From positions 1,302,001 to 1,366,000 of the forward strand of contig CM075981.1 in NCBI GenBank assembly GCA_038087875.1: a stretch of DNA of 64,000 nucleotides, given 5' to 3'. The notes below the pieces were generated by a model. That model searched no databases and had not been told where the DNA came from. It saw nothing but the letters and a program-made list of their open reading frames with translations. Position numbers and translations under genes: made by a program. Position 1 is the stretch's first letter. The number at the start of each line of letters is the position of its first letter. The DNA comes from Malacoraja senta (Eukaryota). Positions 1-64,000 of the stretch are shown piece by piece.

Positions 1-15
1 CAAACCTGCATAATT

Positions 16-192
16 TACATAATCCAATTACCCTGCAAACCTGCACGACCTTGGAATGCGGGGGGGGGGGGACTGGAGCACTTGGAGAAAACCCACGCGG
101 TCACAGGGAGGAGGTACAAATTCCGTAGTCAGGATCGAACCCGTGCCCCTGTCGATGTAAGGCAGCAACTCTACTGCTGCGCCACTGTGCCG
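16..192 (-). mobile_element. Antisense V-SINE; copies at about 9905..10122, 37865..38088 and 47995..48207
   Basis: Reverse complement of the tRNA head (GCAGCAACTCTAC..TGCGCCAC, GGATCGAACCC) and of the V core (GGAGAAAACCCACGC). Confidence 0.78.
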
Positions 193-228
193 TCTACACC
201 TGGCGCCAGAGTTGTTACCAGCACTCCT

Positions 229-1162
229 GCTTGCTATCTGGACTACACTTCTTCCCACCCTGCTTCCTGTAAGGACTCCATCCCCTACTCTCAATTCCTC
301 CGTCGACGCCGCATCTGCACCCAGGATGAGGTGTTCCATACCAGGGCATCGGAGATGTCCTCGTTCTGCAGGGCATCGGAGATGTCCTCGTTCCCCTCTT
401 CTACCATAGATAAGGCTCGCACCAGGGTCTCTTATATACCCCGTGACTCAGCTTTATCTCCCTATCCGCCCACTCGTAACAAGGGCAGAGTCCCCCTTGT
501 CCTCAACTTCCAACCTACCAGCCGTCACGTACAACAAAGAATACTCGGTCATTTTCGACACCTCCAACGTGACCCCACCACTTGCCCTTGCAACCACAAG
601 AAATGCTACACTTGTCGCTTTACCTCCCCCTTAACTCAATTCAAGAATCCAAGCAGTCTTTCCAGGTGCGGCACAGGTTCACCTGCACCTCCTCCAACCT
701 CATCTGTTGCATCCGCGGCTCTAGATGTCAGCTGCTCTACATCGGTGAGACCAAGCGTAGGGTTCGCGATCGCTTCGCCGAGCACCTCCGCTCGGTTCGC
801 AATATCCAACCTGAACTCCCGGGGGCTCAGCACTTGAACTCCCCCTCCCATTCCAAATCCCAACGTTCTGTCCTCGGCCTCCTCCATGGCCAGGGTGTTG
901 GCCACCGTAAATTGGAGGAGCAGCACCTCATATTTCGCTTGGGCAGTTTTCACCCCAGCTGTATGAAAATTGACTTCTCTAATTTCAGGTAGTCCTTATT
1001 GTCTCCTCCACTTCTCAGCTCTCCCTCAGCCCTCTGGCTCCACCTCTTCCTTTATTCTTCCCCCCCCCCCCCCACCATCCTCACATCGGCCCGAAGTTGC
1101 CTACTGCCTGCGCTCCATAGATGCTGCCTCACCCGCTGAGTTTCTCCAGCGTTTTTGTCTAC
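229..1162 (+). mobile_element. Penelope-like element fragment (RT C-terminus, GIY-YIG endonuclease, terminal repeat)
   Basis: YLDYTSSHPASCKDSIPYSQFLR..RIC in ORF 82, and CTSSNLICCI..C.LLYIGETKRR..DRFAEH...LEEQHLIFRLG in ORF 582..992. Confidence 0.9.
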
Positions 1163-1325
1163 CCCCTGCTTGTAATGATAACATCTCCCATTTGCTACAA
1201 ATCACACTGAAGAATCATTACCCTGTCTGTTTAGCCAATTAACTCCTTACATCGGACAACCATACTCCCTTGTTCAACTGGAAGTGAAAGCAGTGAATCT
1301 GACTTTTATTTCCTTGTTCCAACAG

Positions 1326-1374
1326 GTCTTGAATATTCTTGTGAAAATTCGATAACATCCAATTACACTGCAAG
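1326..1374 (+). CDS. Stalk mini-exon (G)LEYSCENSITSNYTA of the upstream paralog
   Basis: ttttatttccttgttccaacag acceptor, AAG|GTAAAC donor, 49 nt, phase 1-2, open. Confidence 0.65.
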
Positions 1375-3459
1375 GTAAACCACTATTTTTGCAATGAAGT
1401 TACAACGTACTAATTGCTGGTGTTTTCATTGGAAATGCTTTATTTGCGAGAAAGTTGTGCCTTCCTTTCACTGGCATTAAATGCCGTGAGAGTATTGATC
1501 TGCATGCACAGTGGCACAGTCCGTAGAGCCGCAGCCTCACAACGCCACGACATAGGTTCATTAGGTGCTGTCTCTGTGTGGTCTGCATGTTTTGCCTTTA
1601 ATTGTGTTGGTTTCATTTAAGTGCTCCAGTTTCCTCCCAGCTCCCAAAGATGTGCCAGTTGTAAATTGCCCGGTGTGTACAGGACAGCGGTTGAATCTGT
1701 GGAAAGGGGGTGGGGCGGGGGAAGGAGGGTGTTTGACGGTGGTGGTAGTTGATGAGAAAGTGGGGAAAATAAAAAAGGGATTTACACAGGATCCGTGTGA
1801 ATGTAGTTGACTGTCGGCACAGACCTGCAGGGCCAAATGGCCTGTTTCTATACTGTGTTTCTCTATGGATCTTTGATCCAATTAAAGCAAACATTGAAGC
1901 ATAATCAAATTTTGTACGTTCCGCCATCATCACATTGAATGGCGTTGCTGGCTAAAAGGGCCAAATGGCCTACCCCTGCGCCTATTGCTTATTGTGTATT
2001 GTCTATTGTTTCATTTGCCTGACACCAAATATAAATTTATCTCTTAACATTCTTTAATAATATGTATATAACTTGCAAACCAGTTATTATTTAACTCCAC
2101 AGAAGGGGCTTTACACCGGGTTTACCTCATTGTGTTGTGTATATGCTTGCATGATAAGAACAAGTTCCTCCATTTGCTGCTTTTCCGAGAGCGTTCCCTG
2201 CAGAATTCACCATGCCTTCTCCATCACTAACCTCATCGCAAGCTGTGAGATTAATATAGTTGCCTAACCCAAGTCTTGCAGTTTAGCTTTGCTGTGACGC
2301 TGTGGTGTGATGCTGATAGGAAAATGCATTGTGAATTATGGGATTAGACACCCCCCTTGATATCACTTGTGGCAACACTTTGCCATTGATGGAGTCATGC
2401 ACCAAAAATCCGCTGGCGCAGAATGTGAGAAAACAGTCTTGAATCAGACGGAATACAGCGAACTGAGTTAACACACGCTCTCTTACACATTGAACAATGA
2501 AAGCATTAAAAAATAAATATCCCTGAATATTCCTTCAAAATATAGTCATGAAAGTGGGTACACTTTGTTATTTATCTTATTACAATTGAAATAGATCTGG
2601 CTTTCTATCACACTCTTGTGTTATGCTTGCGTTAGGAAATAAGAACATTAATAAAAGCCACGCCGTTATGAGCGAACCTTTAACCGATTTTTCGAACACG
2701 ATTCCTTCATCCACACACCTACCGCGTTAATCCAAGTTATATCGAGGGTGTGAGATTAAGCATTATCATTTTAATTTATTTTATTACTTGGCCTCATCGG
2801 TTTCCATATTTATTGCCCCACCTCCCACCATCAGAATTGATCCCTTTTTATTATTCCTGCCTATCCATATGGATTTAATTATAATCTTCCTTGCAGCTGC
2901 ATTTTCTTTCTTCCACGGTATTACACTGTTCTTTGTATCCTTACACATGCCCAGTTTCCCTCTCCCGTGGCTCCCAGTCTGAAGAAGGGTCTCGACCCGA
3001 AACATCATACATGGGGTCATGCACCAAAAATGCGCTGGCACAGCAAGTGAGAAAACAGTCTTGAATCAGACCGAATACATCGAAATGTTTTAACTGACGC
3101 TCTCTTACACATTGAACCTTGAAACCTCCCTCGTTGTGTTTCTCCAGCATTTTGTGTCTATCTACTCTACATTCATTGCTCCATCTAATGACTTATTTCT
3201 GTCTTCTCCGAATCCATTTAACCGTGTTATCTCTCATTCCCAGCCTTGCAGTAATGAGGTCAGTAATTGGTGATCATAAGTTGTCCCCCACACCGCCCCA
3301 GTCCAACACCCGTTCTTTCTCCAAGCTGATCTCCATTGGCTCTGCTGCTTGGCCCCGCTCCACTTCACCAAGTGTATGAAGCAAATAACAGGTATATGTT
3401 TGAAAGATAAACCATAACGTTTCCTCCCAGTGATTCTGTATCTCTTGCCCTTTGCCCAG

Positions 3460-3550
3460 TTACATCGCATGGAATGTGGGGCGCTGGATGTTCTTTCTCC
3501 TGCTTGTGATCTGGAGTATCTCAACCGCGGTGTTCACAAGAGGCTCTAAG
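3460..3550 (+). CDS. Transmembrane exon of the upstream paralog, (S)YIAWNVGRWMFFLLLVIWSISTAVFTRGSK
   Basis: TTTGCCCAG acceptor, AAG|GTAGGA donor; lies within ORF 3452..3754. Confidence 0.75.
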
Positions 3551-3574
3551 GTAGGATTTCTTGTCATCATGATC

Positions 3575-3900
3575 ATAAATTATAGGAGCAGAATTGGGCC
3601 ATTCAGCCCATTATATCTATTCCGCCTCAAATCATGGCTGATCTATCCTTCCCTCTCGATCCCATTCACCTTCATTCTCCCCATAACCCTTGACATTCTT
3701 ATTTATCAAGAATATGAAAATCTCTGCCTTAAAAATATGAATAGATTTGGATAGATCCAAAATACTGGAGTAGCACAGCGGGACAGGGAGCATCTCCGGT
3801 GTGAATTGACTTGGCCTCCACAGCCATCTGTGGTAATGAAATCCATAGATTCACCACCCTCTGACGAAAGCAATCCCTTCTCTTCGCCGAATGTATCTAA
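3575..3900 (-). mobile_element. Old antisense CR1 3' fragment in the TM-to-tail intron (duplicate 41882..42205)
   Basis: Reverse complement of the CR1 3' end (ggcctccacagcc..tgtgg..tccatagattcaccaccctct; atcatggctgatcta). Confidence 0.7.
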
Positions 3901-4154
3901 ACGGTTTCCATTAATGCTTTCAAATATACTGTCCATTGATAGAAACAAAAACCGTGCACGTTTTCATATCCTGACGGCAAATCAAATATCCATGTAGATG
4001 ATATCACGAGGTTGTGTGCAGGGTGGATTTCTGTGCCCGGTATGGGTTCGTTGGGGTCCATCTTCCAGCCAGCGATGTGTTGGGAGTGGTCGGTTCAAAT
4101 AAAGCGTGGTTCCCACTGTCAATGAGTCTGATGACTTCACATTGTCTTTTGCAG

Positions 4155-4202
4155 AGACGCGATGAGTCTGAACCTCGGCACTCGGCCCACGAATTACAAT
4201 GA
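4155..4202 (+). CDS. Terminal cytoplasmic exon of the upstream paralog, RRDESEPRHSAHELQ*
   Basis: GTCTTTTGCAG acceptor, phase 0; forms the end of ORF 4014..4202. Confidence 0.65.
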   Translation, partial: RRDESEPRHSAHELQ

Positions 4203-4604
4203 AGACACCTAACTTGCACCAACAGTGAGGGAATTGTGCATCGCGATGTAATATTTATGCATCATCCTGCTTTGTCAAATGATATCAATTGGACAGAATA
4301 TACGTCTCTTGCAATTCAACTAGGTTGAAAATACGTCTCTTGCATTTCATGAAAGTGACTTCAAAGCAATGTTCCAAACTTCCCAAACCATATCTGTTTC
4401 CAAAACTCTTTTCCCGCACTGATCTTAATTGTTGTTAACTCTTCCAAGGTTTCTTTCGTCACCTTCGAACTGTTGTTTTAACCTTTGCATGGTTTCCGTT
4501 GCTCCAGCATCTTATACTCTGTTTAACTATATTATATGCATTCAACTTCCTGGAAAAAATGTTTTTCACTGATTAATGAATAATAATGCATCACAAAGCT
4601 TCTT

Positions 4605-4610
4605 AATAAA
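4605..4610 (+). terminator. Candidate polyadenylation signal of the upstream paralog
   Basis: AATAAA followed by GT-rich sequence; homologous to 42912..42917. Confidence 0.5.
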
Positions 4611-4869
4611 TTGTTATTGTCCATAAATTGTTTGTCTAATTTGTTTTGTTTAGACTGTAACTTCAGTGATGAAGAACAGACTGCAATCAGACTGCGGGAT
4701 AATCTTCCGGTTGCCAAATGCGTTTAGGAAAGGCAATCAATTATTCTTTCACACCATGCTATCCCATCAGGACAAAGTTATGCAACGACATTGTTCTGAC
4801 TATTAGCCTTATTTTTCTCTCCACAGACGCGTTACGCACCTCCAACATTTGCAGATTTAATTTCCGATA

Positions 4870-5600
4870 TGCAATTATTTTTTTTGCTTGGAAGGAACTC
4901 CAGATGCTGTTTTAAACTGAAGATAGACATAAATTGCTGGGGTAACTCAGCGTGACAGGCAGCATCTGCGGATAGATCAGGTAGGTTTTGGGCGGACTGA
5001 ACGGCGGTGTTCAGCGATACGAACGTGTTCGCCGAGCCTGCGCTTGTTCTCGCTTATCGGCGATCGTTTTGCAGAACACCGCCGCTCAGACAGCCTAAAC
5101 CTAGCTGACACCCCGGTTGCTAAACACTTTAAGTCCTCCTACCATTCCCACACTGACATTTCTATCCTGGGCATCCTCCATTGTCAGAGTGAGTCCCAGC
5201 GCAAATTGGCGGAGCAGCACCTTATATTTAGCTTGGGCAGCTTACACCCCAGCGGTGTGAACATTGGTTTCTCTAACTACAAGGACCCCTTGCTTTCCCT
5301 TTCAATCCAGCCCCACCCCCATCCCCCACACATCCCCCCACCTGCCCCCCCTTCCCAGATCTCCGATCATACTTGACAGTCTCCGACTACATTTTATCTC
5401 TAATCGCTTTGTTGTTACTTTCTCCCAGCTAACAATGATCTATTATACATTTTCCTTGATTTTCATCCACTTTCATCACCATTAACCAAGTATCTCCCTA
5501 TCCCCTGACCAGTCTGAAGAAGGGTCTCGGCGAGAAACGTCACTCATTCCTTTCATCCAGAGATGCTGCCTTTCTCGCTGAGTTACTCCAGCATTTTTGT
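4870..5600 (+). mobile_element. Penelope-like GIY-YIG 3' fragment with an inverted terminal repeat
   Basis: ORF 5044 (GDRFAEHRRS...LAEQHLIFSLG). The antisense terminal repeat at about 4890..4975 and the sense copy at about 5510..5600 flank it. Confidence 0.8.
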
Positions 5601-5820
5601 ACAACTATTTTTTTTGATTAAGTGATGGAAAGATACAGCATGGATACAGACCATTTGGCCAATCGTGTCCAAGTGAACCAGCAATCAACCCTTTCACACT
5701 GGTTGTATATCATCCCATTTTCGCGTCTTTTGAGTACCGTAATATTGATAAACATTTTAATGCTGCCACGAGTTATTCATTTAGTCCACTGTACAGATGT
5801 GTTAAATGACTATAAATAAT

Positions 5821-6106
5821 GGCCACGGTGGCGCAACGGTAGAGTTGCTGTCTTACAGCGCTTGCAGCGCCGGGGACCCGGGTTCGATACCGACGACGAG
5901 AGCTGTCTGTACGTTCTCCTCACGACCGCGTGAGTTTTGTCCGAGATCTTCGGCTTCCTCCCACACTTGGATTGCTATCAATGTAAATTGCCCTCAGTGT
6001 GTGTGGGATAGTGTTAATGTATGGGGATTGCTGGTCAATGTGGACTCGGTGGGCCGAAGGGCCTGTTTCCGCGCTGTACCTCCAAACTAAACTAAACTAA
6101 ACTAAA
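5821..6106 (+). mobile_element. tRNA-derived V-SINE (HE1-like); copies at 13953..14273, 44132..44417 and 51704..52023
   Basis: A box TGGCGCAACGG, B box GGTTCGAT, V-domain core TTCCTCCCACAC, LINE-derived tail GGGCCGAAGGGCCTGTTTCC and (AAACT)n end. Confidence 0.85.
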
Positions 6107-8039
6107 TTAGTGGAAAGTCTATTCTTGTGCAGAACAAAATGGTTGAGTTGCAGTTTGCAAAGCACGGGGTGTGAAACTGCAAATATATTGTGTTGCTTTC
6201 CTCAGTCTGACTTGTGATGTAACCCCGCCCATGAAAGAACTATGAAGGATGTTGTTTGAAAATAAAAAATGGTGACCTGAAAAAACGGAGTAACCACCAT
6301 AAAGTTCGGAAAGATTCAAAGATTTGGCTAACATGTCCCACTGACAAAGATAAATATTGTCCACACAGTAAGCGGGTTGAGGAGGAAATGAGACTAGAGG
6401 CTGCTTTGAACTCACAAGGGGTGCTGAATAGCCAGATATACTTGCAGATTCTGTGGCCACACTGATGCTGCCTGGCTCGTTCAACGCGAGCTTGTTAATG
6501 GTCTAATGTGAGGAATGATCTTGAATCGGAGCTTTCGCCCACTGCAAGATATCCCAAAGTGCCTCACAGATAGTGAGAGGTAAACGGTTAGAAATGCCAC
6601 AGATAGACATAAAATAGTGGAGCATATCAGCGAGATAGGCAGCTTCACTAAAGGAAAAGAATGGGTCACATTTCGGGTCGATGCCACTGTTGTTTTTAGA
6701 GGTGGGTGCTGGCTTCCAATGTCCTTTAATCTAATATGTTCAAACAGTCATTTCTTTCTTTACACTGAATTGTTCTGTAGTGCTGACACTTTGCTCGCGT
6801 TGCTGAAACAAGGGAGTGTAGATTCGTTTCTCTGAACCGCATCTTGCAAGCACCTGTTGTAACACTGTTTGCTGAGCAGTGTTTGCAGAAGTCATGGGTC
6901 ACAGGCGAATGAAGACAGAATTTAAATTGTTTTGCTGCATCGTCGGTTCCTCTCTGCAGTGTTGTTAGTTGGGCAAGTAAACAGGAAATAGCTCCCAACA
7001 AAAGATCCTTTACTGAGGGTTGCCAGCGCTCAGCTAACATCAGTGGCGGACACATCAGTGTGTTACACCCATGCCACGTGATGCACAACATTGCCACTGA
7101 TGTACACAACCCGAATAAACTGCACTGTTCCCCTTACACACCCAGAACGATAGCCAGCAGCAGATATAATGTTATATCATAATGCAAATGGTTGCATACG
7201 GAATGAAATCGTTCCAGGCAGATGTACAAAATCAGCCAATGGAATGTACATGAACACAACTCTGATAATTTATTCGCTCTGCATTGCAAAGAAGACAAGT
7301 TAACAATTCAATTCACCGTGCATATTCTACCTTGGTTTAACTTCACTAAGTGTATCACTTCGCCCTTATTTGCGGTACATTACACAGGTCAGTTAGACTC
7401 CACATCCCGCTTTCCCAGCTGATCTCCATCATGTGGTAATTCTAGATAAATTTCTTCACATTCCACAACACCATTAATTGTCATTTTCAAAACATCAATA
7501 TCATGACAATAATGCTTCAAAGTTTGGATTAAATAGGTTAAGCGGAGAGAAGAGGGTCAAACTCCAATTAACCTCAGCTGATTTCAGGTGAAAATCCCGT
7601 ACTTCCTCACGCCAGCTTACTGTTTTGCCCCTTGTCACCAGTAATATGCCACAACAAATTTTCCAATGAATATATTTTTGATCTGCCGGTCCACTTACAA
7701 AATCATCAAGAGGTAATGATCCGGAAGTGTACACATCTTAGACGTTTGTCCTCTTCTAAATGTCATATTTTATCCAACGTATCATTGTTTACATGAAGGG
7801 TCCCGACCCGAAACGTCACCTATCCAATTTCTCTAGAGTTGCTGCCTGGCCCGCAGAGTTTCTCCTGCATTTTTTTTGTCTGCCACTGTTCAGTGTTAAC
7901 AGATTCTGAGTACACAGATAACCGCCGCTACATCCTTACGGATACATCATACTCGACGAAGTGGCTGAAGCAGCTGCAATAACAACGTGTATCGGGCACT
8001 TGGACAGGCCCATGGATAGGGAATGTGGTCAGTTTTAAT

Positions 8040-8590
8040 CACCATGTTATACGAAAGATGCTGTCAAAGTGAATAGGGTGCAGAGATGACTTACAAGGAT
8101 GTAGCGATGAGTTGAGGGTCAGACCCACAGGGAGGGGTTGAGCTGTCTAGGACTTTATTTGTTGGAGCGGAAGGAGGATGAGAGGTGATCTTATGACCGG
8201 TACAAAATCATGCGAGGAATAGATCGTGTAAATGCACAGGAATAGATCGTGTAAATGCACATACACTGAGGCATTTGCCCAGAGTAGGTGAATCGAGAAC
8301 CAGGGGACATTGTTTTAAGATGAGGGGAGATTGATTTTACAAGAACCTGGGGAGTAACGTTTTTGCACAAAGCTTGGTAGGTATATGAAACAAACTGCCG
8401 ACGGAAGTAGTTATGGCAGGTTTTCGCAACATTTAGGAATAATTTGGACAAGTACATGAATAGGATAAGTTTAGAGGGTTACGGGCCAAGCAAGGGCCAG
8501 TGGAACTAGTGTAGCTTGGGCGTGTTGGTCAGTGCGGGCAAGTTAGACTGAAGGGCCTGTTTGGACGCTGCATGATTCTATGACTCTATG
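8040..8590 (+). mobile_element. Old CR1/HER1-type LINE 3' fragment; copies at 34960..35540 and 46120..46675
   Basis: Degenerate ..RRGDL..YKI.RGID.. sequence and a gaagggcctgttt..gctgcatgactctatg tail. Contains a 23 bp internal tandem duplication (two units here, three at 35144..35212). Confidence 0.75.
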
Positions 8591-8706
8591 TAGATGGATG
8601 GGTCAGATGCCAACCTGGCGGCTCTGGCTAAGATACAGAGATGTTGGATATTGGCGATTGTTTGATTTTCAGATGTTCCCAGCGTCTGACTGCTACTTTC
8701 CCACAG

Positions 8707-10367
8707 AACCCGTGTCTGTTCCTGTGCTCGGATTTCAGTCACCAGCCAATGACTCCTGTCTCGGGGACTGAGTGACAGTGTCCTGTGAATCGGTCCAGGG
8801 ATCCCTTCCCATTAGCTACAGCTGGTATGAAAAGACCCCATCTGTGGATTCAAAGATCTCAGACAACAATGCCCTGGATCTACATTGTCAATCATTCAAA
8901 CACCAGCTCCATCAATATCACTGCACAGCCTCAAATAAACGCGGATCAAAATCCAGTGAAATGGTCAACGTGTCCATCTCCAGCAGTGACGTTCCCTGCA
9001 GTTTCCCAGTGAAAATCAACGGCACTGGTAAGTCGTGGAGGGAATGAGGAAAAGAAGGGGAATTGAGGGTGGGGTGCTTCATAAGATCACGTGATAGAAG
9101 CAGAAATAGACCAGTCAATCATGGCTGAGCTATCCTCCCCTCTTCACCCCATTCTCCTGCCTTCTCCCCAAAGCTCCGACACCATGAAATCCATGCACGT
9201 TATTTAATTAATTTATCAAGATTTAAATGATGGGATTATGGCCCATTTGTCAATACTTGGTTGTTGGGCGCCAGAAATAGATTTCCAAGTGCTGGTGTAG
9301 ACCAGCTGCCGGGCTAGAACAACCTCTTATGTTCACACAGCTTTAAACTAGGTTTGAAGTGACATCAGTCCAAGCATATTCACTTTCCCACCACCATCTC
9401 CACATTATCCACACTCAGATATGGCAAGGGAATGAATATTAGCAGTAAATGTGGCCACAGTTAACTCCTTGACAACGGTATCAGATTTGGTCCACTGTGT
9501 TAATGTTGACCATTAAGTACCATCGATAATAATCCCATTTACTAGCATCTCGTCCTTTGTGGCAATTCAGGTACCTCCATCTTTTAGGTTTAAAAATATT
9601 TTTGATTGCCTTGAAACATCCTGCTCCTTAACGTAACCATATGTTCTCCACTTTTACACATATCTGCCGTGCAAAATATTCCAAAAATTCCCTGTCTATG
9701 CTGCTCACAGTTTTGCACTGCTGTAATAGATTCCCCCTTCCTCACTTGTCCTGCATGGAATTCAATAAAACCCCTATCCAACCCCTCACCATAACTGTAA
9801 TGTTTCATCCCAAGCAATACTCGTCTCCAGTGAAATTGCACCCTTATTGGTTAGTTTATGGATACAGGTTGGAAACAGGCTCTTCAGCCTACTGAATACA
9901 CAACGTCCGGTAATCACCCGTACACTAGTTCCACAGGGACAATTTACAGAAGCTAATTAACCTGCACGACTTTGGAATGCGGGGGGAAACTGGAGCACTT
10001 GGAGAAAACGCACGCGGTCACAGGGAGGAGGTACATATTCCGTGCAGACAGCATCCGTAGTCAGGATCGAACACTAGCCTCTGGCGCTGTAAGGCCGCAA
10101 CTCTACCGCTGCTCCACCGTGCCATCTACACCTGGCGCCAGAGTTGTTACCAGTACGCCTGCTTGTCATGATAACATCTCCCATTTGCTGCAAATCACAC
10201 TGAAGATGCATTACCCTGTCTGTTAAGCCTATCAACTCCTTACATCGGACAACCATACCTACTTGTTCAACTGCTAGTGAGAAGTAGTGAAACTGACTTT
10301 TATTTCCTTGTTCGAACAGGTCATAATATTATTGTGAAAATTCCATAACATCCAATTACTCTTCAAG
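8707..10367 (+). pseudogene. Dead duplicate of the receptor 3' module: C2 exon 8707..9027 and mini-exon 10320..10367
   Basis: The C2 exon has an in-frame TGA at 8769..8771 (TCA, Ser, in the intact 35663 exon). The mini-exon is 48 nt, a 1 nt deletion that introduces a stop. The TM and tail exons are deleted from this module. Confidence 0.85.
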
Positions 10368-10970
10368 GTAAACCGCGCTGTTTCCAAAGAAACTCACAGT
10401 CACAAATAGCTGTTTACGAAGGAACTGCAGATGCTGTAAAAATCGAAGGTAGATAAAAAATAAGAAGGAATTGCAGATGATGTAAAAATCGAAGGTAGGT
10501 AATCTACCATGTCTGAAGCAGGGTCTCGACCCGAAACGTCACCTATTCCTTCGCTCCATGGATGCTGCCTCACCCGCTGAGGTTCTCCAGCATTTTTGTT
10601 TACCTTCGATTTTCCAGCACCTGCAGTTCCTTCTAACAATACTTATAGCGGGTGTTTTGATTGGGAATGCTTTAATTGGGGGGAAGTTGTGCCTTCCTTT
10701 CACTGGCATTAAATACCGTGAGAGTATTGATCTGAATGCACAGTGGGACACCCTGTAGAATCACAGCCTCACAACGCCAGGACCGTGGTTCATTAGGTGC
10801 TGTCTATGCGTGGTCTGCATGTTTTGCCTTTAATTGTGGTGGTTTCATTTAAGTGCTCCAGTTTCCTCCCAGCTCCCAAAGATGTGTCAGTTGTAAATTG
10901 CCTCTTGTGTACAGGAGAGCGGTTGAATCTGTGGAGAAGGAGGGCGGGGCGGGGGGGGGGTTAGGAAATA

Positions 10971-11835
10971 GTCAAGTCAAGTCAAGTGAAGTGAGTTTAT
11001 TGTCATGTGTCCCTGAAAGGACAATGAAATTCTTGCTTTGCTTCAGCACACAGAACATAGTAGGCATTTACTACAAAACAGATCAGTGTGTCCATATACC
11101 ATAATATAAATATATACACACATGAATAAATAAACTGATGAAATGCAGATAACAGATAATCAGAGTTTTGTCCGAGCCAGGTTTAATAGCCTGATGGCTG
11201 TGGGGAAGTAGCTATTCCTGAACCTGGTTGTTGCAGTCTTCAGACTCCTGTACCTTCTACCTGAAGGTAGCAGGGAGATGATGTGTGGCCAGGATGGTGT
11301 GGGTCTTTGATGGTACTGCCAGCCTTTTTGAGGCAGCGACTGCGATAAATCCCCTCGATGGAAGGAAGGTCAGAGCGATGATGGACTGGGCAGTGTTTAC
11401 TACTTTTTGTAGTCTTTTCCTCTCCAGGGCTCTCAAGTTGCCGAACCAAGCCACGATGCAACCGGTCAGCATGCTCTCTACTGTGCACCTGTTGAAGTTA
11501 GAGAGAGTCCTCCTTGACACACCGACTCTCCGTAATCTTCTCAGGAAGTAGAGGCGCTGATGAGCTTTCTTGATAATTGCATTTGTGATCTCGGACCAGG
11601 AAAGATCTTCAGAGATGTGCACCCCCAGGAATTTGAAAGCTCTCACCCTTTCAACCATCGACCCGTTGATATAAACGGGACTGTGGGTCCCCATCCTACT
11701 CCTTCCAAAGTCCACAATCAGTTCCTTGGTTTTGCTGGTGTTGAGGGCCAGGTTATTGTGCTGGCACCATATGGACAGTTGCTCGATCTCTCTTCTATAC
11801 TCTGACTCATCCCCATCAGTAATACGTCCCACCAC
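10971..11835 (-). mobile_element. Rex1/Babar-like LINE 3' fragment
   Basis: ORF 11257..11835 (NNLALNTSKTKELIVDF...FKFLGVHISEDLSW...KKAHQRLYFLRRL). AATAAA and (CTTGA)n tail on the minus strand. 5 bp TSD AAATA at 10966..10970 and 11836..11840. Confidence 0.88.
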
Positions 11836-12068
11836 AAATAAGAATATTAATCAAAAGCCACGACGATATGAGCGAACCTTTAACCGAATTTTCGAACACA
11901 ATTCTTCCATCCACACACCGACCGCGTTAATCCAAGTAATATCGAGGGTGTGAGATTAAGCATTATCATTTTAATTTTTTAATTAATTGGCCTTTTCTTT
12001 CTCCATATGCATTGCCCCAACTCCCTTCCACCATTAGCAATGATCTTGTTTTATTATTCCTGTCTATC

Positions 12069-12622
12069 GTTCCTCAGTTTTGGTCTCCAAATCTGAGGAA
12101 GGACATTATAGCCATAGAGGGAGTGCAGAGAAGGTTCACCAGACTGATTCCTGGGATGTCAGGTCTTTCATATGAAGAAAGACTGGATAGACTTGGCTTA
12201 TACTCGCTAGAATTTAGGAGATTGAGAGGGGATCTTATAGAAACGTACAAAATTCTTATGGGGTTGGACAGGCTAGATGCAGGAAGATTGTTCCCGATGT
12301 TGGGGAACTCCAGGACAAGGGGTCACAGCTTAAGGATCAGGGGGAAATCCTTTAAGAATGAGATGAGAAAAAAAATTTCACACAGAGAGTGGTGAATCTC
12401 TGGAACTCTCTGCCACAGAGGGTAGTTGAGGCCAGTTCATTGGCTATATTTAAGAGGGAGTTAGATGTGGCCCTTGTGGCTAAAGGGATCAGGGAGTATG
12501 GAGAGAAGGCAGGTACGGGATACTGAGTTGGATGATCAGCCATGATCATATTGAATGGCGGTGCAGGCTCGAAGGGCCGAATGGCCTACTCCTGCACCTA
12601 TTTTCTATGTATCTATGTATCT
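12069..12622 (+). mobile_element. CR1 3' fragment, copy-A specific
   Basis: ...PNLRKDIIAIEGVQRRFTRLIPG... followed by the 3' UTR and (TATCTATG) tail. Uninterrupted site cctgtctatccatatgg at about 50151..50167. Confidence 0.92.
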
Positions 12623-12733
12623 ATATGGATTTTATTATAATCTTCCTTGCAGCTGCATATTCTTTTTCCAGGGTATTACACTGTTCATTGTATCCTTCCA
12701 CATTCCCAGTTACCCTCTCCCGTGATTCTCAGT

Positions 12734-12761
12734 CTGAAGAAGGGTCTCGACCCGAAACGTC
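12734..12761 (+). ncRNA. Minimal type I hammerhead ribozyme motif in a Penelope-derived terminal repeat (best-preserved copy; duplicate at 50274..50301)
   Basis: CTGAAGA, stem II (GGGT-CTCG-ACCC), GAAA, C-GTC with a palindromic ACGT helix III. Helix I is weak in this copy, so activity is doubtful. Confidence 0.55.
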
Positions 12762-13185
12762 ACGCATTCCTTCTCTCCAGAGACGCTGCCTCTCCCGCTG
12801 TGGTTCTCCAGCACTTTGTGTATATCTATACTGTATTCACTGGATTCACTGCTCCACCTCATGACTTATTTCTCTGTGTTCTCCGGATCCATTTAACCGT
12901 GTAATCTCTCATTGCCAGGCTTGTAGCCATGCTCCAGCAATGAGGTTAGGAATTGGTGCTTTTTAATAAATGGTTGTTGTCAATAAATGGTTTGTCTAAT
13001 TTGTTTTGTTTAGACTGCAACTTTTGTGATGAAGAACAGACTGCAATCAGGCTGCTGGATAGTCCTCGTGTTGCCAAACATTAAAGGCGTTTAGGAAAGG
13101 CATTCAAATAATCGTTCAGACCATGCTATCCCATCAGGACTAAATTATGCAACGACATTGTTCTAACTATTAGCCTTATTTTTCC

Positions 13186-13745
13186 CGCCGAGCCTGCGCC
13201 TGTTCTCGCTTCTCGGCGATCGTTTCGCTGAACACCTCCGCTCAGTCCGTCTAAACCTACCTGATATCACGGTCGCTAAACACTTTAACTCCCCCTCCCA
13301 TTCCCACACTGACATTTCTGTCCTGGGCCTCCTCCAGTGTCAGAGTGAGTCCCAGCGCAAATTGGAGGAACAGCACGTCATATTTCGCTTGGGCAGCTTA
13401 CACCCTAGCGGTGTGAACATTGACTTCTCTAACTTCAGTAACAATTGCATTCAGTCTCAACCCCCCACCCCTCCTTCCCAGTTCTCCGATGAGTATGACA
13501 GTCTCCGACTACATTTGATCTCTAATTGCTTTTTTGTTACCTTCTCCCAGCTAACAATTATTTATTCTACATTTCCTTTGATCTGCATACCCTTTGTCCC
13601 ATCTTCACACCTTACATTTCCTTATCCAAGTATCTCCCTCTCCCCTGACTTCAGTCTGAAGAAAGATCTCGACCCGAAACGTCACCCAAAACTTTCATAC
13701 AGAAATGCTGCGTGTCCCGCTGAGATACTCCAGCATTTTGTCCAA
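13186..13745 (+). mobile_element. Penelope-like GIY-YIG 3' fragment; inverted arm deleted in this copy
   Basis: LGDRFAEHLRSVRLNLPD...LEEQHVIFRLG followed by the terminal repeat; compare 50800..51490. Confidence 0.82.
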
Positions 13746-14823
13746 CAATATTTTTCGTGTATTAAGTGATTGAAAGGTACAGCATGGATACAGACCATTT
13801 GGCCCACCGAGCCCACGTCACCCAGCAATCAACCCTTTCACACGAGTTCTATATAACCGCATTTTCGCGTCTTTTGATAACAGTAATCTTGATAAACATT
13901 TTAATGCTGCAACGAGTCCACCGTACAAAGGAATTAAAGCACTATAAATAATGACCACGGTGGCGCAACGGTAGAGTTGCTGCCTTACAACGCTTGCAGC
14001 ACCGGAGACCCGGGTTCGATCCCGATTACGGGAGCTGTCTGTTCGGATTTTGAACGTTTACCCCATGACCGCGTGAGTTTTCTCCGAGATCTTCGGTTTC
14101 CTCCCACACTCTAAGGACGTACAGGTATGTAGGTTAATTGGCTTGCTATAAATGCAAATTGTCCCCAGTGTGTGTGGGTAGTGTTAATGTGCGTCGATCG
14201 CTGGTCAGTGTGGACTCGGTGGGCCGAAGGGCCTGTTTCCGCGCTGTGTCTCTAAACTAAACTAAACTAAACTAGTGGAAAGTATATTCATGTCCAGAAC
14301 AAAATGGCTGAGTTGCAGCTTGCAAAGCGCGGGGTGTGAAACTGCAAATACATTGTGTTGCTTTCCTCTGTCTGACTTGTGACTGTAACCCCGCCCATGA
14401 AAGAACTATAAAGGATGTTGTTTGGAAATAAGAAATGGTGACCTGCAAAAACGGACTATAAGTTCGGAAAGACTCAAGGATTGCTTTGGGTAAAATGTTT
14501 CACTGCCAAAGATAAATATTCACGGCACAGTAAGCGGGGAGACAAGGAAATAAGACCAGGGGCTGCTTTGAACTCACAAATCCCCAGGTCAGGGATATCC
14601 GAGGGGTGCTGAATAGCCAGAGATACTTGCAGATTCTGTGGTCACACTGATGTTGCCTGGCCCGTTGAAATTGGGCTTATTAATGGTCCAATGGGAGGAA
14701 TTGGAGCTTTTCCCCACTGCAAGACATCCCAAAGTGCCTCACAGATCGTGAGAGGTAAACGGTCTAAGATGCCAGAGATAGACACAAAACACTGGAGCAA
14801 CTCAGCGGGATAGGCAGCATCAC

Positions 14824-17800
14824 GAGGTCGTGATACATATAGGTGCCAATGACATAGGTAAAAAAAGAGAAGAGGTCCTGAAAGGAGAATTTAGGGAGTT
14901 AGGAGGGGAGTTAAAGAGAAGGACAGCAAAGGTAACAATCTCGGGATTACTGCCTGTGCCACGCGACAGTGAGAGTAGGAATGGAGCGAGGTGGATGATA
15001 AATGCGTGGCTGAAGGACTGGTGCAGAAAGCAGGGATTCAAATTTCTGGATCATTGGGACCTCTTTTGTGGAAGGTTCGACCTGTACAAAAAGGATGGGT
15101 TGCACTTGAACCTGAGGGGGACCGATATCCTGGCGGGGAGATCTGCAAAGGCTACTGGGGAGACTTGAAGGCTACTAGAATGGTTGGAGGGAGGGACTCA
15201 AATAGAGAATGCTATTAGACAGTGTGTGAGGCAGGAGGCAGAGAAGGAAAGCACTCAGACCCAACATGTAGTGGGGAAAGAAGAAAACAATAATAAACAG
15301 AGAATAAGAGGTGGTGGGGTTCTTAAATGGGTGAGCAGAGAAACAGAGGGATGTAAAATGCGGGCGGAAGCAATAGGTAGCAAGGTGAAAAGTAAAAGTG
15401 GCAGGCAGACAAATCCACGGCAAAAATCAAAAAGAGCCACTTTTCAACATAATTGTATAAGGGGTAAGAGCGTTGTAAAAACAAGCCTGAAGGCTTTGTG
15501 TCTCAATGCAAGGAGCATTCGTAATAAGGTGGATGAGTTGAACGTGCAGATAGCAATTAATGATTATGATATAGTTGGGATCACGGAGACATGGCTCCAG
15601 GGTGACCAAGTCTGGGAGCTGAACATCCAGGGATATTCAATATTCAGGAGGGATAGAGAGAAAGGAAAAGGAGGTGGGGTAGCGTTGCTGGTTAGAGAGG
15701 AGATTAACGCAGTGGAAAGGAAGGACATTAACTTGGAGGATGTGGAATCGGTATGGGTAGAGCTGCGAAACACTAAGGGGCAGAAAACGCTGATGGGTGT
15801 TGTTACAGGCCACCTAGCAGTAGTAGTGAAGTTGGGGATGGCATCAAACAGGAAATTAGAAATGCGTGCAACAAAGGCAAAACAGTTATAATGGGTGACT
15901 TCAATCTACATATAAATTGGGTGAATCAAATTGGCAGGGGTGCTGAGGAAGAGGATTTCTTGGAATCTATGAGGGATAATTATCTAAACCAACATGTAGA
16001 GGAACCAACGAGAGAGCAGGCTATTCTAGACTGGGTATTGAGTAATGAGGAAGGGTTAGTTAGCAGACTTGTTGTGCGTGCCCCCTTGGGCAAGAGTGAC
16101 CATAATATGGTTGAGTTCTTCATGAGGATGGAGAGTGACATTGTTAATTCAGAAACAACGGTTCTGAACTTAAAGAAAGGTAACTTTGAGGGCATGAGAC
16201 GTGAATTGGCCAAGATTGACTGGCAATTAGTTCTAAAAGGGTTGACGGTGGATATGCAATGGAAGGCATTTAAAGACTGCATGGATGAACTACAAAAATT
16301 GTTCATCCCAGTTTGGCAAAAGAATAAATCAGGGAAGGTAGTGCATCCGTGGATAACAAGGGAAATCAGGGATAGTATCAAAGCAAAAGATGATGCGTAC
16401 ATATTAGCCAGAAAAAGCAGCATACCAGAGGACTGGGAGAAATTCAGAGACCTGCAGAGGAGGACAAAGGGCTTAATTAGGAAAGGGAAAATAGATTATT
16501 AAAGGAAACTGGCAGGGAACATAAAAACTAACTGCAAACGTTTTTATAGATATGTGAAGAGAAAGAGATTAGTTAAAACAAATGTGGGTCCCTTGCAGTC
16601 AGAAACAGGTGAATTGATCATGGGGAACAAGGATATGGCGGACCAATTGAATAACTACTTTGGTTCCGTCTTCACTAAGGAAGACATAACTAATCTGCCG
16701 GAAATAGCAGGGGGCCGCGGGTCAAATGAGATGGAGGAACTGAGTGAAATCCAGGTTAGTCGGGAAGTGGTGTTGGGTAAATTGAATGGATTAAAGGCCG
16801 ATAAATCACCAGGGTCAGATAGGCTGCATCCCAGAGCACTTAAGGAAGTAGCTCCAGAAATAGTGGATGCATTAGTGATAATTTTTCAAAACTCTTTAGA
16901 TTCTGGAGTAGTTCCTGAGGATTGGAGGGTACCAAACGTAACCCCACTTTTTAAGAAGGGAGGGAGAGAGAAAACGGGGAATTACAGACCAGTTAGTCTA
17001 ACATCGGTAGTGGGGAAACTGCTAGAGTCAGTTATTAAAGATGGGATAGCAGCACATTTGGAAAGTGGTGAAATCATTGGACAAAGTCAGCATGGATTTA
17101 CGAAAGGTAAGTCGTGTCTGACGAATCTTTTTTTTAATTTTTGTTTTTATTATTTTTATTAGAAGTACGGTAATTTACAGTAATACACAACACTCGGCTG
17201 GGGGGCAGTGTTAGCTGTGAGGAGGATGCTAGGAGACTGCAAGGTGACTTGGATAGGCTGGGTGAGTGGGCAAATGTTTGGCAGATGCAGTATAATGTGG
17301 ATAAATGTGAGGTTATCCACTTTGGTGGCAAAAACGGGAAGGCAGACCATTATCTAAATGGTGGCCGATTAGGAAATGGGGAGATGCAGCGAGACCTGGG
17401 TGTCTTGGTACACCAGTGATTGAAAGTAGGCATGCAGGTACAGCAGGCAGTGAAGAAAGCGAATGGTATGTTGGCCTTCATAGCAAGAGGATTTGAGTAT
17501 AGGAGCAGGGAGGTTCTAATGCAGTTGTACAGGGTCTTGGTGAGACCACACCTGGAGTATTGCGTACAGTTTTGCTCTCCAAATCTGAGGAAGGACATTA
17601 TAGCCATAGAGGGAGTGCAGAGAAGGTTCACCAGACTAATTCCTGGGATGTCAGGACTTTCATGTGAAGAAAGACTGGATAGACTTGGCTTGAGGAGATT
17701 GAGAGGGATTTTATAGAAACGTACAAAATTCTTATGGGGTTGGACAGGCTAGATGCAGGAAGATTGTTCCCGATGTTGGGGAAGTCCAGGACAAGGGGTC

Positions 17801-18095
17801 ACAGCTTAAGGATAAGGGGGAAATCCTTTAAGACGGAGATGAGGAAAAACGTTTTCACACGGAGAGTGGTGAATCTCTGGAATTCTCTGCCACAGAGGGT
17901 AGTTGAGGCCAGTTCATTGGCTATATTTAAGTGGGAGTTAGATGTGGCCCTTGTGGCTAAAGCGATCAGGGGGTATGGAGAGAAGGCAGGTACCGGATAC
18001 TGAGTTGGATGATCAGCCATGATCATATTGAATGGCGGTGCAGGCTCGAAGGGCCGAATGGCCTACTCCTGCACCTATTTTCCATGTATCTATGT
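14824..18095 (+). mobile_element. 5'-truncated CR1 LINE (partial esterase ORF1 plus disrupted ORF2)
   Basis: TSD ATCAC at 14819..14823 and 18096..18100; empty site at 52559..52563. ORFs 14830, 15184, 15891, 16554, 17420 and 17734 are CR1 ORF1, endonuclease and RT pieces. About 334 bp of RT is deleted at about 17130. Confidence 0.95.
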
Positions 18096-19564
18096 ATCAC
18101 TAGAGAGAATGAACGGGTGACATTTCGGGTCGAGGCCACTGTTGTTTTTAGTGGTGGTACTGGCTTGCAATGTACATTAATCTTATATGTTCAAACAATA
18201 ATGTCTTTCTTTACACTGAATTGTTCTGCAGTGCTGACACTTTGCTCACGCTGCTGAAACAAGGGTGAGTAGATTCGTATCTTTGAACCGAATCTTGCGA
18301 GCAGCTCGTTGTAACACTGTTTGCTGAGCAGTGTTTGCAGAAGTCGTGGGTCAATGGCCAATGTAGACAGAATTAAATTGTTCTGCTGTATCGTCGTTTC
18401 CTCCCTGCAGTGTTTTAAGTTGGGCAATTAAACAGGAAATAGCTCTTGACAAAATATCCTTTACTGAGGTTCGCCAACGCCCATACCACGTGATGAACAA
18501 CATTGCCACTGATGCACCCAACCCGAATAAACTGCACTGTTCCCCTGAAAGTAACACAGCCAGAACGATAGCCCGCAGCAGATATTAGGTTATATTATAA
18601 TGCAACTAGTTGCCTACAGAATGAAATCGTTGCAAGCAGACGTACAAAGTCATCCAATGGAATGTACATGAACACAACTCTGATAATTTATTCGCTCTGT
18701 ATTGCGAAGCAGACAAGTTAACCATTCAATTCACCGTGCATATTCCACCTTGCTTTAACTTCACTTCGCCCTTGTTTGAGTTACATTACACATGTCAGTT
18801 ACACTCCACATCCCGCTTTCCCAGCTGATCTCCATCCGGTGGTAATTCTAGACAAACTTCGTCACAGTCCACTAGACCATTAATTTTTCATTTTCAAAAC
18901 GTGAATATCATGACAATAATGTTTCAAAGTTTGAATTAAAGAGTTGAAGCAGAGAGGAGAGGGCCAAACTCCAATTAATCTCAGCTGATTTCAGGTGAAA
19001 AGCCCCTACTTCCTAACGCCAGCTTCATGTTTTGCCCCTTGTCAACTGCAATATGCCAAAACAAATGTTCCAATGATTATATATTTGATCTGACGGTCCA
19101 CTTACAAAATCATCAAGAGGGAATGATCCGGAAGTGTACACATCTTAGATGTTTCTACTCTCCTAAATGTCATATTTTACCCAACGTATCATTGTTTACA
19201 TGAAGGGTACCGACCCGAAACGTCACCTATCCATTTTCTCCAGAGGTGCTGCCTGGCCCGCAGAGTTGCTCCTGCATTTTTTTGTCCATCAATATTTCCA
19301 CCTCTGTTCAATGTTAACAGACTCTGAGTGCAGAGATAACCACCGCTCCATCCTTACGGATACATCATACTTGACGAAGTGGTTGAAGCAGGTGCAATAA
19401 CAACATGTAACGGGCACTTGGACAGGTCCATGTATAGGGAAGGTGTGGGGAGATCTGGGTCAAACGTGGGCAAATTTGACTAACTAAGATGAACACATTG
19501 GTCTCACGCGGTGGGGGGAAGGGCCTGTTTCCGTGCTGTGTGACTCTGTGATCATCTGACCCAA

Positions 19565-19737
19565 CCATTTGCGAAATATAACCCTGAGCTTTTCACACTG
19601 TAACGTGTTGAATTGCTACTGGCTCGCTGTGGTTCAGGATCTGACGTGCAGTTCTTCCTCATTGCTATTTGAGAGATGCGGTTGTATCTGAGAGCTCAAA
19701 GCTGAGCGACAGACAGACAAGTGCTGGCATTGTCACT
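19565..19737 (+). promoter_or_regulatory. Putative TATA-less leukocyte-type promoter
   Basis: C/EBP-like TTGCGAAAT 19569..19577, RUNX TGTGGTT 19628..19634, CRE half-site TGACGT 19642..19647, Ets/PU.1 core TTCCTC 19655..19660 and RUNX TGCGGTT 19677..19683, all within 170 bp of the leader ATG. Motif matches only. Confidence 0.45.
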
Positions 19738-19786
19738 ATGGATAAAACAATGTGGATTCCAATTCTTCTCATCTCCTCGCTACCCG
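19738..19786 (+). CDS. Leader (signal peptide) exon (MDKT)MWIPILLISSLP
   Basis: ATG TGG ATT CCA ATT CTT CTC ATC TCC TCG CTA CCC G followed by a consensus donor GTGAGT at 19787. Phase 1 joins to V1 to give ...SLP-VSGA, a normal signal-peptide end. Confidence 0.85.
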
Positions 19787-22700
19787 GTGAGTGAAAGCCA
19801 TATCTAGATATTACAATGATCAATGTTAGTTGGGGTCCCGTGCACCCTTTCCACAGCACAGATGGTTAAGTATGTGTAGACATGTAATGGGGGAAATGAA
19901 ACTCAGTGCAATGTGGTGATGGATCTGAAATCACATTTGGTTATCTCGCCTAGTTCGTAGTTTAACCAGTTGACACATGGTCTATTTGCATCATGATGAT
20001 AGTTTAAATTGAGAATAGAAACAGTCCCCGATGAGCAGCGGGACATTTTGCTCCCAATTCAGGATAGTTTATTGTCACGTGTACCGAGGAACAGTGAAAA
20101 AGCTTTTTGGTTGCGTGCTAACCAGCCACCAAATAGACAGTCCATGATTACAATCGATCCTCATGAAGTGCATAGATACATGGAAAGCAAAGTTAAAGCC
20201 AGCAAAGTCCGATCAAAGGTCGTCAGAGTGTAATCAAATAGGTAGATATGAGTTCAGCACTGCTCTCTGGTTGTTGTAGGGTGCTTCAGATGCATGATAA
20301 CAGCTGGGAAGTATCTGGCGGTGTGCGTTTTCACGCTAGTAACGCTCTCTGCAAAGGGACCCGCTTTGTTGTAGTCCGTCCGTTCTCTGTCCTCGGTCAG
20401 GGCGTTGTAAAGGCAGTGGCGGCGGTGAATGTCTAAACACGGGTCCGGCCCAGTGTCGGTTGAGAGATGAATGTTGGCAGCGCAGCCGGCGGCACCGCCA
20501 TTTAAATAGTAAAGTGGGGTATTTCTGTGGGTTGAGTGGCCGGGCACCGCCTGGGATTGTTGAAAGGCAGCTCCTGCAACACTGCCGCGCTCCCTCAGTG
20601 CCGCACTGCGATCCCAGCCCAGTTTCTGTTCAGGGATCTGGAGTGGGAAGTGAACCCAAATTGTACTAGCGGGAGGAGAGAAGTGAGTCAGAGAGGGGGG
20701 GAGAGAAGTGAGTCAGAGGGGGGAAAAACAGTTGAAAAGCAGAAGCCAAGCACAGGCAGACTTTACTCACAGGTGCGGCCCGGGCTGTCGCCGAGGGAGG
20801 AAGGACGGAGCCGCGGCTCGAGAGGCTAACAGAGGCTAAGAGTTAGGCCACGCACTGCAAGGGAGCAGTGGACCAGACAGGAAGAGCGGACGGAATTACC
20901 ACTAGACAGCCAAACCAGTAGGTAATTTACGGCTGGGGTAAGTACTTTCCCATTTATAGGAGGTAGGATTATATAAATAAGGGGTGTTTAATACAGGACC
21001 AGTTAATTACTTATATAAGATGGGCGGCCAGGAGATGTGCCAATACTGTGAGATGTGGGAATTTGTCGACACCATTGATGTAGATGATCCCTACAGCTGC
21101 AGTAAGTGTTTGAGGCTAGCGGAACTCGAGCTCCGCATTGATGAGCTGGAGACCCAACTTCATACGCTGCGGTGCATCAGGGAGGGGGAGTATTACCTGG
21201 ATGTTTTGTGCCAGGGGATGGTCACACCGACCAGTTTAACTAATTCAGTAGTTAGTGAGCAGGGAAAGGAAGGTGTGGTCATAAGCGAGGCAGGTAGGGG
21301 GAACCAGGAGGAGATGCGGCAGGAGCCACAGCCCTTGTCCCTGACGAGCATGACCGAGGCTCTTACTCAATGTGAGGACGGGATCAGGGGCTGTGGGAGG
21401 GATGAGCAACCTGGCTGCAGCACCGTGGATCAGGGGGCCATTCAAGAGGGGGGAGTTAGAAGAAATGCCGTTGTGATAGGGGATAGTATTATTCGGGGGG
21501 TAGATAAGGTTCTCTGCGGCCAGCAGAACATGTCCCGAAGGCTGTGTTGCCTACCCGGTGCTAGGGTTAAGGATATCTCTGCGATGCTGGAGAGAAATTT
21601 GCAGAGTGAGGGGGAGGATCCAGTGGTCGTGGTCCATGTGGGGACCAATGACATAGGAAGGACGAGGAAGGAGGATCTGCTGAAGGAGTTTGAGCAGTTA
21701 GGGAATAAATTAAAAAGCAGAACCTCGAGGGTACTGATCTCCGGATTGCTACCTGAGCCACGGGCCAAATCGGCGAGTGTACGTAAAATTAAAAAGCTGA
21801 ATGCGTGGCTCAAAGACTGGTGTGGGAAAAATGGGTTTGGTTTCTTGGGCCACTGGCACCAGTACTGGGACAGGGGGGGATCTGTTCTGTAAGGACGGAC
21901 TTCACCTGAACGGTGCTGGGACTGGGGTCCTGGCAAATCATATAACTAGGGCAGTAGAGAGGTCTTTAAACTAAGTAGCGGGGGGGAGGTATCAAGGGGG
22001 GTAATAACGGCAGGGGTAGAGGAAATAGAGCAGGGTATCAGTGGGGAAACGGAAAATCAAAACGTGACAGGAGGATCCAGAATGTGTGAAGATAAAGCTC
22101 TAGATGTAAAAGGGGCAAAAACAGAAAGGAAGGGTAGTAAAAATCATCTGAAAGTGCTGTATCTAAATGCACGGAGTATTCGAAATAAGATAAATGAATT
22201 AATGGTGCAATTAAGTATATATAGTTATGATATCGTGGCCATTACGGAGACATGGCTGCAAGGGGATCAGGATTGGGAGTTAAATATAGAGGGGTACTCG
22301 ACAATTAGAAAAGATAGACAGGAAAGAAAGGGAGGAGGGGTGGCCCTTTTAATAAGGGAGGGAATAACGGCAATAGAGAGGAAGGATATTGCGTTGAAAG
22401 ATCAGGATAGTGAAACAGCTTGGGTACAGATAGAGAATAACAAGGGGAAAAAAACACTAGTGGGTGTAATTTATAGACCTCCAAATAGCTGTGACGCTGT
22501 TAGTCAGAACATAAATCTGCAAATAGTTGACGCATGTAAAAAGGGAACTGCTGTAATCATGGGGGACTTCAATTTTCATATTAATTGGGCAAACCAAACT
22601 GGGCAGGGTAGACTAGAGGAAGAGTTTATAGAATGTATTAGAGACGGGTTCCTAGAACAGTATGTCACAGAACCGACAAGGGGGGAGGCAATCTTGGATC

Positions 22701-25700
22701 TGGTCCTGTGTAATGAAGCAGGATTAATTAAAAATGTCATAGTTAGGGACTCGTAGGGAACAAGTGACCACAATATGGTCGAATTCCATATTCAAATAGA
22801 AGGGGAGCAGGTTGAAACTCAGGCTAGGGTACTTAGTCTAAATAAGGGGGATTATGAAGGTATGAGGACGGAGCTGATCAAAGTTGACTGGGATAGCAGA
22901 CTCAAGAATAAGACGGTACATGAGCAGTGGTGTACGTTTAAGGATCTACTGTATAACCTTCAAGAAAAATTTATTCCTATGAAGAAAAAAAGGGGTAAGG
23001 GAAAGAACAGTCAGCCATGGCTCAGTAAAACTATAAAGGATAGTATTCGGCTGAAGGCAAGGGCATATAAGGTAGCCAGAGATAGTGGGAGGGTAGAGGA
23101 TTGGGAAGCATTTAAAGGTCAGCAAAAAATAACTAAGAGATTAATTAAGACGGGGAAAATAGACTATGAAAGGAATTTAGCGAACAACATAAAAACTAAT
23201 AGTAAGTGTTTTTATAGCTATATAAAAAGAAAAAGGGTGGCTAAGGTGAACGTTGGTCCATTGGAGGGTGAGACTGGAGAGTTGTTGGTGGGGAACATGG
23301 AAATGGCAAAGGCATTAAACGAGTATTTTGTATCAGTCTTCACCATAGAAGACACAAAAAATATTCCAACGCTGGATAAACAGGGGGCGGTAGGAATGGA
23401 GGAGCTAAATACCATTAAGATCACCAAGGAGGTGGTATTAGGGAAATTAATGAGACTGAAGGAGGATAAATCCCCTGGGCCTGATGGATTACATCCAAGG
23501 GTCTTGAGGGAGATAGCGGTGGGGATTGTGGATGCATTGGTGATAATTTTCCAAAACTCCCTGGAGGCAGGAACGGTCCCAGTGGATTGGAAAATGGCCA
23601 ATGTAACACCTATATTTAAAAAAGGAAGTAAACAGAAGGCGGGTAACTATAGACCGGTTAGTCTAACATCGGTGGTGGGTAAAATGTTAGAGACAATTAT
23701 TAAAGAAACACTAACGGGGCACTTGGATAAACATGACTTCATCGGACAGAACCAGCATGGTTTTGTGAAGGGGAAGTCCTGTTTGACAAATCTGCTCGAA
23801 TTCTTTGAGGAAGTAAATACCCGGGTGGATAAAGGGGAACCGGTGGATGTGGTATACTTGGACTTCCAAAAGGCTTTTGACAAGGTGCCACATAAGAGAC
23901 TATTGCTAAAAATAAAAAATTATGGGATTGGGGGTAATATATTAGCATGGGTAGAGGATTGGCTAACAAATAGGAAGCAGAGAGTGGGGATAAATGGTTC
24001 ATACTCGGGATGGCAACCGGTAACTAGCGGGGTTCCGCAAGGGTCGGTGTTGGGACCCCAGTTGTTCACAATTTATATAAATGATTTGGAGGAGGGAACC
24101 AAGTGTAATATATCAAAATTTGCGGACGATACAAAAATGGGAGGAAAAGTAGGGGATGAGGAGGATAGGAAGAGTCTGCAAAAGGATATAGATAAGCTAG
24201 GTGAGTGGGCAACAACTTGGCAGATGAAATTTAATACTAATAAATGTGAAGTCATTCACTTTGGGGAAAAAAATGATAGGGCAAGTTATTTTCTAAATGA
24301 GGTGGAGCTGCGTTGTAATGCAACGCAAAGGGATCTAGGGGTAGTAGTACATGAATCACTAAAAGTTAGTATGCAGGTGCAGCAAGCAATCAGGAAGGCC
24401 AATGGAGTTTTGGCCTTTATTGCTAGGGGGATTGAGTATAAAAACACGGAGGTCTTGCTGCAGCTGTACACAGTATTAGTGAGACCACATTTGGAATACT
24501 GTGTACAGTTCTGGGGTCCATACTTAAGAAAGGATGTACTGGCCCTGGAGGCAGTGCAGCGAAGGTTTACAAGATTAATTCCTGCAATGAGGGGATTGAC
24601 ATATGAGGAAAGGTTAAGTAGGCTGGAACTCTACTCTTTGGAGTTTAGAAGAATGAGAGGCGATCTCATTGAAACATATAAGATCGTGAGGGGCCTTGAT
24701 CGGGTGGATGCACCGAGGATGTTCCCAATGATCGGGGAAACTAGAACTAGGGGACATAGTTGTAGAATAAGGGGGGGCTCTTTTAAAACTGAGATGAGGA
24801 AGAACTTCTTCACCCAGAGGGTGGTTAATTTATGGAATTCACTGCCCCAGGGAGCAGTGGAAGCAGAAACATTAAATATATTTAAGTCTAAAATAGATGG
24901 TTTTTTAGCTGCCAAGGGGATAAGGGGCTACGGGGAGAAGGCAGGGATATGGACCTAGGTATGGTTAGTATAGTAAGACCTGAGTGATCTCCTGGACAAG
25001 TGTCGATCGCCTGGATTGGGGTCGGAGAGGAATTTCCCGGATTTTTTTCCCGAATTGGACCTGGGTTTTTATCCGGTTTTTTGCCTCCCCCAGGAGATCA
25101 CGCGGTTCTTGGGGTGGAGAGGGGTGATAGCGGTATAAAGGGGAGGGTAGTGTCTTGTGTTCTGTGTCTTGTGTCTACTGTTTGTGGGTAAGGGTGTCTG
25201 TTTAGTGTTCAGCCATGAGCGAATGGCGGTGCGGGCTCGGTGGTCTACTCTCGCACCTACTTTCTATGTTTCTATGTTTCTATGTACTGACCCGGGGACA
25301 GATCACTGACACAATTGGTACAATAACAGCACTGCCTGCACTTCAGACCGGAGACATTGGTCGGGAAGCAATATGACACATAATGGAATGATTTAATCTT
25401 CAAAATGTATATATTTCCATTAAAAAACAGTTCATTTGCTCTCCATCTGAAATTTTCTCCCTTCAGTTTCAGGTGCAAGGTGGGAACCGAAGCATGTAAG
25501 AGGTGTTGTGGGACGAGCGTTCACAATCGATTGTCACTATGAAGCACGGTACCGGTCAGACACAAAATACTGGTGCCGTGGGTGGAGTCGCCGGTGTACA
25601 GTTTTAGTGAAAACAAATGGGCTACACGGACGGAGTGGAAGAGTGTCAATCACAGATAAACCGGCACTAGGAATATTTACTGTGACTGTGGAGGATCTTC

Positions 25701-28700
25701 AATATGGAGATACAGGATGGTACAACTATGGAATTGCAACATCTTTCGAGGATCCATTGTTTCCCGTACATCTCCAAGTATCTGACGGTACGTTTCGCAG
25801 CGATTGACTTGACGTCTCTACTAAAATGCCTGATCCATGTTTTCACCGGGAAGGGTCAGGGCAGCACCGATATCCCGAGGCGCTGCAGCAGTGCAGAGGC
25901 CTGCGGGGAGCGGGCGGGGGTCGGGAAACCCCACTCATGTTGCTCTCACCCAGTGCGGGCTCTGGCCCACTGAGCGGCCACCCACTTCAAGTGGGATGCT
26001 CAGCACATTTCCCTTCCTCTAAACTGTATGAAATGTCACCCTGTCAGATGTTTGCATTCCGACTCAAACTAATAATCCGACAGATCAGTGAGAAACAATT
26101 GGGCGGGAAACGGCCAGCCCGTTTCCCGCCCACACCTCAGGGATCAGTCACCCCCTCCCCACCCCGCGCTTTCCCTCTCTCCCTCTTCCCCTACAATGCG
26201 CCCCCACCCCCATCAGCCACTGTCCACCCACTGCCACGCAGCCTCTCCACCCGGACATTTCCCCGGTTTTAACCAGAATAAACTCATCTATCAGCCCATC
26301 AGCCCAACTCCCTGGTCAACGACTCGTCCTTTCCCACCCAAACCAACCTGTCCCCAGGTACGTTCCCCTACAACTGCAGGAGATGCAACACCTGTCCCTG
26401 TACCTCCCCTCTCTACTCCGTTCAAAGAACCCAACAGTCTTTTCGGGTGAGGCAGATGTTCACTTGCATCTCCTTCCACCTCATCTACTAAATCCGCTGA
26501 TCCAGGTGTGAACTCCTATATATCGGTGAAACCGAGCGCAGACACGGAAATCGTTTCGCTGAACAACTCCGCTCAGTCTGCCTCGGCCTACGCTACTTAC
26601 CGATTGCTAAACACTACCAACACTTCCCCCTCCTATTCCCAAACAGACCTTTCTGTCCTGGACCTCCTCCACTGTCAGAGTGAGGCCAAACGCAAATTGG
26701 AGGAAGAGCACCTCATATTTCGCTTTGGCAGCTTACAACCCATCGGTTTGAATATTGACTTCTCTAACTTCAAGTAACCTTTGGTCTACTACTGTCTCCA
26801 TCCCGCCCCCATCCTCGTCTCTCATTAGTTTCACTGTCATCCTGATTTAGTTTACAGATTGTATGCCTTGTTGTCACATTCCCTTCAGCTGACAATGATC
26901 CATTCTACATTTTCCTCTAGCATTTTCACCTTTGATCACTTGTTTCCACACCTGACCTTTCCATTTCTCTTCTGTCCCTGTCCCATGACTCTCGGGCTGA
27001 AAAAGGGTCTCGACCCGAAACGTCACCCATTCCTTCTCTCGAGAGATGCTGCCTGCTCCACTGAGTTACTCCAGCATTTTGTGCCTATCTTAAAGGGATC
27101 GTAAATAGTTTTCCGCAGCAGAGATGGTTAAGTATGTGTAGACATGTAATGGGGGAAATGGAACTCAGTGCATTGTGGTGATGGATCTGAAATCACATTT
27201 GAATATCTAGACTATGTTCGTAGTTTTACCACTGTTGACACATGGTCTAATTGCATCCTGATGATAGTTGATCGGCATAAAATAGGGAATGAATTTGGAG
27301 CATATAATCCAAGACACCTTGACCGAAGGACAGAGGTTTCAACACCACCAGGAAGTTAATTCTACACTTTTAAAATATGTTTACAACTGAGGTGGAACAG
27401 GACTGTCGTCTCATTGTGTCAGTTCAAATATTCCCCGCATTTGTCCGGCTCAACTCTTGTCGCAAACCCAACAATTCCCCGGAGTCTGAGACTGAACCAC
27501 TGTCCTCGCTCGATTCACCCACCCCCAACTCTCTCTCCATCATCTCTCCGATCCGCGGCCCAGTCGTGCTGAAATGTCCAGGGCAAGCCGGGGTCATTGG
27601 GAATAGAACATGTTCCCGATGAGCAGCTACCCATTTGGCTCCTAATTCAGTTTAGTTTATTGTCACATGTACTGAGATACGGTGAAATGCTTTTTTGTTG
27701 CGTGCTAACCAGCCTGCAGAAAGCAATACGTGATTACAATCGAACCTCTTACAGTGCGTAGATACATGAAAAGGAAATAACGTTAAGTGTAAGGTAAAGC
27801 CGGCAAAGTCCGATCAAGTGTCGTCCGAGGTTCATCAAAGGGGTAGATAAAAGTCTAGCACTTCTCTCTGTTTGTGATACAATGATTTTGATACCTGATA
27901 ACAGCTGGGAGAAACTGCCCCCGAATCTGTTTATCACTCACCGAAAGTAAGCATGCAGGTGGAGCAGGCAGTGAAGAAAGCTAGTGGCATGTTGGTCTGC
28001 ATAACAAGATGAGTTAAGTTTGGGATCCTTCTGCAGTTGTACAGGGGCCTAGTGAGACCACATCTGGAGCTTTGTATGCCGTTTTGAACAACAAATTTGC
28101 GAATTCTGGATGATCAGCGATGATCACATTGAATGGCGGTGCTGGCTTGAAGGGCCGAATGGCCTACTCCTACACCTATTGTCTATTCATTAATTGTCTA
28201 TTATTGCACCTAAAGCTTATATATTACGTTTTGATATGTATTTTATGGTATTTTTATATGCAATGTGTTTTATGTGATGTCGTCCGTCGTCTGGACCTTG
28301 AGTCCGATATAAAGTTTAATAATAATAATAATAATATTTGTACATCTCCATCATGCCCGTTGCCAGAACTGCCATGTCTGCCACTATACCAGTGCACAGC
28401 AGAACCATCTCTCTCTCTCAGAAAGCTCCTTCTCCTTACAATTTATCAGATTTACAGGGCCCTTCAGTTGTACAGGGCCCTAGTGAGACCACACCTGGAG
28501 TTTTGTGTGCAGTTTTGAACTGCAGATTTGAGGAAGGACATTTTTGCTATNNNNNNNNNNNNNNNNNNNNNNNNNNNNNNNNNNNNNNNNNNNNNNNNNN
28601 NNNNNNNNNNNNNNNNNNNNNNNNNNNNNNNNNNNNNNNNNNNNNNNNNNNNNNNNNNNNNNNNNNNNNNNNNNNNNNNNNNNNNNNNNNNNNNNNNNNN

Positions 28701-31700
28701 NNNNNNNNNNNNNNNNNNNNNNNNNNNNNNNNNNNNNNNNNNNNNNNNNNNNNNNNNNNNNNNNNNNNNNNNNNNNNNNNNNNNNNNNNNNNNNNNNNNN
28801 NNNNNNNNNNNNNNNNNNNNNNNNNNNNNNNNNNNNNNNNNNNNNNNNNNNNNNNNNNNNNNNNNNNNNNNNNNNNNNNNNNNNNNNNNNNNCTCCACCT
28901 CTCATATTGAAAAGCAAGGCCAATCTAAAATTGAGCAAGAGAACATTATACCTGTTAGAGAAACTGGGCGCAGTGGTTTCCTGATGATTGTTTTCGGGTG
29001 TTACTTTTGTATTTGAAGTAAACGCTATAGTTGTTAACGACTCACTAATAGATTCAGGTTCTGTTGATAAAAGGAAATAAAAGACAATTAAAGATAGACA
29101 AAAAATGCTGGAGTAACTCAACGGGACAGGCAGCATCTCTGGAGAGAAGGAATGGGTGAAGCACTGCCTGCACTTCAGACCGGAGACCGTCAGACTGGCT
29201 GTGAAGCAATATGACACATCATGGGACGATTTAAGTTTTCTTTATATAATTTTCAAAATGTATCTACTTTCATGAATCAGTTCAATTCCTCTCAGTTCTG
29301 AAAGTTTCCCCTTTCAGTTTCAGATGCAGTGAAGGGAGAGACGTATGTAAGAGGAGTTCTGGGAAGAGCGATCACAATCGATTGTAACTATGCAGCAGAG
29401 TACCGCTCACACACAAAATACTGGTGCCGTGCTCGGACTCACCAATGTTCAGATATGGTGGAAACAAATGGGCAACACGGACGGAGTGGAAGAGTGTCAA
29501 TCACAGATAACCCGGCACGAGGAATATTTACTGTGACTGTGGAGGATCTTCACTCTGGAGATACAGGATGGTACAGATGTGGAATTACTACACCTGGCGA
29601 CCATCCAATGTTTCCCGTACATCTCGAAGTATCTGATGGTACGTTTCGCAGCGATTGACTTCATGTCTCCACTGAAATGCCTGATCCATGTTTTCGCCGG
29701 GAAGGATCAGGGCAGCACCGATATCCCGAGGCTCCGCAGCAGTGCAGAGACCTGCGGGGAGCGGGCTGGGGTGGGGAAACCCCCATTCATGTTGATCTCA
29801 CCCAGTGCGGGCTCTGTCCCACTGAGCGGCCACCCACTTCAAGTGGGACGCACAGCACATTTCCCTGCCTCGGAACTGTATGAAATGTCACCCTATCAGA
29901 GGTTTGCAATCCGACTCAAACTAATAATCCGACAGATCAGTGAGAAACAAGGGTTGCTCGCGTTCTGAATACCCAGAGATTTTCTTTTAAAGGGAATCAG
30001 TCCCCAGAGCTCAACAGACTGCGTTCAGTCCTCTCGGGGCAGACCAGCCCGCTTCCCGCTTCCTCCCCACCCCGCTCGCTCTCTTTCCCTCTGTCCCGTC
30101 AATGCGCCCCGAGGCCCAGCAGCCACTGTTCACCCACCGCCCGGCAGCCAGCCAGTCTCTCCACCCAGACATTTGCCCGGTGATAAGCAGAATAACCTCA
30201 TCTTTCGCCACATCAGCCGTCGCATACAAGATATAATCATCCGACATTTTCGCCACCTCCTACGGGATCCCACAACTAGCCACATCTTTCCATCTCCACC
30301 GCATTCAGCTTTCTGAAGAGACCGTTCCCTCCGCGACTCCCTGGTCAACTCGTCCTCCCCCCGAAGGACAGAGGTTCCAACATCACCACGAAGTTAATTC
30401 TACACTTCTAAAATGTGTTTACAACTGAGGTGGAAGTCAGGATTGTGGACTCATTATGTCAGTTCAAATATTCCCTGCATTTGTCCAACTCAACTCAATC
30501 GCAAACCGAACAATTCCTCGGAGTCTGAGACTGAACCACTGTCCCCGCTCTATCCACCCAACCCCAAATTTCTCTCCATCCTCTCTCCAATCCGCGGCCC
30601 AGTCGTGCTGAATTGTCCAGGGCGAACCGGGGTCATTGGGAATAGAACCTGTCCCCGATGAGCAGCGGGACATTTGGCTCCCAAATCAGTTTAGTTTATT
30701 GTCACGTGTACCATGGTACAGCGAAAAGCTTTTTTGTTGCGTGCTAACCAGACAGCAGAAAGACAATCCATGATTACAATCGATCCTCTTACAGTGCGCA
30801 GATACATGAAAAGGAAATAACGTTTAGTGCAAGGTAAAGCCAGCAAAGTCCGATGAAGGGAATTCCGAGGGTCATCAAAGATGTAGATAGGGGTTCAGAA
30901 CTACTCACTGTTTGTGGTATGATGATTCAGATGGCTGATAACAGCTGGGAAGAAACTGTCCTAGAATCTGACAGTGTGCGTTTTCAAGCTAGTAACGCTC
31001 TCCGGTAACGAAGCCGCTTTATTGTAAACCGCCGCCCTCTGTCCTCATTCAGGGCTATGTAAAGGCAGTGGCGGCGGTGAATGTCTAAACACGGGTCCGG
31101 CCCAGTGTCGGTTGAGAAATGAATGTTGGCAGCGCAGCCGGCGGCACCGCCATTGAAATAGCAAAGTGGGGTATTTCTGTAGGGTGAGAGGACGGGCACC
31201 GCCTGGGATTGTTGAAAGGCAGCTCCTGCAACACTGCCACGCTCCCTCAGTACCGCACTGCGATCCCAGCCGAGTTTCTGCTCAGGGATCTGGAGTGGGA
31301 AGTGAACCTAAATTGTACTGACCCGGGGACAGAACACTGACACAACTGGTACAATAACTGCACTGCCTGCACTTCAGACCGGAGACATTGTCCGTAAAGC
31401 AATATGACACATCATGGAACGATTATGATTTCTTTCGTGTAATCTTCCAAATGTATCTATTTCCAGTAAACAGTTCATTTGTTCTCCATCTGAAAGTTTC
31501 TCCCCTCCATTTCAGCTACAGTGTGGGGAGAGAGGAATGTAACAGGAGTTGTGGGAAGAGCGATCACAATCGATTGTCACTATGCAGCAGAGTACCGCTC
31601 ACACACAAAATACTGGTGTCGTGGGAGGAGTCGCCAATGTACAAATATAGTGGAAACAAATGGGCAGCACGGAGGGAGTGGAAGAGTGTCAATCACAGAT

Positions 31701-34700
31701 AACTCGGCACGAGGAATGTTTACTGTGACTGTGGACGTTCTTCACTCTGGAGATACAGGATGGTACAGCTGTGGAATTACTACATCTGGCGACCATCCAA
31801 TGTGTAACGTACATCTCCAAGTATCTGACGGTAGGTTTCGCAGCAATTGACTTGACGTCTCCACTGAAATGCCTGATCCATGTTTTCTCCGGGAAGAGTC
31901 AGGGCAGCACCGATATCCAGAGGCTCCGCAGCAGTGCAGAGACCTGCGGGGAGGGGGCGGGGGTCGGGAAACCCCACTCATTTTGCTCTCACCCAGTGCG
32001 GGCTCTGTCCCGCTGAGCGGCCACACCTCAAGGATCATCACTCCCTCCCCACCCCGCTCTCTCTCTCTCTCTCCCTCTGCCCCGTCAATGCGCCCCCACC
32101 CCCAGCAGCCACTGTCCACCCACCGCTGGCAGCCAGCCAGCCTGTCCACCCGGACATTTCCCCGGTGGTAAGCATAATAAACTCATCTTTCGCCCCATCA
32201 GCCGTCGCACACAACATATAATCCTCCAACATTTTCGCCATCTCTAGCGGAATCCCACAACTAACCGCATCTTTCCATCTCCACCGCTTTCTGCTTTCCG
32301 AAGAGACTGTTCCCTCCGCAACTCCCTGGATTACTCGTCCTCGCAGAGATGCAGATGAGCCGGTGAGATATCAACCGGACGATTCGGGCTGAGATAAAGG
32401 GCTGCTGAGATTTAGCAACTGTTTATTTGTTAACTGTTCATACAGGTGACGGAATGTTTGCTCCATTCCCACAGAACCTGTGTCTGTTCCTGTGCTCAGA
32501 TATCTGTCAGCAGCAAATGCCTCACGTCTCGGCGGCTCAGTGTCAGTGTCCTGTGAGGCTGTCGGTGGATCCCTTCCCATCCATTACACATGGTTTGAGA
32601 AGAACGAGCATTGGGTTTCAACGATCTTGAAAAGCAATCAACTGGATCTGAGTTGTGAAATCCTCGGAGGTCAAAACCGTCAATTTTACTGCACAGCCTC
32701 AAATAACCGTGGGACAAAATCCGGTGAAATGCTCAACGTGAAATTCTTCAAAGGAGCAGGAACGTGCAGTTATGTGACAGAAATCAATAATACAGGTGAG
32801 TGTTATTTTCCCGTGGGAATACTGTTTCACAATTCCTCTTGTGTTCTTGGAGCTGCTGCTTTTCGCCTTGTGGTTATGTTCGTGGGTTCTTGGTATTTGC
32901 AAACGGCATCATTGCAGCCACCGTGAGCTCATGGTGTAAAATGCGAGAGTTTGCTTGGGGGACTGGCAAATAATTGCCTGATGCTTTCACCTGGGAGCTG
33001 ATGAGCAATTTCAGCAAAGGAGAGAAATAAATGCACTTATCACAACAGGTTAAGTGCAATACATCAAATTGCTGCCTTCTGCCTTAAAAACGATTTTCTG
33101 GCTGCCGCTTAAGATCTCAAAGTCAATTTGAGAAAGAGAAATGCATTCTGTTTGGATCCATCATCATTTAAAACCAAGGATGGACAATTTCATGATCATG
33201 TTCATGATTTTATCTCTTTTAAATAAGTGTGAATCACTGGAACTTAAGTAATCTCACAAAATTAACGTGGAATCTACTTGGACGACACTCCATCAATATA
33301 ACCCTTACTTTTGTCAGATAATTTTGTATCCCAGTAGGTGTGGGAACGCTCAGATTGGAAGTCCATAAGTGTGAATGGTTTACATCAGCGAGACCAAGCG
33401 CAGCCTAGGCCAGTGCTTCTGAAACTATTTCAGCGTCGTTCACCCTTGAGTCTTTATCACAAAATTTCATTCACCCTCGACTAAATGTTCTTATGTTTTT
33501 TAGGTAATTTTCATCTTATTCTCCCTTGTGTATAATTGTATATACAATTTATATTGTCACATGAGCAAAAAATACAATTCACTCCAAAGTAATTTCATTC
33601 ACACTTGGGTGAACCATTCATCAGTTAAGAAGCATTGGTCTAGGCCACAATTTCACTGAACACTTGTGCTTGGTCTGTCATGACCCAGAATCGCGCTTGA
33701 TAGACACCCCATCCTCAACCTCCCACGCTGATACAGAGCAGCAGCAATTTGCACCATCTGCAAGATGCACTGCAGCAACTCACCAAGACTCCACCGACAG
33801 CGCCTTCCAATTGCAACAGGCTCCGTGTTCAATGCATCATTCTTCACCATTCACACCCACATTGGCTGGGAACGCCTGTGCAGATGGTGAGGGACGGTGT
33901 ACAGTATCTGTCTCTCATCGCAATCAAGGTGGAATTCAACAGTTAACAAAATGGGCGGTCTCCCCTGTGCACACTGATGTATACGATAATGTATATGTTT
34001 GTAAAAGGCTAATTTTGTTCTTCAATTCATGAAATATGTTTCCTTCAGTTTCAGGTGCTCTGTGGGCAGAGAGCGAAGTAGGCGGGGTTGTGGGAAGATC
34101 GATCTCAATCGATTGTCACTATTCAGCAGTGTATCGCTCACACATAAAATACTGGTGCCCTGGGACAAGTCGCCAGTGTACACATGTAGTGGAAACAAAT
34201 GGGAAATATGAACAAAGCGGAAGAGTGTCAATCACAGATAACCCGGCACGAAGAATATTTACTGTGACTGTGGAGGATCTTCAATCTGGAGATACAGGAT
34301 GGTACAGTTGTGGAATTACTACACCTGGCGAACCAACATTTAAAGTACATCTCCAAGTATCTGAAGGTAGGTTTCTCAGTGAGTGACTTTATGTCTCCAC
34401 TTTGGCATCCGCACAAAATATTTGGTAGGTGGGAGTCTGGTGCACAGTTCTGGTCGCCGCTTTATAAAACAAAAGATGTGAAAGGTTTGGAGAGGTTGCA
34501 GAAAATGTTCACCGCGATATTTAGTTGTCGTTTACAAATGCAACATGGAAACGGATCCTGCGGCCCACCGAGTCCACACCAACTAGCGATCTCCGGTCAC
34601 ACTAGTCCTGTTATTCCACTTTCCCATGCGCTCCCTACACACAATTCTGCAATACCGCCATTCAGACACGTCATTAATGAGGAGAAGGAGCTTTCTGCCG

Positions 34701-37700
34701 GGCAATTTAGCTGTCGCTTTGAAATGTAACATCTGAGTAGCTGACATTGTCCTCATCTGTACTGGAGTGTGTCCCTGTCGATTTCCTTCATAATTGCACT
34801 CCTGCATACACAGTTTGATTTTGAATAGACAAACGGGCAGCTTCCTTGTTGCTTTGAATGTCTGACAATGTTGCACAAACGATGCTCCCTTTTCCTGCTG
34901 GCAATTCCCGAAATGTAAAAGAGAATCCAAGATTTGTCTGATGATTTGTCTGATTTGTGGTCAGTTTTAATCACCATGTTATAGGAAAGATGCTATCGTT
35001 GGATAGGGTGCAGAGAAGACTTACAAGGATGTTGCGATGAGTTGAGGGCCAGACCTACAGGGAGGGGTTGAGCTGACTAGGACTTTATTTCTTGGAGCGC
35101 AGGAGGATGAGGTGTGATCTTATGGCAGGTACAAGATCTTGCGAGGAATAGATCGTGTAAATCCACAGGAATAGATCGTGTAAATGCGCAGGAATAGATC
35201 GTGTAAATGCACATACTCTGAGTCTTTTGCCCAAAGTACGGGGATCGAGAACCAGAGAACATTGTTTTAAGATAAGGGGGAATGATTTAACAAGAACCTG
35301 GGGGTAACGTTTTTACACAAAGGTTGGTAGGTATATGAAACAAACTGCCGACGGAAGTAGTAATGGCAGGTTTTCGCAATATTTAAGTAAAATGTGGACA
35401 GGTTCATGAATAGGATAAGTTTAGAGGGTTAAGGGCCAAACAAGTGCAGGTGGAACTAGTGTAGATTCGGCGTGTTGGTCAGTGCGTGCGAGTTAGACCG
35501 AAGGGCCTGTTTCTACGCTACATGACTCTATGACTCTATGTAGATGGATGGGTCAGTTTCCAACATGGCGGGTCTGGCTAAGGTACAGAGATGGTGGATA
35601 TTTGCGAGTGTTGGATTTTCAGATGTTCACTCAGTGTCTGACTGGTTGCTCCTTTCCCACAGAACCCGTGTCTGTTCCTGTACTTGGATTTCTGTCACCA
35701 GCCAATGAACCCTGTCTCAGAGGCTCAGTGACAGTGTCCTGTGAGTCGGTCCGGGGATCCCTTCCCATTAACTACAGCTGGTATGAAAAGACCCCATCTG
35801 TGGATTCAAAGATCTCAGACAGCAATGCCCTGGATCTACATTGTCAATCCTTCCAACACCAGCACCATCAATATTATTGCACGACTTCAAATCAACATGG
35901 GTTACAATCCAGTGAAATGGTCAACGTGTCCATCTCCAGCAGTGACGTGCCCTGCAGTATTCTAGCGAAAATCAACGGCACTGGTAAGTAGTGGAGGGAA
36001 TGTGGAGAAGAAAGGGAAGTGGTTCATAAGATCATATGATAGAAGCAGAAATAGACCATTCAATCATGGCTGATCTATCTTCCCCTCTACACCCCATTTT
36101 CCTGCCTTGTCCCCGTAGCCCCCGACGCCCTGATATCCATGCACCTTATTTAATTAATTTATCAAGATTAAAATGATGGAATTAAGGTCCATTTGTCAAT
36201 ACTTGGTTGTTGGGTTATAGAAATAGATTTCCCAGTGCTGGTGTAGGCCTGCTTCCCGGCTAGAACATCCTCTTATATTTACACAGCTTTAAACTGGGTT
36301 TGCAGTGACATCAGTCCAAGCACTTTCACTTTCCAGCATCTCCACATGACCGACGCTCAAATATGGGAAGGGAACAGAAATTATCAGTAAATGTGGCCAC
36401 AGTTAACTCCTAGAGGACTGTATCAGCTTTGGTCCACTGTGTTAATGTTGACCATTCAGTACCATCGATACTAATCCCATTTACCAGCCCCTCATCCACG
36501 GTCTTCTCAGACTTGACAATTCAAGTGTCCCCACTATCTAAGTTTAAAAATACTTCTTGCTCAGATACCCTCCAAATATTCTACTCCTTAACCCAACCCT
36601 GTGTTCTCCACTTCTTCGCACATCTGCTGCACTGATTTCCCACGAAGTACCCTGTCTCCTTTATCTTACTTTCTTTATCTTTGTTACTTTATTGTTATAG
36701 TAATGGTGCATACAACGAAATTCAGGCGCACAGCTGAAATGTACAAGATAAAAATAACCATAAAATAACATCAAAAAAGTGAGAATAATAAAAATACACA
36801 TACACACATATTCACATACGCATACACATTATGCCTACGAATGCACCCGTACCAGAATATCCATTGTGTATCGAACCGATGTTTGGTAGTTCATGTTGGT
36901 TGTTTAAAGATTTAGGTCAAAGATACAGTGCGGAAACAGGGTCCACCCCGACCAGCGATTCTCGCACATTTAACACTATCCTGCACCTACTAGCGCATTT
37001 TTTTTACATTTACCATGCCAAATAACCAATAAACATGTCGTGGGTTGGTTCAGAAGATCACAAGTGATAGAAGCCCAAATGGACCATTCAATCATGGCTG
37101 ATCTATCTTCCCTTCTTCACCTCATTCTGCTGCCTTCTCCCCATAACCCCCGACACACTGAAATCCATGCACTTTATTTAAGTAACTTGTCAAGTTTAAA
37201 ATGATGAAATTATGGCCCATTTGTCCATACTTGGTTGCTGTGCTCCAGAAATAGATTTCCCGGTGCTGGTGTAGGCCTGCCTCCTGGCTAGAACTACCTC
37301 TTATGTTTACACAGCTTTATACTAGGTTTCCAGTGACATCAGTCCAAGCAAATTCATCTACCCACCACCATCTCCACATGATCCACACACAGATATGTCA
37401 AGGGATCAGACATTATCAGTAAATGTGGCCACAGTTAACTCCTTGAGGACGTTATCAGATTTGGTCCACTGTGTTAATGTTGACCATTCAGTAGTATCGA
37501 TACTAATCCCATTTACCAGCACGTTGTGGCAATTCAGGTACCTTCACCTTCTAGAATTAAAAATATTTCTTGATACCCTTGAAATATCCTGCTCCTTAAC
37601 TTAACCGTATGTTCTCCAATTTTACACATATCTGTCGTGCACAATTTTCCAAAAATAACCTCTCTATGCTGCTCACAGTTTTGCACACCTGTAATAGGTT

Positions 37701-40700
37701 CCCCCTTCCTCACCTGTCATGCATGGAATTTTATAAAACCCTTAGCCAGCCTCTCCCCATCATTGTAATCTTTCATACCAAGCAACACTCCACTCAAGTG
37801 AAATTGCACCGTTTAGATTAGTTTATGGATACAGGCTCTTCGGACAACTGAGTACACACCGTCCAGTATTCACCAGTACACAAGTTCCATGGAGACAATT
37901 TACATAATCCAATTACCCTGCAAACCTGCACGACCTTGGAATGCGGGGGGGGACTGGATCACTTGGAGAAAACCCACGCGGTCACAGGGAGGAGGTACAA
38001 ATTCCGTACAGACAGCATCCGTAGTCAGGATCGAACCCGTGCCTCTGTCGATGTAAGGCAGCAACTCTACTGCTGCGCCACTCTGCCGTCTACACCTGGC
38101 GCCAGAGTTGTTACCAGCAATCCTGCTTGTTATCTGGACTACACTTCTTCCCACCCTGCTTCATGTAAGGACTCCATCCCCTACTCTCAATTCCTCCGTC
38201 GACGCCGCATCTGCACCCAGGATGAGGTATTCCATACCAGGGCATCGGAGATGTCCTAATTCTGCATGGAACGGGGGTTCCCCTCTTCCACCATAGATGA
38301 GGCTCGCACCAGGGTCTCTTATATACCCCGTGAATCTGCTCTCTCTCACCCCATCCGCCCACTCGTAACAAGGGCAGAGTCCCCCTTGTCCTCTCATTCC
38401 AACCTACCAGCCGTCACGTACAACAAATAATACTCCGTCATTTTCGCCACCTCCAACGTGACCCCACCACTTGCTCTTGCAACCGCAAGAAATGCTACAC
38501 TTGTCGCTTTACCTCCCCCCTTGACTTAATTCAAGAACCCAAGCAGTCTTTCCAGGTGCGGCACAGGTTCACCTGCACCTCCTCCAACCTCATTTATCGC
38601 ATCCGCGGCTCTAGATGTCAGCTGCTCTAAATCGGTGACACCAAGCGTAGGCTTGGCGATCGGTTCGCGAACACCTCCGCTCGGTTCGCAATATCCAACC
38701 TGAATTCCCGGTGGCTCAGCACGTCAACCCCCCCCCCTCCCATTCCAAATCCGACCGTTCTGTCCTGGGCCTCCTCCATGGCCAGAGTGAGGACCACCGT
38801 AAATTGGAGGAGTAGCACGTCATATTTCGCTTGGGCAGTTTGCACCCCAGCTGCATGAACATTGACCTCTAATTTCAGGTAGTCCTTACTGTCTCCTCCA
38901 CTTCTCAGCTCTCCCTCAGCCCTCTGGCTCCACCTCTTCCTTTCTTCTTCCCGCTCCCCCCCCCCCACCACACACACACATCTGTGTGAGGAAGGGTTTC
39001 GGCCCGAAAAGTTCCTTATTTCCTTCGCTCCATAGATGCTGCCTCACCCGCTGAGTTTCTCCAGCATTTTTGTCTACCTCCTGCTTGTAATGATAACATC
39101 TCCCATTTGCTACAAATCACACTGAAGATTATTTACCCTGTCTGTTAAGCCTATCAACTCCTTACATAGAATCATAGAATCATAGAATCATAGAAAGTAG
39201 GTGCGAGAGCAGACCACCAGGTCCATCGAGCCCGCACCGCCATTCGCTCATGGCTGAACACCAAACAAACAAACACCCCCACCCACAAACAGTAGACACA
39301 AGACACAGAACACAAGACACTACCCTCCCCTTTATAGCGCTATCACCCCTCTCCACCCCAAGAACCGAGTGATCTCCTGGGGGAGGCAAAAAACCGGATA
39401 AAAACCCAGGTCCAATTCGGGAAAAAAATCCGGGAAATTCCTCTCCGACCCCAATCCAGGCGATCGACACTTGTCCAGGAGATCACTCAGGTCTTACTAT
39501 ACTAACCCTACCTAGGTCCATATCCCTGCCCTCTCCCCGTAGCCCCTTATCCCCTTGGCAGCTAAAAAACCATCGGACAACCATACTCCGTTGTTTTACT
39601 GAAAAGCAGTGAAACTGACTTTTATTTCCTTTTTCCAACAGGTCATGAATATTCTTGTGAATATTCCTATGCAAGGTAAACCACAATTTTTCCAATGAAG
39701 TTACAATGTACTACTTGATGGTGTTTTGATTGGGAATGCTTTATTTGGGAGAAAGTTGTGCCTTCCTTTCACTGACATTAAATGCCGTGAGTGTATTGAT
39801 CTGAATGTACAGTGGCACAGCCTGTCGAGCCACAGCCTCACCACGCCACGAGATAGGTTTATTAGGTGCTGTCTGTGCGTGGTCTGCATGTTTTGCCTTT
39901 AATTGTGTTGGTTTCATTTAAGTGCTCCAGTTTCCTCCCAGCTCCCAAAGCTGTGCCAGTTGTAAATTGCCCCGTGTGTACAGGACAGCGGTTGAATCTG
40001 TGGAAATGGGGTGGTGCGGGGGAAGGAGGGTGTTTGACGGTGGTGGTAGTTGATGAGAAAGTGGAGAAAATAAAAAAGGGATTTACACAGGAACCGTGTG
40101 AATGTAGTTGACTGTCGGCACAGACCTGCAGGGCCAAATGGCCTGTTTCTATACTGTGTTTCTCTATGGGTCTTTGATCCAATTAAAGCAAACATCGAAG
40201 CATAATCAAATGTTGTAGGTTCCGCCATGATCACATTGAATGGCGTTGCTGGCTAAAGGGGCCAAATGGCCTACCCCTGCACCTATTGTCTATTGTGTAT
40301 TGTCTATTATTTCATTTGCCTGACACCAAATATAAATTTATCTCTTAAATATTCTTTAATAATATGTATATAACTTGCAAACCAGTTATGATTTAACTCT
40401 TCAGAAGGGGCTTTACACCGGGTTTACGTCTCATTGTGTTTTGTATATGCTTGGATGATAAGAACAAGTTCCTCCATTTGCTGCTTTTCCGAGCGCGTTC
40501 CCTGCAGAATTCACCATGGCTTCTCCATCACTGACCTCATCGCAAGCTGTGAGATGAATATAGTTGCCAAACCCAAGTCTTGCAGTTTAGCTTTCCTGTG
40601 ACGCTGTGGTGTGGTGCTGATAGGAAAATGCATTGTGAATTATGGGCTTAGACACCCCCCTTGATATCACTTGTGGCAACACCTTGCCATTGATGGAGTC

Positions 40701-42509
40701 ATGCACCAAAAAATCGCTGGCGTAGAATGTGAGAAAACAGTCTTGAATCAGACGGAATACAGCGAACTGAGTTAACACACGCTCTCTTACACATTGAACA
40801 ATGAAAGCATTAAAAATAAATATCCCTGAATATTCCATCAAAATATAGTCATGAAAGTGGGAACAGTTTGTTATTTATCTTATTACAATTGAAATAGATC
40901 TGGCTTTCTATCACACTCTTGTGTTATGCTTGCGTTAGGAAATAAGAACATTAATAAAAGCCACGCCGTTATGAGCGAATCTTTAACCGATTTTTCGAAC
41001 ACGATTCCTTCATGCACACACCTACCGCGTTAATCCAAGTTATATCGAGGGTGTGAGATTAAGCATTATCATTTTTAATTTATTTTATTACTTGGCCTCA
41101 TCTGTTTCCATATTTATTGCCCCACCTCCCTTCCACCATCAGAATTGATCCCTTTTTATTATTCCTGCCTATCCATATGGATTTTATTATAATCTTCCTT
41201 GCAGCTGCATTTTCTTTCTTCCACGGTATTACACTGTTCTTTGTATCCTTACACATGCCCAGATTCCCCCTCTCGTGACTCCTAGTCTGACGAATGGTCT
41301 TGACCCGAAACATCATACATGGGGTCGTGCACCAAAAATGCGCTGGCACAGAAAGTGAGAAAACAGTCTTGAATCAGACCGAATACATCGATATGTTTTA
41401 ACTGACGCTCTCTTACACATTGAACCTTGAAACCTCCCTCGTTGTGTTTCTCCAGCATTTTGTGTCTATCTACTCTGGATTCACTGCTCCATCTAATGAC
41501 TTATTTCTGTCTTCTCCGAATCCATTTAACCGTGTTATCTCTCATTCCCAGCCTTGCAGCAATGAGATCAGTAATTGGTGATCATAAGTTGTCCCCACAC
41601 CGCCCCAGTCCAACACCCGTTCTTTCTCCAAGCTGATCTCCATTGGCTCTGCTGCTTGGCCCCGCTCCACTTCACCAAGATTATGAAGCAAATAACAGGT
41701 ATATGTTTCAAAGATAAACAGTATCGTTTCCTCCCAGTGATTCTGCATCTCTTGCCCTTTGCCTAGTTACATCGCATGGAATGTGGGGCGCTGGATGTTC
41801 TTTCTCCTGCTTGTGATCTGGAGTATCTCAACCGCGGTGTTCACAAGAGGCTCTAATGTAGGATTTCTTGTCATCATGATCATAAATTATAGGAGCAGAA
41901 TTGGGCCATTCAGCCCATTATATCTAATCCGCCTCAAATCATGGCTGATCTATCCTTCCCTCTCGATCCCATTCACCTTCATTCTCCCCATAACCCTTGA
42001 CATTCTTATTTATCAAGAATATGAAAATCTCTGCCTTAAAAATATCAATAGATTTGGATAGATCCAAAATACTGGAGTAGCACAGCGGGACAGGCAGCAT
42101 CTCCGGTGTGAATTGACTTGGCCTCCACAGCCATCTGTGGTAATGAAATCCATAGATTCACCACCCTCTGACGAAAGCAATCCCTTCTCTTCGCCGAATG
42201 TATCTAAACGGTTTCCATTAATTCTTTCAAATATCCTGTGCTTTGATAGAAACAAAAACCGTGCACGTTTTCATATCCTGACGTCAAATCAAATATCCAT
42301 GTAGATGATATCACGAGGTTGCGTGCAGGGTGGATTTCTGTGCCCGGTATGGGTTCGTTGGGGTCCATCTTCCAGCCAGCAATGTGTTGGGAGTGGTCGG
42401 TTCAAATAAAGCGTGGTTCCCACTGTCAATGAGTCTGATGACTTCACATTGTCTTTTGCAGAGACGCGATGAGTCTGAACCTCGGCACTTGGCCCACGAA
42501 TTACAATGA
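19738..42509 (+). CDS. Spliced gene model: six-Ig-domain CD300/pIgR-like (MDIR-like) type I membrane receptor, L-V-V-V-C2-V-C2-stalk-TM-short tail, about 708 aa
   Basis: Hand-built join: 19750..19786 (in-frame upstream ATG at 19738), 25467..25787, 29318..29638, 31516..31830, 32475..32795, 34049..34366, 35663..35983, 39642..39675, 41767..41857, 42462..42509. All introns are GT-AG. Junctions are phase 1 through the Ig exons, then phase 2 and phase 0. Total 2127 nt = 708 codons plus stop, with no internal stop. Exon connectivity is inferred, and extra small stalk exons cannot be excluded. Confidence 0.7.
20668..25282 (+). mobile_element. Full-length CR1-clade LINE, nearly intact, in intron 1
   Basis: TSD TGTACT at 20662..20667 and 25283..25288; empty site at about 57396..57401. 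ORF1 (21020..21974) has a CxxC..CxxC finger, leucine zipper and SGNH esterase (GDSII, HVGTND, DGLH) with a +1 frameshift in a G7 run at 21873..21879. ORF2 (22082..24958) has APE endonuclease and RT (FADD) with a single in-frame TAG at 22754..22756. Tail (TTTCTATG)3. Confidence 0.96.
25467..25787 (+). CDS. V1 exon, V-set Ig domain of CD300/pIgR type; canonical F-strand Cys replaced by Tyr
   Basis: CTTCAG acceptor, GTACGT donor, 321 nt, phase 1-1. Translates VSGARWEPKHVRGVVGRAFTIDCHY...KYWCRGWSRRC...GRVSITD...FTVTVEDLQYGDTGWYNYG...VHLQVSD. The WC-x5-C second disulfide is the CD300/pIgR/TREM signature. Confidence 0.9.
26270..27090 (+). mobile_element. Penelope-like fragment in the V1-V2 intron (duplicate at 58380..59200)
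   Basis: RFTCISFHLIY.IR.SRCELLYIGET...KLEEEHLIFRFGSLQP.GLNIDFSNFK followed by the terminal repeat. Confidence 0.85.
27945..28550 (+). mobile_element. Scrambled CR1 RT/3' fragments next to an N block (duplicate 60052..60657)
   Basis: Two partial LQLYRALVRPHLE segments and a CR1 3' UTR piece. Confidence 0.7.
28551..28892. other. N block, 342 bp
   Basis: Undetermined or masked bases. Confidence 1.
29318..29638 (+). CDS. V2 exon, V-set Ig domain of CD300/pIgR type
   Basis: TTTCAG acceptor, GTACGT donor, 321 nt, phase 1-1. IDC...YWCRARTHQC...DTGWYRC with all four cysteines present (ORF 29329..29658). Confidence 0.92.
30150..30360 (+). mobile_element. Short Penelope-like linker fragment (related copies at 32130..32340 and 63310..63520)
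   Basis: DIIIRHFRHLLRDPTT.HIFPSPP.SAF.RDRSLRDSLV-type sequence between RT and GIY-YIG. Confidence 0.7.
31516..31830 (+). CDS. V3 exon, V-set Ig domain with an extra Cys
   Basis: Only the distal of the two tandem AG acceptors survives (ccatttcag). GTAGGT donor, 315 nt, phase 1-1. IDC...YWCRGRSRQC...DTGWYSC...PMCNV. Confidence 0.9.
32475..32795 (+). CDS. C2a exon, C2/I-set Ig domain (Fc-receptor-like)
   Basis: CCCACAG acceptor, GTGAGT donor, 321 nt, phase 1-1. EPVSVPVL...VSVSCEAVGGSLPIHYTWF...FYCTASN...TCSYVTEINNT; the GSLPI.Y.W motif is typical of FcR-like C2 domains. Confidence 0.9.
34049..34366 (+). CDS. V4 exon, V-set Ig domain of CD300/pIgR type
   Basis: CCTTCAG acceptor, GTAGGT donor, 318 nt, phase 1-1. 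VSGALWAESEV...IDC...YWCPGTSRQC...DTGWYSC. Confidence 0.92.
35663..35983 (+). CDS. C2b exon, C2/I-set Ig domain, intact
   Basis: CCCACAG acceptor, GTAAGT donor, 321 nt, phase 1-1, open frame EPVSVPVLGFLSPANEPCLRGSVTVSC...YYCTTSN...VPCSILAKINGT. Confidence 0.9.
38127..39080 (+). mobile_element. Penelope-like element fragment (duplicate of 229..1162)
   Basis: Same RT and GIY-YIG remnants, with additional stops. Confidence 0.88.
39168..39570 (-). mobile_element. 403 bp 3' fragment of the same CR1 subfamily as the 20668 element, antisense, copy-B specific
   Basis: Reverse complement of about 24897..25280 with an (ATTCTATG)n tail. CAT duplicated at 39165..39167 and 39571..39573. Empty site ttacatcggac at about 1247..1257. 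Confidence 0.92.
39642..39675 (+). CDS. Cys-containing stalk mini-exon (G)HEYSCEYSYA
   Basis: Polypyrimidine tract plus CCAACAG acceptor and AAG|GTAAAC donor. 34 nt, phase 1-2. Homologous to 1326..1374 with an in-frame 15 nt deletion. Confidence 0.65.
41767..41857 (+). CDS. Transmembrane exon (S)YIAWNVGRWMFFLLLVIWSISTAVFTRGSN
   Basis: CTTTGCCTAG acceptor in phase 2, matching the mini-exon. Hydrophobic stretch of about 22 aa with an Arg near its N-terminal end. Donor AAT|GTAGGA is weak at the -1 position. Confidence 0.75.
42462..42509 (+). CDS. Terminal cytoplasmic exon RRDESEPRHLAHELQ*
   Basis: GTCTTTTGCAG acceptor in phase 0, matching the TM donor. TGA stop, followed by an AT-rich 3' UTR and AATAAA at 42912. 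Confidence 0.65.
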   Translation, partial: RRDESEPRHLAHELQ

Positions 42510-42911
42510 AGACACCTAACTTGCACCAACAGTGAGGGAATTGTGCATCGCGATGTAATATTTATGCATCATCCTGCTTTGTCAAATGATATCAATTGGA
42601 CAGAATATACGTCTCTTGCAATTCAACTAGGTTGAAAATACGTCTCTTGCATTTCATGAAAGTGACTTCAAAGCAATTTTCCAAACTTTCCAAACCATAT
42701 CTGTTTCCAAAACTCTTTTCCCGCACTGATCTTAATTGTTGTCACCTCTTCCAAGGTTTCTTTCGTCACCTTCGAACTGTTGTTTTAACCTTTGCATGGT
42801 TGCCGTTGCTCCAGCATCTTATACTCTGTTTAACTATATTATATGCATTCAACTTCCTGGAAAAAATGTTTTTCACTGATTAATGAATAATAATGCATCA
42901 CAAAGCTTCTT

Positions 42912-42917
42912 AATAAA
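42912..42917 (+). terminator. Candidate polyadenylation signal of the 19738..42509 gene
   Basis: AATAAA about 400 nt after the stop, followed by a GT/T-rich downstream element (ttgtttgtctaatttgttttgttt). Confidence 0.5.
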
Positions 42918-43179
42918 TTGTTATTGTCCATAAATTGTTTGTCTAATTTGTTTTGTTTAGACTGTAACTTCAGTGATGAAGAACAGACTGCAATCAGACT
43001 GCGGGATAATCTTCCGGTTGCCAAATGCGTTTAGGAAAGGCAATCAATTATTCTTTCACACCATGCTATCCCATCAGGACAAAGTTATGCAACGACATTG
43101 TTCTGACTATTAGCCTTATTTTTCTCTCCACAGACGCGTTACGCACCTCCAACATCTGCAGATTTAATTTCCGATATGC

Positions 43180-43915
43180 AATTATTTTTTTTGCTTGGAA
43201 GGAACTCCAGATGCTGTTTTAAACTGAAGATAGACATAAATTGCTGGGGTAACTCAGCGTGACAGGCAGCATCTGCGGATAGATCAGGTAGGTTTTGGGC
43301 GGACTGAACGGCGGTGTTCAGCGATACGAACGTGTTCGCCGAGCCTGCGCTTGTTCTCGCTTATCGGCGATCGTTTTGCAGAACACCGCCGCTCAGACAG
43401 CCTAACCTAGCTGATACCCCGGTTGCTAAACACTTTAAGTCCTCCTACCATTCCCACACTGACATTTCTATCCTGGGCATCCTCCATTGTCAGAGTGAGT
43501 CCCAGCGCAAATTGGCGGAGCAGCACCTTATATTTAGCTTGGGCAGCTTACACCCCAGCGGTGTGAACATTGGTTTCTCTAACTACAAGGACCCCTTGCT
43601 TTCCCTTTCAATCCAGCCCCCACCCCCATCCCCCACACATCCCCCCACCTGCCCCCCCCCCTTCCCAGATCTCCGATCATACTGACAGTCTCCGACTACA
43701 TTTTATCTCTAATCGATTTGTTGTTACTTTCTCCCAGCTAACAATGATCTATTCTACATTTTCCTTGATTTTCATCCACTTTCATCACCATTAACCAAGT
43801 ATCTCCCTATCTCCTGACTTCAGTCTGAAGAAGGGTCTCGGCGCGAAACGTCACTCATTCCTTTCATCCAGAGATGCTGCCTTTCCCGCTGAGTTACTCC
43901 AGCATTTTTGTACAA
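43180..43915 (+). mobile_element. Penelope-like fragment (duplicate of 4870..5600)
   Basis: ORF 43314 and the same flanking inverted structure. Confidence 0.8.
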
Positions 43916-46790
43916 CTATTTTTTTTGATTAAGTGATGGAAAGATACAGCATGGATACAGACCATTTGGCCAATCGTGTCCAAGAGAACCAGCAATCAAC
44001 CCTTTCACACTGGTTCTATATCATCCCATTTTCGCGTCTTTTGAGTACCGTAATATTGATAAACATTTTAATGCTGCCACGAGTTATTCATTTAGTCCAC
44101 TGTACAGATGTGTTAAATGACTATAAATAATGGCCACGGTGGCGCAACGGTAGAGTTGCTGTCTTACAGCGCTTGCAGCGCCGGGGACCCGGGTTCGATA
44201 CCGACGACGAGAGCTGTCTGTACGTTCTCCTCACGACTGCGTGAGTTTTGTCCGAAATCTTCGGCTTCCTCCCACACTTGGATTGCTATCAATGTAAATT
44301 GTCCTCAGTGTGTGTGGGATAGTGTTAATGTATGGGGATTGCTGGTCAATGTGGACTCGGTGGGCCGAAGGGCCTGTTTCCGCGCTGTACCTCCAAACTA
44401 AACTAAACTAAACTAAATTAGTGGAAAGTCTATTCTTGTGCAGAACAAAATGGTTGAGTTGCAGTTTGCAAAGCACGGGGTGTGAAACTGCAAATATATT
44501 GTGTTGCTTTCCTCTGTCTGACTTGTGATGTAACCCCGGCCATGAAAGACCTATGAAGGATGTTGTTTGAAAATAAAAAATGGTGACCTGCAAAAACGGA
44601 GTAACCACCATAAAGTTCGGAAAGATTCAAAGATTTGGCTAAAATGTCCCACTGACAAAGATAAATATTGTCCACACAGTAAGCGGGTTGAGGAGGAAAT
44701 GAGACTAGAGGCTGCTTTGAACTCATAACCCCCCAGGTCAGGGATATCCGAGGGGTGCTGAATAGCCAGATATACTTGCAGATTCTGTGGTCACACTGAT
44801 GCTGCCTGGCTCGTTCAACGCGAGCTTGTTAATGGTCTAATGTGAGGAATGATCTTCAACCGGAGCTTTTCCCCACTGCAAGATATCCCAAAGTGCCTCA
44901 CAGATAGTGAGAGGTAAACGGTTCGAAATGCCACAGATAGACATAAAATAGTGGAGCATATCAGCGAGATAGGCAGCTTCACTAAAGGAAAAGAATGGGT
45001 CACATTTCGGGTCGATGCCACTGTTGTTTTTAGAGGTGGGTGCTGGCTTCCAATGTCCTTTAATCTAATATGTTCAAACAGTCATTTCTTCCTTTACACT
45101 GAATTGTTCTGCAGTGCTGACACTTTGCTCGCGTTGCTGAAACAAGGGTGTGTAGATTCGTATCTCTGAACCGCATCTTGCAAGCACCTGTTGTAACACT
45201 GTTTGCTGAGCAGTGTTTGCAGAAGTCATGGGTCACAGGCGAATGAAGACAGAATTTAAATTGTTTTGCTGCATCGTCGGTTCCTCTCTGCAGTGTTGTT
45301 AGTTGGGCAAGTAAACAGGAAATAGCTCCCAACAAAAGATCCTTTACTGAGGGTTGCCAGCGCTCAGCTAACATCAGCGGCGGACACATCAGTGTGTTAC
45401 ACCCATGCCACGTGATGTACAGCATTGCCACTGATATACACAACCCGAATAAACTGCACTGTTCCCCTTACACACCCAGAACGATAGCCAGCAGCAGATA
45501 TAATGTTATATCATAATGCAAATGGTTGCATACGGAATGAAATCGTTCCAGGCAGATGTACAAAATCAGCCAATGGAATGTACATGAACACAACTCTGAT
45601 AATTTATTCGCTCTGCATTGCAAAGAAGACAAGTTAACAATTCAATTCACCGTGCATATTCTACCTTGGTTTAACTTCACTAAGTGTATCACTTCGCCCT
45701 TATTTGCGGTACATTACACCGGTCAGTTAGACTCCACATCCCGCTTTCCCAGCTGATCTCCATCATGTGGTAATTCTAGATACATTTCTTCACAGTCCAC
45801 AACACCATTAATTGTCATTTTCAAAACATCAATATCATGACAATAATGTTTCAAAGTATCCAACGTATCATTGTTTACATGAAGGGTCCCGACCCGAAAC
45901 GTCACCTATCCAATTTCTCTAGAGTTGCTGCCTGGCCCGCAGAGTTTCTCCTGCATTTTTTTTGTCTGCCACTGTTCAGTGTTAACAGATTCTGAGTACA
46001 CAGATAACCGCCGCTACATCCTTACGGATACATCATACTCGACGGAGTGGCTGAAGCAGCTGCAATAACAGCGTGTATCGGGCACTTGGACAGGCCCATG
46101 GATAGGGAATGTGGTCAGTTTTAATCACCATGTTATACGAAAGATGCTGTCAAAGTGAATAGGGTGCAGAGATGACTTACAAGGATGTAGCGATGAGTTG
46201 AGGGTCAGACCCACAGGGAGGGGTTGAGCTGTCTAGGACTTTATTTGTTGGAGCGGAAGGAGGATGAGAGGTGATCTTATGACCGGTACAAAATCATGCG
46301 AGGAATAGATCGTGTAAATGCACAGGAAAAGATCGTGTAAATGCACATACACTGAGGCATTTGCCCAGAGTAGGTGAATCGAGAACCAGGGGACATTGTT
46401 TTAAGATGAGGGGAGATTGATTTTACAAGAACCTGGGGAGTAACGTTTTTGCACAAAGCTTGGTAGGTATATGAAACAAACTGCCGACGGAAGTAGTTAT
46501 GGCAGGTTTTCGCAACATTTAAGAATAATTTGGACACGTACATGAATAGGATACGTTTGGAGGGTTACGGGCCAAGCAAGGGCCAGTGGAACTAGTGTAG
46601 CTTGGGCGTGTTGGTCAGTGCGGGCAAGTTAGACTGAAGGGCCTGTTTCGACGCTGCATGACTATGACTCTATGTAGATGGATGGGTCAGATGCCAACCT
46701 AGCGGCTCTGGCTAAGATACAGAGATGTTGGATATTGGCAATTGTTTGATTTTCAGATGTTCCCAGCGTCTGACTGCTCCTTTCCCACAG

Positions 46791-48452
46791 AACCCGTGTC
46801 TGTTCCTGTGCTCGGATTTCAGTCACCAGCCAATGACTCCTGTCTCGGGGACTGAGTGACAGTGTCCTGTGAATCGGTCCAGGGATCCCTTCCCATTAGC
46901 TACAGCTGGTATGAAAAGACCCCATCTGTGGATTCAAAGATGTCAGACAACAATGCCCTGGATCTACATTGTCAATCATTCAAACACCAGCTCCATCAAT
47001 ATCACTGCACAGCCTCAAATAAACGTGGATCAAAATCCAGTGAAATGGTCAACGTGTCCATCTCCAGCAGTGACGTTCCCTGCAGTTTCCCAGTGAAAAT
47101 CAACGGCACTGGTAAGTCGTGGCGGGAATGAGGCAAAAGAAGGGGCATTGAGGGTGGGGTGCTTCATAAGATCACGTGATAGAAGCAGAAATAGACCAGT
47201 CAATCATGGCTGATCTATCCTCCCCTCTTCACCCCATTCTCCTGCCTTCTCCCCAAAGCTCCGACACCATGAAATCCATGCACGTTATTTAATTAATTTA
47301 TCAAGATTTATATGATGGGATTATGGCCCATTTGTCAATACTTGGTTGTTGGGCGCCAGAAATAGATTTCCACGTGCTGGTGTAGACCAGCTGCCAGGCT
47401 AGAACAACCTCTTATGTTCACACAGCTTTAAACTAGGTTTGAAGTGACATCAGTCCAAGCATATTCACTTTCCCACCACCATCTCCACATTATCCACACT
47501 CAGATATGGCAAGGGAATGCATATTAGCAGTAAATGTGGCCACAGTTAACTCCTTGACAACGGTATCAGATTTGGTCCACTGTGTTAATGTTGACCATTA
47601 AGTACCATCGATAATAATCCCATTTACTAGCACCTCGTCCATTGTGGCAATTCAGGCACCTCCATCTTCTAGGTTTTAAAATATTTTTGATTGCCTTGAA
47701 ACATCCTGCTCCTTAACGTAACCATATGTTCCCCACTTTTACACATATCTGCCGTGAAAAATGTTCCAAAAATTCCCTGTCTATGCTGCTCACAGTTTTG
47801 CACTCCTGTAATAGACTCCCCCTTCCTCACTTGTCCTGCATGGAATTTAATAAAACCCCTATCCAACCCCTCACCATAACTGTAATGTTTCATCCCAAGC
47901 AATACTCGTCTCCGGTGAAATTGCACCCTTTAGGTTAGTTTATGGATACACGTTGGAAACAGGCTCTTCGGCCTACTGAATACACAACGTCCGGTAATCA
48001 CCCGTACACTAGTTCCACAGGGACAATTTACAGAAGCTAATTAACCTGCACGACTTTGGAATGCGGGGGGGAAACTGGAGCACTTGGAGAAAACGCACGC
48101 GGTCACAGGGAGGAGGTACATATTCCGTGCAGACAGTATCCGTAGTCAGGATCGAACCCTAGCCTCTGGCGCTGTAAGGCCGCAACTCTACCGCTGCGCC
48201 ACCGTGCCATCTACACCTGGCGCCAGAGTTGTTACCAGCACGCCTGCTTGTCATGATAACATCTCCCATTTGCTGCAAATCACACTGAAGATGCATTACC
48301 CTGTCTGTTAAGCCTATCAACTCCTTAAATCGGACAACCATACCTACTTGTTCAACTGCTAGTGAAAAGTAGTGAAACTGACTTGTATTTCCTTGTTCGA
48401 ACAGGTCATAATATTATTGTGAAAATTTGATAACATCCAATTACTCTTCAAG
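46791..48452 (+). pseudogene. Second dead duplicate of the 3' module: C2 exon 46791..47111 and mini-exon 48405..48452
   Basis: Same TGA at 46853..46855 and same 1 nt mini-exon deletion as the 8707 copy. Confidence 0.85.
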
Positions 48453-49064
48453 GTAAACCGCGATGTTTCCAAAGAAAGTCACAAAGTCACAAATAGCTGT
48501 TTACGAAGGAACTGCAGATGCTGTAAAAATCGAAGGTAGTTAAAAAATAAGAAGGAATTGCAGAGGCTGTAAAAATCGAAGGTAGGTAATCTACCATGTC
48601 TGAAGCAGGGTCTCGACCCGACACGTCACCTATTCCTTCGCTCCATGGATGCTGCCTCACCCGCTGAGGTTCTCCAGGATTTTTGTTTACCTTCGATTTT
48701 CCAGCACCTGCAGTTCCTTCTAACAGTACTTATAGCGGGTATTTTGATTGGGAATGCTTTAATTGGGGGGAAGTTGTGCCTTCCTTTCACTGGCATTAAA
48801 TACCATGAGAGTATTGATCTGAATGCACAGTGGGACACCCTGTAGAATCACAGCCTCACAACGCCAGGACCGTGGTTCATTAGGTAATGTCTATGCGTGG
48901 TCTGCATGTTTTGCCTTTAATTGTGGTGGTTTCATTTAAGTGCTCCAGTTTCCTCCCAGCTCCCAAAGATGTGTCAGTTGTAAATTGCCTCTTGTGTACA
49001 GGAGAGCGGTTGAATCTGTGGAGAGGGAGGGCGGTGGGGGGGGGGGAGGGGGGGTTAGGAAATA

Positions 49065-49941
49065 GTCAAGTCAAGTCAAGTCAAGTGAGTTTACTGTCAT
49101 GTGTCCCTCATAGGACAATGAAATTCTTGCTTTGCTTCAGCATACAGAACATAGTAGGCATTTACTACAAAACAGATCAGTGTGTCCATATACCATAATA
49201 TAAATATATACACACATGAATAAATAAACTGATGAAATGCAGATAACAGATAATGGGTTATTAATAATCAGAGTTTTGTCCGAGCCAGGTTTAATAGCCT
49301 GATGGCTGTGGGGAAGTAGCTATTCCTGAACCTGGTTGTTGCAGTCTTCAGGCTCCTGTACCTTCTACCTGAAGGTAGCAGGGAGATGATGTGTGGCCAG
49401 GATGGTGTGGGTCTTTGATGATACTGCCAGCCTTTTTGAGGCAGCGACTGCGACAGATCCCCTCGATGGAAAGAAGGTCAGAGCGATGATGGACTGGGCA
49501 GTGTTTACTACTTCTTGTAGTCTTTCCACTCCAGGGCGCTCAAGTTGCCGAACCAAGCCACGATGCAACCGGTCAGCATGCTCTCTACTGTGCACCTGTT
49601 GAAGTTAGAGAGAGTCCTCCTTGACAAACCGACTCTCCGTAATCTTCTAAGGAAGTAGAGGCGCTGATGAGCTTTCTTGATAATTGCATTAGTGATCTCG
49701 GACCAGGAAAGATCTTCAGAGATGTGCACCCCCAGGAATTTGAAGCTCTCACCCTTTCAACCATCGACCCGTTGATATAAACGGGACTGTGGGTCCCCAT
49801 CCTACTCCTTCTAAAGTCCACAATCAGTTCCTTGGTTTTGCTGGTGTTGAGGGCCAGGTTATTGTGCTGGCACCATATGGACAGTTGCTCGATCTCTCTT
49901 CTATACTCTGACTCATCCCCATCAGTGATACGTCCCACCAC
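49065..49941 (-). mobile_element. Rex1/Babar-like LINE 3' fragment (duplicate of 10971)
   Basis: ORFs 49508 and 49585 (frameshifted); TSD AAATA at 49060..49064 and 49942..49946. Confidence 0.88.
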
Positions 49942-50799
49942 AAATAAGAATATTTATAAAAGCCACGACGATATGAGCGAACCTTTAACCGAATTTTCGA
50001 ACACGATTCCTCCATCCACACACATACCGCGTTAATTCAAGTAATATCGAGGGTGTGAGATTAAGCATTATCATTAAAAAAATAATAATTAATTGGCCTT
50101 AATTTTCTCCATCTCCCTTCCACCATTAGCAATGATCTTGTTTTATTATTCCTGTCTATCCATATGGATTTTATTATAATCTTCCTTGCAGCTGCATATT
50201 CTTTCTTCCAGGGTATTACACTGTTTATTGTATCCTTCCACATCCCCAGTTACCCTCTCCCGTGATTCTCAGTCTGAAGAAGGGTCTCTACCCGAAACGT
50301 CACGCATTCCTTCTCTCCAGAGACGCTGCCTCTCCCGCTGTGGTTCTCCAGTATTTTGTGTATATCTATACTGTATTCACTGGATTCACTGCTCCACCTC
50401 ATGACTTATTTCTCTCTCTTCTCCGAATCCATTTAACCGTGTAATCTCTCATCCCCAGTCTTGTAGCCATGCTCCAGCAATGAGGTTAGCAATTGGTGCT
50501 TCTTAATAAATGGTTGTTGTCAATAAATGGTTTGTCTAATTTGTTTTGTTTAGACTGCAACTTTTGTGATGAAGAACAGACTGCAATCAGGCTGCTGGAT
50601 AATCCTCGTGTTGCCAAACATTAAAGACGTTTAGGAAAGGCATTCAAACAATCGTTCAGACCATGCTATCCCATCAGGACAAAATTATGCAACGACATTG
50701 TTCTAACTATTAGCCTTATTTTTCCCTCCACATACGCTGACTGACGCGCTAAGCACATCCAACATCTGCAGATCTCATTGCGGATATGCAATTAATTTT

Positions 50800-51490
50800 T
50801 AGGTAGGAAGGAACTGCAGATGCTGGTTTAAACTGAAGATAGACATAAATAGCTGGGGTAACTCAGCGTGACAGGCGGCATCTGTGGATAGATCAGGTCG
50901 AGGTAGGCAGACTGAGCGGCGATGTTCAGCGAAACGATCGCCGAGCCTGCGCCTGTTCTCGCTTCTCGGCGATCGTTTCGCTGAACACCTCCGCTCAGTC
51001 CGTCTAAACCTACCTGATATCACGGTCGCTAAACACTTTAACTCCCCCTCCCATTCCCACACTGACATTTCTGTCCTGGGGCTCCTCCAGTGTCAGAGTG
51101 AGTCCCAGCGCAAATTGGAGGAACAGCACCTAATATTTCGCTTGTGCAGCTTACACACTAGCGGTGTGAACATTGACTTCTCTAGCTTCAGTAACAATTG
51201 CATTCCGTCTCACCCCCCCCCTCCTTCCCAGTTATCCGATCAGTATGACAGTCTCCGACTACATTTGATCTCTAATTACTTTTTTGTTACCTTCTCCCAG
51301 CTAACAATTATTTATTCTACATTTCCTTTGATCTTCATACCCTTTGTCCCATGTTCACACCTCACAATTCCTTATCGAAGTATCTCCCTCTCCCCTGACT
51401 TCAGTCCGAAGAAAGATCTCGACCCGAAACGTCACCCAATACTTTCATACAGAAATGCTGCGTGTCCCGCTGAGATACTCCAGCATTTTG
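50800..51490 (+). mobile_element. Penelope-like fragment with an inverted 5' arm and hairpin junction
   Basis: ORF 50884..51519. Perfect 23 bp inverted repeat, 50923..50945 against 50965..50987. Confidence 0.85.
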
Positions 51491-53728
51491 TCCAACAATA
51501 TTTTTTGAGTATTAAGTGATTGAAAGATACAGCATGGATACAGACCATTTGGCCCACCGAGCCCACGTCACCCAGCGATCAACCCTTTCACGCGAGTTCT
51601 ATATAACCGCATTTTCGCGTCTTTTGATAACAGTAATCTTGATAAACATTTTAATGCTGCAACGAGTCCACCGTACAAAGGAATTAAAGGACTATAAATA
51701 ATTACCACAGTGGCGCAACGGTAGAGTTGCTGCCTTACAACGCTTGCAGCACCGGAGACCCGGGTTCGATCCCGATTACGGGAGCTGTCTGTTCAGATTT
51801 TGAACGTTTACCTCATGACCGCGTGAGTTTTCTCCGAGATCTTCGGTTTCCTCCCACACTCTAAGGACGTACAGGTATGTAGGTTAATTGGCTTGCTATG
51901 AATGTAAATTGTCCCCAGTGTGTGTGGGTAGTGTTAATGTGCGTCGATCGCTGGTCAGTGTGGACTCGGTGGGCCGAAGGGCCTGTTTCCGCGCTGTGTC
52001 TCTAAACTAAACTAAACTAAACTAGTGGAAAGTCTATTCATGTCCAGAACAAAATGGCTGAGTTGCAGCTTGCAAAGCGCGTGGTGTGAAACTGCAAATA
52101 CATTGTGTTGCTTTCTTCTGTCTGACTTGTGACTGTAACCCCGCCCATGAAAGAACTATAAAGGATGTTGTTTGGAAATAAGAAATGGTGACCTGCAAAA
52201 ACGGACTATAAGTTCGGAAAGACTCAAGGACTGCTTTGGGTAAAATGTTTCACTGCCAAAGATAAATATTCTCGACACAGTAAGCGGGGAGACAAGGAAA
52301 TAAGACCAGGGGCTGCTTTGAACTCACAAATCCCCAATCCGAGTGGTGCTGAATAGCCAGAGATACTTGCAGATTCTGTGGTCACACTGATGCTGCCTGG
52401 CCCGTTCAAATTGGACTTATTAATGGTCCAATGGGAGGAATTGGAGCTTTTCCCCACTGCAAGACATCCCAAAGTACCTCACAGATATTGAGAGGTAAAC
52501 GGTCTAAGATGCCAGAGATAGACACAAAACACTGGAGCAACTCAGCGGGCTAGGCAGCATCACTGGAGAGAATGAACGGGTGACATTTCGGGTCGATGCC
52601 ACTGTTGTTTTTAGTGGTGGGTACTGGCTTGCAATGTACATTAATCTTATATGTTCAAAATAATGTCTTTCTTAACACTGAATTGATCTGCAGTGCTGAC
52701 ACTTTGCTCACGCTGCTGAAACAAGGGTGAGTAGATTCGTATCTCTGAACCGCATCTTGCGAGCAGCTCGTTATAACACTGTTTGCTGAGCAGTGTTAGC
52801 AGAAGTCGTGGGTCAATGGCGAATGTAGCCATAATTAAATTGTTCTGCTGTATCGTCGGTTCCTCCCTGCAGTGTTTTCAGTTGGGCAAGTAAACAGGAA
52901 ATCGCTCTTGACAAAATATCCTTTACTAAGGTTCGCCAACGCTCAGCTAACATCAGTGGCAGACACATCAGTGTGTTACACCCATACCACGTGATGAACA
53001 ACATTGCCACTGATGCACACAACCCGAATAAACTGCACTGTTCCCCTGAAAGTAACACACCCAGAACGATAGCCCGCAGCAGATATTAGGTTATATTATA
53101 ATGCAACTAGTTGCCTACAGAATGAAATCGTTGCAAGCAGATGTACAAAGTCATCCAATGGAATGTACATGAACTCAACTCTGATAATTTATTCGCTCTG
53201 TATTGCGATGCAGACAAGTTAACAATTCAATTCACCGTGCATATTCCACCTTGCTTTAACTTCACTAAGTGTATCACTTCGCCCTTGTTTGAGTTACATT
53301 ACACATGTCAGTTACACTCCACACCCCGCTTTCCCAGCTGATCTCCATCCTGTGGTAATTCTAGACAAACTTCGTCACAGGCCACTAGCCCATTAATTTT
53401 TCATTTTCAAAAGGTGAATATCATGACAATACTGTTTCAAAGTTTGAATTAAAGAGTTGAAGCAGAGAGGAGAGGGCCAAACTCCAACTAATCTCCGCTG
53501 ATTTCAGGTGAAAATCCCCTACTTCCTAACGCCAGCTTCCTGTTTTGCCCCTTGTCAACTGCAATATGCCAAAACAAAAGTTCCAATGATTATATTTTTG
53601 ATCTGACAGTCCACTTACAAAATCATCAAGTGGGAATGATCCGGAAGTGTACACATCTTAGATGTTTCTACTCTCCTAAATGTCATATTTTATCCAACGT
53701 ATCATTGTTTACATGAAGGGTACCGACC

Positions 53729-55955
53729 TGAACTTAAAGAAAGGTAACTTTGAGGGTATGAGACGTGAATTGGCCAAGATTGACTGGCAATTAGTTCTAA
53801 AAGGGTTGACGGTGGATATGCAATGGAAGGCATTTAAAGACTGCATGGATGAACTACAAAAATTGTTCATCCCAGTTTGGCAAAAGAATAAATCAGGGAA
53901 GGTAGTGCATCCGTGGATAACAAGGGAAATCAGGGATAGTATCAAAGCAAAAGATGATGCGTACAAATTAGCCAGAAAAAGCAGCATACCAGAGGACTGG
54001 GAGAAATTCAGAGACAAGCACAGGAGGACAAAGGGCATAATTAGGAAAGGGAAAATAGATTATGAAAGGAAACTGGCAGGGAACATAAAAACTGACTGCA
54101 AAAGTTTTTATAGATATGTGAAGAGAAAGAGATTAGTTAAAACAAATGTAGGTCCCTTGCAGTCAGAAACAGGTGAATTGATCATGGGGATCAAGGATAT
54201 GGCGGACCAATTGAATAACTACTTTGGTTCCGTCTTCACTGAGGAAGACATAAATAATCTGCCGGAAATAGCAGGGGGCCGCGGGTCAAAGGAGATGGAG
54301 GAACTGAGTGAAATCCAGGTTAGTCGGGAAGTGGTGTTGGGTAACTTGAATGGATTAAAGGCCGATAAATCACCAGGGCCAGATAGGCTGCATCCCAGAG
54401 TACTTAAGGAAGTAGCTCCAGAAATAGTGGATGCATTAGTGATAATTTTTCAAAACTCTTTAGATTCTGGAGTAGTTCCTGAGGATTGGAGGGTAGCAAA
54501 CGTAACCACACTTTTTAAGAAGGGAGGGAGAGAGAAAATTGGGAATTACAGACCAGTTAGCCTAACATCGGTAGTGGGGAAACTGCTAGTCAGTTATTAA
54601 AGATGGGATAGTAGCACATTTGGAAAGTGGTGAAATCATTGGACAAAGTCAGCATGGATTTACGAAAGGTAAATCGTGTCTGACGAATCTTATAGAATTT
54701 TTCGAGGATGTAACTAGTAGAGTGGATAGGGGAGAACCAGTGGATGTGTTGTATCTGGACTTTCAGAAGGCTTTCGACAAGGTACCACATAAGAGATTAG
54801 GATACAAACATAAATCACACGGTATTGGGGGTTCAGTATTGATGTGGATAGAGAACTGGCTGGCAAACAGGAAGCAAAGAGTAGGAGTAAACGGGTCCTT
54901 TTCACAATGGCAGGCAGTGACTAGTGGGGTACCGCAAGGCTCAGTGCTGGGACCCCAGCTATTTACAATTTATATTAATGACCTGGATGAGGGAATTGAA
55001 AGCAACATCTCCAAGTTTGCGGATGACACTCAGCTGGGGGGCAGTGTTAGCTGTGAGGAGGATGCTAGGAGACTGCAAGGTGACTTGGATAGGCTGGGTG
55101 AGTGGGCAAATGTTTGGCAGATGCAGTATAATGTGGATAAATGTGAGGTTATCCACTTTGGTGGCAAGAACGGGAAGGCAGACTATTATCTAAATGGTGG
55201 CCGATTAGGAAATGGGGAGATGCAGCGAGACCTGGGTGTCGTGGTACACCAGTCATTGAAAGTAGGCATGCAGGTGCAGCAGGCAGTAAAGAAAGCGAAT
55301 GGTATGTTGGCCTTCATAGCAAGAGGATTCGAGTATAGGAGCAGGGATGTTCTACTGCAGTTGTACAGGGTCTTGGTGAGACCACACCTGGAGTATGCGT
55401 ACAGTTTTGGTCTCCAAATCTGAGGAAAGACATTATATCCATAGAGGGAGTGCAGAGAAGGTTCACCAGACTGATTCGTGGGATGTCAGGACTTTCATAT
55501 GAAGAAAGACTGGATAGACTTGGCTTATACTCGCTAGAGTTTAGGAGATTGAGAGGGGATCTTATAGAAACGTACAAAATTCTTATGGGGTTGGACAGGC
55601 TAGATGCAGGAAGATTGTTCCCGATGTTGGGGAAGTCCAGGACAAGGGGTCACAGCTTAAGGATAAGGGGGAAATCCTTTAAGACCGAGATGAGGAAAAA
55701 CTTTTTCACACAGAAAGTGTTGAATCTCTGTAACTCTCTGCCACAGAGGGTAGTTGAGGCCAGTTCATTGGCTATATTTAAGAGGGATGTTAGATGAGGC
55801 CCTTGTGGCTAAGGGGATCAGGGGGGTATGGAGAGAAGGCAGGTACGGGATACTGAGTTGGATGATCAGCCATGCTCATATTGAATGGCGGTGCGGACTC
55901 GAGGGGCCGAATGGCCTACTCCTGCACTTATTTTCTATGTTTCTATGTTTCTATG
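53729..55955 (+). mobile_element. 5'-truncated CR1 LINE, copy-B specific, same subfamily as 14824
   Basis: RT ORFs 53680..54600, 54620..55423 and 55450..55797; (TTTCTATG)n tail. The empty site gggtaccgacc-cgaaacg-tcacc at about 19205..19230 shows a roughly 7 bp target-site deletion rather than a TSD. Confidence 0.95.
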
Positions 55956-56297
55956 TCACCTATCCATTTTGTCCAGAGGTGCTGCCCTGCCCGCAGAGTT
56001 GCTCCTGCATTATTTTGTCCATCAATATTTCCACCACTGTTCAATGTTAACAGATTCTGAGTGCAGAGATAACCACCGCTCCATCCTTACGGATACATCA
56101 TACTTGGCGAAGTGGTTGAAGCAGGAGCAATAACAACACCTAACGGGCCCTTGGACAGGTCCATGTATAGGGAAGGTTTGGGGAGATCTGGGTCAAACGT
56201 GGGCAAATTTGACTAATTAAGATGAACACATTGGTCTCACGCGGTGGGGAGAAGGGCCTGTTTCCGTGCTGTGTGACTCTGTGATCATCTGACCCAA

Positions 56298-56470
56298 CCA
56301 TTTGCGAAATATAACCCTGAGCCTTTCACACTGTAACGTGTTGAATTGCTACTGGCTCGCTGTGGTTCAGGATCTGACGTCCAGTTCTTCCTCATTGCTA
56401 TTTGAGAGATGCGGTTGTATCTGAGAGCTCAAAGCTGAGCGACAGACAGACAAGTGCTGGCCTTGTCACT
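56298..56470 (+). promoter_or_regulatory. Putative promoter of the downstream paralog
   Basis: The same five motifs are retained at 56302, 56361, 56375, 56388 and 56410. Confidence 0.45.
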
Positions 56471-56519
56471 ATGGATAAAACAATGTGGATTCCAATTCTT
56501 CTCATCTCCTCGCTAACCG
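56471..56519 (+). CDS. Leader exon of the downstream paralog, (MDKT)MWIPILLISSLT
   Basis: Paralog of 19738..19786; G|GTGAGT donor at 56520. Confidence 0.85.
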
Positions 56520-57576
56520 GTGAGTGAAAGCCAGATCTAGATATTCCAATGACCAATGTTAGTTGGGGTCGCGTGCACCCTTTCCACAGCACAGACGGTT
56601 AAGTATGTGTAGACATGTAATGGGGGAAATGAAACTCAGTGCAATGTGGTGATGGATCTGAAATCACATTTGATTATCTAGCCTATGTTCGTAGTTTAAC
56701 CAGTTGACACATGGTCTATTTGCATCATGATGATAGTTTAAATTGAGAATAGAAACAGTCCCCGATGAGCAGCGGGACATTTTGCGCCCAATTCAGGATA
56801 GTTTATTGTCACGTGTACCGAGGAACAGTGAAAAAGCTTTTTGGTTGCGTGCTAACCAGCCACCAAATAGACAGTCCATGATTACAATCGATCCTCATGA
56901 AGTGCATAGATACATGGAAAGCAAAGTTAAAGCCAGCAAAGTCCGATCAAAGGTCGTCAGAGTGTAATCAAATAGGTAGATATGAGTTCAGCACTGCTCT
57001 CTGGTTGTTGTATGGTGCTTCAGATGCATGATAACAGCTGGGAAGTATCTGGCGGTGTGCGTTTTCACGCTAGTAACGCTCTCCGCAAAGGGACCCGCTT
57101 TGTTGTAGTCCGTCCGTTCTCTGTCCTCGGTCAGGGCGTTGTAAAGGCAGTGGCGGCGGTGAATGTCTAAACACGGGTCCGGCCCAGTGTCGGTTGAGAG
57201 ATGAATGTTGGCAGCGCAGCCGGCGGCACCGCCATTTAAATAGTAAAGTGGGGTATTTCTGTGGGTTGAGTGGCCGGGCACCGCCTGGGATTGTTGAAAG
57301 GCAGCTCCTGCAACACTGCCGCGCTCCCTCAGTACCGCACTGCGATCCCAGCCCAGTTTCTGTTCAGGGATCTGGAGTGGGAAGTGAACCCAAATTGTAC
57401 TGACCCGGGGACAGATCACTGACACAATTGGTACAATAACAGCACTGCCTGCACTTCAGACCTGAGACATTGGTCGGGAAGCAATATGACACATAATGGA
57501 ATGATTTAATCTTCAAAATGTATATATTTCCATTAAACAGTTCATTTGCTCTCCATCTGAAATTTTCTCCCTTCAG

Positions 57577-57897
57577 TTTCAGGTGCAGGGTGGGTACCGA
57601 AGCATGTAAGAGGTGTTGTGGGACGAGCGTTCACAATCGATTGTCACTATGAAGCACGGTACCGGTCAGACACAAAATACTGGTGTCGTGGGTGGAGTCG
57701 CCGGTGTACAGTTTTAGTGAAAACAAATGGGCTACACGGACGGAGTGGAAGAGTGTCAATCACAGATAAACCGGCACTAGGAATATTTACTGTGACTGTG
57801 GAGGATCTTCAATATGGAGATACAGGATGGTACAACTATGGAATTGCAACATCTTTCGAGGATCCATTGTTTCCCGTACATCTCCAAGTATCTGACG
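57577..57897 (+). CDS. V1 exon of the downstream paralog; same Cys-to-Tyr change
   Basis: 321 nt, phase 1-1. Differs from 25467..25787 by two amino acids (GWVPK versus RWEPK) and one silent change. Confidence 0.9.
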
Positions 57898-60657
57898 GTA
57901 CGTTTCGCAGCGATTGACTTGACGTCTCTACTAAAATGCCTGATCCATGTTTTCATCGGGAAGGGTCAGGGCAGCACCGATATCCCGAGGCGCTGCAGCA
58001 GTGCAGAGACCTGCGGGGAGCGGGCGGGGGTCGGGAAACCCCACTCATGTTGCTCTCACCCAGTGCGGGCTCTGGCCCACTGAGCGGCCACCCACTTCAA
58101 GTGGGATGCTCAGCACATTTCCCTTCCTCTAAACTGTATGAAATGTCACCCTGTCAGAGGTTTGCATTCCGACTCAAACTAATAATCCGACAGATCAGTG
58201 AGAAACAAGTGGGCGGGAAACGGCCAGCCCGTTTCCCGCCCACACCTCAGGGATCAGTCACCCCCTCCCCACCCCGCGCTCTCCCTCTCTCCCTCTTCTC
58301 CTACAATGCGCCCCCACCCCCATCAGCCACTGTCCACCCACTGCCACTCAGCCTCTCCACCCGGACATTTCCCCGGTTTTAACCAGAATAAACTCATCTA
58401 TCAGCCCATCAGCCCAACTCCCTGGTCAACGACTCGTCCTTTCCCACCCAAACCAACCTGTCCCCAGGTACGTTCCCCTACAACTGCAGGAGATGCAACA
58501 CCTGTCCCTGTACCTCCCCTCTCTACTCCGTTCAAAGACCCCAACAGTCTTTTCGGGTGAGGCAGATGTTCACTTGCATCTCCTTCCACCTCATCTACTA
58601 AATCCGCTGATCCAGGTGTGAACTCCTATATATCGGTGAAACCGAGCGCTGACACGGAAATCGTTTCGCTGAACAACTCCGCTCAGTCTGCCTCGGCCTA
58701 CGGTACTTACCGATTGCTAAACACTCCCAACACTCCCCCTCCTATTCCCAAACAGACCTTTCTGTCCTGGACCTCCTCCACTGTCAGAGTGAGGCCAAAC
58801 GCAAATTGGAGGAAGAGCACCTCATATTTCGCTTTGGCAGCTTACAACCCATCGGTTTGAATATTGACTTCTCTAACTTCAAGTAAACTTTGGTCTACTA
58901 CTGTCTCCATCCCGTCCCCATCCTCGTCTCTCATTAGTTTCACTGTCATCCTGATTTAGTTTACAGATTGTATGCCTTGTTGTCACATTCCCTTCAGCTG
59001 ACAATGATCCATTCTACATTTTCCTCTAGCATTTTCACCTTTGATCACTTGTTTCCACACCTGACCTTTCCATTTCTCTTCTGTCCCTGTCCCATGACTC
59101 TCAGGCTGAAAAAGGGTCTCGACCCGAAACGTCACCCATTCCTTCTCTCAAGAGATGCTGCCTGCTCCACTGAGTTACTCCAGCATTTTGTGCCTATCTT
59201 AAAGGGATCGTAAATAGTTTTCCGCAGCAGAGATGGTTAAGTATGTGTAGACATGTAATGGGGGAAATGGAACTCAGTGCATTGTGGTGATGGATCTGAA
59301 ATCACATTTGAATATCTAGACTATGTTCGTAGTTTTACCACTGTTGACACATGGTCTAATTGCATCCTGATGATAGTTGATCGGCATAATAGGGAATGAA
59401 TTTGGAGCATATAATCCAAGACACCTTGACCGAAGGACAGAGGTTTCAACACCACCAGGAAGTCAATTCTACACTTTTAAAATATGTTTACAACTGAGGT
59501 GGAACAGGACTGTCGTCTGATTGTGTCAGTTCAAATATTCCCTGCATTTGTCCGGCTCAACTCTTGTCGCAAACCCAACAATTCCCCGGAGTCTGAGACT
59601 GAACCACTGTCCTCGCTCGATTCACCCACCCCCAACTCTCTCTCCATCATCTCTCCGATCCGCGGCCCAGTCGTGCTGAAATGTCCAGGGCAAGCCGGGG
59701 TCATTGGGAATAGAACATGTCCCCGATGAGCAGCTACCCATTTGGCTCCTAATTCAGTTTAGTTTATTGTCACATGTACTGAGATACGGTGAAATGCTTT
59801 TTTGTTGCGTGCTAACCAGCCTGCAGAAAGCAATACGTGATTACAATCGAACCTCTTACAGTGCGTAGATACATGAAAAGGAAATAACGTTAAGTGTAAG
59901 GTAAAGCCGGCAAAGTCCGATCAAGTGTCGTCCGAGGTTCATCAAAGGGGTAGATAAAGGTCTAGCACTGCTCTCTGTTTGTGATACAATGATTTTGATA
60001 CCTTATAACAGCTGGGAGAAACTGCCCCCGAATCTGTTTATCACTCACCGAAAGTAAGCATGCAGGTGGAGCAGGCAGTGAAGAAAGCTAGTGGCATGTT
60101 GGTCTGCATAACAAGATGAGTTAAGTTTGGGATCCTTCTGCAGTTGTACAGGGGCCTAGTGAGACCACATCTGGAGCTTTGTATGCCGTTTTGAACAACA
60201 AATTTGCGAATTCTGGATGATCAGCGATGATCACATTGAATGGCGGTGCTGGCTTGAAGGGCCGAATGGCCTACTCCTACACCTATTGTCTATTCATTAA
60301 TTGTCTATTATTGCACCTAAAGCTTATATATTACGTTTTGATATGTATTTTATGGTATTTTTATATGCAATGTGTTTTATGTGATGTCGTCCGTCGTCTG
60401 GACCTTGAGTCCGATATAAAGTTTAATAATAATAATAATAATATTTGTACATCTCCATCATGCCCGTTGCCAGAACTGCCATGTCTGCCACTATACCAGT
60501 GCACAGCAGAACCATCTCTCTCTCTCAGAAAGCTCTTTCTCCTTACAATTTACCAGATTTACAGGGCCCTTCAGTTGTGCAGGGCCCTAGTGAGACCACA
60601 CCTGGAGTTTTGTGTGCAGTTTTGAACTGCAGATTTGAGGAAGGACATTTTTGCTAT

Positions 60658-61003
60658 NNNNNNNNNNNNNNNNNNNNNNNNNNNNNNNNNNNNNNNNNNN
60701 NNNNNNNNNNNNNNNNNNNNNNNNNNNNNNNNNNNNNNNNNNNNNNNNNNNNNNNNNNNNNNNNNNNNNNNNNNNNNNNNNNNNNNNNNNNNNNNNNNNN
60801 NNNNNNNNNNNNNNNNNNNNNNNNNNNNNNNNNNNNNNNNNNNNNNNNNNNNNNNNNNNNNNNNNNNNNNNNNNNNNNNNNNNNNNNNNNNNNNNNNNNN
60901 NNNNNNNNNNNNNNNNNNNNNNNNNNNNNNNNNNNNNNNNNNNNNNNNNNNNNNNNNNNNNNNNNNNNNNNNNNNNNNNNNNNNNNNNNNNNNNNNNNNN
61001 NNN
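60658..61003. other. N block, 346 bp, at the position paralogous to 28551..28892
   Basis: Identical flanks on both sides (ttttgctat and ctccacctctc). Confidence 1.
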
Positions 61004-61329
61004 CTCCACCTCTCATATTGAAAAGCAAGGCCAATCTAAAATTGAGCAAGAGAACATTATACCTGTTAGAGAAACTGGGCGCAGTGGTTTCCTGATGATT
61101 GTTTTCGGGTGTTACTTTTGTATTTGAAGTAAACGCTATAGTTGTTAACGACTCACTAATAGATTCAGGTTCTGTTGATAAAAGGAAATAAAAGACAATT
61201 AAAGATAGACAAAAAATGCTGGAGTAACTCAACGGGAGTTACTCAACAGCATCTCTGGAGAGAAGGAATGGGTGAAGCACTGCCTGCACTTCAGACCGGA
61301 GACCGTCAGACTGGCTGTGAAGCAATATG

Positions 61330-62369
61330 TAGCAATGTTACAAAATTTTGAGATTTAAAAAATAAAGTCTGCAATTTATCCCATCAGATAAAGCATAAAA
61401 AGAAGTTTAATTTGACACTTAATTCACTTTCATATCTTCAGTATTAAAAAAGTTATGGCCATTATCATACTCAGAAATTAGCATCTTGTTCCCTATTGCT
61501 TTTCCATTGACTTAACACAAAAGCTGTGATCGAGGACAGTTAAAAGCCCATAACTTTCTTAAAAATTATGGTAACTGAAAGAAATTTTCAGGTATTATAG
61601 ATTGAAGCATTCTGAAACAAATATGAAACAAGCTTACTTCGAAGACATGAAAGTAAAGCATATAATTAGTTAGTTACCTAATTGTAGCTAATTACAAAAT
61701 TCAATTACTAGATCTAAACATCTATCAATTTCTTAAGAATAGATTAACATTTTTAAATAGCCTAAGTGTCCAAATAACATTCACACAATAATTCACAATA
61801 TAACATAATTTTTAAATCTAATTTTCATGAATTTACAGGCCAAATGGAAGGAATTGAATGTTTAATACCTGTAAATTAATGGGCATTTAAATCATCTTGC
61901 GAGTGAGAATTTCTGGAACGCGATCTTTTGGAACGTTCATTTGCGGTGAATTTAACCCCGTATTGGCATGAAAAATACTGCCGTTAATTCGGGGAATAAA
62001 ATCACCGTGTCGCATGACAAAATGTGAATTAAAGGCTTCTTAAGAAGCACTTTTATACATTTAAAGAAAGCACTTTCGTTTACCTGTCCATTGTGTGAAA
62101 TCCGTCCCCGTTATTGGCGTTGACGCTTCAGGAGCTGCTTTTAAAATGACTGTAGCGCTGACATTGACGATTTAATTTTTTTTTTAATTCCCAAAAAGCC
62201 GGTAGGAACGATTTTGTCAGCGAAGTTTTGTACTCCAACAAAATATTTCCAGGACAGGGAAGGAGAAACCGCGTTTTAACCCCGCCCCCCCCTTAAAGGC
62301 GCCAAAATCGCGCACACGGCCAGTGGCAAAATTACAGCGCGACTGAAGGTAAGTTTTGTAACATACCTA
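61330..62369. mobile_element. Non-autonomous DNA transposon (MITE-like), 1040 bp, copy-B specific
   Basis: Imperfect TIRs TAGCAATGTTACAAAA and the reverse complement of TAGGTATGTTACAAAA. 7 bp TSD CAATATG at 61323..61329 and 62370..62376. Empty site gaagcaatatgacac at about 29203..29217. No ORF. Confidence 0.9.
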
Positions 62370-62480
62370 CAATATGACACATCATGGGACGATTTAAGTT
62401 TTCTTTATATAATTTTCAAAATGTATCTACTTTCATGAATCAGTTCAATTCCTCTCAGTTCTGAAAGTTTCCCCTTTCAG

Positions 62481-62801
62481 TTTCAGATGCAGTGAAGGGA
62501 GAGACGTATGTAAGAGGAGTTCTGGGAAGAGCGATCACAATCGATTGTAACTATGCAGCAGAGTACCGCTCACACACAAAATACTGGTGCCGTGCTCGGA
62601 CTCACCAATGTTCAGATATGGTGGAAACAAATGGGCAACACGGACGGAGTGGAAGAGTGTCAATCACAGATAACCCGGCACGAGGAATATTTACTGTGAC
62701 TGTGGAGGATCTTCACTCTGGAGATACAGGGTGGTACAGATGTGGAATTACTACACCTGGCGACCATCCAATGTTTCCCGTACATCTCGAAGTATCTGAT
62801 G
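62481..62801 (+). CDS. V2 exon of the downstream paralog
   Basis: 321 nt, phase 1-1. Protein identical to 29318..29638, with one silent change (GGA/GGG). The gene continues beyond the window. Confidence 0.92.
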
Positions 62802-64000
62802 GTACGTTTCGCAGCGATTGACTTCATGTCTCCACTGAAATGCCTGATCCATGTTTTCGCCGGGAAGGATCAGGGCAGCACCGATATCCCGAGGCTCCGC
62901 AGCAGTGCAGAGACCTGCGGGGAGCGGGCTGGGGTGGGGAAACCCCCATTCGTGTTGATCTCACCCAGTGCGGGCTCTGTCCCACTGAGCGGCCACCCAC
63001 TTCAAGTGGGACGCACAGCACATTTCCGTGCCTCGGAACTGTATGAAATGTCACCCTATCAGAGGTTTGCAATCCGACTCAAACTAATAATCCGACAGAT
63101 CAGTGAGAAACAAGGGTTGCTCGCGTTCTGAATACCCAGAGATTTTCTTTTAAAGGGAATCAGTCCCCAGAGCTCAACAGACTGCGTTCAGTCCTCTCGG
63201 GGCAGACCAGCCCGCTTCCCGCTTCCTCCCCACCCCGCTCGCTCTCTTTCCCTCTGTCCCGTCAATGCGCCCCGAGGCCCAGCAGCCACTGTTCACCCAC
63301 CGCCCGGCAGCCAGCCAGTCTCTCCACCCAGACATTTGCCCGGTGATAAGCAGAATAACCTCATCTTTCGCCACATCAGCCGTCGCATACAAGATATAAT
63401 CATCCGACATTTTCGCCACCTCCTACGGGATCCCACAACTAGCCACATCTTTCCATCTCCACCGCATTCAGCTTTCTGAAGAGACCGTTCCCTCCGCGAC
63501 TCCCTGGTCAACTCGTCCTCCCCCCGAAGGACAGAGGTTCCAACATCACCACGAAGTTAATTCTACACTTCTAAAATGTGTTTACAACTGAGGTGGAAGT
63601 CAGGATTGTGGACTCATTATGTCAGTTCAAATATTCCCTGCATTTGTCCAACTCAACTCAATCGCAAACCGAACAATTCCTCGGAGTCTGAGACTGAACC
63701 ACTGTCCCCGCTCTATCCACCCAACCCCAAATTTCTCTCCATCCTCTCTCCAATCCGCGGCCCAGTCGTGCTGAATTGTCCAGGGCGAACCGGGGTCATT
63801 GGGAATAGAACCTGTCCCCGATGAGCAGCGGGACATTTGGCTCCCAAATCAGTTTAGTTTATTGTCACGTGTACCATGGTACAGCGAAAAGCTTTTTTGT
63901 TGCGTGCTAACCAGACAGCAGAAAGACAATCCATGATTACAATCGATCCTCTTACAGTGCGCAGATACATGAAAAGGAAATAACGTTTAGTGCAAGGTAA

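What the first reader, a model, noticed from the sequence alone, without database searches (positions are those of the whole stretch)
19738..42509. Hidden six-domain CD300/pIgR-like receptor (V-V-V-C2-V-C2-TM) in an expanding tandem gene array
Seen in sequence: ten exons with GT-AG sites and compatible phases give an open frame of about 708 aa. It mixes four CD300/pIgR-type V domains (WC-x5-C extra disulfide) with two FcR-like C2 domains. Paralogs lie upstream (3' end at 1326..4610) and downstream (5' end from 56471), so at least three genes sit in a 33-38 kb periodic array. Established: skates have modular domain immune-type receptors (MDIRs) related to CD300/TREM/pIgR, and mammalian CD300s have a single V domain. 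Inference: this is a lineage-specific, rapidly evolving innate receptor cluster with an unusual interleaved domain order, probably split or mis-annotated by automated pipelines.
Basis: partly seen in the sequence, partly recalled or inferred. Interest (0 to 1): 0.85.

Follow-up and report, generated by a model that had tools for sequence, protein, structure and literature searches.

The report
Skate MDIR immune receptor gene, six-domain copy
This is an apparently intact gene of a skate innate immune receptor family known since 2006 (MDIR, labelled "pIgR-like" in databases); it has one extra tip domain, sits in a recently duplicated gene array, and is a new family member, not a new kind of receptor.

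Summary
Ten + strand exons (19738-42509), all with AG/GT sites and matching phases, give an open frame of 706-712 aa: leader, V1, V2, V3, C2a, V4, C2b, a 34-nt stalk microexon, TM and tail. The V exons are pIgR/CD300-type and the C2 exons are FCRL-type.

The N gap (28551-28892) lies inside the V1-V2 intron, so no frame crosses it. Continuity across it could not be tested.

The gene belongs to the skate MDIR family. Residues 226-712 are 77% identical to clearnose skate MDIR5 (V-C-V-C, same W-x-V-G-R-W membrane segment and short tyrosine-free tail). MDIR3 is V-V-C-V-C.

V/C2 interleaving is the norm in this family: 138 shark and ray relatives show it. Only the exact order V-V-V-C-V-C was not seen among them.

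V1 is atypical. It lacks the canonical second cysteine (3 of 352 relatives' V motifs do) and sits on a long branch, so whether the mRNA includes it is unproven.

The tandem array is real in the assembly: a unit of about 38 kb, copies 89-99.8% identical, and a 4.6-kb LINE in the middle copy only.

No usable RNA data were found. Earlier first-reader notes of this scan cover parts of this stretch and its neighbours.

Verdict: new member of a known kind, modest interest.

The parts
19738..19786 (+). Exon 1: start codon and signal peptide (MDKTMWIPILLISSLP), donor GTGAGT, ends in phase 1
   Evidence: Its first 16 residues are 100% identical to the leaders of MDIR3 (P0168) and two Leucoraja proteins. 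The only other copy in the window is at 56471, with 1 mismatch in 55 nt.
25467..25787 (+). Exon 2: V1, a pIgR/CD300-type V domain lacking the canonical second Cys (WYNYG). An alternative acceptor lies at 25473.
   Evidence: Pfam V-set E 1.2e-10. AG/GT sites, phase 1-1. Long terminal branch of 0.47 against a median of 0.17. Loss of this Cys is rare in relatives, 3 of 352 motifs.
28551..28892 (.). Assembly gap (N), inside intron 2 between V1 and V2. It was not filled.
   Evidence: The left flank is a LINE reverse-transcriptase C-terminal fragment (ORF 28120-28518). The next copy has a gap at the same relative place, 60658-61003.
29318..29638 (+). Exon 3: V2 (alternative acceptor at 29324)
   Evidence: Pfam V-set E 3.5e-13. 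Phase 1-1. 78% aa identity to V3.
31516..31830 (+). Exon 4: V3, probably the original first V. Its upstream intron is homologous to intron 1.
   Evidence: Pfam V-set. Best solved-structure matches are pIgR and CLM-1/CD300. 20008-20667 matches 30635-31319 at 85%.
32475..32795 (+). Exon 5: C2a
   Evidence: Pfam Ig_C17orf99/Ig_3/Ig_2. Aligns without gaps to the first C2 domain of MDIR3 and MDIR5.
34049..34366 (+). Exon 6: V4, the membrane-proximal V (alternative acceptor at 34055)
   Evidence: Pfam V-set. Falls in a supported clade (SH-aLRT 96) with the equivalent V of MDIR3, MDIR5 and other skate proteins. No leader-like exon lies upstream of it.
35663..35983 (+). Exon 7: C2b
   Evidence: Pfam Ig_2/Ig_C17orf99. 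Best solved-structure match is FCRL5, E 3.5e-39 summed over 5 stretches.
39642..39675 (+). Exon 8: 34-nt stalk microexon (HEYSCEYSYA), phase 1 to 2. It carries a 15-nt in-frame deletion relative to the upstream copy (1326-1374) and to orthologues.
   Evidence: It matches the stalk 'LEYSCE..' of P0054, MDIR3 and MDIR5.
41767..41857 (+). Exon 9: transmembrane exon (SYIAWNVGRWMFFLLLVIWSISTAVFTRGSN) with an Arg in an N-x-x-R context
   Evidence: The W-x-V-G-R-W membrane module is conserved in 32 relatives from batoids and one from a sawshark.
42462..42509 (+). Exon 10 coding part: tail RRDESEPRHLAHELQ and stop. No tyrosine.
   Evidence: First AATAAA at 42912. One contig of run X3 starts aligning at 42460, which is weak support.
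1326..4202 (+). 3' end of the upstream paralogue: stalk 1326-1374, TM 3460-3550, tail 4155-4202
   Evidence: 95.4% identical to 39571-42600.
56471..64000 (+). 5' end of the downstream paralogue: leader 56471, V1 57577-57897, V2 62481-62801. It runs off the window.
   Evidence: 98-99.8% identical to the middle copy and lacks the LINE.

Best explanation
Window 19738-42509 (+) holds an apparently intact ten-exon gene of the cartilaginous-fish MDIR family (modular domain immune-type receptors). Genome pipelines label this family 'polymeric immunoglobulin receptor-like' or 'Fc receptor-like 5'.

Shown: the gene encodes a type I membrane protein of 706-712 aa. The order is signal peptide, three tandem pIgR/CD300-type V domains, an FCRL-type C2 domain, a fourth V, a second C2, a short Cys-containing stalk from a 34-nt microexon, a membrane segment carrying an arginine (WNVGRW...), and a tail of about 20 residues without tyrosine. 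From V3 onward it is the counterpart of clearnose skate MDIR5 (V-C-V-C with the same membrane segment and tail).

Inferred: V1 and V2 were added by tandem duplication of a cassette made of the 3' part of intron 1 plus the first V exon. The whole gene lies in a tandem segmental duplication of about 38 kb.

Inferred mechanism: the ectodomain binds an unknown ligand. The receptor has no signalling motif of its own, so it would signal through an ITAM adaptor (FcR-gamma or DAP12 type) recruited by the membrane arginine. That would make it the activating partner of ITIM-bearing MDIR3-type genes in the same cluster.

Inferred isoform: skipping the microexon would shift the frame and give a secreted form ending VTSHGMWGAGCSFSCL.
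For: Gene model: open frame, canonical splice sites and matching phases.

Domain identities: Pfam and solved-structure searches.

Family: 77% identity over residues 226-712 to MDIR5 (P0186), with only 8 gap positions. 74% to MDIR3 (P0168) and 78% to an Amblyraja V-V-C-V-C protein. The C2a-to-V4 junction and the leader-to-V junction read exactly like those proteins ('NNTVSGALWAESEV', 'SSLPVSGA') when the upstream acceptors are used.

One gene, not two: there is no second leader-like exon anywhere in the window apart from 56471. There are no ITIM-tail exons on the + strand.

Membrane module: W-x-V-G-R-W plus a short acidic tail is conserved in 33 relatives with many different ectodomains, 32 from batoids and one from a sawshark.

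Cassette duplication: 25283-25981, 29161-29833 and 31314-32024 are 85-88% alike, and 20008-20667 matches 30635-31319.

Distinct tandem copies: identity ranges from 89.6% to 99.8% along the unit. A LINE with a 6-bp overlap of the flanks is present only in the middle copy. The stalk exon differs by a 15-nt indel.
Against: No transcript evidence for this gene. Runs X1 and X2 behave like DNA and show no splice joints. X3 is 'probably DNA'.

V1 lacks the canonical second cysteine, sits on a long branch, and differs from its twin copy as much as the introns do: 3 of 321 nt against 1.07%. It may therefore be skipped or decaying.

The assembly gap in intron 2 leaves the V1-V2 linkage unverified.

From memory, Cannon et al. 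2006 described MDIR5 as lacking typical activating or inhibitory motifs, so the activating reading of the boundary arginine is an inference.

Adaptor pairing and ligand are untested.
Confidence: 0.7

Rival explanations
1. The gene is real, but V1 (perhaps also V2) is a degenerating or skipped exon. The mature receptor would then have five or four Ig domains, the same ectodomain as MDIR3 (V-V-C-V-C) or MDIR5 (V-C-V-C), and the 'six-domain' protein would exist only on paper.
For: V1 has Tyr in place of the canonical Cys. Only 3 of 352 V motifs in 269 relatives lack that Cys. V1's terminal branch is 0.47 against a median of 0.17, and its best identity to any relative is 73%. dN/dS against V2 and V3 is about 1.8, compatible with relaxed constraint. 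Exon divergence between the twin copies equals intron divergence. No relative shows V-V-V-C-V-C. All Ig exons are phase 1-1, so skipping any of them keeps the frame.
Against: V1 keeps an open frame, both splice sites with a good polypyrimidine tract, the extra C-x6-C pair, and the Trp, Asp and Tyr core residues. It is the exon next to the only leader. V-V-V does occur in a stingray relative, P0212.
Confidence: 0.25
2. The periodic array, or this copy of it, is an assembly artefact (haplotypes or collapsed reads laid out in tandem), or a young unexpressed duplicate. In that case there are fewer real genes than copies.
For: Copies are up to 99.8% identical. Both carry an N gap at the same relative position. 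No RNA support.
Against: Identity varies widely along the unit, from 89.6% to 99.8%. There are structural differences: a 4.6-kb LINE, a 1-kb indel near 29207/62370, and a 15-nt exon indel. A dead C2 plus stalk fragment is shared by both units, so the unit duplicated as a block. Such clusters are large in every annotated elasmobranch. Unchecked neighbouring notes describe further family genes on both sides.
Confidence: 0.1
3. There are two separate genes: a V-V-V-C2 gene and a V-C2-TM gene whose V4 has its own leader.
For: The V4 acceptor region (TTCAG|TTTCAG|GT) looks like the one that follows the leader at V1. Two short hydrophobic ATG..GT candidates exist in intron 5, at 33180-33228 and 33485-33527. 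They were picked by pattern only.
Against: No copy of the family leader lies near V4, allowing up to 16 mismatches in 55 nt. MDIR3, MDIR5 and dozens of relatives read straight from the C2 into this V with the same 'TVSGALWAESEV' linker. C2a ends in phase 1 with a strong donor and no stop.
Confidence: 0.03

Closest known systems
MDIR5 (modular domain immune-type receptor 5) of the clearnose skate Rostroraja (Raja) eglanteria, P0186, 501 aa
   Same: 77% identical over residues 226-712 of the model. Same V-C2-V-C2 core, same Cys-containing stalk, same W-x-V-G-R-W membrane segment, and the same short tail ending ..DESEPRH.AHELQ.
   Different: The window gene has two more V domains at the tip (V1, V2) and a 5-residue shorter stalk. 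V1 lacks the canonical disulfide.
MDIR3 of R. eglanteria (P0168, 701 aa) and Amblyraja radiata 'pIgR-like' P0170
   Same: Identical leader. V-V-C2-V-C2 ectodomain 74-78% identical to model residues 124-684.
   Different: They have an uncharged membrane segment and a long cytoplasmic tail with ITIM-like tyrosine motifs (the inhibitory type), and one V domain fewer.
Mammalian CD300 / CMRF35-like molecules
   Same: The V domain type, including the extra cysteine pair after the conserved Trp (CLM-1 E 1e-17). The family logic of activating members with a charged membrane residue and inhibitory members with ITIMs (from established knowledge).
   Different: CD300 proteins have a single V domain and no C2 domains.
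Polymeric immunoglobulin receptor (pIgR)
   Same: Tandem V domains of the same subtype. It is the best solved-structure match (E 6e-53 over four stretches), hence the automatic name 'pIgR-like'.
   Different: From established knowledge, pIgR has only V-type domains and a long tail with sorting and transcytosis signals. Here C2 domains are interleaved and the tail is about 20 residues. Nothing indicates Ig transport.
Fc receptor-like proteins (FCRL1-6)
   Same: The C2 domain type (FCRL5 E 3.5e-39 over five stretches).
   Different: From established knowledge, FCRL ectodomains contain no CD300-type V domains.

Membership tests
MDIR (modular domain immune-type receptors, Cannon et al. 2006) | High sequence similarity to the named MDIR proteins | tested here: met
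   77% identity to MDIR5 and 74% to MDIR3 over 490-570 residues. MDIR2 was also recovered as a relative.
MDIR (modular domain immune-type receptors, Cannon et al. 2006) | Ectodomain built from modules of different Ig subfamilies: CD300/pIgR/TREM-like domains combined with FcR-like C2 domains | tested here: met
   Four V-set exons and two Ig_2/Ig_C17orf99 exons, each a separate phase 1-1 exon.
MDIR (modular domain immune-type receptors, Cannon et al. 2006) | Encoded by a multigene family in cartilaginous fish | tested here: met
   Parts of three tandem copies plus dead fragments lie in the window. All close relatives come from skates, rays, sharks and a chimaera. The 'skate' origin of the window rests on best hits and on this scan's notes.
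MDIR (modular domain immune-type receptors, Cannon et al. 2006) | Expressed as mRNA | tested here: inconclusive
   No RNA run holding the gene was found. X1-X3 behave as DNA.
Activating ITAM-adaptor-coupled Ig receptors (FcR-gamma or DAP12 partners) | Basic residue in the membrane segment together with a short tail lacking signalling motifs | tested here: met
   WNVGRWMFFLLLVIWSISTAVF followed by TRGSNRRDESEPRHLAHELQ, with no Tyr. The module is conserved in 33 relatives.
Activating ITAM-adaptor-coupled Ig receptors (FcR-gamma or DAP12 partners) | Physical association with, and signalling through, an ITAM adaptor | not testable with these tools
   Needs co-expression and co-precipitation experiments.
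CD300 family | Single V-type Ig ectodomain | tested here: not met
   Six Ig domains, two of them C2.
pIgR | Ectodomain made only of V-type domains, with a long cytoplasmic tail carrying transcytosis signals | tested here: not met
   C2 domains are interleaved and the tail is about 20 residues. The pIgR features themselves are from established knowledge.

The most novel reading that the evidence does not exclude
The middle gene (arginine-bearing membrane segment, no signalling tail) and the next gene downstream may form a very young activating/inhibitory pair. An unchecked note of this scan says the downstream gene continues into a triple-ITIM tail. The two genes' tips are almost identical: V1 differs at 2 residues and V2 at none. 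The tip was built by recent V-cassette duplication, and its outermost domain has dropped the canonical Ig disulfide while evolving fast (dN/dS above 1). That would be a live example of decoy/counter-decoy receptor evolution in a cartilaginous fish. A microexon would additionally act as a switch between membrane-bound and secreted forms.
Probability: 0.2. Interest if true: 0.5.

Novelty: new member of a known kind. Interest (0 to 1): 0.3.

Why it matters
It gives a clean exon-level model for one activating-type MDIR gene. It shows how the family lengthens its ectodomain, by duplicating a cassette made of intron 1 sequence plus the first V exon, and how genes multiply, by 38-kb tandem units. It also flags a 34-49-nt stalk microexon that two RefSeq models in other skates apparently miss. 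This helps anyone annotating elasmobranch innate receptor clusters. It does not open a new biological question, because the family, its modular V/C2 design and its activating/inhibitory split were described in 2006.

Tried and rejected
RNA evidence: two run searches and two read layings were used.
- X1 and X2 gave short contigs over introns and repeats with no exon-exon joints, so they behave as DNA.
- X3 (another organism) is 'probably DNA'. One 627-nt contig starts aligning at 42460, right at the tail-exon acceptor, with 210 unplaced letters before it. That fits a spliced mRNA but proves nothing.

Literature: Cannon et al. 2006 (PMID 16738934, PMC3701310) and a 2010 review (PMC2823954) are not held. 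What I say about the paper's content is from memory, apart from the mention and accession numbers in PMC3031540.

Published six-domain MDIR: MDIR1 and MDIR4 were not recovered by any of the three protein searches. I therefore could not check whether a published six-domain MDIR has this exact order.

Domain tree: the V-domain tree (58 domains, 107 columns) is mostly unresolved. Only the V4 clade and the long V1 branch are usable.

The window's own annotated protein: none appeared in the databases, so the 'mis-annotated here' claim could not be tested.

Own leader for V4: rejected.

ITIM isoform from this gene: rejected. The only ITIM-like sequence in the window is a dead antisense relic.
Full report

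Six Ig-like exons stand out as open segments on the + strand: 25467-25787, 29318-29638, 31516-31830, 32475-32795, 34049-34366 and 35663-35983. Each is bounded by AG and GT and is in phase 1 at both ends.

A leader exon lies at 19738-19786 (MDKTMWIPILLISSLP, donor GTGAGT). It ends in phase 1 and joins V1 in frame.

Downstream I located three small exons by homology to relatives:
- a 34-nt stalk microexon, 39642-39675;
- the transmembrane exon, 41767-41857;
- the tail exon, 42462-42509, which ends in TGA.

Spliced together, the ten exons give one open frame of 706 aa. Using acceptors 6 nt further upstream at V1, V2 and V4 (tandem TTCAG|TTTCAG sites) gives 712 aa and reproduces the 'VSG' linker of the MDIR3 and MDIR5 proteins.

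This is far beyond chance:
- All four V exons match Pfam V-set at E 1e-10 to 4e-13. The two C2 exons match Ig_2/Ig_3/Ig_C17orf99, though all below Pfam's curated cut-offs.
- Among solved structures, the V3 exon (the only V exon searched) matches pIgR and CD300/CLM-1 best. The C2b exon (the only C2 exon searched) matches FCRL5.

The extra cysteine pair is C-x6-C, not x5. V1 reads WYNYG where the family has WYxCG, so it lacks the canonical second cysteine.

**2. The assembly gap**

The N run 28551-28892 lies in the intron between V1 (donor at 25787) and V2 (acceptor at 29318). No codon crosses it. V1 ends and V2 begins in phase 1 regardless of what the gap holds.

- Its left flank is a LINE reverse-transcriptase fragment (ORF 28120-28518).
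- The next tandem copy has a gap at the same relative position, 60658-61003.

Whether the two flanks are truly contiguous, or whether the gap hides more sequence such as another V cassette, could not be tested here. I did not try to fill it.

**3. What the gene is**

A full-library HMMER search with the V3 exon gave 2,538 hits. The best ones are multi-domain proteins of skates, rays and sharks. RefSeq names them 'polymeric immunoglobulin receptor-like', 'Fc receptor-like protein 5' or 'uncharacterized'.

Follow-up searches recovered three proteins that UniRef names modular domain immune-type receptor 2, 3 and 5 of the clearnose skate.
- Model residues 226-712 are 77% identical to MDIR5 over its whole mature length, with 8 gap positions.
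- Residues 124-684 are 74% identical to MDIR3 and 78% to an Amblyraja radiata protein.
- The leader's first 16 residues are identical to those of MDIR3.

The gene is thus an MDIR family member. From V3 to the stop it is the counterpart of MDIR5. The MDIR family and its relation to CD300, TREM, FCAR and pIgR are stated in PMC3031540, which cites Cannon et al. 2006. The primary paper is not held in the library.

**4. Domain order**

I mapped the six window domains onto all 269 proteins retrieved up. Of these, 138 combine this V type with this C2 type. Their orders include V-C (41), V-C-V-C (31), V-C-V-C-V-C (17), V-V-C-V-C (6) and longer alternating chains of up to 12 domains.

Interleaving is therefore the family rule, not an oddity. 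The exact order V-V-V-C-V-C was not among them. The nearest are V-V-C-V-C (MDIR3 and others) and V-V-V-C (a stingray protein, P0212).

From memory, the 2006 abstract says MDIRs have one to six ectodomains. MDIR1 and MDIR4 were not retrievable, so I could not check whether that published six-domain form has this order.

**5. How the extra domains arose**

Self-comparison of the window shows three cassettes of exon plus flanking intron, 85-88% alike: 25283-25981, 29161-29833 and 31314-32024. In addition, 20008-20667 in intron 1 matches 30635-31319, just upstream of V3.

So V3 carries the old 'intron 1' in front of it, and V1 and V2 are added copies of that cassette. The leader itself was not copied.

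In a tree of 58 V domains, V4 sits in a supported clade (SH-aLRT 96) with the membrane-proximal V of MDIR3, MDIR5 and other skate proteins. V2 groups at SH-aLRT 88 (below the tool's 95 star) with domains of other skates and V3's nearest domain by path length and identity is one from another skate, in an unresolved part of the tree, so I cannot tell whether these duplications are specific to this species. V1 has a long terminal branch, 0.47 against a median of 0.17.

**6. Is V1 a working domain?**

For:
- open frame;
- good splice sites;
- retained core residues and the extra cysteine pair.

Against:
- Loss of the canonical cysteine, seen in only 3 of 352 V motifs in relatives.
- The long branch.
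- dN/dS of 1.8-1.9 against V2 and V3, which I estimate roughly, without running a test, is not significantly above 1 given about 7 synonymous differences.
- Exon divergence between the twin copies equal to intron divergence.

All Ig exons are phase 1-1, so skipping V1 would keep the frame. I put about 25% on V1 not being part of the main product.

**7. Membrane end and likely mechanism**

The membrane segment is SYIAWNVGRWMFFLLLVIWSISTAVF and the tail is TRGSNRRDESEPRHLAHELQ, with no tyrosine.

The W-x-V-G-R-W module with a short acidic tail recurs in 33 relatives, 32 from batoids and one from a sawshark. They carry ectodomains of one to nine Ig domains, apart from one visibly fused model. That argues for a conserved function of this segment.

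By analogy with mammalian receptors that carry an arginine near the outer end of the membrane helix in an N-x-x-R context and pair with FcR-gamma (established knowledge, recalled from memory), the most likely mechanism is signalling through an ITAM adaptor. MDIR3-type genes with ITIM tails would be the inhibitory counterparts. This step is inference.

There is no ITIM exon on the + strand of the window.

If the 34-nt microexon is skipped, C2b joins the TM exon out of frame and the protein ends VTSHGMWGAGCSFSCL without a membrane anchor. Two RefSeq models end exactly this way: Leucoraja erinacea P0004 and Amblyraja radiata P0005. That is either a repeated annotation miss of the microexon or a real soluble isoform.

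**8. The array**

- Window 1-26000 maps onto 37897-64000 with offsets of 32.1-38.3 kb and identities from 89.6% to 99.8%.
- The middle copy alone carries a 4.6-kb LINE (20668-25282) in intron 1. Its ORFs carry GDSL-esterase, endonuclease and reverse-transcriptase domains. The flanks overlap by 6 bp in the empty copy, like a target-site duplication.
- The stalk exon differs by a 15-nt in-frame indel between the middle and upstream copies. The TM and tail exons differ by one nucleotide each.

These differences argue for distinct loci rather than a simple assembly duplication. Only long reads can settle this.

Unchecked notes of this scan describe further family genes on both sides, including an ITIM-bearing gene that continues from the downstream copy.

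**9. Transcripts**

No RNA evidence was obtained. Support for the splice pattern comes from the colinear MDIR3 and MDIR5 proteins, which as I recall were cloned as cDNAs, and from many RefSeq models.

**10. Verdict**

This is a new member of a known family. The exact domain order was not seen among the relatives checked, but it is a small step from known ones. Interest is modest.

Noticed in passing
window 20668-25282 (+): Near full-length LINE in intron 1. ORF1 (20984-21892) has a GDSL-esterase-like domain. The endonuclease ORF is 22064-22756 and the reverse-transcriptase ORF is 22775-24958, so ORF2 is split. It is absent from the downstream copy, where the flanks overlap by 6 bp (57396-57401), like a target-site duplication. 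This looks like a young insertion.
   Followed up: partly
window 34677-34913 (-): Antisense relic of an ITIM-type cytoplasmic tail exon inside the V4-C2b intron. It is 76% identical to residues 777-855 of a Rhinoraja 'pIgR-like' protein (P0001) but has two in-frame stops. It is a trace of an old inversion or rearrangement involving an inhibitory family member.
   Followed up: partly
window 28948-29094 (-) and 61059-61205 (-): Antisense stretch right after each assembly gap, 71% identical to the stalk region (residues 687-735) of the same Rhinoraja protein P0001. Its origin is unexplained.
   Followed up: no
window 46796-47116 and 8712-9032 (+), with 48412 and 10327: Between genes, each unit carries a dead partial copy of the gene's 3' part. 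It consists of a C2b-like exon with an in-frame stop (CLGD*VTVSC) and a stalk exon with a 1-nt deletion. The TM and tail exons are deleted. Both units share it, so it predates the unit duplication.
   Followed up: yes
proteins P0004 (Leucoraja erinacea), P0005 (Amblyraja radiata), P0054 (Rhinoraja longicauda): RefSeq models of relatives look faulty. P0004 and P0005 end in the out-of-frame reading of the TM exon (VTSHGKWGAGC.FSCL), as if the stalk microexon were missed. P0004 also fuses two genes through a translated 5'UTR. P0054 fuses a TRIM ligase to a C2-V-C2-TM receptor.
   Followed up: partly
window 39173-39574 (-): An inverted 400-nt copy (94%) of the 3' end of the intron-1 LINE lies just upstream of the stalk microexon.
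   Followed up: no
model residue 327 (in V3, window about 31800): V3 has an extra cysteine (PMCNVH) near its C-terminal strand, while V1 has an unpaired first cysteine. I did not examine whether these matter.
   Followed up: no

Follow-up and report, generated by a model that had tools for sequence, protein, structure and literature searches.

An MDIR5-type receptor gene with an outer-arginine transmembrane exon in the skate Malacoraja senta

The window, the whole stretch of DNA that was analysed, comprises 64,000 nucleotides of Malacoraja senta (GCA_038087875.1, contig CM075981.1, positions 1,302,001 to 1,366,000 of the forward strand). It represents a tandem duplication, about 38 kb long and with 96.8% identity, with an upstream gene A and a downstream gene B. 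Spliced gene B is an intact frame of 704 amino acids: a leader, six immunoglobulin (Ig) domains in the order V-V-V-C2-V-C2, a Cys-bearing stalk, a transmembrane (TM) segment and a tail. All ten exons have retained an open frame and ag/gt splice sites. The features of both genes, in window coordinates, are:

19738..19786, + strand, gene B leader exon, MDKTMWIPILLISSLP, phase-1 donor
25473..25787, + strand, gene B first V-type Ig exon, second canonical Cys changed to Tyr (W-Y-N-Y-G)
29324..29638, + strand, gene B second V-type Ig exon
31522..31830, + strand, gene B third V-type Ig exon
32475..32795, + strand, gene B first C2-type Ig exon
34055..34366, + strand, gene B fourth V-type Ig exon, pIgR/CD300 type
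35663..35983, + strand, gene B membrane-proximal C2-type Ig exon, FcR-like
39642..39675, + strand, gene B stalk mini-exon, 34 nt, (G)HEYSCEYSYA(S), with a membrane-proximal Cys, splice phase 1 to 2
41767..41857, + strand, gene B TM exon, 91 nt, ag/gt sites, phase matching the stalk exon
42462..42509, + strand, gene B last coding exon (tail), 15 cytoplasmic residues (RRDESEPRHLAHELQ) and TGA stop
1326..1374, + strand, gene A stalk mini-exon, 49 nt, GLEYSCENSITSNYTA
3460..3550, + strand, gene A TM exon, one base different from 41767-41857
4155..4202, + strand, gene A tail exon, one base different from 42462-42509

Pfam recognised V-set domains in four gene B exons and Ig_3/Ig_2/Ig_C17orf99 in two. 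The exon 25473-25787 was missed by a Cys-Trp-Cys pattern scan. It may be skipped or non-canonical, and because it lacks the canonical Cys, the mature gene B transcript may differ from the model. The stalk exon is in-frame 15 nt shorter than the gene A copy at 1326-1374. Intron 1 of gene B contains a LINE, and partial C2+stalk remnants and pseudo-exons lie near the gene. A TM segment of its own was considered for the C2+stalk pair at 46790-48450 and rejected: the counterpart of 41315-42905 has shrunk there to about 200 bp.

The preliminary description had noted a nearly identical upstream paralogue (3460, 4155), which is gene A. The single base change in each of the TM and tail exons is non-synonymous (N to K, L to S), next to 20 differences across about 960 flanking and intronic bases. 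Gene B is told apart from gene A by T at 41857 and T at 42490. Against a locus of Rhinoraja longicauda, the introns align too, at 73-84%, so that exon conservation carries no information in this comparison. Gene B could be a duplicate that is silent or in decay within a cluster evolving by birth and death, its exons intact only because the duplication is recent; we consider this extremely unlikely. The duplication is so long and so similar that intactness has little power, and that both exon differences are non-synonymous fits decay, as do the missing Cys of the first V exon, the LINE and the neighbouring remnants and pseudo-exons. Against decay stand ten exons that all have an open frame and splice sites, the in-frame nature of the stalk deletion and a polyadenylation signal (AATAAA at 42912) 3' of the stop codon.

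The family of modular domain immune-type receptors (MDIR), including MDIR5, was reportedly named by Cannon et al. in 2006. MDIRs combine pIgR/CD300/TREM-like V domains with FcR-like C2/I-set domains in one chain (PMC3031540). Gene B fits this combination: by Pfam and PDB matches, its V domains are of the pIgR/CD300 type and its C2 domains FcR-like. MDIR5 of the clearnose skate (ABC86800.1 / UniProt A0S0F2) is 77% identical to the last 478 residues of gene B, in an alignment of 486 residues that runs to the same stop. Both have the order V-C2-V-C2, an E-Y-S-C-E stalk, a TM segment and a tail. In TM plus tail, 38 of 45 positions match, and both share the motif W-x-V-G-R-W and a tail that ends in AHELQ. 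Gene B differs from MDIR5 by two additional N-terminal V exons, which give it six Ig domains, by a stalk shorter by five residues and by an Asn in place of Lys three residues before the TM Arg (R-3). No genome contig is recorded for the MDIR5 entry, which is what a cDNA-type deposit would lead one to expect.

TM type, short tail and stalk are also common to RefSeq models of skates, rays and sharks named 'polymeric immunoglobulin receptor-like' or 'Fc receptor-like protein 5'. Examples are XP_078277019.1 and XP_078276457.1 from Rhinoraja longicauda and XP_032898776.1 from Amblyraja radiata; the first shares 74% identity with the C-terminal 170 residues of gene B. Models of other skates align with gene B to the last residue, and the homologue P0029 has the same C-terminus and stop. 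The elasmobranch models differ in how many Ig domains they have. Several of these models are chimeric, either fused to TRIM69 or joining two receptors. By these alignments, gene B is a new paralogue of the known MDIR family, which is annotated in many elasmobranch genomes. The combination of ectodomain and TM segment is not novel; it already occurs in MDIR5 (2006) and in those annotations.

The family is large and tandemly arranged, as the duplication in the window shows, and includes both activating-type and ITIM-type receptors. Among 245 family proteins, 47 Arg-type TM segments and many ITIM tails were found. The tail of MDIR3 (ABC86797.1) carries an ITIM, as do the tails of the best overall ectodomain matches of gene B, which fits a paired receptor family.

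The membrane anchor is encoded by two exons. The first base of the TM exon completes a codon that is split 2+1 with the stalk exon. The exon then encodes (S)YIAWNVGRW, a hydrophobic run of 17 residues and TRGSN; the Arg near the outer end of the helix is followed by 17 hydrophobic residues and T-R. Hydropathy optima for window lengths of 19 to 23 residues always contain the Arg, at a distance of 3 to 7 residues from their outer edge. The tail exon adds R-R-D-E-S-E-P-R-H-L-A-H-E-L-Q-stop, with the TGA at 42507-42509. The cytoplasmic tail thus spans both exons with 19 residues and contains no Tyr, ITIM or ITAM. Spliced translation of 41767-41857 and 42462-42509 exactly reproduces the TM segment and Tyr-free 19-residue tail reported earlier. 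Since the phases fit the stalk and C2 exons and the product aligns with MDIR5 to the last residue, these two exons are, judged from the genomic sequence, a genuine membrane anchor and short tail rather than a chance open reading frame.

The + strand of the window was searched for an alternative TM or ITIM exon. None was found there, also not by tblastn with the tails of P0001, P0003, P0013 and MDIR3, and the use of another TM segment or an ITIM tail by gene B was rejected. When the C-terminal 61 residues of P0029 were used in a word-indexed search, they matched only themselves. A PDB sequence search and an ESM Atlas feature search with the MDIR5 TM segment and tail gave only generic single-pass matches at chance level. 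Among short transcript-derived proteins, a search with the C2 exon obtained one genomic read-through fragment and two gene models only.

The 47 homologous TM segments come from the set of 245 family proteins, which covers skates, stingrays, mantas, sawfish, an electric ray, many sharks and a sturgeon. None of the 47 segments departs from the Arg or from Trp at -4 and +1. This invariance was checked by excluding the columns W(-4), R(0) and W(+1) from scoring and keeping windows above 10 bits; all 47 windows still show W, R and W. The adjoining positions vary freely. At R-3, Lys is present 18 times, Asp and Ser 7 times each and Asn 5 times, besides others. The family consensus is Y-x-x-W-x-V-x-R-W-x-x-F. 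At its inner end, the helix has F-T-R-G in gene B and F-T-R in 36 of 44 relatives. Tails of Arg-type relatives have 3 to 26 residues, and none contains an ITIM or ITAM. A tail motif [DN]-E-S-[DE]-[PH] is found repeatedly in species ranging from cow sharks to skates. The stalk Cys in E-Y-S-C-E is present in 18 of 33 complete relatives. The alignment indicates that position R-3 is variable, that its Asn in gene B is incidental and that it lies outside the docking motif.

This bears on the comparison with receptors of the leukocyte receptor complex (LRC). In the literature, NxxR TM segments mark FcR-gamma-coupled LRC receptors (PMC2413239, PMC4536121, PMC6557307), in agreement with the background given in the preliminary description, and outer-Arg segments pair with FcR-gamma in mammals (PMC2413239) and Xenopus (PMC4536121). 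The Asn of N-x-x-R is invariable in the LRC TM subtype (PMC6557307; its text reads 'Asp at the position -2'). Further published marks of this subtype are a D-Y-T motif at the N-terminal end of the TM segment and an acidic C-end. Gene B resembles LILRA2, PIR-A, NKp46, GPVI, OSCAR, FcalphaRI, TARM1 and Xenopus XFL TM1 in its geometry, an Arg near the outer end with about 16 to 18 hydrophobic residues after it. A short motif-free tail and ITIM-bearing sister genes are also common to gene B and the LRC NxxR and XFL TM1 receptors. The outer Arg is the mark that gene B and all 47 homologues share with the LRC subtype. The other marks differ. The Asn, although present in gene B and gene A, is not conserved in the family. 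Gene B has S-Y-I in place of D-Y-T, within a family pattern S-[YF]-[MIV]-[IV]-W in which the aromatic residue at -7 is the sole coincidence. The inner boundary is basic (F-T-R-G) and has no acidic residue. Unlike LRC NxxR receptors, the skate family has an invariant Trp on both sides of the Arg and V domains of the pIgR/CD300 type.

A docking segment of the LRC N-x-x-R type, homologous to those of LILRA, GPVI, NKp46, OSCAR and FcalphaRI and gained by or shared with a CD300-type ectodomain, is very unlikely in our assessment. Exon shuffling would offer a route, as in Xenopus FCRL and SLAM genes, and in Xenopus several families of Ig receptors outside the LRC have NxxR TM exons (PMC4536121). The reading N-V-G-R in gene B and its paralogue, the FcR-like C2 domains next to the membrane and the Tyr or Phe at -7, to be compared with the Tyr in D-Y-T, would also agree with such homology. 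It is contradicted by the low frequency of Asn (5/47) and the Lys of MDIR5 at R-3, by S-[YF]-[MIV] and F-T-R in place of D-Y-T and the acidic C-end, and by the invariant Trp at -4 and +1, to which nothing corresponds in the published account of the LRC subtype. No LRC protein was retrieved by profile-free searches with the TM segment and tail. Because the N position is variable and D-Y-T and the acidic C-end are absent, the TM segment of gene B is, on this alignment, a family-specific module of the outer-Arg type, with a geometry like that of FcR-gamma-coupled receptors, and not the LRC module. The likeness of N-x-x-R to the mammalian receptors is a coincidence of this copy. Neither N-x-x-R as a feature of the TM type nor LRC-type identity of the segment, both part of the preliminary description, is upheld.

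Mammalian CD300 molecules carry a single V domain, borne by a mucin-like stalk; in their activating members, the charged TM residue is a Lys placed more centrally, or a Glu. pIgR is not known to have a charged residue in its TM segment, and its tail is long. The V domains of gene B matched CLM-1/CD300f (5e-19), CMRF35-like molecule 6 (9z0m, 1.7e-18) and the CMRF35-H antigen (2q87, 2.1e-18), and pIgR better still, with 1.5e-49 over several domains. The four-Cys pattern of pIgR/CD300 is shared. The architecture is different: gene B has six Ig domains, two of them C2, where CD300 has its one V domain and stalk, and the TM charge is an outer Arg instead of a central Lys or a Glu. Thus the CD300-type ectodomain that had been proposed holds for the type of the V domains, but not for the arrangement with a membrane-adjoining FcR-like C2 domain. 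Likewise, the activating-receptor signature stands with its outer-end Arg, short motif-free tail and ITIM-tailed relatives and loses its N-x-x-R context. The ITIM-tailed relatives with similar ectodomains make an activating-type, adaptor-dependent reading reasonable.

We consider it likely that the two exons are the TM and tail exons of an intact skate MDIR5-type gene that encodes a type I receptor, with the conserved Arg docking an ITAM adaptor. The gene B product would be a type I membrane receptor whose Arg lies roughly one to two helical turns deep, counted from the outer surface of the membrane. This Arg probably docks a signalling partner chain. Within the membrane, it would be joined by a salt bridge to the Asp of an ITAM adaptor, itself a disulfide-linked dimer, as in the activating partners of paired receptor families. 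The adaptor would supply signalling and possibly surface transport. Judged by the depth of the Arg, it would be FcR-gamma/CD3-zeta-like rather than DAP12-like. The choice of adaptor is not readable from the sequence; in published cases, FcR-gamma also binds receptors with highly diverged TM segments (PMC6557307). The exons, their frame, family membership, the Arg invariance, the short motif-free tail and the ITIM-tailed relatives are observed in the sequences; adaptor pairing, the identity of the adaptor and expression of the gene B copy are inferences.

An Arg so near the outer boundary could also snorkel to the headgroups without a partner. The receptor would then use no ITAM adaptor and be a non-signalling binder or decoy, a partner in a dimer linked by the stalk Cys, or act via the acidic, Ser-containing tail motif. 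We regard this as unlikely, though less so than LRC homology. It agrees with an Arg that lies within the hydropathy optimum but only 3 to 7 residues from the outer edge, and the stalk Cys of 18/33 complete relatives together with the recurrent [DN]-E-S-[DE]-[PH] suggests constraint beyond the Arg. The abstract of the 2006 paper reportedly placed MDIR5 among forms without characteristic activating or inhibitory motifs; its authors may have put the Arg outside the membrane. A residue that sat passively at the interface would hardly explain why the Arg and both Trp are invariant in 47 segments amid free variation. The positive-inside rule also speaks against a basic residue at the extracellular face unless it is used, and the geometry is that of receptors shown to need FcR-gamma (PMC2413239).

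More tentatively, and with somewhat more doubt than confidence, the Y-x-x-W-x-V-x-R-W-x-x-F TM exon and the [DN]-E-S-[DE]-[PH] tail may be a distinct ancient docking module that couples MDIR receptors to FcR-gamma independently of the LRC NxxR type. Pairing of an outer Arg with FcR-gamma would then be older than the LRC and older than the split of cartilaginous and bony vertebrates, and MDIR5, reportedly published as lacking signalling motifs, would be an activating receptor. The analysis corrects an attractive claim of LRC homology and adds another intact member of the Arg type to the skate MDIR cluster. It provides a clean TM signature of the family, with Arg and two Trp invariant, the "N" position variable and the tail motif kept from sharks to skates. 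This signature is a concrete target for finding which ITAM adaptor the paired receptors of cartilaginous fish use, and it bears on single versus multiple vertebrate origins of outer-Arg docking. The module is spread from cow sharks to skates and perhaps to sturgeon.

The exon boundaries and the spliced translation of gene B, the receptor gene under study (19738-42509, plus strand), confirmed the transmembrane (TM) segment and tyrosine-free 19-residue tail that the preliminary description had read at 41767-42509. The spliced TM comprises Y-I-A-W-N-V-G-R-W, 17 hydrophobic residues and T-R-G-S-N. The tail exon adds R-R-D-E-S-E-P-R-H-L-A-H-E-L-Q before the stop, and the cytoplasmic part has 19 residues without Tyr. 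An AATAAA is located about 400 nt past the stop. Ten exons join into an unbroken frame of 704 codons, with ag/gt at every junction.

Exons of gene B and matching exons of the upstream paralogue, gene A
19738-19786, plus strand, gene B leader
25473-25787, plus strand, gene B first V, Tyr replacing the second canonical Cys
29324-29638, plus strand, gene B second V
31522-31830, plus strand, gene B third V
32475-32795, plus strand, gene B first C2
34055-34366, plus strand, gene B fourth V
35663-35983, plus strand, gene B second C2
39642-39675, plus strand, gene B stalk mini-exon (34 nt)
41767-41857, plus strand, gene B TM exon, acceptor c-t-a-g, donor g-t-a-g-g-a
42462-42509, plus strand, gene B tail exon, acceptor t-t-t-t-g-c-a-g, ending in TGA
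1326-1374, plus strand, gene A stalk mini-exon (49 nt)
3460-3550, plus strand, gene A TM exon, one base different from gene B (Asn to Lys)
4155-4202, plus strand, gene A tail exon, one base different from gene B (Leu to Ser)

The near-identity of the upstream paralogue was also correctly noticed, with a single base change in each of the TM and tail exons. Around them, 20 differences occur in about 960 non-coding bases. Both values agree with a tandem segmental duplication of about 38.3 kb and about 96.8% identity that spans most of the window. For a different TM or a longer ITIM-bearing tail in gene B, the case set against the first reading, the plus strand of the window offers no candidate: it has no second TM exon and no ITIM exon of any type known in the family.

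The V exons are assigned by Pfam to V-set, with pIgR and CD300/CLM-1 as nearest solved structures, and those of C2 type to Ig_3, Ig_2 and Ig_C17orf99. An assembly gap lies at 28551-28892. The first V exon has the motif W-Y-N-Y-G, with Tyr at the second Ig cysteine; its frame is open and its splice sites are sound, and a 98.9% identical copy is located near 57573-57896. This exon is possibly skipped, or its V domain may lack the core disulfide.

In a full HMMER scan, the fourth V domain of gene B yielded 2576 relatives. A second search, with the receptor portion of the most similar model, matched, among others, two named clearnose skate modular domain immune-type receptors (MDIR): the ITIM-carrying MDIR3 (ABC86797.1) and MDIR5 (ABC86800.1 / A0S0F2). 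MDIR5 has the layout V-C2-V-C2-stalk-TM-tail, whereas the gene B model has six Ig domains. MDIR5 is 77% identical to gene B residues 227-704, through the final residue; in TM and tail, 38 of 45 positions are identical and the stop is shared. Gene B is a six-domain paralogue of MDIR5 type. The MDIR family was reportedly named in 2006. In contrast to the genome-derived models, neither MDIR entry has a recorded genome contig, as would be expected if the 2006 MDIR paper deposited them from cDNA; they are the closest stand-in here for a cDNA check of the TM exon. RefSeq models titled "polymeric immunoglobulin receptor-like", "Fc receptor-like protein 5" or "CMRF35-like molecule 2" from Rhinoraja, Leucoraja, Amblyraja, Hemitrygon, Hypanus, Mobula, Pristis, Narcine and many sharks also carry this TM and tail. 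The TM and tail exons are genuine and intact and had been read accurately, and the family is already annotated across many elasmobranch genomes. New here are one paralogue, a sharper TM signature for the MDIR family and a testable adaptor hypothesis. The closest RefSeq model, XP_078277019.1 from Rhinoraja longicauda, is a chimera of a TRIM69-like RING/B-box/coiled-coil/SPRY N-terminal half and an MDIR5-type C2-V-C2-stalk-TM-tail, probably an annotation merge of adjacent genes.

All TM segments of gene B type were extracted from 245 family proteins (n = 47).

Residues of the TM segment, numbered relative to the Arg (0)
Positions -8 to -5: S; Y or F; M, I or V; I or V
Positions -4 to -1: W; variable; V; G, I or L
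Positions 0, +1 and +4: R; W; F
Positions +6 and +7: L, L
Positions +18 and +19: T, R

As a control for circularity, a position matrix without columns -4, 0 and +1 was run over all proteins with a cut-off of 10 bits. Windows above the cut-off had W, R and W at the omitted columns in 47/47 cases. The Arg and flanking Trp of the MDIR5-type TM are thus under strong constraint.

The preliminary description had taken N-x-x-R as the mark of an LRC-type TM (LILRA, GPVI and NKp46). Its Asn, position -3, is the most variable of the segment: the 44 tabulated segments have K (18), D (7), S (7), N (5), A (2) and E, T, G, Q and M (1 each), and MDIR5 itself has K. The LRC NxxR subtype is defined by the Arg, an invariable motif residue, an N-terminal D-Y-T and an acidic C-terminal end (PMC6557307). 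Compared with this published feature description, the skate TM shares only the Arg at family level. Gene B has S-Y-I in place of D-Y-T, and the inner end, F-T-R, is basic. This argues that, on sequence grounds, the N-x-x-R is a coincidence of the gene B copy and the TM is not an LRC module. LRC-type identity was rejected on the variable -3, the missing D-Y-T and the basic inner end; with it falls the proposed novelty of an LRC-type TM on a CD300-type ectodomain.

Two TM segments with D-I-W-S-Y-L-R-W-I-L-F are present in a sturgeon pIgR-like protein (Acipenser oxyrinchus, KAK1138222.1). Even with the W, R and W columns left out, the elasmobranch matrix gives them 26 to 27 bits, and the TM type may be older than the split of cartilaginous and ray-finned fish. 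In a Rhinoraja longicauda paralogue (XP_078276457.1, locus on CM130186.1), the TM exon is in two pieces, at 16575-16626 and 19241-19300 of that locus. An insertion of about 2.6 kb, over which the RefSeq model splices, breaks it after W-K-V-G-R-W-L-L-F-L-L-L.

The activating-type part of the earlier reading fared better than its LRC-type docking module. In the best hydropathy window of gene B, 3 to 7 residues separate the Arg from the outer end, and a run of 17 hydrophobic residues comes after it. No motif occurs in the short tail, and the closest relatives by ectodomain have ITIM tails. Judged from the encoded protein, this geometry matches an adaptor-dependent receptor. FcR-gamma binding by outer-Arg TMs is documented in mammals (PMC2413239) and, by co-expression, in Xenopus (PMC4536121). 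Taken together, geometry, short tail, ITIM relatives and this precedent favour adaptor docking via the Arg, which we consider fairly probable and the likeliest mechanism. The Arg could instead sit at the membrane interface; the 2006 MDIR abstract is said to place MDIR5 among forms without characteristic signalling motifs, a grouping that counts against docking. If the Arg docks a signalling adaptor, its depth in the TM would favour an FcR-gamma/zeta-like partner over DAP12.

The stalk and the tail may hold two further conserved features of importance. The TM exon opens with a single base of a split codon, an unusual start among Ig-superfamily genes, because the upstream stalk mini-exon shifts the phase from 1 at its start to 2 at its end. 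This mini-exon, 15 nt shorter in gene B than in gene A and in frame, encodes the Cys-bearing stalk H/L-E-Y-S-C-E. The E-Y-S-C-E cysteine is kept in gene A, gene B and 18 of 33 complete relatives and possibly forms a membrane-proximal disulfide. In the tail, a motif [DN]-E-S-[DE]-[PH] recurs from cow sharks to skates (relatives P0016, P0167, P0169, P0174, P0178, P0186, P0194 and others). It lies about 6 to 10 residues past the membrane and is present in Heptranchias and Mustelus sharks as well as in stingrays and skates. The recurrence suggests a conserved function, for example as a phosphorylation or sorting site. To our knowledge, this motif has not been described.

Each tail exon is followed, about 4 to 6 kb further downstream, by an orphan pair of a C2 and a stalk mini-exon (Y-Y-C-E-N...), a partial duplicate of the gene's 3' half (46790-47113 with 48412-48450; 8706-9038 with 10327-10365). 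Of the stretch homologous to 41315-42905, where TM and tail of the orphan pair are expected, about 200 bp are left (50302-50498); the orphan exons have no membrane anchor. On the minus strand, an ITIM cytoplasmic exon (34677-34910), 77% identical to the XP_078277136.1 tail and with two in-frame stops, is located in the gene B intron that separates the fourth V exon from the second C2 exon. The start of an inhibitory-type TM exon adjoins both assembly gaps (28936-28992 and 61047-61103, minus strand). These pieces are relics left by a receptor of inhibitory type. Intron 1 of gene B contains a LINE-type retrotransposon (20981-24955, plus strand) with endonuclease and reverse-transcriptase-like ORFs of 303, 268 and 733 aa; near 57400, the paralogous intron has no such insertion. 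The first V exons and introns of gene B (25283-30837) are 98.9 to 99.8% identical to 57396-64000 of gene C, the next gene downstream, exceeding the 96.8% of the remaining duplication.
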